Shown here in pieces: positions 1 through 64,000 of a stretch of DNA of 64,000 nucleotides. Under the pieces are notes generated by a model that made no database searches, was not told the origin of the DNA, and saw only the letters and a list, made by a program, of their open reading frames with translations. The translations under genes were made by a program, and so were the position numbers. Numbering within the stretch: position 1 is the first letter of the stretch; each line of letters starts with the position of its first letter. Source of the DNA: Ascidiella aspersa (taxonomy: Eukaryota); NCBI GenBank assembly GCA_963924565.1, contig OZ004614.1:22630001-22694000 (forward strand). The letters run 5' to 3'.

Positions 1-1018
1 ATCATAGGCGAGGCTTTTCTTTCCAGACGCACACAGTCAATATTATTTTGAGTTTTTTAAAGAAGACAAACTGTAACCTCAATTTCAGTTTAATTTGAAA
101 ATACAGATACCGCGATAATAAAAATCCTCCGTAGACAATTTTTGTTATCGCCAATAAAATCCGCTGTAAATCATACGTATTGTCCCCTGCTCTTATGCAT
201 TCAGTTTAACGTTGTTGCTGTAGCTCTTCTAATTGTTTGTTACTTGTGAGTTTAAGAAACGGTTCCTCTCTCTTTTTTACGTTTTTCCCTTTTTCTCGAA
301 AGAAAGGCGCTAAATTTGACGTGCGCTGACTCTTTTTCTTTCTCGATCAATCCGTGGTCCGTGGCACTGTGTGACGTAATCGTATGACGTCGTACTTAAG
401 TGACGTGATCGTATGACGTAGGTTGCTGTGACGTCAGTCTGAGACAATGTCAAATAAACTTGTACGTCTTACTTGGTAGTGTGAGCAGTTGTGTTTTGAA
501 AACTAAAATAGTCATAGACAAGAGGTATTTAGTAAAAAAAAATCCTATAGGTTTACCTTTTATCGTGCAATTCATAAATATCGGAGATTTTACTAATTTG
601 ACAAATACTGGAATTAAACAGTATCGGCGTTTTCTTGGAATACGTTTTAATGAGAGACACGTTGCAACACGAACTAGGTCACCGTTCGATTTTAATTGGT
701 TGTGTGGCTGAATGCTATGTTAACATAGACTGTTAATTGAGATTTATTTGACAAATTACTTTTAGAAAGTTTCTGAAAGCAAATTTTAGAAAAGTTTCTG
801 AAGCAATACATGCATCATATCAATTAAATTTCAACTGGTTGAATGCTAATGTCTTTTTATGTTTTCATCTTTTACAAAAGTTTAGTACGATGTTGCTATA
901 TAACGATCTTTTATGGGTTCATTAGATAACACTTGAAATATTTTCATATTGTAAAAAAAATACGATACATGCTTCGAATAATGTTATATGTACGATTAGG
1001 ACGCAGCAGGCAACGGTG

Positions 1019-1115
1019 CTATGGTTGTTTCTGGACTTGCTCCCCTCCGAGCCTATATAGCTCAGTTCGTGGAGCGACGGTCCCGGTAGGTCGAGAGTTC
1101 TGAAGCCCTGCTGTG
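1019..1115 (+). mobile_element. tRNA-derived repeat (SINE-like), degenerate copy
   Basis: GAGCCTATATAGCTCAGTTCGTGGAGCGACGGTCCCGG...GAGTTCTGAAGCC has a decayed A box and B box and matches the better copy at 40735-40836(-), including about 30 bp of 5' flank. Confidence 0.55.
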
Positions 1116-1939
1116 ATATGACATCTAATTTACGTATCTTGGGTGACGCCATTAAACCTAATTTCATAAGTTTAATTCTGTAAATATACCCTAACCCTGC
1201 TAAATAAACGAACTGTCGCGAACACAATACTGTGTCCGCCATTTTGAAATATATACTTTGACGATTTTCAGCCGATAAACCCAGAAACTATTAGTTTTAC
1301 TTTTAGCTTGGTTTCTCAGTCGCACAATAATACACGTGCTAACTTTTAATGTAGAACGCGGTAAATATCACAGCACTTTGAGGCATTATGACTGTCATAC
1401 GGTTAACCGTAAAAACACGTTTAACGCTTACAAAAAAATAATTTTAAGTACAAAATTTAAAGACACAAAGTTGTGACACAAACACCGCAGATAGAACTGG
1501 AAATTTTTGCAACAGTTTAGTTATAGCTATTGATAGTGATGTAATTATGATGTTAATGATGTGGTACTAGGGATGTAATGGTTGCACTTTCTTAAGGTGA
1601 TGTAACGTGCGCGTTAAATCATTTGACGTGCCCCAAAAAATCATCTCGCGTGCCAGGGTTTGCCGACCCCTGAGCTAGTTGTTATTCAGTCTGGCTTGCT
1701 TGCACTACAATCCTAATCAGGCTGAAAGATTTAGGTAAGCCTCTCCGAAGACAGACATATTGTGTACTATATATGGGTGCCGTTATTCTTGGCCAGTACG
1801 ACTCCAGAAGGGCTTGATCACACAACACATATTGTGCATACCGGTATGTATGTTTCAGTTGCAGTCCATTCTGTTCGCGCTTATAGTAGATATTAAATCT
1901 ATATGGCTCGATTTGACCACAGTTATAGTCTACAATAGC

Positions 1940-2345
1940 CTCGGTGACTTTTTTTATGGCCCTAACTGACCCCTTAAATAAATAATTAGGCTTGGGTATA
2001 TTCCAAAATAAAGCAGCTCGTTTTACACAGAACGTCAACCTAACAAAGTCAATATTTATTAATAAACCATTATGCCCTTTACCACACAAACCTTTGGCCC
2101 AATTCTACATAAAACCACGCTATAGCTCAGAAAGATACGTTGGTTGGTTGAATGGATGATAAACTGAACTGAGGGGAATGAGACCTAGCTAACAGTACTT
2201 TAAACTGTGGCTGCAAAAAACGTTTAGTGCAGCACTAATTAGACGTTTCTGTGCCGTTTTCCTTAAAAAGCGCTTAAAAGATTTCAACCTTTGAAATAAC
2301 CATTTCTGAAATAACTTAAGTCCCAGTCAAATCATTCGTAAAATA
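1940..2345. repeat. ~400 bp dispersed direct duplication (other copy ~3990-4430)
   Basis: TATGGCCCTAACTGACCCCTTAAA...GCTCGTTTTACACAGAACGTCAA...ATTCTACATAAAACCACGCTATAG...AAGTCCCAGTCAA is shared by both locations. Confidence 0.8.
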
Positions 2346-2591
2346 GACAAATGTGCCATTACGGTTCTGACTACAGGCTGTATTCCACCCATTAACGTAA
2401 CTAAAATAAGGTGTATATTCACCAATCCACTAGGGGTGTCATATAATTCATCCAATCGCAATACATGTTGGGAAAATATCCACTATTTGCTATTCCGCCT
2501 TTACAATTTACGGTTGACGACCATATCAGTTTCAAAATCTGTTACTGCACATGCGCACGTCAGACTCGGGTGCCATGGTCTTACTCAAATC

Positions 2592-2829
2592 TTGGAAACG
2601 GGTGGTAGTTAAAACAAATGTAAGTAACAAGGAGACAACAATGTGCTGATTTCAATTTAAACGAAATTGACAATTTGTAAGTATATGGAAACGTCACTGT
2701 GCCTTAAATATTTTAATGTTGTGAAAATTACATATTTATATTTTTATTTTACAGTTGATTTCATCGGCGGGGAATGTGTTGGAAACGACTGTAAGTGGAC
2801 AGACGGAACAATGTTTTTAAACTATTCAG
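2592..2829 (+). pseudogene. Relic of the CTLD-Ig receptor family (end of CTLD exon 1, intron, CTLD exon 2)
   Basis: 2755-2829 (ag|...|gt) reads DFIGGECVGNDCKWTDGTMFLNYS versus AFIGGERDGYDFKWPDGTTFLTST in copy A. The upstream intron matches 15447-15568. The exon-1 end GGAAACGGGTGGTAG has an in-frame stop. No other family exons were found nearby. Confidence 0.85.
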
Positions 2830-3000
2830 GTTTGGAAAAAAATTAGGTATTAGGGATGTCCGATAAAAACGGAGCCGATACCCGAGGTAAAGTGATAGTG
2901 TCGGTACTCGTCCGATACCACGATATTATCGGTGTTGATCCAATACCAATTTTATTTGTATATTACAGCCATGCTTTGCGATCCAACGAAGAGCTTAAAC

Positions 3001-3811
3001 CATAGTCGGCAACCTACGGCCCGCAGGCCGAATCCGTCAAGGTAATTCATCCGGCCCGCTGCCCCTTTGACAAACTAGGCACGAGTCTGCATACTTTTTT
3101 AGGATTTTAACTACGTGGAAAAAAGAATCATCGTTTTAAATCCGGTTTGTTTACGTTTTAATGCTGTCTTTTTATTAGCGCTTCTTTATCGTTGTGGCGT
3201 GGAAGCCTGACAAGTGCGTCGCGGACAAACGGGAAACGTATTGAAAAATATTGGACGTGTATTTTTTAACATTTTATTATTTTCGGCAATGTAATAAAAA
3301 ACTTGCAAGAAATTTAAAAAAAATAACGGTATTTAAAAAAAATCGCGCTCGCTTCGCTCGCCAGGACTTCAACAGGTTAAGAAACACTGAACTAGATTAA
3401 CCATTAAAGTTATCGCGTAGTTTTATTACACTTTTCATAAGTAGTATGGATGACGACGCGTGGACTCGAATTTTAAACCAAACAAACGTTTTTTTTTTCG
3501 TTTTTTGCTCTCACACTTTCCAGCCTCCTCAAATGTAATTGAAAAGGTTTTCAAGTGTAAAAAACCCAAGGCCAACCTTGAACACAGTTGTTCTAACATT
3601 TCAATAATACAATTCGGATATTGTTGCACTGAATATGTGAATAATAGAAATCACCTTGACCCTTACAAGATAAATGTCGACCTTCATTCCTGATCAGTAG
3701 GCCTAACAGCAAAATGCTGTTACAATTCGGATAGTTAACATTTTGTGCGGCCCGCAGACACCTTTTTGAGTTCGGTTAGGCCAGCGACTAGAAAAAGGTT
3801 GACGACCCCTG
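3001..3811. mobile_element. hAT-like non-autonomous element (MITE)
   Basis: Degenerate termini CATAGTCGGCAACCT / AGGTTGACGACCCCTG with internal GCGGCCCG motifs; nested in a TAGGGATGTCCGATA-type element. Confidence 0.55.
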
Positions 3812-5526
3812 GTTAAATCGGTAATGGAAAAATATTACACTGATGGAAAATATTACACTGAACTTTGAAGATAAATATAGGCTTATTCCAAATTTTAACT
3901 CCGTCTATTACCCTTAAAATCATTATGATTGCTACAATTTCACCATTTTGCTCTTTTAACCATGATGCCATTTGGTATGGATCGCAATATTTTTTGTATG
4001 GCCCTAACTGACCCCTTAAATTATTAAGCTTGGCTATATTCGAAAATAAGGCTGCTCGTTTTACACAGAACGTCAATAATTATTAATAAGCCACTGTGCC
4101 TTTTTCCACAGAAGCCTTTGACCTAATTCTACATAAAACCACGCTATAGTTCAGAAAACATAGCCTACGTTGATCGGTTGGATGGATGTTAACTAAACTG
4201 GGGGAAATAGAACTGAACTGTGGGGATAAGAAAAGCCTAGTAACTGTACTTTAAATTGTGCTGCGAGAAACTGTTAGTACAGTGCTTATAAGATGTTTTA
4301 GTGCCGGTTTTCCTAAACAGCGCTTGAAAAAGTATAACCTTTGAAATAGCGCCTTGAAAATAATATCTGAGTTGTAAACAAGCCATTTTGAAATTACTCA
4401 AGTCCCAGTCAAGTCATTTGTAAAATAACTTAAAAAATCAAGTTAACTAAAACTAATTCAAGTAAAATAAATTAAGTCCCAGTCCGAGTCATCAGTTGCC
4501 CTAGATAAGTCCCAGTCAAGACATTATTAGAGCAAGTTAGCTTTAAGTCAACTCATTGATATAATAATAACACATTGTTTGTAAACTTGTCTGACTTAAC
4601 TCAACTAAAAAATAACAAAAACCAACTATATTATGACATAACTTGTTTTAAGTGCAAATTTAATGCAAACAATGAATTTTTTTAAAAAGCATTCAATAAA
4701 AACACTTTGTTTTGAGTAATTTTACTAAATGACTTAAGTTTAAGTCAATTGATTTTCGCAAACCACTGGGTTTCAAGGCGTTTGACAACGGGGCGTTAGC
4801 GCATTGACTTGAGTCGTTACAACTCGGTTAGGTTGTAACCTGGTATACCAATTAATAAATAAACAACGCACCAGGATGTGCTAATAATTTTCATCCAAGT
4901 GAACTTTCAGCATTTTAAACATTAGGAAGAACGGATACTGCTTTTTGTTTTTCATTGTTCAAAGATAGCACCTCGTATGGGCACATCAGTGGTGTAAGTA
5001 GATTACAATGTTCAGGAACGGCGATCAGGTTAAAAGGATTGCCAGTACGCCGTACCGTAAAAAAATGTTTAAATATTTTAAAAATGGTATTTTTTATCAG
5101 GGTAACCGGTCATCTCTTGAATATATTTAAACTAGGATTATAGCTGCTTATTTTTACACGACATCGAACGATAAGCTCAGATTTCCTAAGGCTACTTGTT
5201 TAAAATAATACAAAAAAACTTTGGTGGTTTCAAGAGGGCAGGGAAATACCGTTTTAAGCTTTCAAACATGTTTTGCTTCAACTTTTCTGTTTTGTAATGT
5301 TTCTATTGCTTTTTGCGCGATAATAATTTAAACCACGGACAAAAGACCCACGAGAGATAAAAGATAGAGTCAAAATGAAGTTAGATCACACATCAGGTGA
5401 TCGGTTCTAAGTATTAAAAAAAAGTGTCAAAATATTTAGGACGTCCAGTTATAGCGTAACTCTGTGACGTCACCTCAGAAAGGGTGCCTAATCACAGTTT
5501 AAGAACCACTTGTTTATTGTCTAGTG

Positions 5527-5838
5527 CAGGGATGTACAACCTGCGGCCCGCGGGCCACAGTGCGGCCCACCTAAAATTTTTGTGCGGCCCGCTAGTCATT
5601 TTGACTCCAAGTAGTATTTTGAACTTTGAATCTTAGCCGAATTAAAAATATAACAATCAGCTATTAGGGGGCAGTAATAGTATAGTAGGCCTACTTGTAA
5701 AAAAATATATATATAGCTAGAAAGTCCCGTTTACACTACTAGTCATTATTTGTAAAATAAAATTTAATAGATTGTGCGGCCCATTCAAATATTTGAAGTT
5801 GCAATGCGGCCCTTTGCAAAAAAGGTTGGACATCCCTG
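5527..5838. mobile_element. hAT-type MITE
   Basis: TIRs CAGGGATGTACAACCT / AGGTTGGACATCCCTG with a perfect 8-bp TSD GTCTAGTG. Confidence 0.9.
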
Positions 5839-6879
5839 GTCTAGTGCACCAAACCGGGATACCGCACCATCGTGGGATACCATTTTTTTTCGCGACCGAT
5901 AAAAGATTGGGAAAAACTGGTCCAGCAAAATGACCAAACGCTATATATTTTAATTAAGTAAATACAACCGTTATTTTTTTTTGTCATACACATACGGATA
6001 AAAAATTCCGCTTTATTTTACTCGATGGAATAATGAGTAACTCGTAACTACTCGTCCAGTACTCGGTTAACTATATAACGAAGAAATTTTTTTCAGCATA
6101 CGTTTATGTTATTTTTGTCGAAGGTATTTCGTGAAAATAAAAAAAAAGCTGTTTATGCCCCCCCAAAAAACGGTTCGGTGAAATATTATTGTTGCAGAAA
6201 GAGTTTAAAAAGTAGCTTAATTAATTATCTTTGAATGTATTAATTAGATGTAATTCGCGCAAATTCCCACTCATCCAAGAATGAAAAATGTTCAGAGTTA
6301 AACTGTTTTGCTGGATTCAGCCCAAACATATAAATATACATTATTTGTTTCTTTCTTGATTTGCGAAGTTGGCTTTCTTGATTTGCGAAGTTGGCTATAT
6401 GTTATGCCGGTTTTAATATATTGATCATATGATGTCTGACCAAACAACCATACTTACAAATGTAAAACTATTTCAAGCTAGGCAAACGCAATACGTTATA
6501 CATAATATTGCAAAAAGAGCTGCAAGCTTTAAAAACGTACAGTGTTTTAATGCCTTGAAAGACTGGTACTTGACTTGTTAATTATTCGAAATGATGTGAC
6601 TGGAACTTGAGTCTTTTTCAAAATGCCTTGTTACGACGCTGAAAAAGTAACTCAATTACTAACTTGAAAAAACGAGTGCGATGTTTGGGTGTAATTTGTT
6701 GATCCTCAACTCATTTTTTTCTCCTGGGAGCCAGGCATATTTCACTAGACAGCCAAGAATTGAAAGAGTCAAATTGTTTTGTTCGATTCGGCACAAACCT
6801 AAATTACGGATTATTTGCTTTAAAACTTTCTCGTGTTGCAGAGTAAGACATTTGTTTTCAGCTATCTTTCCTGAATAAA

Positions 6880-8067
6880 ATGAACGACTGGGCGATCAAT
6901 TCGTCGTCAAACTTCAGCCAATCGCAATGCACGGGTCCTCCGACGGCTGAGATCAACAGTTCAGCAACCGTGGTTGCCATTGCGATATTGCTGGTTATCA
7001 GCGTCTGTCTTGTCATTGTAGCAATTACCTATCAACTGACCCAACCAAGAAACAGTCAGTTGAAAGTTGTTAATTGTCTTTGTAGCCTTGCTGCGGTCTC
7101 TACCTTCATGGCAATGGTTTGGTTGCTGCTGGTTGCCGTTTTGACAAATAACCGGGCGATTTGTAAGGCCGCTGAGCCTGTATCATTTGTGTTCTTATAT
7201 ATCCAAACCTTGTCTTGCTACTTGGCTATTTGGCTCCGTCAAAAATCAATTCGCGAAAAGTTTCCTTTCACTGTGGAGTTTACGAGTAAAATTGAGCTGG
7301 CCAGTAACGCAACTCTTGTCGGATTTGTGATCCTTACTTGTTTTTACGTGCTTTCTTCCATCTCTATGAAAGCGACTTACCGTCCAAAGTTTGGTTGCTG
7401 TGTAGAAGCTGTCGGGTTTGTTTTGTCAGGCTTGACCACTTTCTTCTCTGTGGCTTGTCAGGTCAGCCTTGTCTCTTTGAATATTGCTCCAGTGTGTAGA
7501 CTGAGGCGGCATAACAACGATTTATTTCCAATCTGCAAAAAGCTCCTGGCCTGTACGATAGCAACTGTTGTGTCCGATGTAGCAGTGCTGCTAGCAAGAC
7601 AGATTCCAATTTCAAAGGCCACAACTTTCTGGTTGATTTCAATAGCACCTCCGCTCAACGCCGTTTTAAACAATTTGTTTCTCTGTTTGTCCTTCGGCGA
7701 TTATAAGATGAGACTGTTTCCCTTTTTTGTCCATTGTTCCTTGATCTTTTACCGGAAAAATCGAAAAATAACAGCAAAAAATAACGCCGACGCTGTATCA
7801 TGTTTGAATAACATTGACAAACCAACCATCGCCGTTAATCGAAGCATTTGGACAGGAGGTGGCAGCAATACTTTACCAAAAAATACAATTTTGCCTTCAG
7901 GCATTATTTCAGCTAGCCACCTCAGCACAATTTTCCCCCGAGAACCTTCAAATAGATTCCAGCAAAAAACTATCGCCTCCCCGAAAAGAATGCAAATATC
8001 CAAAGCGGAGGTATCCACAGGAGATAATCAGAAACACGTTCCTTCGATAAGAATTGCATGGGAATAA
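6880..8067 (+). CDS. Intronless orphan 7-transmembrane (GPCR-like) protein, 395 aa
   Basis: Single ORF with N-terminal N-glycosylation sequons (NSS, NFS), seven hydrophobic segments, Cys at the start of TM3 and in ECL2, 'YLAIWLRQ' at the DRY position and a long hydrophilic C-tail. Confidence 0.85.
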   Translation: MNDWAINSSSNFSQSQCTGPPTAEINSSATVVAIAILLVISVCLVIVAITYQLTQPRNSQLKVVNCLCSLAAVSTFMAMVWLLLVAVLTNNRAICKAAEPVSFVFLYIQTLSCYLAIWLRQKSIREKFPFTVEFTSKIELASNATLVGFVILTCFYVLSSISMKATYRPKFGCCVEAVGFVLSGLTTFFSVACQVSLVSLNIAPVCRLRRHNNDLFPICKKLLACTIATVVSDVAVLLARQIPISKATTFWLISIAPPLNAVLNNLFLCLSFGDYKMRLFPFFVHCSLIFYRKNRKITAKNNADAVSCLNNIDKPTIAVNRSIWTGGGSNTLPKNTILPSGIISASHLSTIFPREPSNRFQQKTIASPKRMQISKAEVSTGDNQKHVPSIRIAWE

Positions 8068-8896
8068 ATCAAGGGGCAAAAAGCTTTAAAAATATTTGTT
8101 TTTCTGGCTTAGTTAGGTCTGCTTGTTATTGTTGACCTTGCAAATTCCAATGTAAGTATTTTGTGACCAATTTAATTGTGTAAGCGTTCTATGGCTTAAT
8201 GTGAAAGGTCACTTAGCACAGGATTCAAAGTTAGGATTCAATTTGAAAATTTAGGCTTTTTTTGAACCTCTTTGGATTTAAGAAAAATTAAGAAAATTTG
8301 CCACAAAAAGAGAAATTCAATGTACCAGCATGACCATTTATTGCATTTTTTTATTTATTTAAGGAAAAACATAAGCTTGTTAGAGTTTGTAGTAGATTTG
8401 GCTTTTTTATTTTTTCTATCTGGCAACCCTGTAGCACATGATGCCATATCATTGTAGTATAAATGCCCTTACTTCAATTGTTACTACCTTGTCGCAAGAA
8501 GGCTGCTTCTGCTTTAATAAGATTGTTTTGTATACACTATATTGAAGATAATATTTTAAAAGGCATTTTGTTTCATAAATTCTTGCCTAATGTGTGGGGG
8601 GCGGCCACGTAGTCATGGCCCACCAAACTGGATTATTTTCCTATTTTGGCTATGTATGAATGTATGTGTTAACCCATTTTATTTTTAGCCCAAAGGCGTC
8701 TTGCTTCTTATCGGATAAAGCTTTAAACGAAAGTTTTGCCAACTGAAACAACATAAAGGCTTTGTGTGAATCAATAATATCTCTGTAATTTAACTTTTGT
8801 ATTGAAATTAACACCTCTCCAATCCTAAATTTAAAGAAAATAATCGAACTGACTAGTGGTATTAAGGTTATTCTTCATAACGTCACGTTTAAACGC

Positions 8897-8986
8897 AACT
8901 TTGTGACGTCACATTTTGGCTTAACTTGGTGACGTCATGTTTTGACTTAACTTTGTGACGTCATGTTTTCACGTAGCTTTGTGTCG
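8897..8986. repeat. 26-bp tandem repeat x3.5; each full unit contains TGACGTCA
   Basis: Units start at 8897, 8923, 8949 (AACTTTGTGACGTCATGTTTTGACTT-like), with a partial unit at 8975. Confidence 0.85.
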
Positions 8987-9627
8987 TTTGTATGCCACCC
9001 AAGCAAAATCCTAGATCCGCGTCTGTCTGTAAAATACTTCAGTATCGGATCATCTTGTATGTTGTAGAGTGTTTTTGGTGTGTCGTCGCTTATTAAAAAA
9101 ATATAGTTAAATTCTCTTTCTCAATAATTATCACCTTTCAGGATTCAGTTTTTCAAGGCGAAACATGTGTTTATAACATTTTTTTTTTGTAAAAGTGTAT
9201 TCGATTTAAATAAACGGCAAAATATGAGATTGAAGACATTTTACACTTTAGTATTTCCTAAAAACTTATGTCCTTTAAACTTCCCCAATATATTTCGTAA
9301 ACCATTTTTAAGATCGATTCAAAATGCGGTAAACTTCGCCTCTCAAAGGATTTTTTTTTATATTTAGGGTGATATGAACACACTTAGGCGGAATTTTTAT
9401 AACATTGTAACACAAATGTAAATGTCAGTTTGTAAAAACAATCTGAGCTGCCATTTTTATTTTAATTGTTCAAATAAAAATGGTATTACACAGGACTGTA
9501 TAAGTTACATTTACATTGTGCACACATTGCAGCCTAAATACAAGTATGTAATCCACAAGCATGGCCTGAGCGACACACGCCTATAGTGCTACGATGAAGG
9601 CTGCAGTGCTGCGGAGTCGGTTAGTAC

Positions 9628-10002
9628 GGTGATTCTCAACAGCCGGGCCACGTCAACTTTCTGCCTGTCCGCCAAATACATTACAATTTTTATGTGTCTC
9701 GATTGCAAACCGCGAGATGTTGAAGGATTGTCCATTAAATTTAAAACTTCGCCAGTTCCGTAACACAGAGTTAATGGTCTTCTTTGGACTTAATCGTACG
9801 TCACAATGCTGCAAGTGTTGTGCCAAACTGGCTACTTAAACTTTAAGACCAGTTGTATGTCAAAGCTGAGAAGTCTAATAGTAGTATACTTTTGCCGTAA
9901 TTACATATTTGGATTGATTTGCATTTTTGAAGGTCAACCGGTCCGCAAAATTTGTTCCTAAATTTTACCCATCCGTAAGCTAAAAATGGTTAAGAACCAC
10001 CG
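9628..10002. mobile_element. hAT-type MITE (inverted relative of 17082-17443) nested in a CAGTGCTGCGGAGTCGG element
   Basis: Termini CGGTGATTCTCAAC / GGTTAAGAACCACCG; the interior is the reverse complement of the 17082-17443 element. Confidence 0.7.
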
Positions 10003-12954
10003 GCACTGGGTTAGAAATAACCCGAGTCCGAATCTGGCTAAATGTGCCATAATTCCATTACAGCCGGACTTTTAATAATCCTCGTCGCGTCATGACATAA
10101 CTTTTAATCCCATCTCTCAAAATGTCATGGCCTTAATAAAAAAAATCTTAGAACCTATATATTGACGTATGAAATACTCAAAGCCGTGTGTGTTATCAGC
10201 CCGCTACTGTGTTGGTATAATTTCGCTTCAATTAATATTCGTGTAGGTGGGCATGAGCTAAGATTTACAAATAACTCATACGTGGGATGGCTTCCATATT
10301 CAGCTATTCCAGTGCTGCGCAATCATTATGCAGTTCCGGCACACAGAGCTAAAAAAGAAAGCGCCACCACCCACAAGATCTACGTCAGTTTACATATTTA
10401 ATCAGGTGTTCTTAATTTTTTTTTTTGATCCGCATGGACCAGTGTCGGCAAGAATTTTTTTAGAGCTGACGTCATAATACAAACAGACTTCAAATATTTG
10501 CTGTTTCTGGTCTAAAAATGTTAAAGTGAATTGAAGTCTAAGTATATTCAGTGCAGACGTTTTTTTTTAACTATAGCCTACTGTTTTCGTTAAATAATAG
10601 ATTGCTGAAATATACACCTATACTAGTTTTATTAGGCATTCATGGACCTCTTAAAACTAGTTCACGTACCCCAAGGGGTCCATGGACCCTCGTTTAAGAA
10701 CCCCTTTATTGTAAAGCAAAGAACAAAACAAACTTTTTTACTGAAAGGTGTCGAACGCGCAAACAAATGGGCCTATTACATTCGTTTATTTTAAAATTTT
10801 GCTCTGTTACGGTCGAAAAATATATAAAGCTGGCTTATATTCTAAAAAATTATATTTTCTTTCTATAGCCGATTAGCGGATCTGAGGTCATTAAAGACTT
10901 TTAATAGCACTCGGAAACTGAAACCTGGCAATTGTACTTTGTACTTTTTTTCTTTTTTTAAAAACAGCAGCCGAGACTTATTTATAAAATGCGAATTGAG
11001 GCTATAATAATAACGACAAAATGTCAATAAATTAATGGAGCAGTTTTATTTCATGAGTTTCGAGCGTCTAAGCTTTGTATAAATAAAATAAACACTATTG
11101 TATAGTAGACGCATTAAGCCTGGCAGTTGAGTTTGTAAAAAATAAAATTCTGAAAAAGCATTTTCGGCGATTGAACGTAACAAAATTTTTTTTTTTAAGT
11201 TTTACATAAGTAAAAAAAATTATAAAGTTACACGTGGATTATTGCACACTGCCAAAATGCCTGCAATGTAGGCTAATCGTTGTGAACTTTTTTGTTTTGT
11301 TAATGCTATACTGTTTATATGTGGGCTACCTTCAAAAAAATGCAAGTGAAACTATTCAGGAAACACTGTGTGTTTTGTGGGCATGGGCTCGCGGCCCACT
11401 GATTGCGGAGCACTGCGTTAGTCTATCGAAACATTAAGTGGGCAGACGGACAAAATACGTCGTAATTTTACTGTTACATACGTTTAACGGCGCTTGTCAC
11501 CTCTTATACAGGTTAATAGGCTTACTTTCACTTAGTATTCGCCGTTATACAATGCTATTATGAATAGATTGATATTTTGGTCGTTTTTGATCTGGAATTA
11601 TCAAATTGGACTCTCAGGTCAGTTTGCTTTGTGTTTTGTGAATGTCTATTATGATATGCCGATACTTTGTAGCAACAGAATTTTCCTAACCTAAAGTCTG
11701 ATTCAAGCAACTAAAACCAATTGGTATCAACTTTAATTGCCTGTGGTCGAAATTCGTCGCAAGGCATTCCTACATAAATTGGCCCTTTTTTCGTTACTAA
11801 CGTTTGTTAAAGACTAAACCAGTGATGCTCAAACTGTGTGCCTTGAGATATTGTTAAGGTGTGACGCGAAACTTTTTGTAATTCCGGAAAAGAGTGTATT
11901 TTGTATTACCAATAAGCATTTTAGACTTAAATACGCACTATCCATTAGAAATTAATAATGCTGAGATATTTACATATAGTTATAGTCGTGTGTTAAGAGC
12001 GATTGTGAAATTACTCTATGGTTGTTTCTGGTTAAGTGTGTCGCGAGCTAAAATAATTCGGGAACCATTTCAAGAACTAAACAGTTAAAGAGTGTATTAC
12101 GTAATATTGGAAATCTGGAATTTAGAAGGCACTGTTTAACAACAAATTGTATTCAAACCTTGACAAGTTTTCGCCCAACCGTTCTTCATAAGGTCAAAGA
12201 AAAACTGTAAGCAATTAAAGAGTACGAGAGTAGAGGCACAAGCGCGAGTAAAAGGCGATAAGAATAATTGAGTCCAATATATCCAAATATCTCTCACTGA
12301 CGCAAAAACACAGTAATAGCTGGAGGTCTGCATTTAACTGTACGTTTGGTGTATAGAAGCTAACAGTAGTTGAGTTATAAAAGCTTGCTGTAGGGCGTAA
12401 TGTGAGTGTAGAAGACAAGCTTGGTAATACTCGACAATTTTTCTATTATTGCTTGCGTGTTGAATGACGATAGCGAACGTAGAATTTTTCGCGCGGTATA
12501 CCCAACTTAAAAAAGTGTAGAAACAGTGCAGGTTTTCTGTAAGACGTAAAGCATAACAAGTTTTTTTTTTCTTCTCTTTTTAGGGCGAAGTAACTCAGGA
12601 GAGGTGAGGTTAGCAATTTGCTAACTCCCCCTTCGGTTCGGGCTCATCATTGCCCCATTTGTTTTATTTTATTTGAAGCTCTGGCATGTAAACGCCTTGT
12701 AAATGGGAACAAAAACATAACAAAGTTTGATGTCTGGCGTGTGTAGTGTATTCGTATTGGTGCCGACTGCACCACGCACCGGAAAACAACAGCTTTATAT
12801 AACAAATAATTGGCCTCAAAGACTAGAAGTTAATCACATTCTTTACGTGGAAAGTGCTAACCTCCGCACCTAGTTAAGTAATTGTGCGTAACTATGCGCC
12901 GCGCCATACTGCGCGCGCAAGAACGAAAAACAAGCCACAGCGAACGGACAAAAA

Positions 12955-13450
12955 CTTACAGTGAGAAAAACCCAAATCCCGATTTAGTCCAGCAATAATA
13001 GCATAGAAGTTTTGAATTATGCTTTGTTCGACTGTTAGCCTTTCTAGGGTGCCGTTTCTTAGTTTTTATACAGCGCAACTTAAGGTATTTTATACTGTGT
13101 AAACCTTGGTTAAAATGTTCGCCAACAGGTTTGTCCGTATGTCCATGTGCCTTATCTCACTCTTGTGCCCACTGATGCACCTTCTGATGGTTTGTCCAGT
13201 TTTATCCAATATCGATTGTTCGGAGACATTTTACGCGTGTAATTGCGTAGACCGCATTGATGGTACCGCAGTTATAATTTCCGCCGACTTTAACGCTGCT
13301 GCTATTCTTTAATGATATGACTCCTATTGATATGTGAGCAAAGTTCACAAAGACTTTTCATGTAGAGCAGGATAGCAAATTTTTGTTTTTCTTCTTTAAA
13401 TTTGCTGGTGACGGATATGTTGCGCATGTTGTGCGTTTGCCGATAACTTA
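12955..13450 (-). mobile_element. Decayed Penelope-like retroelement fragment (GIY-YIG endonuclease C-terminus)
   Basis: The minus strand reads, across stops and frameshifts: GKRTTCATYP...GNYNCGTINAVYAITRVKCLRTIDIG*/TGQTIRRCISGHKSEI/HTDKPVGEHFNQGLHSIKYLK/RLTVEQSIIQNFYAIIAGLNRDLG. This fits the VY..YIGxT..R..H..HF..H..E..GLN pattern of PLE endonucleases. Confidence 0.8.
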
Positions 13451-13524
13451 GAAGTGGCTTCAAAGGAATATTCTGATGCGGTTATTGGAATATTGGTCAG
13501 TGTGACGTCTAGAGTTTAAGGACT

Positions 13525-13745
13525 AGTCACACGTAGGCTATATAGTAAACGTTTAAAACCAACCACTGTGGATCTGTATACTCTTTCCATTTGATGTATT
13601 TATGTTTTAAAGATTACGTGCTGTAGATGGCGCCCTCGAGATGTAATGCACTGTTGCAGGCGATTTTTGGTTTTCAAATACTCGCCAGTCACACGTAGGC
13701 TATATAGTAAACGTGTACAACCAACCGCTGTGGATCTATATACTC
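13525..13745. repeat. ~60 bp direct repeat x2 (13525-13584, 13687-13745)
   Basis: AGTCACACGTAGGCTATATAGTAAACGT...AACCAACC.CTGTGGATCT.TATACTC occurs twice, next to the PLE fragment. Confidence 0.8.
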
Positions 13746-15263
13746 GGTGATCCATGTTGCACTGAATATGTGTTAGGAAACATCTATGAACATTGTTGTT
13801 TTGTCTGTACTAGTCAGTATTGGCTTGCCCGAGTGCAATACACTGCCTTCCCACCACAAAGATCTTTAGCGTGAAATGCTTGCCCAAAACGACGGCAGTG
13901 ACTTCATTTGGCGTAAAATATCTTCAGTCTAGGTAATTCACAAAAGAAAATGTGGCCGATTTGGCGTACAAATCGTCCTAATTTTGCGTAGGATTTTGGG
14001 CAAAACAGTTTTTGCGCGAATCTTTGGCGGTCACAAATTACGGTATGTAGTCAATTGGCTAAAGGTGAGCGATTATGCGGTTGAAGTTTTGGATCCCTCT
14101 TCGAAGCCTAAATGCCCCCTGTTATTAGCCAAATACTACTTGAGGGACATCCCACCTTATTATTTTCAGTGATGGTGATGTTTTTGTAGTTATTTCCGAT
14201 TTTGTACGCGAAGAAGCCAAACAGACGGAAGAGTTGAAACTAAAGCACCAGCGACATGTTGAGTTTTAGTTGGGCAGCCTTTTCTGGTCGCGGGCCAAAA
14301 CCAAACTCAGAAAGGTCTCTGTGTGCCATTTTCAAGTTAAACTGTGTAGTGTAGACTTTACGTATCTTATTTTAACTACCACAACGACTGTTAATCAGGG
14401 ATAAAACTAGGGTATTTTGTAATTAAAAAGGGGTCTATCTACATGTTACACCCAAGGCAAGAACATTATTATAACAAAATACTGTTACTTGGTTAAAATA
14501 GCCTTAAAATACGAGGAATGGTCTCGTGCCCAGTTTGCAAAATAGGTCGCACGCCTCATTATTTGCGTTGGTGGGCCGGATGTGGTAGATTGCCCACTCC
14601 TGCTTTATAGGAATATATAGGGTTTACACAAGACGACATATATAACCACGCAGGCCTGCTTTATCGCATTGGGTTTAGCTCGAACTTCGTTTTTCATCAG
14701 ATAGTTGTGTATCTCTGATTTCGCCAAATGTATTGAACAGCATTTACTTGGGAGAATTTGCAATTATTTCCCATTTGGATAAATGTGCTTATTATTTATT
14801 TTTCTCAATTCTTTTCGCCTTGAATTTCAAACAAACTGTTTGCTGAACAGTTTTCGAGAAAACCAACGTCATGTGTTTTCCAGGGTTTTGCGTAATTCCG
14901 AAAAAAAATATCCGAAATGTGTAGCCTCAGAAAATCCTCAAAGCACTAATGCAGTACTAACAATAATACGTTACAACCATATGTTTTTAAAATCAATTTT
15001 TTCCAAATGGGTCGATTTAAAAAAATATATTTTCGGTCAAAACATACTCGCCTTAGTCGTGGACTATTACGGTCATTGCTTTTTTTTTTATAATATTTTA
15101 AAATATTTCTTTAAATGGTCATTGTCAATAAAGAGAAAATATTGCCACAACCTGTAGGCATTTTAGTGTTTTGGTTTATCGTATACCGTAGAAACGGTTG
15201 GCGCAATTTTTTATCACAAAATAAATTTGTAGACGCCTAATAGACTGTCATGGGTTGATATAG

Positions 15264-18200
15264 ACGCTGCAATATGCAAGGGAAGGAACTTCGTGCTTTC
15301 AAGCAGCAAAGCTAACCAAACAACCTCCAAGTCAGCTTGCACTGGTGGTAACTTGACAAGTATTCCTGACGAAGCAACACAAAACCACATCAGCACTCTC
15401 GCAAGCAACAAGGTTGGCAACGGGTGGACTGGAGGTAGTGAAGTCTGTAAGTAACAAGAAGCAAAAATGTTTAAATTAACTTAAATGCAAGTGATAATTT
15501 GTAAGCATATGGAAACATAACTTTATCTTAAACGGTTTAATGTTGTTAAACTGCATATTTTTTACCAGACGCTTTCATCGGCGGGGAACGTGATGGATAC
15601 GACTTTAAGTGGCCAGATGGAACAACATTTTTAACCTCCACAGGTTTGAATAAAACTAAGTGTTACGTGCTTAAGTGAATTTTTTTAAGGAGGGAGGAAT
15701 GTTACGTGCTTAATTAGCACTACAAAATTATCACCGGTTGCTAATTACGCCGACTGTAAATTCTAACATTCATTATTAATTTTGCGCCTTTGTTCTTAAA
15801 TGTAGGGCTAGGAATTAGGTTTTCGCATTTCGAGACATGTATAATTGTATATTAACGTAATATTCTTGTGCGCTGTGGTGTTCGCCGTTAATTGGACTTT
15901 AGACATGTTTTTTCCTGTCTCCAAACATTTCTGCAAATCTCACAATCATTTATCGCTTGTTTTCCGGCGCGGTTTAACTTCTCACTAAAAGGTCCGCCCA
16001 ATGTTATCTTTCCACGAAACGGCCGCCCTGTAAGGCAGGCCTGGGGTTTCCGGGAGCGCGTCGGTTCCCGTGAAAAGGAGTTTCGTTTTAGCGTATATTA
16101 CGAGCGGCTCACCGCCTACAGCAAAGAGAGACGTCTGGGTGTAGCCTTGTGAAATTAGCGAGTAAAACTTTAAGTTTCATTATGCTCTGTCTGTCGCTTT
16201 TGTAAGTAATTGTGTGTGTCTAAGTGTCATTATTGTCTGTGGTGTGGTAATATTCTACTCTTGCAACCAATACATCTGTACATTGGGTTTTCTTGTTGTG
16301 GTCTTTAATATAAGTTCTCTTTGGTAGGTTATTTATTGCCCGAAAATTAAGGACTCACAGCGACTTTACAGGAGGCCTAGGTAATTTTCTAGAATTACTA
16401 GTAAAGTCGTAACACTAAGTATAAGGTTTGTCCGATAATTTCGGATTCGATAACCTGATGCCAAATGATAGTATCGGTACTCGTCCGATACTAAGATAGT
16501 ATCGGTGTTGATCCAATACCAAATTTATTTGTGCATAAAAGCCATGTTTTGCGATCCAACGTACAGTTCAAACGGTGATTTTTTTGTAAAATGTTACACT
16601 AAACATTAAAGATAAATAGTATCTCGAACGCGAAAACAAATTTCGGTCTAGTACCCTTAAAATCATTATCTTGCTACAATTTCACCAATTTTGTCTTTTT
16701 GACCATAAGGAATGACGTCATTTGGTATCGGAATATAATACCAAGCAACATTTTTTACTCCGTGTGCCAGTTTATGAATACTGTCAAAATATCAACAACT
16801 CGCGTGCCAAACATTTTTCTATGTTTAGTTTTGCACTGGCAACCAGGGATACAGTTTTCTGCCTTTTTAGTTTCGAAATTTTGTCGTGCGCATGCGCACG
16901 CGTCGGATTCAAGTCCCGAGACCGACTCTGCAGACCTGTGATCTGACATCTGATTTACGTTTATTTTTTGGAATATACTTCCATTTTTTTCAACCTATAC
17001 CTAGAAATGTTAGCCATAAGTTTCGTTTTTTGTTGGTTTCTCAGCCGCACAAAAATACACGTGCTTGATTTTTATGTAGAACAGTGGTTCTCAACCTTTT
17101 TAGCATACGGACCGGTAAAATTTCAAAATTTTGCAGACCGAAGGACATTGAAATATTAAAATAAACCCAAAATGTAATAACGACAAAAGTAAGACCAAAA
17201 CGAGTTGTCGCCTACTTTAAAGCAGTTGGGAAGAACACTTGCAGCATTGTGACGTAAAATAAAATCCAAAGTAGACCCTTAACTCAATGTTACGTCACAA
17301 TGCTGCAAATTACGGAACTGGCGAAGTTCGAAATTTTATGGATAAGCGGCGTCTTCTTTCATTTTGCAATTAAGATATAAACTTGTAATATATTTGACCG
17401 ACCGGCCGGAAAGTTGACGCGCACCGGCGGTTGAGAACCACTGATGTAGAATATCCTGCATTAACGCAGTGAGCGTCACACCACTTTTGGGGTATTGTGA
17501 CGTAATAAGATCGGTTAGTCGTAAACAACAAGTTTAACGCACACACAAATTGTTAAATACAACAGTTAAGACAGATATTCGTGACACGAACTGGCAATGT
17601 GTTCAATGATTTAGTTAACGCTAGTGTTAGTGATGTAATAATAATGTTAATAAAGTGGTAATGATGAGTAATGGTTGTACTTACGTAAAGTGATATAATA
17701 TGAGCGTTAAATCACTTGGCGTGCCCTAATTTTGATAAACCTTTATAATCCGATATAATTATTGTGGGGCCCGGGACAGTATTTCGGGGGCCAGGGCATA
17801 TATACTTTAAACTAAGCTAGTTAAACTCAAATTTGTAGTTTGCATTCTGGCGACATAAACCTCGGTAATGACATTCTGAGAATCGTGTTTCTAAAACGTA
17901 AGTTTACGGGGGCACACATTTTTTGGAGCCTGATAAGGGCGCCCCTTGCGTGAAAGGTTAAAAATATAATGCTTTATTGATATTTTACAACAGCGTTTCT
18001 GTGGGGTAATTATTGGTCCACATCGGGATACAACGGATGGGCTGGTTATGGGCCTTCAGGCAACGGAACATGTATGGCGTTTAGAGGAACACGGTCTGGT
18101 TCATCCGGCAATTATACTTACACTTGGAAGTGGGTGGATGCGTTGTGTTCTGCAAAATTCTACTACATCTGTGAAAAACAAGGTAACGTGAATAAAGTTG

Positions 18201-21200
18201 ATAAAATACATATTGCCGGAACTTATGTTATTTTTTTTCCTTTCGCCCGTATATGCAAACAATTTTTAACGAATTTGTAATTTGTAGATTATTTGTCCAA
18301 TTTATCCTGGAAATTTTAACCAAGGGTTTGAAAGAGTTTTATGTTCAAGTAATCGAGCTCAAATTAAAACTAAACGATATATATTTATAATGACCATACA
18401 AAATGACAATATTGGCGTTAAGAGATATCAAGAAAAAATGCAATCTGTTTTCGCTGTAGGTGGAATCCATTATCATATTATTGCAAGACTGTGTTGCAAG
18501 ACTGTGTTGATAAAGTTGTCTAGTTTACTAGAGTATAAATAAAGAAACGTTATGTATTAAGATTAGATTGTTTCAATTTTTGGCATCTTTCCATGTAGAA
18601 CAGCGTATTGCAAGAATTTAAAAAAAAAAATGAGTCATTTAGATTTAAACAGAAATTGAATTACGCCGAACTTTCATTTAGTTAGACAATGAGATAGAAC
18701 TTAAAATCATTTATAGAATACATTAAATTTCGTATAGTAGGGGTGTGCAACTGTCAGCCGGCAAAGCGACATTTTGTACTTCTCTTCAGGTTTTGGTTTT
18801 ACACATAGCCTACTCTCTACCAAGCTTGCCTTGCAAATCTACCGACAATACTAGTTCAGTTTAATATGTTTTCTCTGTATATTCCTTACCAATCCCGTGG
18901 CTTTAAAAATGGCATTCGTTTAACGCATGTGAATGACATTTTTGCAAACTATAGGACACACAAAATCCCTCACCGGAGAGTACTGAATATTGAAAACCTG
19001 GAAAATAGCCTTAATCTTAGTAAAAAATTATATAAATGCTATACTTTTCGTAAACTCAGTATGAGTCATGAAAACTGTTAGCGTACAATATGGAAACACT
19101 TGTATTCATGGAAGGTGTAACACAGGCAGGGATGTCGCATTTTATCCCGATAACGATACCCGATATTTTGGGCAAAAAAGTATCGCGACTGAGCCGATAC
19201 CTCATGACATTATATCCTTGCTCAAATAGGCAAAATAGATGAAATTAAAAATGTCTAAATGCATTTTTTCCCCGATTGGTAGGCCAAAATTTGCGTTATC
19301 GTTAAAAAGTTTGCTTATGTCCAGTTATACCGACTAAGTTTTGATATATTTACGGATTCCGCAATTTGGTGTTGGTTATTGGCCAAATCCAATAACGTTG
19401 GACATCCTTACGTTTTAGATAAATTAGAGCATAAATATGATTTTGCCAACAAAAAACAAAAAGAATAAATAAATTTTGTTTTTTATAAGACCAGGGTTCA
19501 CCATGTTTTTAAAACATCCACAAGGGATGAATAGGACAGCCAAGAAGGGATTAGGGTTGAAATTAATGATGTAATTCGGGGTGGGGTTTGGGACTGATTC
19601 TGGCCAATTAGGTCTTATTCCGATTAATTTAGGACTTCTTCCAATTTAGACGGTATTACAACTATAATTAATTAGTCCTATTTTGTTCTTATTCTGAATG
19701 TTTTATTCTAAGGTTAATGTTGTTTTTATTTAATAAAATATTAATAACGTGTAGTTTTTTGACAAAAATAAGTAAATAAATAAAAATAAAATATATTATA
19801 TTTTTTTCTTACAAACCTAGTTTCACGCAACGTAAATGTGACGTCACCGACCAGCACACCAACATTGGGAAGCAATTTGAAATTCACAGGAACCATCTCT
19901 GGCTTTTACAACGAACCTCTTAACGTGGTTGTCGCTCATGGTGGAACAAACACCAAGGTTTCAAGTAATTTCGTTGGAACGAGCTTTACTTACGTCATCA
20001 ACCCTGTCATCTCGACAGACAACGGAGATTTCGTGTTCACTGCAACAAATACTGCTGGAACTTGTTCTGGTTCCACAACAGTTCGACTTACCGTCGGTAA
20101 ATCCCGTGCTTTAAATATTTTAAATTAAGTTAGGTGCTATATAACAATGTATAAACTATATAACAAAGACAATCAATAACAATTAGTTGATAATTAAAAA
20201 AAGCGAAATAGTAACAAAGAAATATACAGGGTGTCCATAAAGTCTCTTTACAATTTAAAAAATTATTATAAAGTGAAATGATGAGATATCGCAATGAGGT
20301 TTGTTTTATGTTAATCAGTATTTCATAAAGTTTTTATTGACACATTAAATACACTTCTAAACATTTAATCAACATTTAATTAAAAACATCATTACTTTAT
20401 TTAATACACTTCTATATGGGCACCATTAGTTGCACGAAGCACATCTAAACGGTTAATTTAGAAATTTTGTCTGAAACAATAAATTTTAGTGCCAATAAAA
20501 ACTTTATGAAATACTGATTAAGATAAAACAAACCTCATAACCCTACTTCAAAAGAGCATAACAACAGGTTAGAGATAATATGGTTAACAATTAGGATTAG
20601 GTTGTTAAATTGGTTCGTCTGTGTTAAGCGTACAAATATTTTTGTTGGCATGGCAATTAAGTGCAACTTTTTAAACGGCGCCCATTGTTTCTTTTTTACT
20701 AGTTTTAATTTCGCGCACTACGTGGGTAGAAATATACACAAAGCTAATTGGTGCTACCCACACAAAAAGAACCTACAATACTTCCGTGTTATATAACCTG
20801 CTGGATACACTAATGTTTTTTTGTGATTTATAAAGTTTATATATGATTAAAACTGTCTGTCATCTTAAAGCTAACAATACAACCCACTATCTAATTTAAA
20901 CTTACCCGATGTGGCCTAACTAGAAATCATAATGCTGTCTTATTAACAGCTTTCATAAGAAAAACGTTGCTGAAACCTTTTTTAGGAATAAACGTTAGGT
21001 TTTTAAACAAAAATGGTTGCATTTACTTCTTATTTTTGCGGCTCCTCCGCCTCCAAATAATGTGAGGTTAACACCTTCACAAACACAAATCACAATTAGA
21101 TGGACAAATGCTCCTGGGTTTGTTACTTCGTACTTTGTGTATTGGAAACCAGTCGAAGGTTACTCTGGCTCATCAACTACAGTTAGTTCACCCACAGCAA

Positions 21201-24200
21201 GTTACACAATTAGTGGGTTGACTTCTATGAAAAGATACGAAGTACAAATTAAGAGTAGAAGTGGTTTAGTTCAAAGCACAACGGTTACACAAACGACTTC
21301 AACAGGTTTACAAATTGCTTAACAAATTAAATAACATATCGTAGTATATTGCATAATGTTGTCTAAACATTTTTCAATACATCGTTTGTATTTTGTAATT
21401 AGCTATTGGAAACCAACAATTATTACTGCAACCATAAAACAAAGCTAACTTTTCACTTGATATCGATTTCAGGTTCAGTTCTTGTCAGTTTTTCCAGCTT
21501 TTCACCACTAACAGTAACTCTTAAAGCGGCTGCATCTGTAACTTGCACTTGTTCGGGATATTACGAGCCACAATGCAGATGGTTCAGGTATTTGGAATTT
21601 GTCAAACTTTATTAATTGCTGCGTGTTTATCATACTGCCGATAGCCTAAAGATACGTTCTTATATAAGTGTCGGTAAAGAACTAATAACAGGAAGCCTTC
21701 TTACGGAACTGCAACTACACCATGCTCAACACCATGCAAGGTTTAACAACACACAAAAATAAGATACAAATGCAATATTTTTTTTACATATTCGGAGCAA
21801 TGTATAGTATTGATCGGAATAAGCTCTTATTGGCAAACTGGCTGTTGCAAGACACATTTTTATCTTCCAGCGCATTTCGTTTTTACTTTAACAGGAGCAA
21901 CGTCGAACAAACCACAGGTACTTCGACACAAGTTTATCAAACCTCCACCATAGCAGGTGGAAGTACGTCAGGAACATCTACACTTCACATCAACATTACA
22001 GATCCAAGTTACGCGGGTCATTACGTGTGTAAGGCCACCAACTGGGATGGAAGTGGAATAAAAACTAAAAATTTAACCATACATGGTAAGTAGTGGAAAA
22101 TTATATTCTTTTGTTTCTTCCTGCTTACACATACTTTAAAACGTCGTTTGTTTTTCTGACACAGTTAGGCCAACTATTGCAACCAGTAAGTCAGCTATAG
22201 ATTTTACTTCATACAACACTCCACAACAAGTTTACTGCGAATCGCGAGGTCACCCCAAGCCTACAGTTGATTGGACGAGGTAAGCATACGACTTACGGCC
22301 CACGGCAACTATTTGCGTTGTCCACATATCCTGAGCAGTCAATTGTAATTTGCCTACTGCCATGGAATTTTGCATCCTAGCTAACAGCTTTTGTGATAAA
22401 ATGTCCCACGCTTTGTGACTTAAAGCTAACAGCTGCGTAATATGTAATAGTGCTGAACGGATTTATTTTTATCTTGTGGTACTGGCATTAGTCGTAGTTC
22501 ATTTATACTTTGCACATTTAGTATGTGCTTTGAAGGTTGCTCGTTAAATTAATGTGGCTCTCGTCGTTTTTGGCCAACCATGTTGAATAACGTGGTGTGA
22601 GCAGTGCCATCTAAATTATCTTAACAGGAAGTTATTAAGTGAAACTTTAATTGGTTTAGATCTGGCTTTTCGGTTGCAACAAGCAGTGGTCTAAAAGTTC
22701 GTCAATTTCAAGCGAGCTCAACTGCTTTCTACGTAAAACAAACCCTCAACATCAGTCTTCAGAATGTTCTCGAATGTGGGGAGTATGTTTGCAAAGTTAC
22801 AAGCTCAGATGGAAGCGAAGAAACTAAGTCTGTATCAGTAACAGGTAAACTTAAACTAGATACACACGTTCGTCATTTGTAAAACTTTTTTGCATCGTGT
22901 TCGTTTATCCTAAATCAGAACACAAAATTTCCTTGTTTAAAAAAAATAGTTTCGCAAAACATGAAGTTAGTAGCGTTTATAACGGAATACAATAACAAGT
23001 ATCACATATCCCTAGTTCAACAGGAATAATATTAATCTAAACATTTTGCTGCTTTTGTTTCCCGAAACAACAAAAAGTATTTGGCTTATTGAATGACTAC
23101 AGCAAGTCTGGCGCAATTTCCTTTACGTATTATTTTAACTCACAGTAGCAACCCACGTTCCTTTAGTGCAGTGCTTTTCAACCTTTAAAATTTCCATCCG
23201 CACTTTTTTAATTCGAAAATTTCCATCCGCACCAAACAAGCACAGTAAGTTTGCAACGTTTGCTTTTATTTGTGAAATAACAATAAAGAATTTGTGTATT
23301 AAAACCATGAGCTAAGCATTGACCGATATAAAATAGATAGCTTAAGCTGCAATGAACCACTATACGAGACTATATTATTGTACCTTTAACGCATAAGTGG
23401 GCGAACGAGCTTATTCGATTACTGTATTACACATAATAAAATATAATAATGCATCATTTTCATCCGCACAATCATCCTTACGTTAGTCATCCTCATTACA
23501 ATTTTTTTATCCGTACAAGTGCGTGCCATCCCACGGTTGAAAAGCACTGCGTTAGTGAATAATATTAGTGAAAATAGTTTTTTAAAGCTTAGTGTTTAAA
23601 TTAAGGTTGCGCAGTCGAAGTCGGACTCGGAACTCGAGTAAGACCACTTAAAACTACCCGAGTTGCCAGTCCACGTGCGCATGCGCAGTTCCAAATTTTG
23701 AAGCTGATATGGCAGCAAACTGTAATTTGTAAAGACGTATTAGTTTATGGTGGATAACCGTGTAGAATTATATGACAATAAGTGGATTAATAATTATCCA
23801 CTGCATTTAGTTACGGCAATTGGCGGAATATAGGCTGTACAATCAGAGCCGGACTCCGGACTCGACGAAATCGCACATTTGGCCGGTGTCGGACTCTGGT
23901 TGATTTTTAACCGACTCCGTAGCCCTGGTTTAAATCGCTATAGTGACTTTTGTGGTGTTACGTGCCATCACTTCGCAACTTTATGAATGAAATTGACAAG
24001 CCAAATAAAAAGAAAAAGTTTTGCCTAATTATGAACACCAGATCATTTTACGTGGCTACTATATGCATGTTGATAAACATTATAATATATTCGCTATAGG
24101 GTGATAAATAGATTGCAAAAATTGTCACATTTGAAATTTTGACAATTTATTTCCAGTATTTCAAACTCACAAAACTTTTTTACATTGTTTCTATTAAACG

Positions 24201-27200
24201 ATTGTTATAGTTCAGCCGAACGTAACATTATCCACCAATGAGCTGACTGCAAATTATGGAGAATCGAGAATTGTTACTTGTACCAGCTACGGTTATCCAA
24301 TGCCAAACATCACGTGGAAAAAGTAAGTAGGCCTAATGTTTGTGAAATGCTTACGTTTTAGAAGCAGTGTACAGCAACACTGTATAAACATACTTACGTT
24401 TGTCAGACAATGATGTAACTTATTTTTCTTTTTAAGGAAACTCAAATGACAAATAGACTTATTATTAGAAGGTTCAACTATTTCACAGATTTCTTTAAAT
24501 AAGCATAAATCTCTTTGTTCCGACGGTCGTCGAGTAAAGACGTTATACAGTCGCACATGCGTGTGGCCCATTGTTTATTATTATCAACTTTGGCTGCTCC
24601 GTAAATAACGTTTAAATATTTAAAAGAAGTGTAGGCTCTGTACAGCGGACCTGCAGGCTAAGTCACACAAAGGGGGTTGTTACGTTGAAACGCGCATCTT
24701 AACCAGTGTTGTAAACAAGTCCTTTTGAACTGACTTGAGTCCCAGTCAAGTCATTTGTAAAGTACCTTCAGTCCAAGACAAGTCATGACATGACTTAAGT
24801 CATTACAACACTTCCTTGCCCTAACCTACAATGACGACAGTCTCCAAATCCTGGTGTAATGACGCCAAATTCACACAATACACACAAGTAGCAGCGAAGC
24901 ACGTAACACGCCAACGAAGTACTTTCATGTGACTAACAGGACAAAGCACGGTTTCTAAACAATAAAGTTTCAAATAACATTCAGCTTTTCACATTCTTAT
25001 TTCTAAGTTTTTTAAGTTTCGCTAAACACAAAGTCCAACAATTAGTTACTTAGCAAAGTACAGCACAGCTCACTATTCAAACTTATTGCTACCGTACATG
25101 CATTTATGAAAGAAGTATTGCGCTTTAGGATCTCAAAAAATCTCGGTGTAAAAATATTGAAGCTTTGGTAATTGTTGAAAATAAGACAAAATGAAGACTT
25201 TAGTCAAAACGAAGGACATTTCTTAAAAATGAGGACAATAATTTTTCTAGCACATAAGCTTTCGAAATAAGGACAAATCTTAGAAATACGGACAGTATTG
25301 CAACCCTGGTTATAGACAAAGTTTAAGAAACTTTGTTTTTTAAATACTTACTTTTAGGGTAAACTTTCTGCTCTCAACCGACGCTTATCAGACCATTTCC
25401 ACCGACAGCACAAATTATCGGAAAACTGCAAATCTACATCTAACAAATATTGACGTTGGTTTGTCGGGGCGTTATTATTGCGAAGCAAATAACTCAGAAA
25501 CAGTTCACAACAAAACATTTATTCTCGAAGGTAACTGGCGTTTTGACTCAAGGTAACTTTTTTGCTCCGGTAATCATTGTGACAAACCTTTATATTTTTA
25601 GTTCGAGCAAATATATCTCTTTCACCTTCATTGAAATGGAAAGTAACACATTTTCCCGAGTCATTCTACGTCGATTGTGTGTCTTTTGGATGGCGCCAGC
25701 CCAACGTTTCTTGGACAAGGTACGGTCTATATAAAGTTTACCCAATTGGTGCATTTGGTTTGTTTTATTGTTCAATGCTGATCTTAGCACAAATAAAATT
25801 AAAAAAATATATATTTTCTAACAAAGACATGTTTATATTTTATTTTATCAAAACAATTTTTTTCACGCAAAACCTGAGCATTGTGCATGGACGTTTTAAA
25901 ATACTATTTGAGTATGTCAAATGTATCAGCCTAAAATAAGGTTTTAATAGCTGGTTTATTTTTAAACTGAACGCGCATTTATTTCATTCAGAAATGACCA
26001 GCCAGTAACCGCATCTACGTGGGTTGAAGTGCACCAAGTTACTACAGCAGTTTCCACATTCCAAGTGAACTCGCGTCTTCACTTCACAGCCACAAGCATT
26101 GAACAAGTTGGAGCTTACAAGTGCACAGCAAGCAACAACATTCCTCCATCCGTTGTGAACACAACGTTCTATTTGCATGGTAAGGTCGCTTTCTTCACAC
26201 TTTGGAGAGCCATGTGCAGGGATGTTTGATAATTGATGTTTCAAAAAATTATCGCCCCACGATCAGATAACAAGTTAAAAAACTGCTTTAGCGTTGAGAC
26301 GTTTAGCTACAACCAGCTGTTAACCAACTATTTATTTTATATAAATTTATCGGACAAGATTGAATCGCTGAGTTGGATCGCATATCATAGCGAGAATTCC
26401 TCTTTTGATTTGATATCGTATCGGTACCGATACTCCGTTTGAATATTATCGGACATCACGAGCCATTGTTGGAGAGATGCTTATAAAGATTTTTTTTATA
26501 ATTTAACGTTTTTGTTGCGAATTGGTTTCAGCCAAGGCAAACATCTCCTTGTCAACGAAAACAGTTTCGCTTAAAGACGGCATCAGGACGCAAGTTAATT
26601 GCACATCATTCGGATTTCCGCAACCACAAGTTTACTGGACAAAGTAAGACTTTATATGAATGAACGGGAATTTACCAGTTTACTTTATTGAGCAACTTCG
26701 TTTTGAACAGAGGTTCCATGAACGTGTCAAGCAATGCTGGCGATGATTTATTTCAAACAGTTCACAAAGAGGCAATTTACAAGACTGTCGCGTCTATTGA
26801 GTTTGTAAAGGCTTCGCCCACTACAACAGGAAGTTTCGTATGCCACGCCAGCAACACAGTCGGTGAAAATAACTTAACTTCACTGCAAGAAACTTTAACG
26901 GTTACTGGTAGGTATTTATTTTTTATGTTTTTGTAGACTGATTACACAACTTGTACTTGATACGTTCACAGATACTTAGCGGTGTTATCTAGTTTCAACG
27001 TTTAACACGTTCGACTTTATATTGCGCATTTAAAGTAAGGGCGAATCCAGGAATTAATTTTGCGGGCCATCAAAATTTTATTTGTGACGTCTTTAGTTCG
27101 TCATACCGTGACGTCATAAAACAACTAGCCTAATCTTAAAAACACCGCTGTTCTAGAGCGAATCTGTGCGCAAATATGGTAGCCAATTTCAAGCTAATCG

Positions 27201-30200
27201 CGTGTAGCACGAAAAAATGCTTCATTTGTTTAACTTAGTAAAATTTTAATATAAAATTATACGTTATGCACCAGATATACAAAATGGTTAGATATGGAAT
27301 TTATCAAATAATTTGTCAAAAAACACAAAGTAGGTGGAATTTAGTTATAAAAAGGGCGTGGTCTGGTGCACTCCTTGACCCACCCCTGATTTAAATTTCC
27401 GATATATTTTCCCCTTTTTAGTCAAACCCACTTTTATGAATTCGTCAATTCCAAGTGAATTCAGCCAATCACAGTCGTTGAATTGCACGTTTGCCGCCGA
27501 CCAGTCGACCACCTTTCACTGGACCATCAACCAACAAAACGTCACAATCAACAGCGACGCGTCGCCAACCTACGTCACAATTCACAGGACAAACTACACA
27601 GTGACGTCACAACTAGCAATAGAAGCTTCCGCAATATTGGGCGCCAACGCAAGTGTGAAGTGTTGGGCTGAAAATGGAGAAGGTGTCTCAAGCAATGTTG
27701 CTGTAATCAACAAAGGTAGTGTATTAAAGTAAAGCACGATTTATTTATTCATATTTTTGTTACTTTCAGTTATAATCGTAAGATCTAAATTATGGTATAT
27801 GCCACAATGATTTACGAAAATAATATATTTAAATGTAGAATGTAGATTAACGAAAATTGATGATTGGAATTTTTTTATTATGAGTCAAATAACGTGTGTT
27901 TATATTAAGTAAATGTTGAACATGTAAACATGTTGAAAATATTTGAAAGTTTTCTGTTGTGTTTTCCAGTCAATATATGTTTAACCACGCCTAATCTTAA
28001 AATATTGATTTAACTTCTGTAAATTTCCTTCAACTATTTGATAGACTTGCTCTTCGATAATGGACAGTTTTTCGTCCGCTACCAGCTCCTCAGAAGTCAA
28101 GCTGATGCCAAACTGCATTGTGAAAACAAGGGAGGGAAATTACCGTCATCTGAATATCTAAATGGAAGTTCTTTACCTGTCTTACCTACAAACCAAGCAG
28201 TCTGGACAAATGGTAGGTTTTATGATGTGGAAATGCGATGTGTGATTTATTGTTAATATTGACATTTTATATTAAAGCAACAAAGGCAAGTCACACAAGC
28301 TGCACAACGTTTTACAACGGAGCTACTCAATCCATGAATTGCAGCGCTTCTTTACCAGTCCTGTGTGTATTTCCTGGTAAGTAAGAAGCAGTAGATAGAG
28401 CCTAATTTCCATACAGCCTAATTATTTTGACGTTTATTGTTGATGCGCTATAGCTCCCATTTCAGTCTAATTGTAGTAATAGCACACTTCGTATTTAGTC
28501 TAATCGTCTTATTAAAGTTTCTCGCCTTATAGTAAAATGACCTCGCCCCTATTTATATAAAAAAAATACATCATCTCATTTCTAACACTTTTTAACGAGT
28601 TTAACCGTGTTTAAAGACGTTTTTGAAACGTTCAGCAGACAACATTAAAAAATAAAACGGAACATTTGTAATTCAAAACAGTTGTTTGACAAAATCTTTG
28701 TTTGATTTTGCTTAACAATGGCTTTAAACTAACAGTTTACTATAGTTGTGCAATGTACATATCGTATGTTTTGTATGTTTATTGGGCTAATTTTGAAAGC
28801 ACTTTCCGTTTCAGTGGTTGATGTTACCGAAGTTACAAAATGCCACCGCGACAAAATAATTGTGAAGTGGATTGACGAAACCAAATATTCACGGAATTTC
28901 AACTTTCAGCTGATTGCACAAAGTTCTGACAAATTGATTAACATCGTTAAAAATTATAAACAAACGGCTTCTACGAATTACATTTACACAACAACATTTC
29001 CAAAACTGGTTGGCAACGAAAAATACAATATTCAAGTAAATGATATTTACAATATTAATTAACATTCTTTTCCATAACTTAATGTTCATAAATTATTTTT
29101 TAAAACATTAATATATTATTTCTTAGATCAAGCTGTTTCCTGATTTTTGGAAAGTTCCGCAAACACCTTCGGTTTCTGGATCAACTTCAGATGTTTTTGA
29201 GAAAGTTGTTTCTCAACTTACTCTTGAAAATCAAATCTGCCAAGTCAGAATCACAATGCCTCAGCCAACTGTAGCAGCCATCTTAAGCGTTAAGGTTCGA
29301 GTTCCTCCATTATTTTCTATTGTTATGGACAGGAAGTCATTGAATTGATTGCTCCATATTTAATTTCAGCTGAATATAAAGAGAAACATCAAAAACCAAA
29401 GTGAAATCTCTGAAATCGCTATGACACCTTCAGTTTTAATGAACCGTAATTTTTCAATAAATCGAGGTGAAACGATTACCATGGATTTTCATCCCATGAC
29501 GTCATCTTGTAGAAGTACAGTTCTTCCGGTAGATGGCGTGTGTTACTTGCCACCAGGTAATAAAAAATACTTTTATGTTTTTTTTTTGTTAACATTTACC
29601 CGATAGATTCATTTGTTTAGATGGTTAGGCACCAGAAAATAATATCGTGTTGCCAACCTCTTGTTATGCAATCATATCGATATTTTTTTGTGCTATGTAG
29701 ATTTGTCAAAGATTTCAACACCACATATTTCAACAACGCCTATTTTAAGCACCGTAAAACAACCGAATCTCATCTCATCTGTAGGTGTACCAGTGGGTGT
29801 TGCCTGCGCTGTAATAGTTGTCATATGTGCTGCTGTTGTTGTCTTCATTAAAAGGTAACCAACAATATACAGACAATGTTTCTTAACGTTAAATCAAACT
29901 TATCACGAATATACCTCTTAATACAGAAACCAAACTCGGTCTAGTTTGGGAAAAAGGCCAAGCAACAATATGAATCCGGGATCGCCAAACAACAAAGGTA
30001 GTATTCTCCACGTTTTTTTCCGTTGGGGTTATATTGGCAATCGTATTTTCGCCGTTGTAACTCTCATGCAATGAAACTCTTTAAATTTGAACTGCAATAT
30101 AACATGGATAAATAAGACGCTGAAAATATGCGACAATGTGATAAGATTATTCCGTACAACGTTTCCTTAATATAACATTCATCAAGTTACCCAAGCCTAT

Positions 30201-30875
30201 AAACTCACGTTTCAAGGAATTAATAAAGCTTTGTGTTCGAAAGTTTAGGCAAGTTTTGTCCACCAATGTAGCTTAGCAAATTAGACCAGTCTAAACATAT
30301 GCGCAGTACCAAGTTTGAAAGCCAATGTGGCCGCAAACTGTAAATGGCAAAGATGGAATAGCATATGGTGAAATATTTTCAACAACTTTAGGAGCGTGGG
30401 TGATTTATGTGACACACTATGAGTGGATTGTCGTATAAACCTGCTACTATAGTTACGTAAACGGGTGAAAAACAGTCAGGAGTAGGACTCTGGTTGTTTT
30501 TTTCATTTAGATTGAATCCGCTCCAAATAACAACAAAGTTTTTCGATATTAACATTATTCGCAGTCAACAACCCTGATATTGGTAATGCTCAAACTTCAC
30601 GTCACAACTACGTCAACACCAGCTTTGCAGTTTCCCCAAATGCTGACGTCATCAAAGCATCCGGTGACGATCCTGACTACGTCATGCCAAATGTTGACGT
30701 CATCAAAGCATCCAGTGACGATCCCGACTACGTCATGCCAAATGTCTACCTCAAAGAGAAAAGTGCCACTTACGAAAACGGAAATGTTGGAGCTCAGAGC
30801 GTGGAAGAAAACACTGCATACGAGCAGTTTGGTAATAGTGATGCTGTGCAATCTGTATACGAGAAAGTTAAATAG
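15264..30875 (+). CDS. Copy A: CTLD-Ig-FN3-Ig6-CTLD-FN3-like-TM receptor with Tyr-motif/ITIM tail (~1390 aa without leader)
   Basis: 24 phase-compatible, stop-free exons. CTLD 15264-15446, 15569-15643, 17994-18182; Ig1 19821-20096; FN3 21042-21305 (acceptor GG, not AG); Ig2 21473-21587+21895-22085; Ig3 22165-22279+22660-22844; Ig4 24211-24322+25358-25530; Ig5 25602-25719+25992-26179; Ig6 26532-26643+26711-26907; Ig7 27422-27715; CTLD2 28045-28212+28278-28376; FN3-like 28815-29035, 29127-29294, 29370-29556; stalk/TM 29701-29854; tail 29927-29997, 30565-30875. Leader exon not located. Confidence 0.85.
15661..16414 (+). mobile_element. Internally deleted LTR retrotransposon remnant (near-solo LTR)
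   Basis: TGTTACG...CGTAACA termini, 5-bp TSD CTAAG (15656-15660, 16415-16419), and a polypurine tract AAGGAGGGAGGAA (15687-15699) directly before a second LTR start at 15700. Confidence 0.85.
17082..17443. mobile_element. hAT-type MITE
   Basis: TIRs CAGTGGTTCTCAACC / GGTTGAGAACCACTG with 8-bp TSD ATGTAGAA; the empty site is present at 1349-1356 in homologous sequence. Confidence 0.92.
20226..20540. mobile_element. Tc1/mariner-like MITE fragment
   Basis: TA|CAGGGTGTCCATAAAGTC terminus and internal inverted segments (ATGAGGTTTGTTTTAT.TTAATCAGTATTTCATAAAGTTTTTATTG and its reverse complement near 20490-20540); right end missing. Confidence 0.6.
23169..23549. mobile_element. hAT-type MITE
   Basis: TIRs CAGTGCTTTTCAACC / GGTTGAAAAGCACTG; TSD CTTTAGTG / CGTTAGTG. 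Confidence 0.88.
23602..23927. mobile_element. MITE of the CAGGGCTGCGGAGTCGG family
   Basis: Right end AACCGACTCCGTAGCCCTG; 8-bp TSD GTTTAAAT; homologous to 52453-52813 and ~41770-42165. Confidence 0.8.
30636..30745 (+). repeat. 51-bp in-frame tandem duplication in the copy A tail
   Basis: PNADVIKASGDDPDYVM / PNVDVIKASSDDPDYVM (30636-30686, 30687-30737); copy B has a single unit. Confidence 0.95.
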
Positions 30876-31154
30876 AATTATTCAACTTAACAGACCTTTG
30901 AAAACAAAAAAATATTACATTAAATGTACTGGTATGTACAACAAATAAGCTACCACGAACATAAACAATGTTAAGTTTAAATGTCTTGTCTATTGTATTG
31001 CAAGTGGTGTAACCTATTAAACAATAACAGTCATTGTGGTCACACTTATGCCGACATGTTTTAATCTTACTATTTTCCGATATATTTCAATACCACCTTT
31101 ATATATATATACCATATTTTAATATATTTTGTTTCTTTGTCTACATTTTGATTT

Positions 31155-32254
31155 TAGTTTACAATTTTAAGATGTGCATCATACATGCTTCAAAACTTCG
31201 CTTTTGCGACATTAAGTCACTTACTTTTTATCCATTTTCTGCTTATTTTATCCATTTTCTGTTTATGTTACCAGAAATGTGAGAAATTGTGCAATTCCAT
31301 CCATAAAAACAAATATACCAGCCAACAAACTCAACTGTATATTTTAGCCTTTCACTTTTTTCGCCAAACCCAAACCCCCAGCACTGCAATCTTACTGACC
31401 ATACGAGAACAGCTACTAATTAGTCAACGTATCTCAATTTTATGCATTTTTTTTTCTTTGATTATTATATCGCTCCTTCCGATTAGCGATTTAATAAAAT
31501 GACTTATTACCAAAATTAAAGTTAAAAGTGTTATACGGAAATCCCTGTTAGTAGTATAAACGTCATCTTTAATTGACCAACACGCCCACTGAGTGAATAA
31601 TTACCTCCCAATGGTGATCAGCTGCTTCGGATCTGACGCATCTGTCCTTTGGGCTAAATTCCAAAAAAAAAACATTTATATACTATATGAAAAACAAACA
31701 TTTAGCGTCTCTTTCTTTGCTCTAGTTTACAATTTAAGGTGTGCATTATACATGATGCCATACTTAGCTTTTGTGACATTGTGTCACTAACTTTTTATCC
31801 ATGTTCTGTTTATTTTACCAGCAATGTAAGAAATTGTGCAACAAAAAAAAAATATATATATACCAGCCAACAAACTCAACTGTATATTTTAACCTTTCAC
31901 GTTTTTCGCCAAACCCAAACCCCCAGCATTGCAATCTTACTGACTATACGAGAACAGTTACTAATTAGTCAACGTGTCCCAATTTTATGCAGTTTTTTTT
32001 TTTATTATTAGCCTATATCGTCTCGATTTACTGAAATGATTTATTACCAAAATTAAACGTAAATGTAGCATTATGGAAATCCCTGGTGTTAGTATAAACG
32101 TCATCTTTGATTGACCAACAACTGAGTGAATAATTGCTCCCCAATAGTGGTTAGCTGCTTCGGATGCAATTAATCTGATCATTTGGGCTAAAATGAAAAA
32201 AACATTGATGTACTATAAGAAAAGCAAACATTTACCGTCTCTTTCTTTGCACTA
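31155..32254. repeat. ~550 bp tandem duplication downstream of copy A
   Basis: About 31155-31722 aligns with about 31723-32254 (e.g. ATATACCAGCCAACAAACTCAACTGTATATTTTA; CGCCAAACCCAAACCCCCAGCA). A diverged single copy follows copy B (~49050-49500). Confidence 0.85.
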
Positions 32255-32549
32255 ACGTTCAAACAATACTTTTGTTTTTAGTCAAACGTGCATCTTTTAA
32301 CAGGATTTAATAGAATGGGTATTATACTACAGTTGCAAGGATATCTGCGCTTGAAAAAAATCTATAACTTTTTGTTTTTTTTATCTATAATTTTTTTTTG
32401 TATCTCCAATCTCATTGTGACTAACACTTTGGAAGTGGAATCGTCATGTATTATTTCTTGCTTTGAAATATTTGATTTTAATTTGACCTGAACACGAACC
32501 GAACCATTATTGTTTCCTGTATGGTCGACTTGGCTTAAAATAAATTGAT

Positions 32550-33076
32550 TTTCTTCATGCGTTTAAATACATGTGAAGTTTACAATTCGACAATAATCAC
32601 GAATTCGTTTCGTCATGCTTTCGTATTAAAACTTTGTAGATTTTTCACAAATATTAGCGATCATAAATAAACAGGATTAAAATTTAAAGTAAATGTTATA
32701 CCTATCTGCCTTTGTGGTAACATTAATGGATCTATCTGTGGAATGAGGCACTGCTTTATTAAAACTAATATTCTAATATAGAATGTTTGTTTTCCTTTTA
32801 CGTGGGATGTAAGGCGTAATGCCAGTAGGACGCTTGTAAAGTCTATTTGTAGCCCTGCTATGGTTGGATATTTATAAATAAGTCACAAGCCTCGGCATCT
32901 GTAAGTATCCTACTTCTAAAACCAAGCGACGTATTTTAGCGTTCTTAAAACAAAACACTTATCTTTACGTATTGAATCCGACTATTATCCCTTTTAACAA
33001 TTTTTTCATTCAACCGTATGAATTTTAGCTTTTGTTCGATTTTTGAGTTATGAAATTCGATCCCGTTGGTTACTGC
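32550..33076. repeat. Conserved intergenic block upstream of paralogs (copies ~49810-50085 and ~62990-63562)
   Basis: Shared core TTCTAATATAGAATGTTT...GTGGGATGTAAG.CGTAATGC....A.GACGC....AAAGTCTATTT at about 32771, 49998 and 63206. Confidence 0.85.
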
Positions 33077-34957
33077 TATAGCTTGTTTTATTTTAACCAG
33101 AAATGTAGGTTATTCAAAGTGAAGTTGTAAAAAAATTCATTCACTGTAGTTTCGTTATTTTCGGATCCTCCTCAAAATGGTGCCAACCTTTCTGCGCTGG
33201 TATGCGGCCCCTCTTCCCCCTATAATCGGGTCTGAAACCAAAACTACACAAAATTCAAATCTATGGTATAGGTAAAAGGCATACAACCACCTTGAGGAAA
33301 TGTCAGTTACGCTAAGATATAACGCAACCGTACTTACAAGTATAAACTACCGAACATTTTAATCAAAGTATAACTTTACCGTAGAAATTCATTTTTTCAA
33401 CATGGTGGCAAAAATAAAAAGTTCCATTTATAAAACATAAACGGAATTATTTTGCTTTTCAGTTCGTTATAAAAAATCACTCAGTGTGTAGGATGGCTTC
33501 GAGAGGCAAACAATTAAATGCACGCTCTGCTTAAAGCATTAAACGTTTTATCAGTTGTGGTACAAAGAAAACACACGTTTAGCACAAAACAAAATGCAGA
33601 AGTTGACTTGAAGATTGTTGTTTTAGGCTGGGTATTGTAAAATATTTTACTCTAATGGCTTCCTAAAACGTCATAGAAGAAGAATACGTTTAACGTAAAG
33701 GATATAACTAAACACTTGTATTTCATTGATTGGACGAACTGAATAAGTATTTCAACTGAAAAAAGTGGCACTGTAGAGATTGTATTATGCTGGTAAGTAA
33801 ATTTCTTTCAACCTTGCGTTATCAGTCGATCTTTCTTGCCAACTTGCCGCTTGTTTTCCAGTTCTTGAATAAGACAAATACGGCATCAACCGAGTTTCCT
33901 TTAAATCTTTGTATTTCATGTTAAATCAATGTTGTTTGTAGCGTTCTGAAATTACGTGTATTATACAGTAGATGTTTTTGAAAACTTGGACCTCATTGAG
34001 TAAAGAGTACGTACTCAATGTGAACAAAAGGGTTTGTACGTGTTTTTAAGCTGCTAATTTGGATGCGGTCATTAGTTCTGTTCGACTATTTGATCAGAGT
34101 TAGTATTAAGCCGCAAACACAATCGTTCGTAGTAAGTGTTTAGCTTCATCTACTGCATAATTTAACACTTTCATTGATCTTTGTCTTTAAATGGATTTCC
34201 GATTAGCAATAAGTACATTGTATGACTTTAATGCCATAGTTACTATTCTGTTGTTATTTTAAGCTATTTCCACAGTGTTTAGGTATCAACTTAATCTTGT
34301 GGTGGGATTTAAGGATGACTGATACGGATTATTTTTTCATTTCGATAACCGATAATTTTGGCGATATGATCCGGTATTAAATGACGTCATTGCTGTGTTC
34401 AAATAAGAAAAATAATCCAATTAATGATCGTAACGGAAATTATTTTCACAATAGAAAACTCTATGTTTAATCGAAAAACATGGCTGAACGGCACCAGTTT
34501 GTTTGGCATCGGATCGGCACATAACCTAGTATGGCACGAGTAACGATACTAGTACTTGGAATCTAGTATCGGCCCCTATCCGATATTATCGGACATCACT
34601 ATAGTGAGGCCCTTCACTTTTTTCAAAAAAGCAAAAACATCTACTAGGGCTATTCGTAACTTTTATAACACGATTGTTTTTTGAGATTACAGTAAATAAG
34701 AGGAGCGAGAATTTGCTGCGGTAAACATGTTGTCAACGCAGTCGTTTGTTGTTGTCTTAATACCAGTCATATCAGCCATTTTTGGAACACTCCAACATTT
34801 GAAACGCCTCGTTTTCCATCTACGTATTTCCTACCGATAAATTTGGCCCTCATATACCTTATGATCATTAGTTGATTGTGCCTTGGATGAACAAGATAGC
34901 TAGCTTAACAGTTTAATTTTTGTTGACAAGAAATAGTTGCTAGCAGTATTTCATCCG

Positions 34958-37900
34958 ATGTTAATCTTATTTTTGTTATTGTTAATGTCCCTTCGGACCG
35001 ACAAAACAGGTTTGTAATGATTTTTATTATTACCAAACTTTTTTGAAAAAATTAGGAGTTTTTAACTAATATTTTATATACCAAACGATTACAGTTTCAA
35101 TTAAACAAGTATTTTCCATGTTACAATTCTCACCGTGCTAAAGTACTTTGTAATGTGTTCCAATGTATGGCTTAGTTTGGTATCAAGGAACTAGCCACCA
35201 ACCACGCTAAATGCTTTTTAACATACATATCCATTATTGTTTTTATAAACAATTTAATTTAGTTGTGTATGAAACAACAGCAACAATACGCTCAGAATTT
35301 AAAAAACAAAACTTTGTGAATTGACGCAATACTTTTTCAGCGGAAAATGTTTTGTGACAAATGTTTTGTTCCACTTTAAGTTTTTTCAAACTTTGTCATA
35401 TTGTATTGCGTTTATAACAACCGGCGTAGGGTATATTTATTGTGTTTCAGAAACTCTATAGATAAATTTAGTTTTGCGAAAGTGACACCAAATTCAGCCA
35501 ATAGCATTGAGTGTTTGTTTAGACGCTGCATTATGCAAGGGAAGGAACTTCGTGCTTTCAAGCCACAAGGTAATGCAAGCAGACGCCAAGAAAAATTGCA
35601 TTTCTGGAGGTGGTAACTTGGCAAGTATTCCTGATGAAGCAACACAAAACCACCTCAGCACTCTTGCAAGCGTTCATACCAGCTGGGCATGGAAGGGAGG
35701 TAACGTAGAATGTAAGTACCTAGAAATGTGCAAATATCGATTGAAATTAAATTAGCAATAAAAAACTGTTTTCTCCAGACGCTTTCATCGGCGGGGAACG
35801 GATTGGAAACGAATACAAGTGGCCAGATGGAACAACATTTGCAACCAAATTATCAGGTGTGAATAATTAGGTCCCATAAAATCTACACATTTGTTTTTCT
35901 CAAGTTATTCGTATGTTTTAATTCTTGGTTTACTAATACTACATTCTATGTTAAAAGCGATTAAAGATTTAATGTTTTACCTAATACTGCTTGAATCGAG
36001 TTACTTGTCGGTTGCTGCGTCAAACAAACCACAGTTATTTGATAATTATATTTACGTGAAATGATAAACATCGAAATGCCAATCGTATATTAATCTATTG
36101 CAAATAAAAGTTTAATTAATATCACATCCGACACCGTCGTAATAATGAACCCACAGCATAATTACAGTATTATTTTTAAAATGTTGCACTAAGTCTAATT
36201 ATATTTTCGTTGTACGTTGTCAATAATGAGGTATGTACAAATGGCCGTATAGACGTTATATTGTTGCTTTTTTATTATTTTATCCAAATTTGTCATTGTA
36301 TTTAGACTCAAACTACTTTTGTCCCATTATTGCTTTATTTGAATCAGATAATAGTTGGTTCACATCGGGATACAACGAATGGATAAGTCGAAGTGGACCT
36401 TCAGGCAATGGACGTTGTATGGTGTTTACTGGAACACGATCCGGCTCATCAGGCAGCTATACTTGGAAGTGGGGAGATGCGGCGTGTACTGGAGTATTCT
36501 ACTACATTTGCGAATATCAAGGTAAAGTTAACTTTTCACAAACAGCAAATGACCAGGGACTTGCTTTAAATGCTGCATCATAGTTGTTGTGCAAAGTTTT
36601 AATGGACACATGGTTAAATCAAACAGGTTCTCTGGCGAACCCGTGCGTAATTATGCAGGACTACGTGTAAACCCGGTATTATGAAAAAAACGGAAAAAAA
36701 ATCTTAAATTGGGAGAAGCCTCATTGAATTAAAATCCTCAAATATTCAGAGTGTTTCTACTATATATGTGAGCACCATATAAACTGCAAATACGGTGCTG
36801 CATTGCTTTTTTTGCGATATAGATCCCGCAACTAAATGTATTTTAGGGCTTGTTAAAACAACAGACCAAATGTATAATTTAACTTTATTTCAACAAACAG
36901 AATCATTGTATTGCGAGTACACTCAACTTATACCTATATTGATTAACATCAATATCGGTCTATCATATGCTACAAATCCAACATAATTGTCATTGTGTAT
37001 GAGACTACGGTACAGTTATCATGTTCTTACAAACGCAGTTTCCCGTAACTTGACTGTGACTTCACCGACCAGCACACCAACATTGGGAAGCAATTTGACA
37101 TTCACAGGAACCATCTCTGGCTTTTACAACAACCCTCTTAACGTGAGTGTTGCTCATGGTGGAACAAACACCAACGTTGAAACTAATTTCTTTGAAACGA
37201 GGTTTACTTACGTCATCAACCACGTCGCCTTATCACACAACGGAGATTTCGTGTTCACTGCAAGCAATAGTGCTACAAGGTGTTTTTTTGCGGATACAGT
37301 CAAGATTATAGTTGGTAAGAAAAAATGCGGTATTTTATTTTAGACAAAAATTGAAATTCAAAAGCTTGGAATTTTTTTTAAAGTTAAGAATTACGTATGG
37401 CCCGTGGTTGTATGGAAATTATGTCTATTCCCCAAAATTGTGACGTTGTGTATCAGTGGGCCGTGTTCAATTGGTTTCGTCTGTAGGTCAGTAAGTCAAT
37501 TTCTTATCAAATATTTATTTTTTTTAGGTTCTCCTGCACTGCATCTCCCATTTACGATACTGACACTAAGCATAAACTCATTGACATCTGTGACTTGCAC
37601 ATGTTCGGGATATCACCAACCTCAGTGCAGATGGTTCAGGTATAATAGAACATTGTCACATTGGCTCCATGAGTACACGATGCCATATCTACACCTAAAC
37701 TATACTCTTTTCTTGTTTCAACTTAAAAATGCGAAAAACAATTGAATCTTTAAGGGATCTGTGCTGCAACTTATCAAACATAAGTAATCGAATATGCGAG
37801 GTAACACAAAATTTTATAACCTAACGTCCAACAAAACTTAAACCTCTCCTGTTGATGTTAATTTTCCAAGGACTTGTATTAAATGTCGCTCCATTGCTAT

Positions 37901-40900
37901 TCATTTTACTATACACATTAATGCATCAATAAAACTCTTCGGTTTCTGTTGATTTTTTACTACTATCATTATTATTTTTTTACTCCAACATAATACAATA
38001 ATAACATAATAATATTATTATAGACATAATATGTTACATTTTGTGGCGAAATAAAAACAAAATTATGAATTTCTTGTTATTTCAACCATATTGTTAACTA
38101 AAATTATATCAAAAAAGCATCGGTAATTCAAACAGCTTTTTTAATATGGTAAGGCTTAGATGTTTCTATAGATTTTAAGTTTAAAATAACTGATTAGGAC
38201 AAATAAATATAAAAATACATTTAGTGTTATAGAGAAGCTAAAAATAATTTTAAAATGTCTAGAATAAGACAAAACTTGACCTGTGAAAAATTAAGAAAGC
38301 GGTATTCTGTCATTTTTGATTTGCCTAGTCATTTGTATAACAAAAGCGGATTGTCTTGAGACCATGCAGAAGCTTTATCAAACTTTTATTCTAGTTCTAC
38401 GTCCTTTTTGTTTTAAGGAACAACGTTGAGGTATCTTCCAGTTCAACTGCAGTTTACCAAGTACCAAGTAGAACCAGTAGAGGATCAACTGGCAACTCTG
38501 TTCTTTACATCAGAATAAACTACGACGCTGGAAACGGGGGTTTGTACGAATGTAGGACGACCAACTGGGCTGGAAGTGGCGTGGAAAGCAAGACTCTAGC
38601 TGTCCGTGGTAAGTAAAGCAACTGGCTTTTTTACGTAAAGGTGCCTTAACATCTATTTAATAGCAGAATATAGTGACCTATTGCTTAACATTACTACATC
38701 AAACATGCCGAAAGCAAAGCGTCGCTTATAACTGCCCCTTATTTTCCTAGCCTATATAAGTTATCTTCCTTTAATGCAGAGGCGGGCAACTTCTCCGGTC
38801 GGCGGGCCAGATATGGGAAAATAAAGTACTTGGTGGGCCGGATTAGGTAATGCCAAAGCTTGGATGTTTTGGCGCATAATTGCTGCTAAAGTTGTACTAT
38901 TTATACAATTTTATTGCAACACTTTTATTGCACATCAAACAAACTGCTTTCTTCCCGACCTAAAAAATAAACAAGTACAGAACTTGGTCAACCAAAAATC
39001 AGTATATTTGGAATGTTATAAGATAACAATATTTCGCAACTAAAAGTGTCAATACTAATCATGTATTTAGTAGCGAAATATATTCATCTTATAACATCCA
39101 AACATTCTTTATGATTGATGTGCAACCATAATCGTTTGTTTTCACAATTCGGATTCAGGCAGATTTTGTCATTCGAAAGAAAATTCTGATTATTGTCGAT
39201 TTGAGTGAAAAGTATTTTTGCATCCAATTCGCCACATTCTGTGTCAAACTTACGTTTCTTAGCAAATCCATGGGAAAATATTTATTTTAAATTGTAAATA
39301 TAATGTTAACACAAAACAAAGAAACCCGACCCGCGGGCCGTATGTTGCCCGCCCCTGCTTTAATATAAAGGCAATGTATACACACAGGATATAATCATGT
39401 TTTGTTTATTAAGCGCCCCCGGTTTACAAGCCATATCTAAACTAGTGTTTAACTTTAATTGCGCTACTGAAGACGTTTTGCATCGCCTGAAACTTTAATC
39501 AACTTCACACACTGATGCCTTGTATTGTTATTTTTATCCAAGTAACGGCGACTATAGCAACATCAACCACCTCGTTAAACCTTGTACACGGAGCAACTCA
39601 ACAAGTTAATTGTGAATCAAGAGGAAATCCCATACCACAAGTCAGTTGGCTGAGGTGGGTTTTGCATGACAACCAGTGGCGTAGCCAACCCAAAATTTTG
39701 GGGCATGGCAAAAAGTTTAAACTTTTTTGTTTAGTTTTCACCATTGTATTAACTGTCGTAACGAACACAAATAACAATGCCAGCAAACCGTTTAGAGCAG
39801 CAACTGACTGAGTGTGTATACTCAAAAACCATTAACGCAATACTCAGACTAAAAGTAGTATTTAATGTGCAAACGTAATGTTAACATTAATCGTTTGTGA
39901 TGTAACAGTGCATGACAATTGAAGGTGTGGCATGCCTGTGATCGACTGTTGTGGTACTGCTCATGAAAGCTACAAAACAAATTATAATTAAGGGTAAAAT
40001 ATTTATAAATTTTGAGGGGGACGTGGTCCCCCATTTTCCTATTACAACTAGACTGCCGTAAGGTTCGAACTTACGGCCTCGGCCATACTGGGATCGTCGC
40101 TCTACCAACTTAGTCGCAGACCACAATTGTTGTAGACGTATGTGCTCATAGGTTTTATTCACTACATGATATTTTATTAATATACAAATTTAGGAATGGT
40201 TCATTAGTTTCGACCGACCCAACCCACAACGTTTACCAATCCACATATTCAAGCGGATATTACGTGAAGCGAACCCTGCACATCAGACTTGTGAACGTTC
40301 ATGATGGTGGAAGCTACGTTTGTAAAGTTGCAGCAAACTCAGCTATTGGAGAACTAACACGAACGTTAACTGTTACAGGTAACGTAGGTTTCATGACACA
40401 ATTTATTACAATAAAATGTGTTTACGGTTAAAGAAGTTTAATAAGTTATTTTTATGTAGAAAAGATTATTATTAGAATTTGTTTTTGCACTGCTATTCGA
40501 AAAATAAAATAAGCTTTAGACAGAAGCAAACAATGTTAGCTTTAACAGTCCCTAACGAATGGCCTTAGGCGCATGATTGGATAGACACACCAGTAAAATA
40601 TAATAACTCACCCCATTCGAACGTCATTAGTTTAAAGTATTAGTTTTTCAAAATAGTACACCAACAGCCATCGCAGACACGCCGAATCTGATAATCAATG
40701 ATGCAAGCAAGGCAGTTTAGAGAAACAACGAAATTGCAGTGAGGTTCGAACTCACGACCTCGGCTACACCGGGACTGTCGCTCTACCAACTGAGCTACAC
40801 AGGCTCAGAGTGGACCGAGTCGAGAAACAACCATAGGCCAAATGCTTGCTTGTTTTAGCAATTTATATTGAAGGGAATCAACAGTGCCATATCATCATTG

Positions 40901-43900
40901 AAAGATACAGACGTAGATGCGTTCAACAACTTTTCAACAATGAGATCACAGTTGTTGTACACATATGTGGGAACATCTTTCATTGAACGATATGGTAGTA
41001 AAGCGACGGTCCCGGTATGGCCGGAGGTCGTGAGTTTGAACCTTACTACAGGGTAGATGTTCACAACAAACATTTGTATAGCATCATTAGTTTTGTAAAA
41101 GATAACAATTTATAAAACGTTTTGCAGTGCAACCAAACATGACTTTATCAACACCGAACGTAATCACAGCCTACTACGGCGATAAATTGAACACATCAAG
41201 CTGTATCAGTTACGGTCATCCCACGCCTAATTTATATTGGAAGAGGTTAGTTGTGATTATTAACGGTTCAGTCTCAAACATTTTTACTGGAATCAATTTT
41301 GATTCTTTAATTGCTGACCACACTATTTTTTTGAAAAATAAATAAAAATCAAATAAATAATCTGTTGGATAATTATTTTAATGTACAAATCAGAAAGAAT
41401 AAAACATTAAAATTAAAATTTTGGGGGTGCTGAATTAAACATATGTTACGCGTACCCCTTAAAAGTTCTGAAAACTGAAACTGAGAGATTCGCGGGCCAG
41501 AGTGTGCAAACCACTGGGTGACTGTCTTCGAACGCTAATAAATTGACGGAAATGAATTTAGTACGGGTGGTGCTGCGGTCTCTTCCAACATCAATGATCT
41601 GTATTATCAAACGAACCTGACTGAAGCTGCGAAATACAAATCAACAGCAACTCTCCACATTCCAAAAGCAATGGTTGAAGTGGCAGGAAAATACAACTGC
41701 ATCGCCCAAAACGGAGGAATTGTGAAGACTGCAATTCTGGAAATATTAAGTAAGTGTCATACTGTGAACCAGGGCTGCGGAGTCGGTTTAGAACAACTCG
41801 AGTGCGACTCCGGCTTAAAAACTAAGTGAAATCCTGAGTACGACTCCGGCAAATAAACCGACTTCGTCAAGTCCCTCGTCCGACCCATGAGTCCTGTATT
41901 TCAGTCATCTAATAAAAAGGACGAATATACAGCAATCCACCAATAGCGGTAGTCATATAACTCATCCACCCACACAACGTTGATTGCATATAATTAATCC
42001 ATTCCACCTTTACGGTTTATAATATTTGGTCTTATCGATTGCGAACCTGCTACTGTGCAAGCGCACGTCAGACTCAGCAGTTTAGTGTTATTCGTGACAA
42101 CTTTAGTTAAATAAACAGACCTCGACGAGTCCCGAGTCTTGAGTCTGCCTCTGACTCTGCTGTCTTGGTCTAAATACCGCATGTAAATAAAACCGTATTC
42201 TTCCACTTAATTTCAAAATGTTTTCTCTATAAAAATGTAAAATCGCGTAGTAAGTGTCAAAACTCACAGTTTAATATAAACTTTTGTTGAAAAATACATT
42301 AAGCAGTATACCTTTATCACTTTTGGCATTTCCTTAATTTAATTACTATCGTTCAAATGATTTAACGAAACAAGTACCAGAGTTTATAAATGGGTACCGT
42401 TGTTGAGAGGCATGTTAATTATTTACGTAAAAAGTAATTTTGAAATCCCAGTTGAGTAATTCATCAAATAGATATACTTTGACCTGATGAAGCACGGTTG
42501 TGCGAAAGCTTGTCGAGAATCAAATACAATTTGGCTTTATACAGTGCCACCTGATTTCTCTATATCAAATCATTTGTGTCTGAGTCAAGTCATTTGCTAA
42601 AAAACCTGAGTCAAGTGAAATTATTTAAAAACAATGACTTAAGTGCACTAGTCATTACAACTTAAGCGCACTAGTCATTACAACACTAATCGTTGCACAT
42701 AGGGCCACACAATATTTCAGTATTATCAGTTTTAACATTTTTAATGTTTTCAGTCCACGCCAACATTTCACTTTCCCCATCATCGCCTTGGAAGATCCCA
42801 GTGTTTCCAGCTAGTTTCCACGTGGATTGCGTGTCTTATGGATGGCGGCCACCAACAGTCACATGGAGCATGTAATTTTTTGCAGTAATAACTAGTAAAT
42901 AATAATGAATCTGCAACAATATGTAGTGAAACCTCAAAATAATAAACCATATAATGATCGAGTTTGTTTTAGAGAAACAAAATGGTACATTTCTTGTTCG
43001 TTTGATTCATATGCTGACCATATAACAATATTTCCAGGTATTTGGTTGTACTTAAAAATAACCTCTAAAAACGTTAAACTTAGCAGCAGAAAAGCGACTA
43101 ATTTTAAATGTAATTTTAATCCAACTTGTGAATGGCTTATGTGCTTTAGCTTTTGTTCTGATCCAATTCGTGTTTTGTCAAACATACTTCTTCGTCCAAC
43201 GGCATTTTCAGCCTGTATGCTAAAAAGTACTAATATCACTTTAGAAGTATTAGTTCATTCTTATGGAAATAAATTGCGTTTGAACTAAATTGATTGTAAA
43301 TTATTTGGCCTTGTAGTTTAAAGTATAGTTTATTGTCTAGCTTTTAAGGATTGTGTAAATCTAATTGTGATATGTATTAGAAAAAGTAAAATGTTTCAAT
43401 TTAATTATATTATAATTAAAGCATAAAAATAAATCTTGGTAGCCAAGTTCGTTTAATAGCTAAAAAAGTTAGGCCTTATTTAAAGCTTAAAACCAAAACT
43501 GTTGTCTACATCGTTTTTGTAGAAACTCACAAACTATCAGCTCCAATGCGGCATCTCAAGTGCATCAAAGAACAACCATCAACATTCCAACTAGCCAACA
43601 GATTGGTCGTCTCCAGTTTAACGCAGCAAACATCGAGCAAGTTGGAGTTTACAAATGCACAGCAAGCAACAACAAAGACAACGCTCATGCTGCTAACACT
43701 ACGTTTCAATTTCAAGGTAGCGATATACTTATAAGACGATGTAGCGAAATTATTACTGTTGTTGCGGCATTGTATCAATTATAAAATTATTTTTCGGAAT
43801 CACGGAAGCGACTCCTTAATTTTTTATTAATTTTTGCAGCAAAGGCCAACATATCTCTCTCGTCCGCAACAATTTCCCTCAAAGGCTGTAAACAGCAACA

Positions 43901-46900
43901 TATTAACTGCACATCGTATGGCTTTCCAACACCACAAATTTACTGGACAAGGTAAGCGATCAACACATTCCAACATTAAAGTTAATACGCTATGCTCAAA
44001 TTTAAACAACTTTCGCAACTTATGCCGTGATACAAATTGACAAGATTTTAACGCCTTCAAATGGCTGTATTGACTGAAAACAAAATAGTGTCAACTTTTT
44101 GGTTGGCGCTTCATTTGGACATACTTATGTACTTTAACCAGTGCTGCGGAGGCGGTTTAAAACAATCCAGTTAGTCCCCGGTGTAGAAAATTAAGTCGAT
44201 TCCTTAGTCTGCTCTCCGCAGCCTAAACTGCAGTTTTACCTCAGGATCGTATTAAAGCATAACAATCTATTTAATGTTAAGTAATTTTTAGTCATGAGCC
44301 GTCACTTACTACAATTTGTTATTGCTTCTTTTATTCCCGAAAAATTTCATGACAAAAACAAAATGTTTTTTAAAAGTGTATATCCAAAGTAAACGCATCT
44401 CTTGTTTATTTCACTTGCAGAGCATCAAGCAATATATCGGTAGACAATAGGACCAACGTATATCAGAGTATATTTCACGAGATGATCTACAAGACTGTGG
44501 CTGTTATAACATTTAAAGCAACTTATTCACCAGCGGACGGTGGAAGTTACGTATGCCATGCAAACAACATAGTGGGCGACGGCATACTAACCACAGTACA
44601 AAAGACACTACTAGTTAGAGGTAAGAGTCCAAACAAACGTAAAAAATCTTGTTGCTGACACAAACAAAGTAGAATCGCTTGTTTAAACACGAAATATACA
44701 AAATCGTGCATGTTATGGATTCCAAAAGCATTAGCAGCAGGTGTCCTCTTGTCGATCAATGCTCCGCTGACGTTTGTATCATATCGGGGTTTAAATCTTT
44801 TTGTTGCTAAAACTGTTTTCAATAAAAAACATGCCACAACTATTCGATACGCAACTTGAGATTCATTAGCGATTTCGTACTGAATAACCTTATATATCAC
44901 GGTTACAAATCACTAACATTAATCTGATTTCTATGATGTTGCCATGTTTTATATTTGTAATGTATTGAACTTCCTACTTAAAAAAATTGACTACAAAAAA
45001 ATTATTTTATTTTAAGTAAAACCTCAGTTACTTCACGCGTCATCACCATCGAACGAATTCAGCCAATCGCAGTGGTTGAATTGCACGTTTTCCGCCGACC
45101 AGTCGACCACCTTTCACTGGACCATCAACGACCAAAACGTCACAATCAACAGCGACGCGTCGCCAACCTATGTCACAATTCATCGGACAAACAACACAGT
45201 TACGTCACAACTAACAATAGAAGCTTCCGCGATATTTGGTGCCAACGCAAGTGTGAAGTGTTTGGCTGAAAATGGAGAAGGTGTCGCAAGCAATGTTGCT
45301 GTAATCAACAAAGGTACGGCTTTAAAATTTAAGTTTAAGATGACGATTTATTTCTGATACGTCATAGTGAATTCTAAGTTAAAGTCATAATGACCTAGCG
45401 ATAAAAGGTACACGCCAAAACAATTTACAAGAAAAAGACTGAGATTGTGTAAAAATTGTTATTGTGAATTTTAGTATTAAAAGGAAACATATCACTGGGG
45501 TTTATATTTAGTGGATCTTGGAATTGAAAATATATAAAATCGTTTTTAGTTTCGGATTTTCTGATGTGTATCTAATCAATATAGATTTAGCCGCAATTTG
45601 TCTCAATTATCTCAAAATATTGAAATAACGTGAACAAAAATGATCTAATTTTATCTAAAAATGTAAAATAAAACCATTTAATCGAACTAGAGTCGCTTGT
45701 CCCAATGACCTCGGTCAAAACAAGTCGTTTTATCCAAGCGAATCATGTCGAGTCATTTAAAAGCACTGACTTAAGTTAAGTACACTTAAGTCAAGTCATT
45801 GACTTATGTAATTATAATACTGTTTAAATGTGTAGACTTTAATTAACTTTTCTTTAACCATTTTATAGACTTGCTATTTGACCATGGACAGTTCTTCGTC
45901 CGCTACCAGCTCCACAGAAGTCAAGCTGATGCCAAACTGCATTGTGAAAACAACGGAGGGAAATTACCGCCATCTAAATATCTAAATGGAAGTTCTTTAG
46001 CAACTTCATCCACAAACCAAGCAGTTTGGAGAAACGGTAATTATCACATCTAATTACTTGCAATTGCGATTAGTGTTTAACAACTTTACTTTAAAGCAGC
46101 GAACGCAAGTCACACAAGCTGTACAACGTTTTACAACGGAGGGATTCAATTGATGAATTGCAGCGCTTCTTTACCTGTCCTATGTGTATTTCCTGGTAAG
46201 TAGGAAGCGCTAGTTACAGCCTAATTCGCATTCAGTCTAATATATTTTGAAATTATCTTACCTTTATATAAAAATAGCTTAATCCCTGCCCATTACTTAG
46301 TCTTATTTCTATGACTGGTTTAACTATTTATAAAATATGTACAGCCAACCTTAATAACTAACGCATTACTCTGGTAATTCTAACGCTGCTTTTACAAACT
46401 GTCCAATCTTTTTTGTGTTTTCCACTTGCTCAAAAAAAAAGAAGATGGCACTGACTTTGGATTTAGACAAACAGTTCACTCATGTGCGCAACTTGTGTCT
46501 GTTATATGTTTGTTGGGTTATTATGGTAATTGATAGAACTTTATTTTTGATGTTTCAGTGGTTGGTTTTATTGAAGCTACCAAGTGCCACAGTGATAAAA
46601 TAATTGTGAAGTGGTTTGAGGAAATTAAATATTCCAGAAGTTTCAACTATCAACTGACTGCGAAAAGTTCTGACAAATTGATTAACATCGTTAAAAATTA
46701 TAAACAAAGCGCTTTCACAACTAACATGTACACAACAACTTTTCCAAAACTGGTTCCGAATGAAAAATACAACATTCAAGTAAATCATATTTATAATAAT
46801 TGCAATTAGTTTTGATATCTTAATAATCATAATAATTATTTTTAAACAATAATGTATTATTTCTTAGATCAAGCTGTTTCCTGATTTTTGGAAAGTTCCG

Positions 46901-48590
46901 CAAACACCTTCAGTTTCTGGATCAACTTCAGATGTTTTTGAGAAGATTGTTTCTCAACTTACTCTTGAAAATAAAATCTGCAAAGTCAGAATCACAATGC
47001 CGCAGTCAACTATAGCAGCCATCTTAAGCGCTAAGGTTCGAGTTTCCCTATTAATTTCTATTGTTATAGACAGGAAGTCATTGAATTGACTGCTGTATTA
47101 TTTATTTCTAGATCAATATAAAGAGAAGCATCAACAACCAAAGCGAAATCTCTGAAGTCGCTTTGACACCTTCAGTTTTAATGACACGTAATTTTTCAAT
47201 AAATCGAGGTGAAACGATCACAATGGATTTTCATCCCATGACGTCATCTTGTAGAAGTACAATTCTTCCGGTAGATGGCGTATGTTACTTGCCACTAGGT
47301 AATTTTTTGCGTTCTCTGTTAACATTTACCCGATAAATGTATTGTTTAGTTGTTTAGGCACCAGGAACTAATATTATATCGTATGGCAAACCTATTGTTA
47401 TGGAATCATACCATGTGGTCTTTTGTTTTTTTATATGTAGATTATTCAGAGATTTCTACACCACCTATTACAACATCACCTATTTCAACAACACCTATTT
47501 CAACAACACCTATTTCAATCACCGAAAAACAACCGAATGTCAAATCTTTTGTAGGTGTACCTGTGGGTATTTCCTGCGCTGTAATAGTTGTCATTTGTGC
47601 TGCTGTTGCTGTCTTCATTAAAAGGTAACCAACATTATACATCAAATGTTTCTTAACGTTAAATCAAACTTATAACGAATATACCTCTTAATACAGAAAC
47701 CAAATTCGGTCTAGTTTGGGAAAAAGGTCAAGCAACAACGTGAATTCGGGATCGCCAACTAACAAAGGTAGCATTCACGTATTCCTCCCTTGAAGTTATA
47801 TTGGCAATAAACATTTCTCGGTTATAACTTGCAGTAAAAACGCTTTGAGCGTTTGTACTGCAATATTGCATGGATAAATCAGTTTGGGACGCTGAAAATG
47901 TGTGAAAACTGGCGAGTAATAATTCATACCCTTAATTATGCATTAACCAAGTAACCCAAGCCAAAAAACTCACGTTTAAAGCATTTACTGCAGTTTTGTG
48001 GTTCAAAGTTCAACGAGTCTTGTTCATCTGTGTAGCTTATCAAATCGAACCACATCCCCTAGTTTAAAAACCAATAAGGTTCCAAACTGTAGATGGAAAA
48101 ATTCTAAAAGCATATAGTGGAATATTGTCCAACCATGTTATAAGGTTGGGTGATTTTTATGACACCCCTATGAGTGCATTGCCGCATAAACCGGCTACTT
48201 TAAAGTTACGTGCATGGGTAGAATATAGGCCGAAGTCTGACACTGGTTGTTTTCAATCGAATTCGCTGGGAATAACAACAATGTTTTGCGATGTTAACAT
48301 TATTTGCAGTCAACGACTACGATTCTGACATTGGCAATGCTCAAACTTCACGTCACAACTACGTCAACACCAGCTTTGCAGCTTCCCCGAATACTGACGT
48401 CATCAAAGCATCCGGTGACGATACCGACTACGTCATGCCAAATGCCTACGTCAAAGAGAATAATGCCACTTACGAAAACGGAAATGTTGGAGTTCAGAGC
48501 GTGGAAGAAGTTGGTGCAAGTGAAAACACAGCATACGAGCAGTTTGCTAATAGTGATGCTGTGCAATCTGTATACGAGAAAGTTAAATAG
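34958..48590 (+). CDS. Copy B: apparently intact CTLD-Ig7-CTLD-FN3-like-TM receptor with Tyr-motif/ITIM tail (~1324 aa)
   Basis: 24 GT-AG exons totalling 3975 nt with no internal stop. Leader 34958-35009 (MLILFLLLLMSLRTDKT); CTLD 35523-35711, 35779-35856, 36348-36521; Ig1 37039-37314; Ig2 37528-37639+38418-38608; Ig3 39543-39654+40194-40378; Ig4 41128-41245+41562-41749; Ig5 42754-42871+43523-43716; Ig6 43840-43951+44421-44620; Ig7 45017-45313; CTLD2 45869-46036+46097-46195; FN3-like 46559-46779, 46868-47035, 47112-47298; stalk/TM 47441-47624; tail 47697-47767, 48310-48590. Confidence 0.9.
38777..39357. mobile_element. hAT-type MITE
   Basis: TIRs CAGAGGCGGGCAAC / GTTGCCCGCCCCTG; TSD CTTTAATG / CTTTAATA. 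Confidence 0.88.
40735..40836 (-). mobile_element. tRNA-derived repeat (SINE-like)
   Basis: Minus strand GAGCCTGTGTAGCTCAGTTGGTAGAGCGACAGTCCCGGTGTAGCCGAGGTCGTGAGTTCGAACCTCACTGC has A and B boxes but no proper acceptor stem or 7-nt anticodon loop. Other copies are at ~40058-40118(-), 40994-41051(+) and 1019-1115(+). Confidence 0.7.
42478..42517 (+). ncRNA. Minimal type I hammerhead ribozyme (Penelope-like element type)
   Basis: TTTGAC-CTGATGA-A-GCAC(GGTT)GTGC-GAAA-GC-TT-GTCGAG: stem I TTTGAC/GTCGAG, core CUGAUGA and GAAA, 4-bp stem II and a palindromic AGCT mini-stem III. Confidence 0.75.
47452..47517 (+). repeat. 15-bp coding minisatellite (ISTTP)n in the juxtamembrane stalk
   Basis: Four full units in copy B versus two in copy A (29712-29741); accounts for the 184 vs 154 nt exon lengths. 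Confidence 0.9.
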
Positions 48591-51038
48591 AGTTATTCAA
48601 CTTAATAGACCTTTGAAAACAAATCAAATCAAACAACCGTGGTGTTATGTACAATCTCCCGACTACGAAACATGAATGCAACGCTAAGTTCTTAAACTGT
48701 TTTAATGCAATAACGTAGCCCACGAAAAAATTACAGTCATTGCGATTACATCTATTTTGTAATGTTTTAATCATACAAATTTTCTACATATATTATTTCT
48801 GCTTAATTAAATAATTTTGTTTTATTTCTATAAATTTATTTAATAAACACTCCCAGATTCATTGCGGTAGTGTGGTGTTCACCGCCTTAATTCCATTAGC
48901 TTTTGCTTAACGACTGACGTAATAAAACACCTATGTGCCTCACAATCATTATTCCTAACCCCTTTATTTCGTCATATTGTCTCCGCTATCTCCAGCCATT
49001 CCCTTCCATGCTAGCATTTATATACATGTATTTGTTTTCAGTGTGCTAAGTTTTAGTTTTTGCTGTTTGTCGATTTTGTCAGAAATATGACTAATTGTGC
49101 AACTCCAAACACAAATGAACAGATGTACAAGCACTTTAGAAAGATAAACTATATTTTTTAACATTTGGCCTCCCCAAAGTCAAACCTTCAGTCTAACAAT
49201 CTTTTGAATATGACTGCAAGGACATAGTTCTATATGTTCAAGTGACTTCCATTTTATTTATTTGTTTTTTGATCGTGTTACTGAAATGAATTATTAATAT
49301 ATTTGAAGGTGTATGTGTTATATTCAACCCATGTTTAATGGACCCATATGCCTACTGGGTATGTTATTGCTTTACAATGATGACCAGCTGCTTTCAGGTC
49401 TACAACACTTAAATTTTTAAGCTGAATTAACAAAAAACAACTTATACTCATGTGGTTGGTCGTACGTAAGAGTATAGCGTCTGCTTCTTAGCTTAATTGT
49501 TTGAACAACACTTGCTGTTTTGTTATACGCGTAATTTCTTGACAGGATTCAAAACACCGACAATTGGATATTCTATGGTGGGTGTTAGCATAGTTGCGTT
49601 ACAAAATTTAAATCACTTAAAATAAATTAGTGATCTGATTAACCCTATATGTGCTTTTTATTTGATTATATCAATCTCATCGTGTCTAACACTGTAAAAA
49701 GTCCTGAAAAACCGTGTTTCTTTGTTTTAAATATTTTCTAACGTCAACTGAAACGATTTGCGTCTCCTGTTTGAAAATTGTTTTTCTTTTAAGCCGTATA
49801 ATTTACTTGCTCTTCATGCGTTACAGCACGTTTGGCGATCAATAAGCAACATTAACAATGAATTTGTTTGTTATAACGGCCAAATACAATAGAAGCAAAA
49901 TGTAATAATAATTGTGAAACCGTTGTACTGCTTTATGCCTAAGCCTAATTTGGCTTCGTTTAACCAACGCAATGAGGCTGTCCCGATAAAAATGCTGTTC
50001 TAATATAGAATGTTTGTTTGTCTTTTAGGTGGGATGTAAGTCGTAATGCATGTATGACGCCTGCAAAGTCTATTTGTGGCCTTAACATTACTGTTTCTGA
50101 CTTTCCTTTAAACGTTTTTCCCATGTTTGTGAATGCTTTTTCATATTTTTTGAATCCTTTTTTACAAGTTGTGTAACTATAACCTTGATATGAAAGTATA
50201 CCCTTGGCATTAATATGTATTTTCTACTGGTAGCATGATAGAAGATTTCTTTTTGAAAACCAAAACGCCATCGCATGTTAGGGCGAAGTGATAAAAAACA
50301 CTTAGTGTATGGCTGTATGGTCGAGCGCCAAGAGACGACCAATCAAGTGCTTGTTTAGTTTCAATCATTAAACGTCCAATCTGTCACACGTGTGGGACAA
50401 AAAATGTTTATCGTTAGAAAACACTTTTTAGTGTAAAATTTAATCAAAAGATGTACCGGTAGCAGTTGTCTTTAACCGCTGTTTTTGGTAGATAGTGTAT
50501 ACTGACTCTAATTACCTCCTATATAATGGGTGTTGAAAAAAGGTTAGGTTTGATGTATATAAAACTGCTGTAATTAATTGGTTTGGCGAACTTAGTCTTT
50601 CTACTCAAAAACGTGTCGCTGAAGACAAAAGTTATGGATGAAAAATACGGCTGTCAACCAAGACTAATTTAAGTCTTTGTATTGCATGTTAAATTAGCGT
50701 TGTTTTCAAATTGAAAAATGAAGAAATATCTGTGAGTGGTATTTGCCAGCTTGTTTAAGTATTTACGATTGTATGAGTGACACAAAGCTGCTGTATGTCG
50801 TAAACATGTTGTCAACGCAATAGTTTGTTGTTTTTCTTTCTTCCCGTCATAACGGCCTTTATTTGAACTGTGTGAGATTTGAAACGGCTCGTTTTTTAAT
50901 CTACGTATTTCCTACTGATATGCTTGGCTCACATCTTAACAATTGATCATTGGTTTATTAGTGTGATGTGGATGAACTAGGATAGCTAGCTCAATAGTTT
51001 AATTCTTGACAATAAAATATTTGCCTGTATTTCATCCG

Positions 51039-54000
51039 ATGTTAATCTTATTTTTGTTATTGTTAACGTCCTTGTGGATTGACAAAACAGGTTTGTACTT
51101 TGTGTTGTTCTTACCAAATTGTCTTTTAAAAAAATTCTTCGAAATTGTTTTTATAATTTTTTTATCATATCCACACTTTCTTATTTTGCCAAGTCCAATA
51201 CCGTTTGTAAACAGGTAGGCTGTTTTACTTGGCATTCATTTTTACCTTTAAAAAAATACGTTGTATGGTGGGCACCACCCATGCCTAATCCGGTTCAAAG
51301 TATACCAAACACTATTATTATGGTCGATTTTATTTGGTTGTGTAAGTAACAATACCCTCAGAGATTAAAAAGCAAAACCTTGTGAATAAATGCAACATTT
51401 TTTTAGCGTAAAATGTTGTATCAGCAATTATTTGGTTCCATTTTCTTAAGTTAATAACATTTCGTCAGATCTTGGCCATTTAGCTTCGCATTCGATCGAT
51501 GTAGTCCACATTTATTGTGTTTAGTTGGCGAAAGTGATAGGAAAGTTATTTAAAAGTATTGTTTGGTTTGTTTTAGACGCTGCAACATGCCAGGGAAGGA
51601 ACTTTGTGCTTTCAAGCAGCAAGTCAGAACAACCAACCGCCAAGTCAGCTTGCATTGCTGGAGGTGGACGCTTGGCAAGTATTCCTGACGAAGCAACACA
51701 AAACCAACTCAGCAGTTTAGCAGGCAACAAGGTTGGAAACGGGTGGACTGGAGGTAGTGATGTCTGTAAGTAAAAGCAAACGTTACTGTTCCTTAAATGT
51801 TTTAATGAGGTCTAAATTACATTATTTCAAAATTACATACTTTTTTATTTCTTTGTTATTTTAAGATGCTTTTATTGGCGGGGAACGTGAAGGAAACGAA
51901 TTTAAGTGGCCAGACGGAACAATATTTTCAACCTTATCAGGTTTGAGTTCAAGTTAAATATTAGGGATGTCCGATAAAGATAGGACCCGATACCCGTTGC
52001 CAATTGATAGTATCGCTACTCGTCCGATACTACGATGGTATCGGTGCCGATCCGATACCAAACTTATTTGTGCATTACAGCCATGATTTAACTTAAACTT
52101 TTAAGATGAATAGCTTACTTCGAAAAACATTTCGGTCTAATATCCTCATAAACATTTATCGTTGCTGCAATATCATCAATTTCATGACGTCATTTGGTAT
52201 GGGATCGTTGTATTTTTCGCACAAAATATCGACCATCGGTATCGGACTAAAACACCAATTATCGGACATCCCGAGTAAATGTAACAGAAAATGGTGCTTG
52301 TTATGTTGTTCCTTCTAGAACATGGGTTCTAACCTTTTTTGTATGTTTTACTCTTTTTTTTACCCCAATATATAAAATTGTGCTCATTTATTAAAAAAAC
52401 GTAAGTAACAAATTGCATCAGTTATTTTTCGACGGCTGCCCAAGCTTTTTAGCAGAGCAACGGAGCCGGAGTCGGAATCAGGACTCGGGAGTCGAGTAAG
52501 ACATTGCAAAACTACCCGAGTCATGAGTCTGACATGCGCATGCGCAGTATCAAATTTTAAAAGTGATATGGCCGCCAAATGGAATAGTAAAGGTGAAATA
52601 GCATATGTTTGAATATTTTTTAACCATGTATTATGAGTGTATAAATTATACGACGCCCCTATTATAAGTGGATTTTTGAATACCCACGTTATTTTAGTTA
52701 CATAAATTGGTGAAATACAGGCTGTAGAGTCCGGGCCGGACTCAGGACTTGACGAAATCGCACATTTGACCGAAGTCGGACTCGGGTTATTTTTAACCGA
52801 CTCCGCAGCCCTGCTTTCTAGCAATGAGTTGTTCAATATCTAATAAAGTAGTAGATAATAACTGGGCCGAACACAGTGACAAAAAGTAGGAAATCACATG
52901 CAGCACCTTACAGTTTTTGCTACTAATTTTTAAAGCACCTAAAATCCGCTATGACTGACCTTTCTAGTCCTAAATTGAACAATTAAACCTAAAACACACT
53001 GTCTTCTCGCAGACGGGTTACCTAAATCTATGCCGAGGCTGCCGAAAAAGCTGATGAATTTAAGCAGCAAAGCACGAACAATTACGATACTAAGAGATAA
53101 CGATGTTGGCAATAAACTAAATAAAGTATCAATTAGCGAAGCATAACTTTACGGAGGCTAGACGATGAATCAATAGCTACTAGGATAGCTGTGAATAATC
53201 AATTAATATAAATTAGCAAAGTAGGCTGCCAATACAATTTTTATGTCCTGTCAACTGATTTGAATATTTTGATTGATAGTTTATTTACCCCTTAAACCAA
53301 GGAAATTTACCCCGTGGGGTAAATTACCCCAGGTTAAGAAAGGCTGTACTAGAATAACACAACAAATGAAAACCGTGCCAATGAATGTTATACCAAAACT
53401 GTGAATCTGGGGTAATATATTCCTAACGCATCATCTATCGAAACATTCTTGGCCATGAGCAAAAAAATCAAATTATCAGTCAAGTTAGTTAAACTCAATT
53501 TTGTGGTTTCCATTTTAACGACAAAACATCCGTAATGACATTCAGCGACATATTTTGCGAAAACGTAAACAGTGGGCATAAATTGTTGAGAGCCCAAAGA
53601 AAGGGCGAACTACTCAAGAAAGGATAACAAAAATACTGCTTTGTTGGTCTTTTAAAATAAAAGGTGGTAGCTGGTCAACACCGGGATACAATGGGTGGAC
53701 AAGTGGAAGTGGACATACAGGCAGTGGATCATGTATGGTGTTTACTGGAACACGATCCGGCTCACCAGGAAGTTATACTTACACTTGGAAGTGGGGAGAT
53801 GCGGCGTGTACTGGAACATTCTACTACATTTGTGAAAACCACGGTAACTCAAATAAAGTTAATAAATGGCGAAACAATACACCTTGCCGGAACTGATGTT
53901 AATTTTTACTTTTGTCCGTATGCAAATAATTTGTAACCAATTTGTAGTTTGTAAATTATTCATCCAATTCACCTTTACAAATTTTAGCAAAGTGTGTTGT

Positions 54001-57000
54001 ATGTTTAAATAATCGAACTCAAATTGAAACTTAGCGATAAATATTAATTGCCAATTGACAATCATTAGCCAAATGACAAGCAAAATTTGACGTTAAAGAG
54101 ATATATTACAGTTATTCCAGTGGTTTTAACGCTTTTTTGCCGCGGACCACTTACACTCGATTTTCACCATCACTGATCAACACCTAGTATCGAAAGAAAC
54201 CATTGGCTCAAATTTACTGAAGTTTATTTAGGTAAAACAAAAATTAAAAAAATCAAGCTTCAAGCGATAGTGGCAGATTTTAGATTATAAGTGGATTTTT
54301 TTGAGAGACTATAACGTAGGAGTTACGGCAGCCGTAATAATGCTATAATTGCGTTAATTTCCCTAAACCCGAGATATGATGAGATATGAAAAGCTTTTCG
54401 CGTACAATCTCGAAACCCCATAGCGCTAGTTGGACTATTATCGGGACGTGCACCGCACATAGGGATTCCCGATATATTATATACCGATACCGATACCCCC
54501 CAAAAAAATTATCGCGATCCGATCCGATATATAATGACGTCGTAACGAAGCTGAAATTGGCAAGATATATAAAATTAAAACGTCCAAGGATTTTTTTTCT
54601 AGATTTTTAGGCCAAAATTTGACTTAGAGTTAGGAAGTTGACATATATCGAGTTCTTAACCGACTAAATTTCGATGGATTTAACGATTGTACAAGTTGAT
54701 ACAGAGTATTGGCCAGATGCGGTATTGCCCGACATCCTTACGTTTCATAATTAAAATGAATTACAGCATAAATGTGATTTTATCGAACAAATACAAAACC
54801 ACGAATAAATTTCGTCCTTTTATAAGACGAGGGTTCACCAAACTTTTTTTAGGACAGGACAGTTAAAAGGGGTGGCGGTAGCGTGTCGGGTAAACTTTAA
54901 AGATTAGAATGGCGGGCCGGATGTAAAATTTATAGTATCACCCTCGTTTGATCTAATTATTATAAAGCAAAAGAACCATCAAAATATATTTAAAAAATGT
55001 ATAGTGAGCCCAATAATGTCGTTTAGTTTAAAATTCTATCAAATTTTGCTTAAAAACAACATTTCCGTTAATAAAGAAAAAAAAACTATTTTAGGATCAT
55101 CACAGAAATATGCAGCGGGCGGGAGAATTTAACCGGCGGGTGGTGGCTTGTTGACTCATGCATTAGACTATAATATATTTTGTTCTTACAAACGCAGTGG
55201 ACCGCAACTTGGCTGTGACGTCATCAACCAGCACACCAGCATTGGGAAGCAGTTTGACATTCGCAGGAACCATCTCTGGCTTTTACAACGAACCTCTTAA
55301 CGTGGTTGTTGCGCATGGTGGAACAAACACCAACGTTGAAAGTAATTTCGTTGGAACGAGCTTTACTTACGTCATCAACTTCGTCACCTCGTCACACAAC
55401 GGAGATTTCGTGTTCACTGCAAGCAATAGTGCTGGGACTTGTTCTGGTTCAAAAACAGTCCAACTTACAGTCGGTAAATCGCGTTCTTTGATTAGTTTAA
55501 TTTAAGTTTTTCGCTGTTAAACAGTAAAAAGACAATAAATATTCAATAATAATTGAAAAAAGTGAAACAATGAGAAAGAATAATATTGCTATCGCGCCGT
55601 CGACGCCGTCAACAACTATAATGTAAGTTCTCAGGTCACAATTAGCTAGAGCGCTGTTGCTGGGAAAGTAGTGACAGGATACAGAGTGACTTGGAATCCA
55701 ACTGGTGGTTCACCAACACAACCTTTAGAAGTTGCTTTTCCACTGTTACAACCATCACCGTCGGTTGTTTTATCCAGTGGTTCTCAAACTTTTTTGTGTG
55801 TGTCACCTATATGGAAAAGTTTTATTGAACTTACCACACGCCAATCTATATGAACTTTGCTAACTTTTAGTGGTTGTACAAATCAATTATAATCAATTAC
55901 GGATTTTTCTGTAACAAGGGTTCGGAATTGTCATGTTAAAACGGTAATAGGTAATCGAGTTCATATCACGAAATCATTGTGCGAAGCCCTTGGAAAATTA
56001 AAGACGCACAGTGTGAGTTTGATCTATACGAATTCTGCTGTAAATGTGTTTTTTTATTGAATTTTCTTGCCAAAATTATCGCGGCTTTAATCTGTAAGCA
56101 CATATCAAATCGAATGCAGCATTGATGTAGAATAACATTGTTTCAAACTTATAACCTCGTACCGCAGGGCTGCGGAATCCGACTTCGATCTAAAAAAATA
56201 AACAAAAAGAGTCCCGGGTCGGACTCAGTTTTGATAATGTTTACATACAACGCTGATTGTTGCAATGCAAAACCGTTGTACTGCCAGACCGGCCTAATGA
56301 CACACCACGTGCTACTTGAAAGCAATTCTAATTTGCACGTTACTTTTAGTCCCGCCACCAACCAGTTCGGTCACTTTAACCCAATTAACCAGCGGTGGAA
56401 AGTCACAAATCACAGTTCAATGGACGGCTGTTGGTGGAGCTACATCTGGATATTCGGTGACGTGGACTCCAAATGGTGGATCCGCCCAGTCTAGAAATGT
56501 TGCAACTGGCACAACTACAACCACCATCAGTGATTTAACACCTGGACAAACATACAATGTTGATGTCAGGGCTAAGTTGGGAACAGGAATTAGTGACCCT
56601 ACTTCAAAGAGAATAACAACAGGTGTTAACATATCGATATTATGATGGTCAACAAATCAGGTTTTTTCGATATATTTTATTTTCAGGCAGATTATCTAAA
56701 AAAATATTTTTTTGGATTACACTGATTTTGTTTTTACCTTGTCTGGTTACTGTTGAGCATACAAATATTTTTGACTTGGCGAGGTAGATGAATTTAATCT
56801 CTAGGATGACGGCCATTGTTTATATTTTCCTAGTTTTAATTTTGCGCGATACGTGGGTAAAAAATTACACAAAGCTTATTGGTGCTACCCCCACATATAT
56901 AGCCTACGATACTTCCGTGATGTACTGCCTGCTTGGAAAACTAATGTTTTTTCATGATTTTAAGGGTTATTTCATGAAAACTCTGCGTCATCTTAAAGCT

Positions 57001-59742
57001 AGCAATATAGCTCACTACTAATTTAAACTTACCCGATGTTACTAGAAATCATAATACTGTCTTATTAACAGCTTTTAAAAGACAAACGTTTCTGAAATAT
57101 TTTTTTAGGAAAAGACGTTAGGGTTGTTAAAATTTGCAAAATACAATTGCCTTTTGTTTCTGCAGCTCCTTCACCTCCGAGCAATGTGAAGTTAACACCT
57201 TCACAAACACAAATCACAATAAGCTGGACAAATATTCCTGGGGAAATTGTGACTTCGTACTTTCTGTACTGGAGATCAATCGATGATGTCTTTTCCTCAT
57301 CTGCAGTTAGTGCGCACACAACAAGTTACACAATTACCGGTGCGACTTTTATGAAACGATACGAAGTACGCATAAGAAGTTTAAGTGGTACAGAAGGAAG
57401 CACAACTGTTACAAAAACGACTTCTTCAGGTTAGTATACGCGAAGTCAAATGGAATTACATTTAGAAAGCACCGTACATTGCATGAAGCTGTCTTATCAA
57501 TACATTTTAGCTTTTGCTAGCCAACAGAAAAATATAGTAATTCCGAATAAAAGCAGTTACATTTTTACTTTACCTGGATTTCAGGATCAGTTCTTGTCCG
57601 TTTTTCCAGCATTTCACCTCTAATAGTAAGTTTTGAAGCGGCCACATCTGCAACTTGCACTTGTTCGGGATATTACGAGCCACAGTGCAGACGGTCCAGG
57701 TATTTGAAACTCTATAGTTTCTGCGGGGTTGTTAAACGGTGACGGCCTAAAGATATACTAAAAAAACTCTTACAGTACTTATTTACTTTATCCGAAGGTT
57801 CGCCTACCTATACTTTTCAGGACATAAAAATGCGCTAACTAACGTACAAGGTCATAAAATATATGTTCTTTTAGAAAAAAAATAAAATAATTGAAACAAA
57901 AACGATAAAATAATGCAACGCAAATTTATAGCTATTAAAAATGTTAAATTATACTGCCATTAGTTGAAACCAACAACGCTTTGTATATGGTTTGCCTACA
58001 CATTTGAAGCAATATATCACATGGATCTAACTACAATGTTAATATCAAGTTGACTGTCGCAGTTTAAAGCAACATTTTCTTTGATCACAACAGGAGCAAC
58101 GTCGAACAAACCACAGTTACTTCGGCACAAGTTTACCAAACCTCCACCACAGCAAGTGGAAGTACGTCAGGAACATCTGCACTTCACATCAACATTGCAG
58201 ATCCAAGTTACGCGGGTCATTACGAGTGTAAGGCGACCAACTGGGATGGAAGTGGAACAAAAACCAAAACTTTAACCATATATGGTAGGTAGTGTAAAAC
58301 TAATAATTTTGTTTCTTCGCGCTTACACGTCATTTGAAACGTCGCTTGTTTTTCTGAAACAGTTAGGCCAACCATGGCAACAAGTAAGTCAGCTATAGAT
58401 TTTTCTTCATACAACACTCTACAACAAGTTTACTGCGAATCGCGAGGTCACCCCAAGCCTACAGTTGAATGGACGAGGTAAGCAAACAACCTACGACCCA
58501 CGGCAACTATTTACGGTTTCCACACAGCCTGGACAGTCAATTTAATCTTGTTGTTTCTAACAGGAACATAGAGATTTTGTATATATGCTTACAACACATT
58601 ATTCTTACTTATTTGCTATCATTGGCCACACTATCATAAAACTTAGCATTCCAGCTTACATTTTAGCTCTTTGTGATAATACATTCTATGATTGATTGCT
58701 TGGTGATCTTGAAATGAGAGTCTAAGAGCTGGGTACAGTGAAAACTCATATAGAAAGCTTGTAGTACTGGCATTCTTCGTAGGTCATTTATACTTTTAAT
58801 GTTTAATATGTACTTTGAAGGGTATAGTTACCACACATTCGACGCATTTTGTAATTGGTTGCGCTGCTTATAAATTACAGTTATAAGCATTATAACTAAT
58901 TTGCTGCTTATTAAATTAATGTGGCTCACGTCGTACTTATATTTTCGATTTTGGATAACAACTGAACAATCGTCTCAACAGGAAGTTATTAATAGTGTCG
59001 TTTGCTGGGTTTTAGGTCTGGCATTTCGGTTGCAACTAGCACTGGTCTAAACATTCGTCAATATGAAGCGAACTCCACTGCTTTCTACGTAAAACAAACC
59101 CTCGACATCAGTCTTCAGAATGTTCTCGAATGTGGGGAGTATGTTTGTAAAGTTGCGAGCTCAGATGGAAGCGAACAAACTAGGTCTATTGCTGTAACAG
59201 GTAATTTTAAACTCTATAGGTTTAAGGCATGACACGTAATTCGGCAAAGTCTGGATTTACTTTAGAGTCAGGCGGCATTTGAAGTAACAGTAGCAGCCTG
59301 TCATTCTATGGCTCTGATGACTTCCTTATTTGTTCACGGTATGACGTTTAACTCGCACTAGCACGTTTTGTTGTTCGGTACCTCTAAAGTTTAGACTATA
59401 GAGGTTTGGAGTCTAAACGGTGTTAGTTTTTAGCTATTTCTTTGCGTGTTGGCGTGGATTGTGGTTTTGTGATATCGTGCTGCATCACTTTGTGGCATCA
59501 TGAATTTTTTTATTATTGGTTGATTTTTTGCTATTCATTTTGACTATTTATTTTAATTGTTCCAAATTCCTCCCAATTACAACAATTTAAATAAGAGCTT
59601 TTTCCCATTGTTTTTCTTAAATGACTATAGTTTAACCGAACCTCACGTTATCCACCAATGAGTTGAATGCAAATCATGGAGAATCAAGAATTGTTACTTG
59701 TACCAGCTACGGTTATCCAATGCCAAATATCGCCTGGAAAAA
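51039..59742 (+). CDS. Copy C: truncated paralog (leader-CTLD-Ig-FN3-FN3-Ig-Ig-stop, ~639 aa); secreted form or pseudogene
   Basis: Leader 51039-51090; CTLD 51577-51765, 51866-51940, 53664-53843; Ig1 55198-55473; FN3 56350-56622, 57166-57429; Ig2 57585-57699+58094-58284; Ig3 58363-58477+59016-59200; Ig4a 59631-59742 with in-frame TAA at 59633-59635 (CAG in copy A). The Ig2 core Trp is Arg. No downstream family exons were found. Confidence 0.75.
51962..52273. mobile_element. MITE of the TAGGGATGTCCGATA family
   Basis: Termini TAGGGATGTCCGATAA / TTATCGGACATCCCGA with internal CCGATAC motifs; relatives at ~2851, ~16424, ~19128, ~34310 and ~54440. Confidence 0.75.
52453..52813. mobile_element. 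MITE of the CAGGGCTGCGGAGTCGG family
   Basis: Termini CAGAGCAACGGAGCCGG / CCGACTCCGCAGCCCTG; TSD CTTTTTAG / CTTTCTAG. Confidence 0.85.
55590..55774 (+). pseudogene. Decayed FN3 pseudo-exon within copy C
   Basis: SQVTIS*SAVAGKVVTGYRVTWNPTGGSPTQPLEVA has TAG at 55647-55649 at the FN3 Trp position, then a frameshift and a MITE end (CAGTGGTTCTCAAACT) at 55775. It is paralogous to the FN3 exon at 56350-56622. Confidence 0.8.
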
Positions 59743-59804
59743 GTAAGTAGTGTTTGTCCAACGCCTATGTATGTAACATTGAAAAAAAAAAATTTCATTT
59801 CTAC

Positions 59805-59844
59805 TTTGACCTGATGAAGCACGATTGTGCGAAAGCTTGTCGAG
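59805..59844 (+). ncRNA. Minimal type I hammerhead ribozyme, second copy
   Basis: TTTGAC-CTGATGA-A-GCAC(GATT)GTGC-GAAA-GC-TT-GTCGAG. It differs from 42478-42517 only in loop II and lies in a shared ~80 bp repeat. Confidence 0.75.
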
Positions 59845-60211
59845 AATCAAATACAATTTGTCTTTATACAGTGCCACCTGATTTTTCTTTGAATTAGGAC
59901 AAATACGGCCATATACAAAGATTATTTATCCATGTTTTTCTTTCGAATTAAACTGTTTAACTTTCAGTAATTTGCTTTCTATTTATTATCTTGAATGCGA
60001 TATTGTGTTTACTATATTTTTTAGTTCTCTTTACATTAGATAATTTAATACTTGTACGACATCTACAGAAAGTTTTTTTTTTTTTTTTTCTTTTTTTTGA
60101 ACAGTTTTGGTTCATTATCAAACTTTATAGCCTATGTTGTTTCTAATTTAATTTCGGAATTTCATCTTTTCTCATTTTAAGCTTAGCTGAACCTTATTTT
60201 GTTTGTTTCAG

Positions 60212-61413
60212 TTTGCTGGTTTACTATCGACGGAATCCGAATGACAATGGCCATGACGAACCCGATTGGATTCCAGGTCCAAGACACTCAAAAGCGATCA
60301 AAGGTGTTCTTGGTGGTGGGATGGCTCATCCCGGCTCTTGTGGTTGGATCGGCGCTCGCCGCTGGTCTTCCAACAGGAAACTACATCAAAGTCAAGGACA
60401 TAAACGTTACACAACAAGGAGGAAACAAATACGAGAGATGCTGGTTGGATCCTGGCACCAACGTGTTCATTCTCACTATGATCGTGCCGATCGCGATTTG
60501 TCTGCTGGTCAACTTCCTCTCTGCTCTCATCGGATCGTGGGTGCTCTTTTCCTCCAGGAAAAAAAGGGAGCGAAGAAGTCCGGAGGAAATGGATCAAGAC
60601 GCCAAGACCTTTTTCAAGGCCTTCTTTTTCTTGATGTTGGTTCTTGGAACAACTTGGGTTCTTGGATTTTTTACAGGTACAATTTGCAAACGGGAACAGG
60701 GTTTTTACGCATTTTCATGAAATAAATTCAAAGACATTTTAACAGTTCTTAAAGATAATTTATCGTTTTTTTGAATACCTGTAATATAATCACTTGGCGT
60801 CTTTTAAAGATTATTATAAATGAACAGCATAAATGTCAGGCGAAACCCAATAACAAAAAGAAATATTTTGTCAAACTATTGCACTTTCTGAACAAATTAT
60901 TTAAGCTGCACATAAAATAAAAACCTTTTTATAAAACATAGTGATTTTTAGGACTTTAAGAATGAAATGCAATTCAAAGAAAATGAATGACTTTGTGGTA
61001 AACCTTAACAACGCTTCGTTTACAATTAGGATGACAATATTCCCCAAAATGCTGCAATTTGGCTGAAATTTTACTTTTTCTTCGCGACTTTTTTCTTTTA
61101 TGTAGGTTAAGCAACATTTGGCGTCAGAAATGTATTTAGTTTCGGACACAGCAAGCCGTTTATCTTTTAATAAATTTAGCGCATAATTAAAGCTATTTTT
61201 ACTCCAGGTCTCGGCGACGAGATGACGTCAGAAGTGATGACGTACATCCACACGCTGGTGAACGGGCTTCAGAGATTGGCGGTGTTCTATTGCTACTGTG
61301 TCAAGAATGACGTCATTCGCAAGAAGATATCATGCGTAGGAAGAACTTCTGGCGTTTCAGGCCAGGAAAGTACAAGCGACCATAACCTAACCCAGCAAAC
61401 TTCACGTACTTAG
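60212..61413 (+). CDS. 3' exons (part of TM3 to TM7 plus C-tail) of an adhesion/secretin-class GPCR; 5' part not found, possibly a pseudogene fragment
   Basis: Exon 60212-60676: CWFTIDG (TM3), VGWLIPALVV (TM4), RCWL (ECL2), IVPIAICLLVN (TM5), LVLGTTWVLG (TM6). Exon 61208-61413: TLVNGLQRLAVFYCYCVKNDVIRKK (TM7/H8; Arg where the family has LQG). No TM1-2 or GAIN/GPS exon was found. Confidence 0.8.
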
Positions 61414-61498
61414 GAAACATCCAAACACAACTGTTCGGCGGTTGTTTTTCTCTTCAGTTCTATCCACTTGTTTAGTTTGCCGACATTTAGCTCTAGAT

Positions 61499-61886
61499 CA
61501 GCGGTTCCCAAACTTTCTAAATTTTTCCTGGTGGACCCGTTGCAATTATTTTGATATTTCGCGGCCCTACAAAAGTTAAGGGTCAATTGAGCAATGTTCA
61601 TTTGTAGTACCCTACCACAGTCACGATTCTTTTAATGTAACAACTTTCTAACTAATGCTAAAGATTCGCTGATAGCAGATAACACAGCATAGTAGATGCT
61701 TTATGTCGCAAGAAACATCATAAAACACGCTATATGATCAAATAATAAAGCATTACTAAAGACTAATAATGATGACAGATAATGTTAAGAATATTTTGCT
61801 AAAGCCTAATGTTTAAAATCTTTAAGTCTAATTCTCCTTGCGGACCCTCTGAAACTGCTGTACTGACCCCAGTTTGGGAACCGCTG
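61499..61886. mobile_element. hAT-type MITE
   Basis: Perfect 16-bp TIRs CAGCGGTTCCCAAACT / AGTTTGGGAACCGCTG flanked by TCTAGA-containing target sequence. Confidence 0.88.
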
Positions 61887-64000
61887 TCTAGAACAATCTT
61901 TGCCTGATTTGTTATCACTGAGTTATATTTTAATTAAGCTCTGATTGTTTGTATTTTTTAATCCAATTTTTTCTTTGGTTGTCCATTTTTAGCATTGTTA
62001 TCAATAAAAAATGTATATAAAGTTTTCACGTCAATCATTTTAAAATTACACTGTTTTGGATAGTTACGCTAATCGCAATGTATATACCATTTAAGAAACT
62101 GCAATGTTATGTTTTCTTAAATTTTGTCAAATGCATAACCCCTTGTAATATTATTATGTGTATCTCCACAAACATTTGTCGATGAGGCCAAAGCTGAAGG
62201 CAAATGGTTGCCGATATTTTGATCATCCATACCAATATTAAACTCTACATACCGTCAGTACTTTATTAGCATGTCACCACCTAAAATGCCCAACCTAATG
62301 TCATACAGGCGCCGTATATTCATAAACATAGCACAATTTAAGCTGTCCGTTACCTGTTATTGATTGGATGATGCGCTACTGAGGTTACCCACTCTTTGTC
62401 AAGGCGCCAAAATATGGTGTATGGATACTTATAGTCGCGCTGCAACTTATCACTTGACAAGCACTTCCTGTTTGAATTGAAGCTTGTTAAGTGTTATGCT
62501 CTTATACTTTATCACATAATTTGTTGTTAAAACTTGCTAAATATATCTGAACCAACAATACTTTTAACATGTGTTCCATTGTCGAAAAGGTAATTTATAC
62601 ATTCCATAGTTTTAGAGTTGAATTAGGCCAATACATTATAAAGCATTAGAAAAGCATTATAATTATGTTTTGGGCCAAATGTAATGTCAACTACAAACGC
62701 CTATCTGTGAGATTTTACTATTTAAAGAAATGTCTGAACAGTTAGTACACACTTCTTTATGTTTGCTATTACCGTGCAATAAGCTTTTGTTGTATAGCTA
62801 TTGTTTTCTAGGTTTCGATTTGCCCCCAAATTATGAAAGATTGACAAAGTTTTCCTTGTTTTTTATCACTAATATCATCTGCTATTCCTTCCTTTGAAAT
62901 ATTTTGCACGAAATTAACGTGAACGTAAGCTATCCAGTTTCCTGCATTGTCGAGTTAGCGATGTGCTGCCTTCTAGACGTATACATTGATTTTTCTTTAT
63001 GCGTTAAACTACGTGTAAAGATGTATGTTGAACAATAATAAGGATTTCGTTTTTGTAATGCCTTCGTATTAACACTTGTTCAGATTTAAATAAACAGGAT
63101 TAAAATACAATGTTAAATGTTATACCTTTTGCTTTTGTGGTTAAGTTTAATTCAGCTTCTTTTAGATCTATCAACGCAATGAGATGTCGCAATATAAAAC
63201 TGCTGTTCTAATATAGAATGTTTAATTGCCTTTTATGTGGGATGTAAGTCGTAATGCCAGTATGACGCCCGCAAAGTCTATTTTTAGCACTGCTATGGTT
63301 GAATCATTTAAAATGAGTCACATGTCTTTCCTATTTGAATACGCTATATGCCTTGGCAACTGTAAGCATCATACTTCTGAAACCAATCAACGTTTCAACG
63401 TTGATGTAACCAAAATACTTGTCTTTCGTATTGAATCCGACTCCAAAATATTGATCTTTCGTATTGAATCCGATCATCTCATATACCGTTTTTTCATTTA
63501 ACCGTATGATTTTATCGTTTGTTGATTTTTGAATTATGAGATACAAGTCCGTCATTTACTGCAGGTAACTTGTATAGTTCTACCTGTACCGTGCTTCAAA
63601 GTTTAGCCCTACAAAATGGAAAATTGCAAATCTGAACGCTATACTATACTTAGAATTAGTGCCTTTTCACTATGTTGAAAATTATTGAAAAGTTATTCGA
63701 AACTTTCAAAATACTACCTACTTCTGTATGGGCTTTGATACTCGTACTACGTCTACGACAACCTCCAACCATTATGTTCCAATGATTCGAAAAAATTATT
63801 TTGGATCACACAGAACCTTTGTCAACCATTTTGCGTTGGCCATATAGAGCCCTTTAATACATCTTATTTTAGGTCTGAAATCTAAACTAAACAACAAACA
63901 AATCTCTGGTAGGAAACAAAAATGATTACAAGTATAAATCACCGTAATTTTTTTTAAATGTAACTTTAGCGTGAAGATGCGTTTTTCCAACATAAATAAA

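Follow-up and report, generated by a model that had tools for sequence, protein, structure and literature searches.

A clustered family of C-type lectin-like and immunoglobulin-domain receptors in the tunicate Ascidiella aspersa that looks like a lineage-specific recognition system

Three paralogues in the window

The stretch of Ascidiella DNA analysed here (the window) is 64,000 nt long and contains no N. Exon chains were rebuilt from splice sites and intron phases, the joined translations were used for frame checks, and all similarity searches were run exon by exon. Self-comparison of the window revealed three paralogues on the same (+) strand, as the initial annotation had proposed: A (15.2-30.9 kb), B (35.0-48.6 kb) and C (51.0-59.7 kb). 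B is intact, A is intact except that a search for its signal exon found none, C is truncated, and there is one relic of a further copy. CTLD denotes a C-type lectin-like domain, Ig an immunoglobulin-like domain, FN3 fibronectin type III and TM the transmembrane segment in the following list.

2619..3000, +: relic of a further copy (CTLD1b exon 2760-2816 and flanking intron pieces)
15264..30875, +: copy A (23 exons, 1306 aa, open from CTLD1 to the stop)
21042..21305, +: FN3 exon of A (GG at the acceptor position, where copy C has AG at 57164-57165)
32540..33076, +: 3' spacer element after copy A (blastn identity with its homologues 69-85%)
34958..35009, +: exon 1 of B, start codon and signal peptide (52 nt, phase-1 donor, hydrophobic, Met-initiated)
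35523-35699, 35779-35856 and 36348-36521, +: CTLD1 of B in three exons (GT-AG, in-frame joins)
37039..37314, +: Ig1 of B, single exon (without the canonical Cys pair)
37528..44620, +: Ig2-Ig6 of B, two exons each (phase-2 introns within, phase-1 introns between domains)
45017..45313, +: Ig7 of B, single exon (Pfam Ig_3 positions 1-78 of 78, 19.9 bits; 85% identical to A)
45869-46036 and 46097-46195, +: short CTLD-like domain of B ("CTLD2"), two exons (about 86 aa, 4 Cys)
46559-46779, 46868-47035 and 47112-47298, +: FN3-like region of B, three exons (Pfam fn3 20.6 bits, below the cut-off)
47441-47624, +: S/T/P stalk and TM exon of B (read from the sequence)
47697-47767, +: juxtamembrane exon of B (read from the sequence)
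48310..48590, +: tail exon of B (YxN twice, DYVMP as a YxxP site, YEQ, C-terminal SVYEKV, stop)
51039..59200, +: copy C (signal exon, CTLD1, Ig1, two FN3 exons, Ig2, Ig3)
59636..59742, +: Ig4a relic of C (no usable in-phase acceptor)

The 24 exons of copy B (34958-48590) are all bounded by GT-AG and contain no internal stop. They encode a type I protein of 1320 aa made up of a signal peptide, a CTLD, seven Ig-like domains, a short CTLD-like domain, an FN3-like region, a stalk, a TM (residues 1180-1202) and a tail of 118 aa with seven tyrosines and the C-terminal end SVYEKVK; 22 N-glycosylation sequons are present. The signal exon is 92% identical to 51039-51090 of copy C and is also found in the paralogue at 25.22 Mb of C8, the chromosome that carries most of the family (see below).

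The first exon found for copy A begins at 15264, where the initial annotation let the cluster start. Skipping its single FN3 exon, whose acceptor is lost, preserves the frame, and in its tail the DYVMP module is duplicated. Copy C ends after Ig3, and the donor of its Ig4a relic, at 59742, coincides with the end of the annotated cluster. The initial observation is confirmed, with the exception of a signal exon for A and of the weakly indicated second CTLD.

The relic at 2.6 kb and the spacer homologies noticed earlier are both real. The relic is 75-82% identical to A and C in blastn and 68% identical over 19 aa in tblastn; the spacer has blastn homologues downstream of copy B (49882-50081) and again at 62981-63562. 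The host had been taken for an invertebrate chordate, and a GT2-GH6 cellulose-synthase-type gene, which is a tunicate hallmark, was indeed found in the genome.

Domains of the ectodomain and motifs of the tail

As CTLD1 is divided among three exons, Pfam Lectin_C matched part of it, in the last exon, and stayed below the cut-off (18.3 against 22.6 bits). An alignment of nine family members displayed the signature of the fold, with four conserved cysteines, a WIGL-like core and the C-terminal WxD-x-x-C / F-x-C-E, and by these residues CTLD1 is assigned to the CTLD superfamily. The calcium and sugar ligands (EPN or QPD, and WND) were absent from every member in the family alignment and the alignment with CLEC4A; these positions read G-P-S.. 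and W-G-D, or W-Q-D in the paralogues on C3 and C7. The "lectin" label of the initial annotation is therefore apt for the fold but not for calcium-dependent carbohydrate recognition, which was rejected for CTLD1.

Ig1 was modelled by AlphaFold2 from a 12-row family alignment as a seven-strand sandwich (pLDDT 93.8), and the Foldseek matches of the model were Ig V-type domains with E values of about 1e-4. The Ig2-Ig7 exons contain C...W...Y-x-C patterns and sub-threshold I-set/Ig_3 matches; at the level of single exons, Ig2-Ig6 of B matched Pfam I-set, Ig_3 or ig with 16-20 bits. Model and patterns together place the ectodomain in the immunoglobulin superfamily. Fibronectin type III membership is assigned through the two FN3 exons of copy C (56350-56622 and 57166-57429), which pass the Pfam gathering score with 53.5 bits (at 56352-56621) and 39.8 bits (at 57168-57428).

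Intimin D3, collectin-11, PLA2R and the link module of TSG-6 were among the top PDB matches of the CTLD2 exon profile. The CTLD fold is present in five of the best eight, but at weak E values of 0.08-0.9, and hhalign gave a probability of 26% for CTLD2 against CTLD1. The second domain may be CTLD-like. Of the domain order originally described, CTLD1, seven Ig domains, FN3, TM and the seven-tyrosine tail stand, while the second CTLD is the weakly supported element.

At least 28 homologous tail exons were found on C8. YVNT and DYVxP are kept in 22/22 tails and YEQ in 21/22; an ITIM pattern, defined as (S/I/V/L)-x-Y-x-x-(I/V/L), is kept at the C-terminus in 12/22. The C-terminal SVYEKV shared by A and B fits this definition, which is also satisfied by chance in 23% of tail shuffles. 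The initial description of the receptors as ITIM-bearing can thus be retained in the sense of a single C-terminal pattern match only, and YVNT, DYVxP and YEQ are better conserved than this pattern. Y-E-K-V also fits a YxxPhi sorting signal, which it might be in place of an ITIM, and with a CTLD at the N-terminus the proteins could be endocytic or scavenger-type lectin receptors whose lectin-like domains capture particles or glycoproteins. This is highly improbable in view of the missing calcium and sugar ligands, of the alanine that nine tails from the array at 24.0-24.5 Mb have at +3, and of the phosphatase-bearing paralogues described below, which indicate signalling over cargo uptake.

Family size, PTP class and turnover

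A check of family size had been suggested with the initial annotation. The scan yielded at least 41 Ig1-bearing loci on C8 and three divergent paralogues elsewhere, about 45 in total, with full-architecture paralogues on C3 and C7. It also uncovered a class that had been missed: in at least 13 members with the same type of ectodomain a PTP catalytic domain replaces the tyrosine tail. PTP hits lie downstream of 13 Ig1 loci, and these paralogues are located at 8.24-8.48, 9.92-10.01 and 24.2-24.5 Mb of C8. The PTP-domain exons scored 52.9 and 27.8 bits in Pfam, and a PTP exon matched receptor PTPs in the PDB (RPTP epsilon, alpha, sigma, LAR and CD45) with E values of 5e-22 to 1e-15. At 8.28 and 24.2 Mb the PTP exons follow the family ectodomain colinearly, and colinearity is the basis on which the two are assigned to one mRNA. 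None of the three window copies has a PTP catalytic domain (PF00102). In the Ig1 tree as well as in the arrays, PTP-type and tail-type members are interleaved, and there are short members of the type CTLD1-Ig1-TM-tail at 24.54 and 25.23 Mb.

Copy B is mosaic, with parts from two lineages. Its Ig2-Ig6 are closer to the members at 24.16 and 8.28 Mb of C8 (70-89% aa identity) than to the neighbouring copy A (37-66%); its FN3-like region is 75-89% conserved in A and 28-50% in the C3/C7 paralogues. Family members exchange blocks of ectodomain exons, and the truncated, short and mosaic members reflect birth-and-death evolution with block exchange. Both the clustered, recombining nature of this family of type I lectin-like/Ig receptors and its birth-and-death turnover had been anticipated, and the family scan and the mosaicism support them.

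The copies had also been called diversifying. This may apply to the distal end of the protein, with dN/dS of 0.8-1.2 for CTLD1a and 0.7-0.97 for Ig1 in close pairs, but not to Ig2-Ig7, CTLD2 and the FN3-like exons, where dN/dS was 0.15-0.5. As most exons fall into the latter range, the genes are under purifying selection, and only CTLD1a and Ig1 approach neutrality or diversification. Between A and B dS in Ig2-Ig6 is above 1.3 or saturated, and the divergence of these domains represents old mosaic ancestry under purifying selection.

It was considered whether the window copies are largely non-functional recent segmental duplicates in a decaying array, of which only distant members work. The truncation of C, the relic, and the missing signal exon and dead FN3 exon of A fit such decay, as do dN/dS values of 0.6-1.0 in several exons between A and C. 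In about 6% of one RNA run only 12 reads fell on B, all imperfect, in the 3' half and several of them on a repeat. However, A and B have kept 23-24 exons, about 1300 open codons and canonical splice sites throughout, the signal exon of B is conserved, and most exons show dN/dS of 0.15-0.5 between B or A and the other family members. That the window copies are largely non-functional is therefore highly improbable.

Comparison with known receptors and candidate role

Invertebrate contactin, a single-copy neural adhesion protein, consists of a CTLD, six Ig and four FN3 domains and a GPI anchor. Identity with contactin was rejected: the receptors described here have a TM and a 118-aa tail instead of the anchor, and number about 45. 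Contactin resembles them in joining a C-type lectin-like domain with Ig and FN3 domains in one extracellular chain. Small Ig-CTLD lectins such as crayfish PcLec3, a secreted lectin of 252 aa, are similar in this respect (PMC4944128). The Ascidiella family differs from both in being transmembrane, in its tail or PTP domain, in the second CTLD-like domain and in its copy number.

The at least 13 PTP paralogues, with a classical receptor PTP behind Ig and FN3-like domains, resemble the R2A/R2B (Ig-FN3) and R3 (FN3) receptor PTPs, and R3 members carry YxN phosphorylation sites, as the family tails do (PMC5336234, PMC10815196). A and B differ from these in their lack of a PTP domain, and in a review of these receptors none of the vertebrate RPTP subgroups has a C-type lectin-like ectodomain (PMC5336234, PMC10815196). 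The family might be a lineage-specific expansion of adhesion-type receptors of the contactin/LAR or receptor PTP kind, serving morphogenesis, neural wiring, tunic or epithelial adhesion or gamete interaction and not immunity. The combination of Ig and FN3 ectodomains with PTP-bearing paralogues is what classically makes up receptor PTPs of the adhesion type, purifying selection acts on most exons of the ectodomain, and the best-kept tail motifs, YxN and YxxP, are generic adaptor sites that are not specific to immunity. We regard this explanation as rather unlikely, since some 45 tandem copies that include truncated and short forms, exchange blocks and evolve fast at the distal CTLD/Ig1 are more typical of recognition families than of adhesion molecules, which are conserved, and since the Ig7 exon had no close relative among 1.84 billion representative proteins. 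Neither an orthologue nor a named relative was found there, the Ig7 exon being without a true match, and so nothing ties the family to a tested function.

KIR, LILR, Siglec and SIRP are likewise tandem type I Ig receptors in which near-identical ectodomains are combined with differing signalling ends, and they share truncated or short members, recombination between members and an ITIM-pattern tyrosine (PMC3533184). The likeness is one of organisation. In the Ascidiella family a distal CTLD and a membrane-proximal CTLD-like domain come in addition, and the tail is a multi-docking one with seven tyrosines where the vertebrate receptors have one to four ITIMs. Their alternative end is a charged TM recruiting an ITAM adaptor, whereas here it is an intrinsic PTP domain: the TMs of B, of the member at 8.28 Mb and of those on C3 and C7 contain no charged residue, a classical short-tailed activating partner was not found among these, and the alternative partner that was found bears a PTP domain.

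We consider it probable (about 0.6) that this is a tunicate-specific family of some 45 type I receptors, mainly on one chromosome, which come with a tyrosine tail or a PTP domain and form a paired recognition system. It looks like a lineage-specific recognition system, and innate immune or self/non-self recognition is the leading candidate role. In the ectodomain, a non-calcium-type CTLD and an Ig-like domain, the fastest-evolving part, are followed by six further Ig domains, FN3 being present or absent, the short CTLD-like domain and the FN3-like membrane-proximal region. The ligand of the N-terminal CTLD/Ig end may be a protein or a glycan carried by another surface. In members with a tyrosine tail the conserved tyrosines would be phosphorylated by Src-type kinases and would dock SH2 proteins, Grb2-type at YxN and Crk/PLC-gamma-type at YxxP, while the C-terminal S-x-Y-x-x-V could possibly dock an SHP-type phosphatase. 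PTP-type members would bring phosphatase activity directly to the same ligand class, and the two types would act together as the paired system.

More tentatively, the family may be a germline paired system of a non-vertebrate chordate, in which an exchangeable lectin-like/Ig module is placed, from gene to gene, on a docking tail or a PTP domain for innate immunity or for telling self from non-self (allo- or gamete), and which arose independently of KIR/LILR/Siglec and of Botryllus Fester/FcoR. On this reading a cell would sense a single class of ligand by way of two opposing signalling arms. Botryllus, like the Ascidiella host, is a tunicate. Its Fester/FcoR genes (PMC12582321) and Hydractinia Alr (PMC9546547) are also large, clustered, fast-turnover invertebrate families of the immunoglobulin superfamily, with ITIM or other tyrosine motifs in the tail, copy-number change and swapping of exons or motifs. 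Allorecognition by these systems is backed by genetic and functional evidence (PMC12582321, PMC9546547), whereas for the Ascidiella family it is a candidate role. The domain make-up also differs, Fester/FcoR combining Ig-like with Sushi domains and Alr having unusual V-like domains (PMC12582321, PMC9546547).

Gene models of the three copies

The genome comprises 308.6 Mb in 75 contigs. The window (C8:22630001-22694000, C8 being contig OZ004614.1) is intron-rich, with a G+C content of 33-40% and no N. An all-against-all comparison of open frames and DNA confirmed the three colinear same-strand paralogues (copies A, B and C) and the relic at 2.6 kb described in the initial annotation.

2619-3000, stretch containing the CTLD1b exon of the relic
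15264-30875, copy A
34958-48590, copy B
51039-59742, copy C

The encoded order is a signal peptide, CTLD1, Ig1-Ig7, CTLD2, an FN3-like region (exons FN3a, FN3b and X), a stalk, a TM segment and a tyrosine-containing tail; the suffixes a, b and c denote successive exons of one domain. The proposed spacer homology was also found, the 3' spacer element recurring after copy A, after copy B and at 63 kb.

Splice sites were read directly from the DNA. From CTLD1 to the stop codon copy B consists of 23 exons, all flanked by AG...GT, which join into 3936 nt in frame with no stop. The initiator Met and a hydrophobic signal sequence are encoded by a conserved exon further upstream (34958-35009), which is 92% identical to 51039-51090 of copy C and has a counterpart at the 25.22-Mb paralogue. 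The acceptor that receives the signal exon, in phase 1, is conserved (tag|ACGCTGCA) and lies at 35523 in B, at 51577 in C and at 15264 in A, the last being exactly the start coordinate originally assigned. The full copy B model (1320 aa, 22 N-glycosylation sequons, TM at 1180-1202, a cytoplasmic tail of 118 aa that contains seven tyrosines and has the C-terminus SVYEKVK) bears out the in-frame type I chain that had been proposed.

Copy A has the same 23 exons and encodes 1306 aa with no stop; the DYVMP module is duplicated in its tail. Its sole FN3 exon has GG at the position of the AG acceptor of copy C, and the frame is preserved if this exon is skipped. For copy A, neither the stretch from 8 to 15.3 kb of the window nor C8 19.962-19.966 Mb, where the locus is duplicated, yielded a signal exon. 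Copy C retains the signal exon, CTLD1, Ig1, two FN3 exons, each of which passes the Pfam threshold alone (53.5 and 39.8 bits), Ig2 and Ig3, and ends in an Ig4a relic without an in-phase acceptor, with a donor at 59742. The possibility that the copies are haplotype assembly artefacts, already considered unlikely in the initial annotation, was ruled out by their differing exon content and by the saturated dS of the middle block. The original description was accurate in detail, except for the signal exon of copy A and the weakly supported second CTLD.

One RNA run compared with 42701-48700 gave 12 reads of 95-99% identity, 11 of them fitting partly and five lying on a high-copy repeat at ~45.78 kb; none of these imperfect reads on the 3' half of copy B contained an exon joint. 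Contigs of a second individual differed by ~1%, the exon differences being confounded by cross-mapping of paralogues. Variant letters in the exons of DNA runs were likewise not taken for polymorphism, the many-fold depth there indicating such cross-mapping.

Several other elements were observed in the window:

6880-8064 (+), ORF of 395 aa without introns, several hydrophobic segments (GPCR-like), no Pfam match
12128-12210 (-), 87-nt element, reversed, upstream of copy A
31155-31724 and 31723-32254, tandem duplication of ~570 bp, 80% identity, just 3' of the copy A stop codon
40044-40113 and 40731-40804 (-), tRNA-like elements in a copy B intron
42475-42561 (+), 87-nt element in a copy B intron
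45701-45900, very high-copy repeat in the intron preceding CTLD2 of copy B, summed contig depth ~12,000-13,000 versus ~70-100 nearby
59802-59888 (+), 87-nt element after copy C, 96.5% identity to that in copy B
60187-60717 (+), also 61180-61410, exon matching a secretin/adhesion-type 7TM (Pfam 7tm_2, 63.8 bits), directly 3' of copy C

An Rfam scan of the window at gathering thresholds detected no ribozyme family; its sole match was a tRNA-like element (tRNA, 29.1 bits, just at threshold), and the tRNA-like elements are probably a tRNA-derived SINE. The 395-aa ORF has ~27 paralogues in the genome. One copy, 83% identical (C8:19961307-19962491), immediately precedes the family member at 19.97 Mb, which indicates that ORF and receptor gene were duplicated as a single segment.

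Domain typing and tail motifs

Single exons served as queries in the database, family, structure and fold searches, and spliced translations were used solely for the frame test and for counting features. CTLD1 is spread over three exons, of which Pfam matched only the last (Lectin_C, 18.3 bits, below the cut-off). A nine-member family alignment displayed the full CTLD signature, but the calcium/sugar-ligand positions EPN/QPD and WND read G-P-S and W-G-D. Judged by these residues, CTLD1 is a lectin-like domain and not a canonical sugar-binder; the term 'lectin' is here to be read as lectin-like.

Ig1 had no Pfam match and lacks a Cys pair. Its fold, predicted from a 12-row family alignment, is a seven-strand sandwich (pLDDT 93.8), and Foldseek places it next to Ig V-type domains. 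Ig2-Ig6 are each interrupted by a phase-2 intron and gave sub-threshold I-set/Ig_3 matches; Ig7 is a single exon. The second CTLD proposed in the initial annotation (~86 aa, four Cys, two exons) was weakly supported. The profile of its first exon matched intimin D3, collectin-11, PLA2R and the TSG-6 link module in the PDB, all of the CTLD fold, at weak E values of 0.08-0.9, and hhalign gave 26% probability against CTLD1. CTLD2 is plausibly a compact CTLD. Searches of the PDB with the single-exon sequences of CTLD1c, CTLD2a and Ig7 gave no significant match. The weak typing of CTLD2 and of the FN3-like/X region arises because these domains span several exons and the queries were single exons.

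Of 22 cytoplasmic tails compared, all had YVNT (YxN class) and DYVxP (YxxP class), 21 had YEQ and 13 had YEN. The C-terminal ITIM pattern was seen in 12; ...SVYERAY is the ending of the nine tails in the 24.0-24.5 Mb array. When the cytoplasmic sequence of copy B was shuffled, the ITIM pattern appeared in 23% of the shuffles. The tails can be called ITIM-bearing only in the sense of a pattern match, which by itself is weak evidence; the conserved tyrosine with its N-terminal flank is the stronger point. Interpretation of DYVMP as a YxxM (PI3K) site was ruled out, as the Met is at +2, which makes it YxxP. From general SH2 specificities, the motif classes presumably correspond to SH2 domains of the Grb2, Crk/PLC-gamma and SHP types.

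The family and exchange of exon blocks

On C8 there are 41 Ig1 exons, grouped into arrays at 8.26-8.47, 9.94-10.2, 19.97-20.0, 22.63-22.85, 23.99-24.56 and 25.19-25.30 Mb, and six distant ones lie on contigs C3 and C7. At least 28 copies of the tail exon were found, every one on C8. Nine further family loci beyond the window were retrieved and compared. At two loci on C3 and one on C7 the complete exon series from CTLD1 to the membrane-proximal one is repeated with 28-59% identity. These divergent paralogues (C3:6.22, C3:6.63 and C7:21.85 Mb) have the CTLD1...X order, a TM exon of their own and a tail with Q-Y-V-N-T. The C7 copy and that at C3 6.22 Mb, the two compared, are ~80% alike, introns included, which indicates a recent inter-chromosomal duplication.

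Short members (CTLD1-Ig1-TM-tail) lie at C8 24.54 and 25.23 Mb. In the member at C8:19966000-19998000 the whole Ig2-CTLD2 exon block is doubled ahead of the FN3-like, TM and tail exons, so that the locus represents a 13-Ig gene or else two fused genes. The occurrence of truncated and short members, of internal duplication and of relics fits unequal crossing-over and the birth-and-death evolution that had been suggested for the locus.

Per-exon dS of copy B (Nei-Gojobori estimates)
Against neighbouring copy A: CTLD1/Ig1, 0.15-0.54; Ig2-Ig6, 0.9-1.8 or saturated; Ig7 to tail, 0.08-0.30, except FN3a, 0.59
Against the 24.16-Mb member: CTLD1/Ig1, 0.14-0.32 (CTLD1a not aligned); Ig2-Ig6, 0.19-0.74; Ig7, 0.43, then 0.76-2.0 (CTLD2a, FN3a/b, X, tail)

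These estimates of synonymous divergence show copy B as a mosaic, and by their pattern its divergent middle is an old lineage that came in by block exchange, not the product of rapid diversification. In this divergent middle dN/dS was 0.13-0.68, and positive selection on Ig2-Ig6 was ruled out by the per-exon values. Ratios near 1 were obtained only in CTLD1a, Ig1 and stalk/TM. In CTLD1a four comparisons gave 0.8-1.2; in Ig1 close pairs gave 0.7-0.97 and distant ones ~0.3. With the few codons compared (55-90), these values are an indication rather than a test. The attribute 'diversifying' does not apply to Ig2-Ig6 and could be kept for the CTLD1/Ig1 tip at most. We conclude that this is a real, selected, recombining tunicate receptor family.

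The assignment to an invertebrate chordate was supported by two exons lying 3 kb apart on the same strand of contig C5 (19610502-19614090, +): Glyco_trans_2_3 (62.9 bits) at 19610502 and Glyco_hydro_6 (28.1 bits, above the cut-off) at 19613851. A GT2-GH6 fusion is the cellulose synthase of tunicates, and the pair of exons marks the genome as that of a tunicate.

Paralogues with PTP domains

Among the new findings the most informative is the sharing of the ectodomain with paralogues that bear a protein tyrosine phosphatase (PTP) domain. In the 8.28-Mb member PTP exons (Pfam Y_phosphatase, 52.9 and 27.8 bits) follow the TM exon; their best PDB matches were RPTP epsilon, alpha, sigma, LAR and CD45 (E 5e-22 to 1e-15). 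In a genome-wide PF00102 scan 13 Ig1 loci were followed by PTP exons at a distance of 10-25 kb; of these, seven lie at 8.26-8.48 Mb, two at 9.92-10.01 Mb and the other four in the 24-Mb array, between tail-type genes. At 24.197-24.227 Mb Ig1, Ig2-7, CTLD2a-like and FN3-like exons and then PTP exons are colinear on one strand. In a tree of 43 Ig1 exons, whose resolution is limited by its 273 columns, the two classes were interleaved: the PTP label required four changes, and the 24-Mb PTP genes grouped among their tail-type neighbours. Thus one ectodomain type appears to be coupled to two signalling ends, ectodomain and PTP exons probably forming a single mRNA, as judged from their colinearity. 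Such sharing points to a possible paired system in which one arm has its phosphatase built in.

The domain order, which the initial annotation did not recognise in any named receptor, could not be matched to one here either: literature searches located no counterpart, and neither a CTLD-Ig-FN3 ITIM receptor nor a lectin-ectodomain RPTP was found described in ascidians. The Ig7 exon, compared with 1.84 billion representative proteins that include neither this species' own annotation nor a close relative, gave two matches, both to unrelated repetitive proteins. The nearest systems in the literature, Botryllus Fester/FcoR and Hydractinia Alr, are functional analogues, not homologues.

Tunicates, the sister group of vertebrates, are not known to have MHC, TCR or antibody genes, and their discrimination of self, non-self and microbes is understood at only a few loci, chiefly Botryllus fuhc. 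An immune role of the family is a hypothesis. Across its ~45 genes, those ending in a tyrosine tail and those ending in a phosphatase exchange a fast-evolving lectin-like/Ig tip. If functional, this would be a fresh, independent case of 'paired receptor' logic, with the phosphatase intrinsic to the receptor, whereas vertebrate ITIM receptors must recruit one. The family is also well suited to studying how exchange of exon blocks generates receptor diversity.

The PF00102 scan gave more than 150 PTP-domain exon matches genome-wide. Regions with such matches include C6:29.0-32.6 and 7.22-7.32 Mb and C2:25.18-25.35 Mb, and the large tandem arrays on contig C6 point to a very large expansion of PTP genes beyond the lectin-Ig receptor family.

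Follow-up and report, generated by a model that had tools for sequence, protein, structure and literature searches.

Genes A and B, located in a 64,000-nucleotide stretch of Ascidiella aspersa DNA (the window; contig OZ004614.1, positions 22,630,001 to 22,694,000), represent a class that is sister to receptor phosphatases but has no phosphatase itself. Their products end in a non-catalytic tail carrying conserved tyrosine motifs. The genes of the two classes are clustered and have similar ectodomains and different signalling ends, and the outer domains appear to have been exchanged or homogenised between the classes. This pairing of phosphatase and tail is the new part, and represents a new variant of paired-receptor organisation. 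The phosphatase-bearing class, the main point of the locus, was overlooked in the first-pass annotation of this DNA, which dealt with the tail motifs.

Genes A and B and their tyrosine-motif tails

Both genes are predicted to encode single-pass receptors of about 1,300 aa with lectin, Ig, and FN3 domains (Table 1). The gene A model (15264–30875) is open over 1,299 codons, has canonical GT-AG introns and consistent phases, and leaves out one FN3 exon that has no AG acceptor. The GG acceptor on this exon was found in one of ten copies, and the common leader exon, present in B and in the third family gene of the window, C, is missing from A; for these two reasons, A may be decaying. A candidate leader of another type within the family lies at 11560–11617. 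Per-exon Pfam searches revealed weak matches to C-type lectin and, in the split exons, to Ig domains, fn3 matches above the cut-off, and no matches in the A and B tails. ATTAAA/AATAAA signals are present downstream of the tail stop. As was proposed earlier, the tails are non-catalytic: both end in a stop codon and include no PTP domain. No PTP match was located near the window among the matches listed (150 of 156; 150 of 491 candidates scored).

Table 1. Features of genes A and B (positions within the window)
Feature	Position	Strand	Details
Candidate leader exon of A	11560..11617	+	Phase 1; resembles the leader of a paralogue at 24.546 Mb
Ectodomain exons of A: C-type lectin, Ig, FN3 (GG acceptor), split Ig domains, Ig, lectin-like	15264..28376	+	
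Membrane-proximal FN3-like exon and two unassigned exons of A	28815..29556	+	27–29% identity to phosphatase class
Ser/Thr/Pro stalk and transmembrane exon of A	29701..29854	+	Phase 1 to 2; helix without charged residue
Juxtamembrane exon of A	29927..29997	+	Phase 2 to 1, as in phosphatase class
Last exon of A, tyrosine-motif tail	30565..30875	+	102 codons and stop; phase-1 AG acceptor, TAG end
NYVN (YxN motif, putatively Grb2-type)	30606..30617	+	Tyr codon 30609
51-bp tandem duplication giving two DYVMP (YxxP) modules	30644..30745	+	49/51 identical
TYEN	30768..30779	+	Tyr codon 30771
TAYEQF	30813..30830	+	Tyr codon 30819; also fits a Tyr-x-x-hydrophobic sorting signal
SVYEKV, terminal match to ITIM consensus	30852..30869	+	Tyr codon 30858
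Gene B	34958..48590	+	Leader exon 34958–35009; open 1,305-codon model (35523–48590), architecture as in A
Last exon of B, paralogous tail	48310..48590	+	Same motif set plus NDYD; one DYVMP

The motifs previously listed as common to the A and B tails (NYVN, DYVMP, TYEN, TAYEQF, and SVYEKV) were all located in a single frame, and the 51-bp duplication said to give gene A a second DYVMP was confirmed. Its copies occupy positions 30644–30694 and 30695–30745, with the DYVMP Tyr codons at 30678 and 30729. A contig of run X3, which may share the study of the assembly, covers positions 30639–30942, including the duplication, with one difference and no gap. The motif list was incomplete in leaving out the Tyr at 30747 (VYL/AYV), which 85% of 20 distinct tails retain. 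The extra DYD of gene B is indeed present, but it is not a gain in B: 7 of 16 tails have Tyr at the aligned position, 2 have Phe there, and the Tyr was lost in A.

Genomic evidence supports the splice frame of the last exon of A. The +1 frame, open over 114–122 codons in A and B, was rejected: its stops are scattered from codon 39 to codon 172 in 23 tails, and it also requires a different splice phase. The stop position is fixed in the tail frame alone. In one RNA run bearing the same species label, about 6% of which was read, signal was found in bins from 25520 to 31378 at a depth of up to 0.61, to which reads from close paralogues could contribute. Every contributing read was a first mate mapped to the minus strand, which agrees with sense transcription if the library is of a common stranded type. 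Junctions above the threshold were absent from this thinly covering run, and no spliced read spanned the last junction; the frame therefore rests on genomic evidence.

A search of the genome yielded 36 matches, every one on contig C8 (29 candidates scored). Tail exons occupy at least 27 loci of this one chromosome, a lower bound since they were counted in the fetched stretches. Some array copies share identical whole blocks and could be assembly duplicates. The DYVxP motif is present in all 27 tails, NY[VA]N in 26, YEQ[FL] in 25, a terminal SVY in 24, YEN in 13, and the full ITIM consensus in 12. Twelve tails end with SVY[ED][KR]VK, 11 with SVY(E/V)RAY, and one with SVYERTY, while three are frameshifted or truncated; YEN is missing from the SVYxRAY subfamily. 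PI3K sites (YxxM) and PTB sites (NPxY) were found in none of the 27 tails. A single DYVxP copy is typical (25 of 27 tails), with two copies in A and four in the tail of locus L013, and the tail of L011 has a short extra YVMP; more than one duplication of the module has taken place, as seen in A, L013, and L011.

In shuffled tails, some ITIM match appeared in 26% (A) or 20% (B) of cases, an ITIM match within the last 8 residues in about 1%, and an equal number of SH2-type motifs in 1.1% or 2.5%. Given such chance matches, conservation, rather than a regular expression, is the real evidence for the motifs. After removal of four damaged tails (L019, L021, L023, and L024), all 23 intact tails shared four invariant Tyr columns, with a mean dN/dS of 0.28–0.48 among these tails, and only 28% of non-Tyr columns were equally conserved (20 distinct tails). 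The tyrosines thus passed the conservation check suggested in the first-pass annotation, among paralogues. Beyond this genome, the tail profile gave no matches among 1.84 billion representatives searched, the membrane-proximal exon gave no homologues among 9 candidates scored, the Ig alignment gave none among 7,984 candidates scored, and an Atlas search returned only leads under 0.9. These are weak negatives, and tail conservation was therefore tested among paralogues alone.

The phosphatase-bearing class and the origin of the tail exon

The genome search with the membrane-proximal exon also produced distant matches leading into phosphatase exons. At 14 loci, Ig, lectin-like, FN3-like, and two unassigned exons are followed by a transmembrane exon and then by PTP exons. 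The fetched 5′ ends of phosphatase genes contain lectin and Ig exons as in A and B, and four phosphatase genes are located inside a minus-strand array of tail genes at 24.0–24.56 Mb. In the first PTP domain (D1), the NRY motif, the WPD loop, and both halves of the P-loop are intact in 10 of the 11 loci scanned, while the eleventh has WPD, AGAGRTG, and a TAVHC variant. The second domain (D2) shows degeneration, and at its C-terminus the protein aligns with the YANF of PTPRE. The closest PTP matches were PTPRE and PTPRA (best hits of two D1 exons and a tblastn search). These features indicate that the sister class is a two-domain R4-like (RPTPα/ε-like) receptor phosphatase with an intact D1.

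An acidic juxtamembrane tyrosine motif, EENPYG, is encoded at all 14 phosphatase loci (L038, 4635–4799, and 13 relatives), and in the eight copies at 8–10 Mb the juxtamembrane exon is nearly identical. PTP genes are greatly expanded in the genome, yielding at least 156 matches when 150 of 491 candidates were scored, mostly in clusters on contig C6 (5.0, 7.2–8.0, and 28–32.6 Mb) and also on C8. The lectin/Ig/FN3 family ectodomain gave no match near the C6 PTP genes in six sampled stretches.

Identities between the classes were calculated from tblastn segments, with segments containing stops and genes missing a block dropped. The heads are 75%–77% identical between classes and 74%–81% within them (24 genes), and the membrane-proximal parts are 27%–29% identical between classes, 67%–89% within groups, and 64% between the two tail groups (33 genes). 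The membrane-proximal tree separated 13 phosphatases from 20 tail genes (split 100/100). The Ig1–3 tree separated an A-like group, comprising four tail genes and three phosphatases, from a B-like group, also at 100/100. A phosphatase clade was rejected for Ig1–3 (p-AU 5e-8) and for the head (p-AU 0.002), the head tree itself being poorly resolved and all trees unrooted. The gradient of identity from head to membrane is what recombination or conversion between the classes would leave as its mark.

The ectodomains also vary by internal duplication of multi-exon blocks (L044/L011, L046/L014, L013, L033, and L100–L101), and downstream of the window an Ig2–Ig3 block is repeated several times. Short forms (L017, L018, L020, and L041) have the arrangement lectin-Ig-FN3x3-TM-tail, with the same tail and without the Ig stack.

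Exon phases coincide in both classes: the transmembrane exon is 1–2, the juxtamembrane exon is 2–1, and the next exon has phase 1. The tail exon has the same place and phase as the NPYG-bearing juxtamembrane exon of the phosphatases, where, upon inspection against PTPRE, the acidic NPYG is followed by the start of D1. The NYVN tyrosine of the tail is the positional counterpart of the NPYG tyrosine. BLAST of the phosphatase juxtamembrane exon alone against PTPRE was not significant (E 5.6). Local comparisons of the tail with this exon were negative, with an hhalign probability of 1.8% and HMM scores among those of decoys. A global test anchored at the acceptor (18 pairs) gave z values of 6.8 and 5.3 for protein and 3.2 and 2.0 for DNA in the SVYxRAY subfamily, the best pair having been picked out by eye beforehand. 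The controls reached a maximum z of 1.75 in 114 comparisons, and gene A scored only 1.0–2.7.

On this evidence, the tail class was probably derived from a receptor phosphatase by truncation at the juxtamembrane exon. Because the trees are unrooted, it is the age of PTP domains that indicates which way the loss went. In such a history, a receptor phosphatase truncated at this point would have given rise to the tail class, and the truncated exon would later have grown new tyrosine motifs. In this way, one could trace how a phosphatase gene yields an immunoreceptor-like tail with tyrosine motifs, a question to which the usual answer is convergence.

Proposed function and relation to known receptors

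Since the outer domains are common with receptor phosphatases and the enzyme is missing, the tail is likely a docking site rather than a simple inhibitory switch. We give roughly even odds to the proposal that it serves as the kinase-phosphorylated docking platform of the phosphatase-less partner in a ligand-matched receptor pair. Exchange of outer exons would keep the two classes ligand-matched, and clustering would lead to phosphorylation of the tail by a Src-family kinase. SH2 domains of Grb2 prefer YxN, and those of Crk, Nck, and Abl prefer YxxP; accordingly placed motifs in the tail, pYVN and pYEN, could bind Grb2, and pYVxP could bind SH2 domains of the Crk/Nck type, while the sorting machinery or a protein with tandem SH2 domains could engage the terminal tyrosine pair. 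The genome encodes a Grb2-like sequence (contig C4, 6.52 Mb). The level of phosphorylation would be set by the catalytic sister, which could strip phosphate from the tail or, like RPTPα/ε and CD45, prime the kinase. The tail would then be the signal-carrying arm of the pair and not mainly an inhibitor.

The rather unlikely alternative of a classical inhibitory receptor assumes that the terminal pair TAYEQF/SVYEKV recruits an SHP2-like phosphatase, a built-in enzyme being swapped for a recruited one. The terminal ITIM proposed in the first-pass annotation is present insofar as SVYEKV fits S/I/V/L-x-Y-x-x-I/V/L in A and B, and a terminal match was rare in shuffled tails (about 1%). Thr is found at −2 of YEQ[FL] in 24 of 27 tails, the transmembrane helix has no charged residue, and the genome contains an SHP2-like sequence at 19.91 Mb of contig C4 (two SH2 matches adjoining PTP matches); ITIM-bearing ascidian receptors are also known (PMC12582321). 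However, across the family the consensus is limited to 12 of 27 tails, 11 others ending with SVYxRAY and one with SVYERTY, and the YxN and YxxP motifs are more invariant than the ITIM. Moreover, the residue at +1 is Glu, whereas ligands of the human SHP2 C-SH2 domain have hydrophobic residues at +1 and +3 (PMC12878756). The Glu and the low count make the label "inhibitory" weak. Thus, of the mixed inhibitory/adaptor platform suggested initially, the conserved non-catalytic tyrosine platform stands, and the inhibitory part is poorly founded. The first-pass annotation also suggested that motif copy number may tune the output; 25 of the 27 tails have one DYVxP copy.

Somewhat less likely still is ITAM-like activation, in which YEQF-x(8–11)-YE[KR]V would bind a Syk/ZAP-70-like tandem SH2 and oppose the catalytic sister. 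The terminal tyrosines are spaced by 8–11 residues in 24 tails, and the genome contains, on contig C1 at 3.42 and 31.72 Mb, two intronless frames with tandem SH2 and kinase domains (L091, 604–2424, and L092, 617–2443; 606 and 608 aa), Syk/ZAP-70-like by inspection. Src-ITAM-Syk signalling is described as functional in invertebrates (PMC4503800), and an ascidian ITAM receptor is on record (PMC5465252). But the strict ITAM, YxxL/I-x6-12-YxxL/I, was found in none of the 27 tails: the +3 residues are Phe (Leu in one tail) in the first motif and Val, Ala, or Thr in the second. The earlier description of YEQF and YEKV as having ITAM-like spacing with non-consensus +3 residues is therefore accurate.

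Equally improbable is a role in trafficking or as a decoy, with YEQF and YEKV acting as unphosphorylated Tyr-x-x-hydrophobic signals and the ligand being internalised or withheld from the phosphatase. YEQ[FL] occurs in 25 of 27 tails, the heads are common to the phosphatase class, and GYEQF is the lysosomal targeting signal of LAMP2A, with GYEQL as a variant (PMC10549195). The LAMP signal, though, wants Gly before the Tyr and a C-terminal location, while the tail motif has Ala and is internal, and this role would leave the invariant NYxN and DYVxP motifs and the repeated duplication of DYVxP unexplained. The adaptor platform under a catalytic sister is favoured because SVYEKV misses the C-SH2 preference, half of the family is without the +3 residue, and YEQF, which matches the LAMP2A core, is internal and has no preceding Gly. 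It is followed, at a distance, by ITIM inhibition and then by ITAM-like activation and sorting or decoy functions, which rank together.

The genes of the vertebrate KIR, Ly49, SIRP, and CEACAM receptors are clustered and have homogenised ligand-binding domains and differing signalling ends. Vertebrate paired receptors oppose an ITIM tail to a charged transmembrane segment with an ITAM adaptor, whereas the A/B family pairs an intrinsic phosphatase with a tyrosine tail and has no charged transmembrane residue. The phosphatase class resembles RPTPα/ε (PTPRA/PTPRE) in its tandem PTP domains and YANF end. R4 phosphatases are generally single-copy and have short glycosylated ectodomains; in contrast, the family described here has a modular ectodomain of about 1,100 aa and amplified genes, and A and B have no PTP domain.

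Expanded and clustered type I Ig-superfamily receptors, FcoR, have been reported in the ascidian Botryllus (PMC12582321). Like the A/B tails, their tails contain several tyrosine motifs, ITIMs, and C-terminal paired motifs (PMC12582321). Since tyrosine-tail receptor arrays of ascidians are already known, the motifs by themselves are nothing unusual. FcoR ectodomains have the arrangement Ig-Sushi-Ig-Ig, and the receptors are paired with fester genes (PMC12582321), while the A/B family is of the lectin/Ig/FN3 type, with no Sushi domain among the exons scanned by Pfam. Core-2 pairs of FcoR are 29–33 residues apart (PMC12582321), compared with 8–11 in the A/B family. The passages on FcoR mention no lectin, FN3, or phosphatase-bearing sister (PMC12582321).

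In the snail Biomphalaria, the LG5R and SudRes1 clusters encode scavenger-like receptors with a proposed immune role (PMC13712769, PMC12297450). There, too, receptors with a single ectodomain type either have tandem PTP domains or lack them (subgroups 1B and 1C), but this ectodomain is of the EGF/galactose-binding type, and the cytosolic parts of the non-catalytic members are said to be small and to lack signatures, unlike the tyrosine-rich A/B tails (PMC13712769, PMC12297450). Those passages report no tyrosine-motif tail, exon-level derivation, or test of head exchange (PMC13712769, PMC12297450). For Ciona, the passages of PMC5336234 treat R3 phosphatases only. In the open-access literature, we found no description of a lectin/Ig/FN3 family of this kind or of a receptor phosphatase giving rise to a receptor with a tyrosine tail.

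Taken as a whole, a new paired system in which a truncated phosphatase became a phosphotyrosine-scaffold twin, with ligand-binding exons still traded between the classes, is a tentative proposal that we hold at somewhat below even odds. If true, each specificity would exist both as an enzyme and as the substrate or opponent of that enzyme, and an invertebrate chordate would have a germline-diversified switch resembling CD45 plus an immunoreceptor. With matched pairs, the effects of a catalytic and of a docking end could be compared behind one head.

Other features of the window

Gene C (51039–59750) stops after an Ig half-exon, and downstream of it lies the 3′ portion of a 7TM gene of the secretin/adhesion type (60187–61410; Pfam 7tm_2, E 1.5e-15). 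A fusion of the two was considered and rejected, since their phases are incompatible at the final Ig half-exon unless this half-exon is skipped; gene C and the 7TM fragment are probably a rearrangement remnant. An intronless 395-aa frame at 6880–8064 encodes several hydrophobic segments and looks GPCR-like by eye, with no convincing Pfam match. Immediately 3′ of gene A, positions 31155–32254 contain a tandem duplication of about 570 bp, the copies of which are 80% identical.
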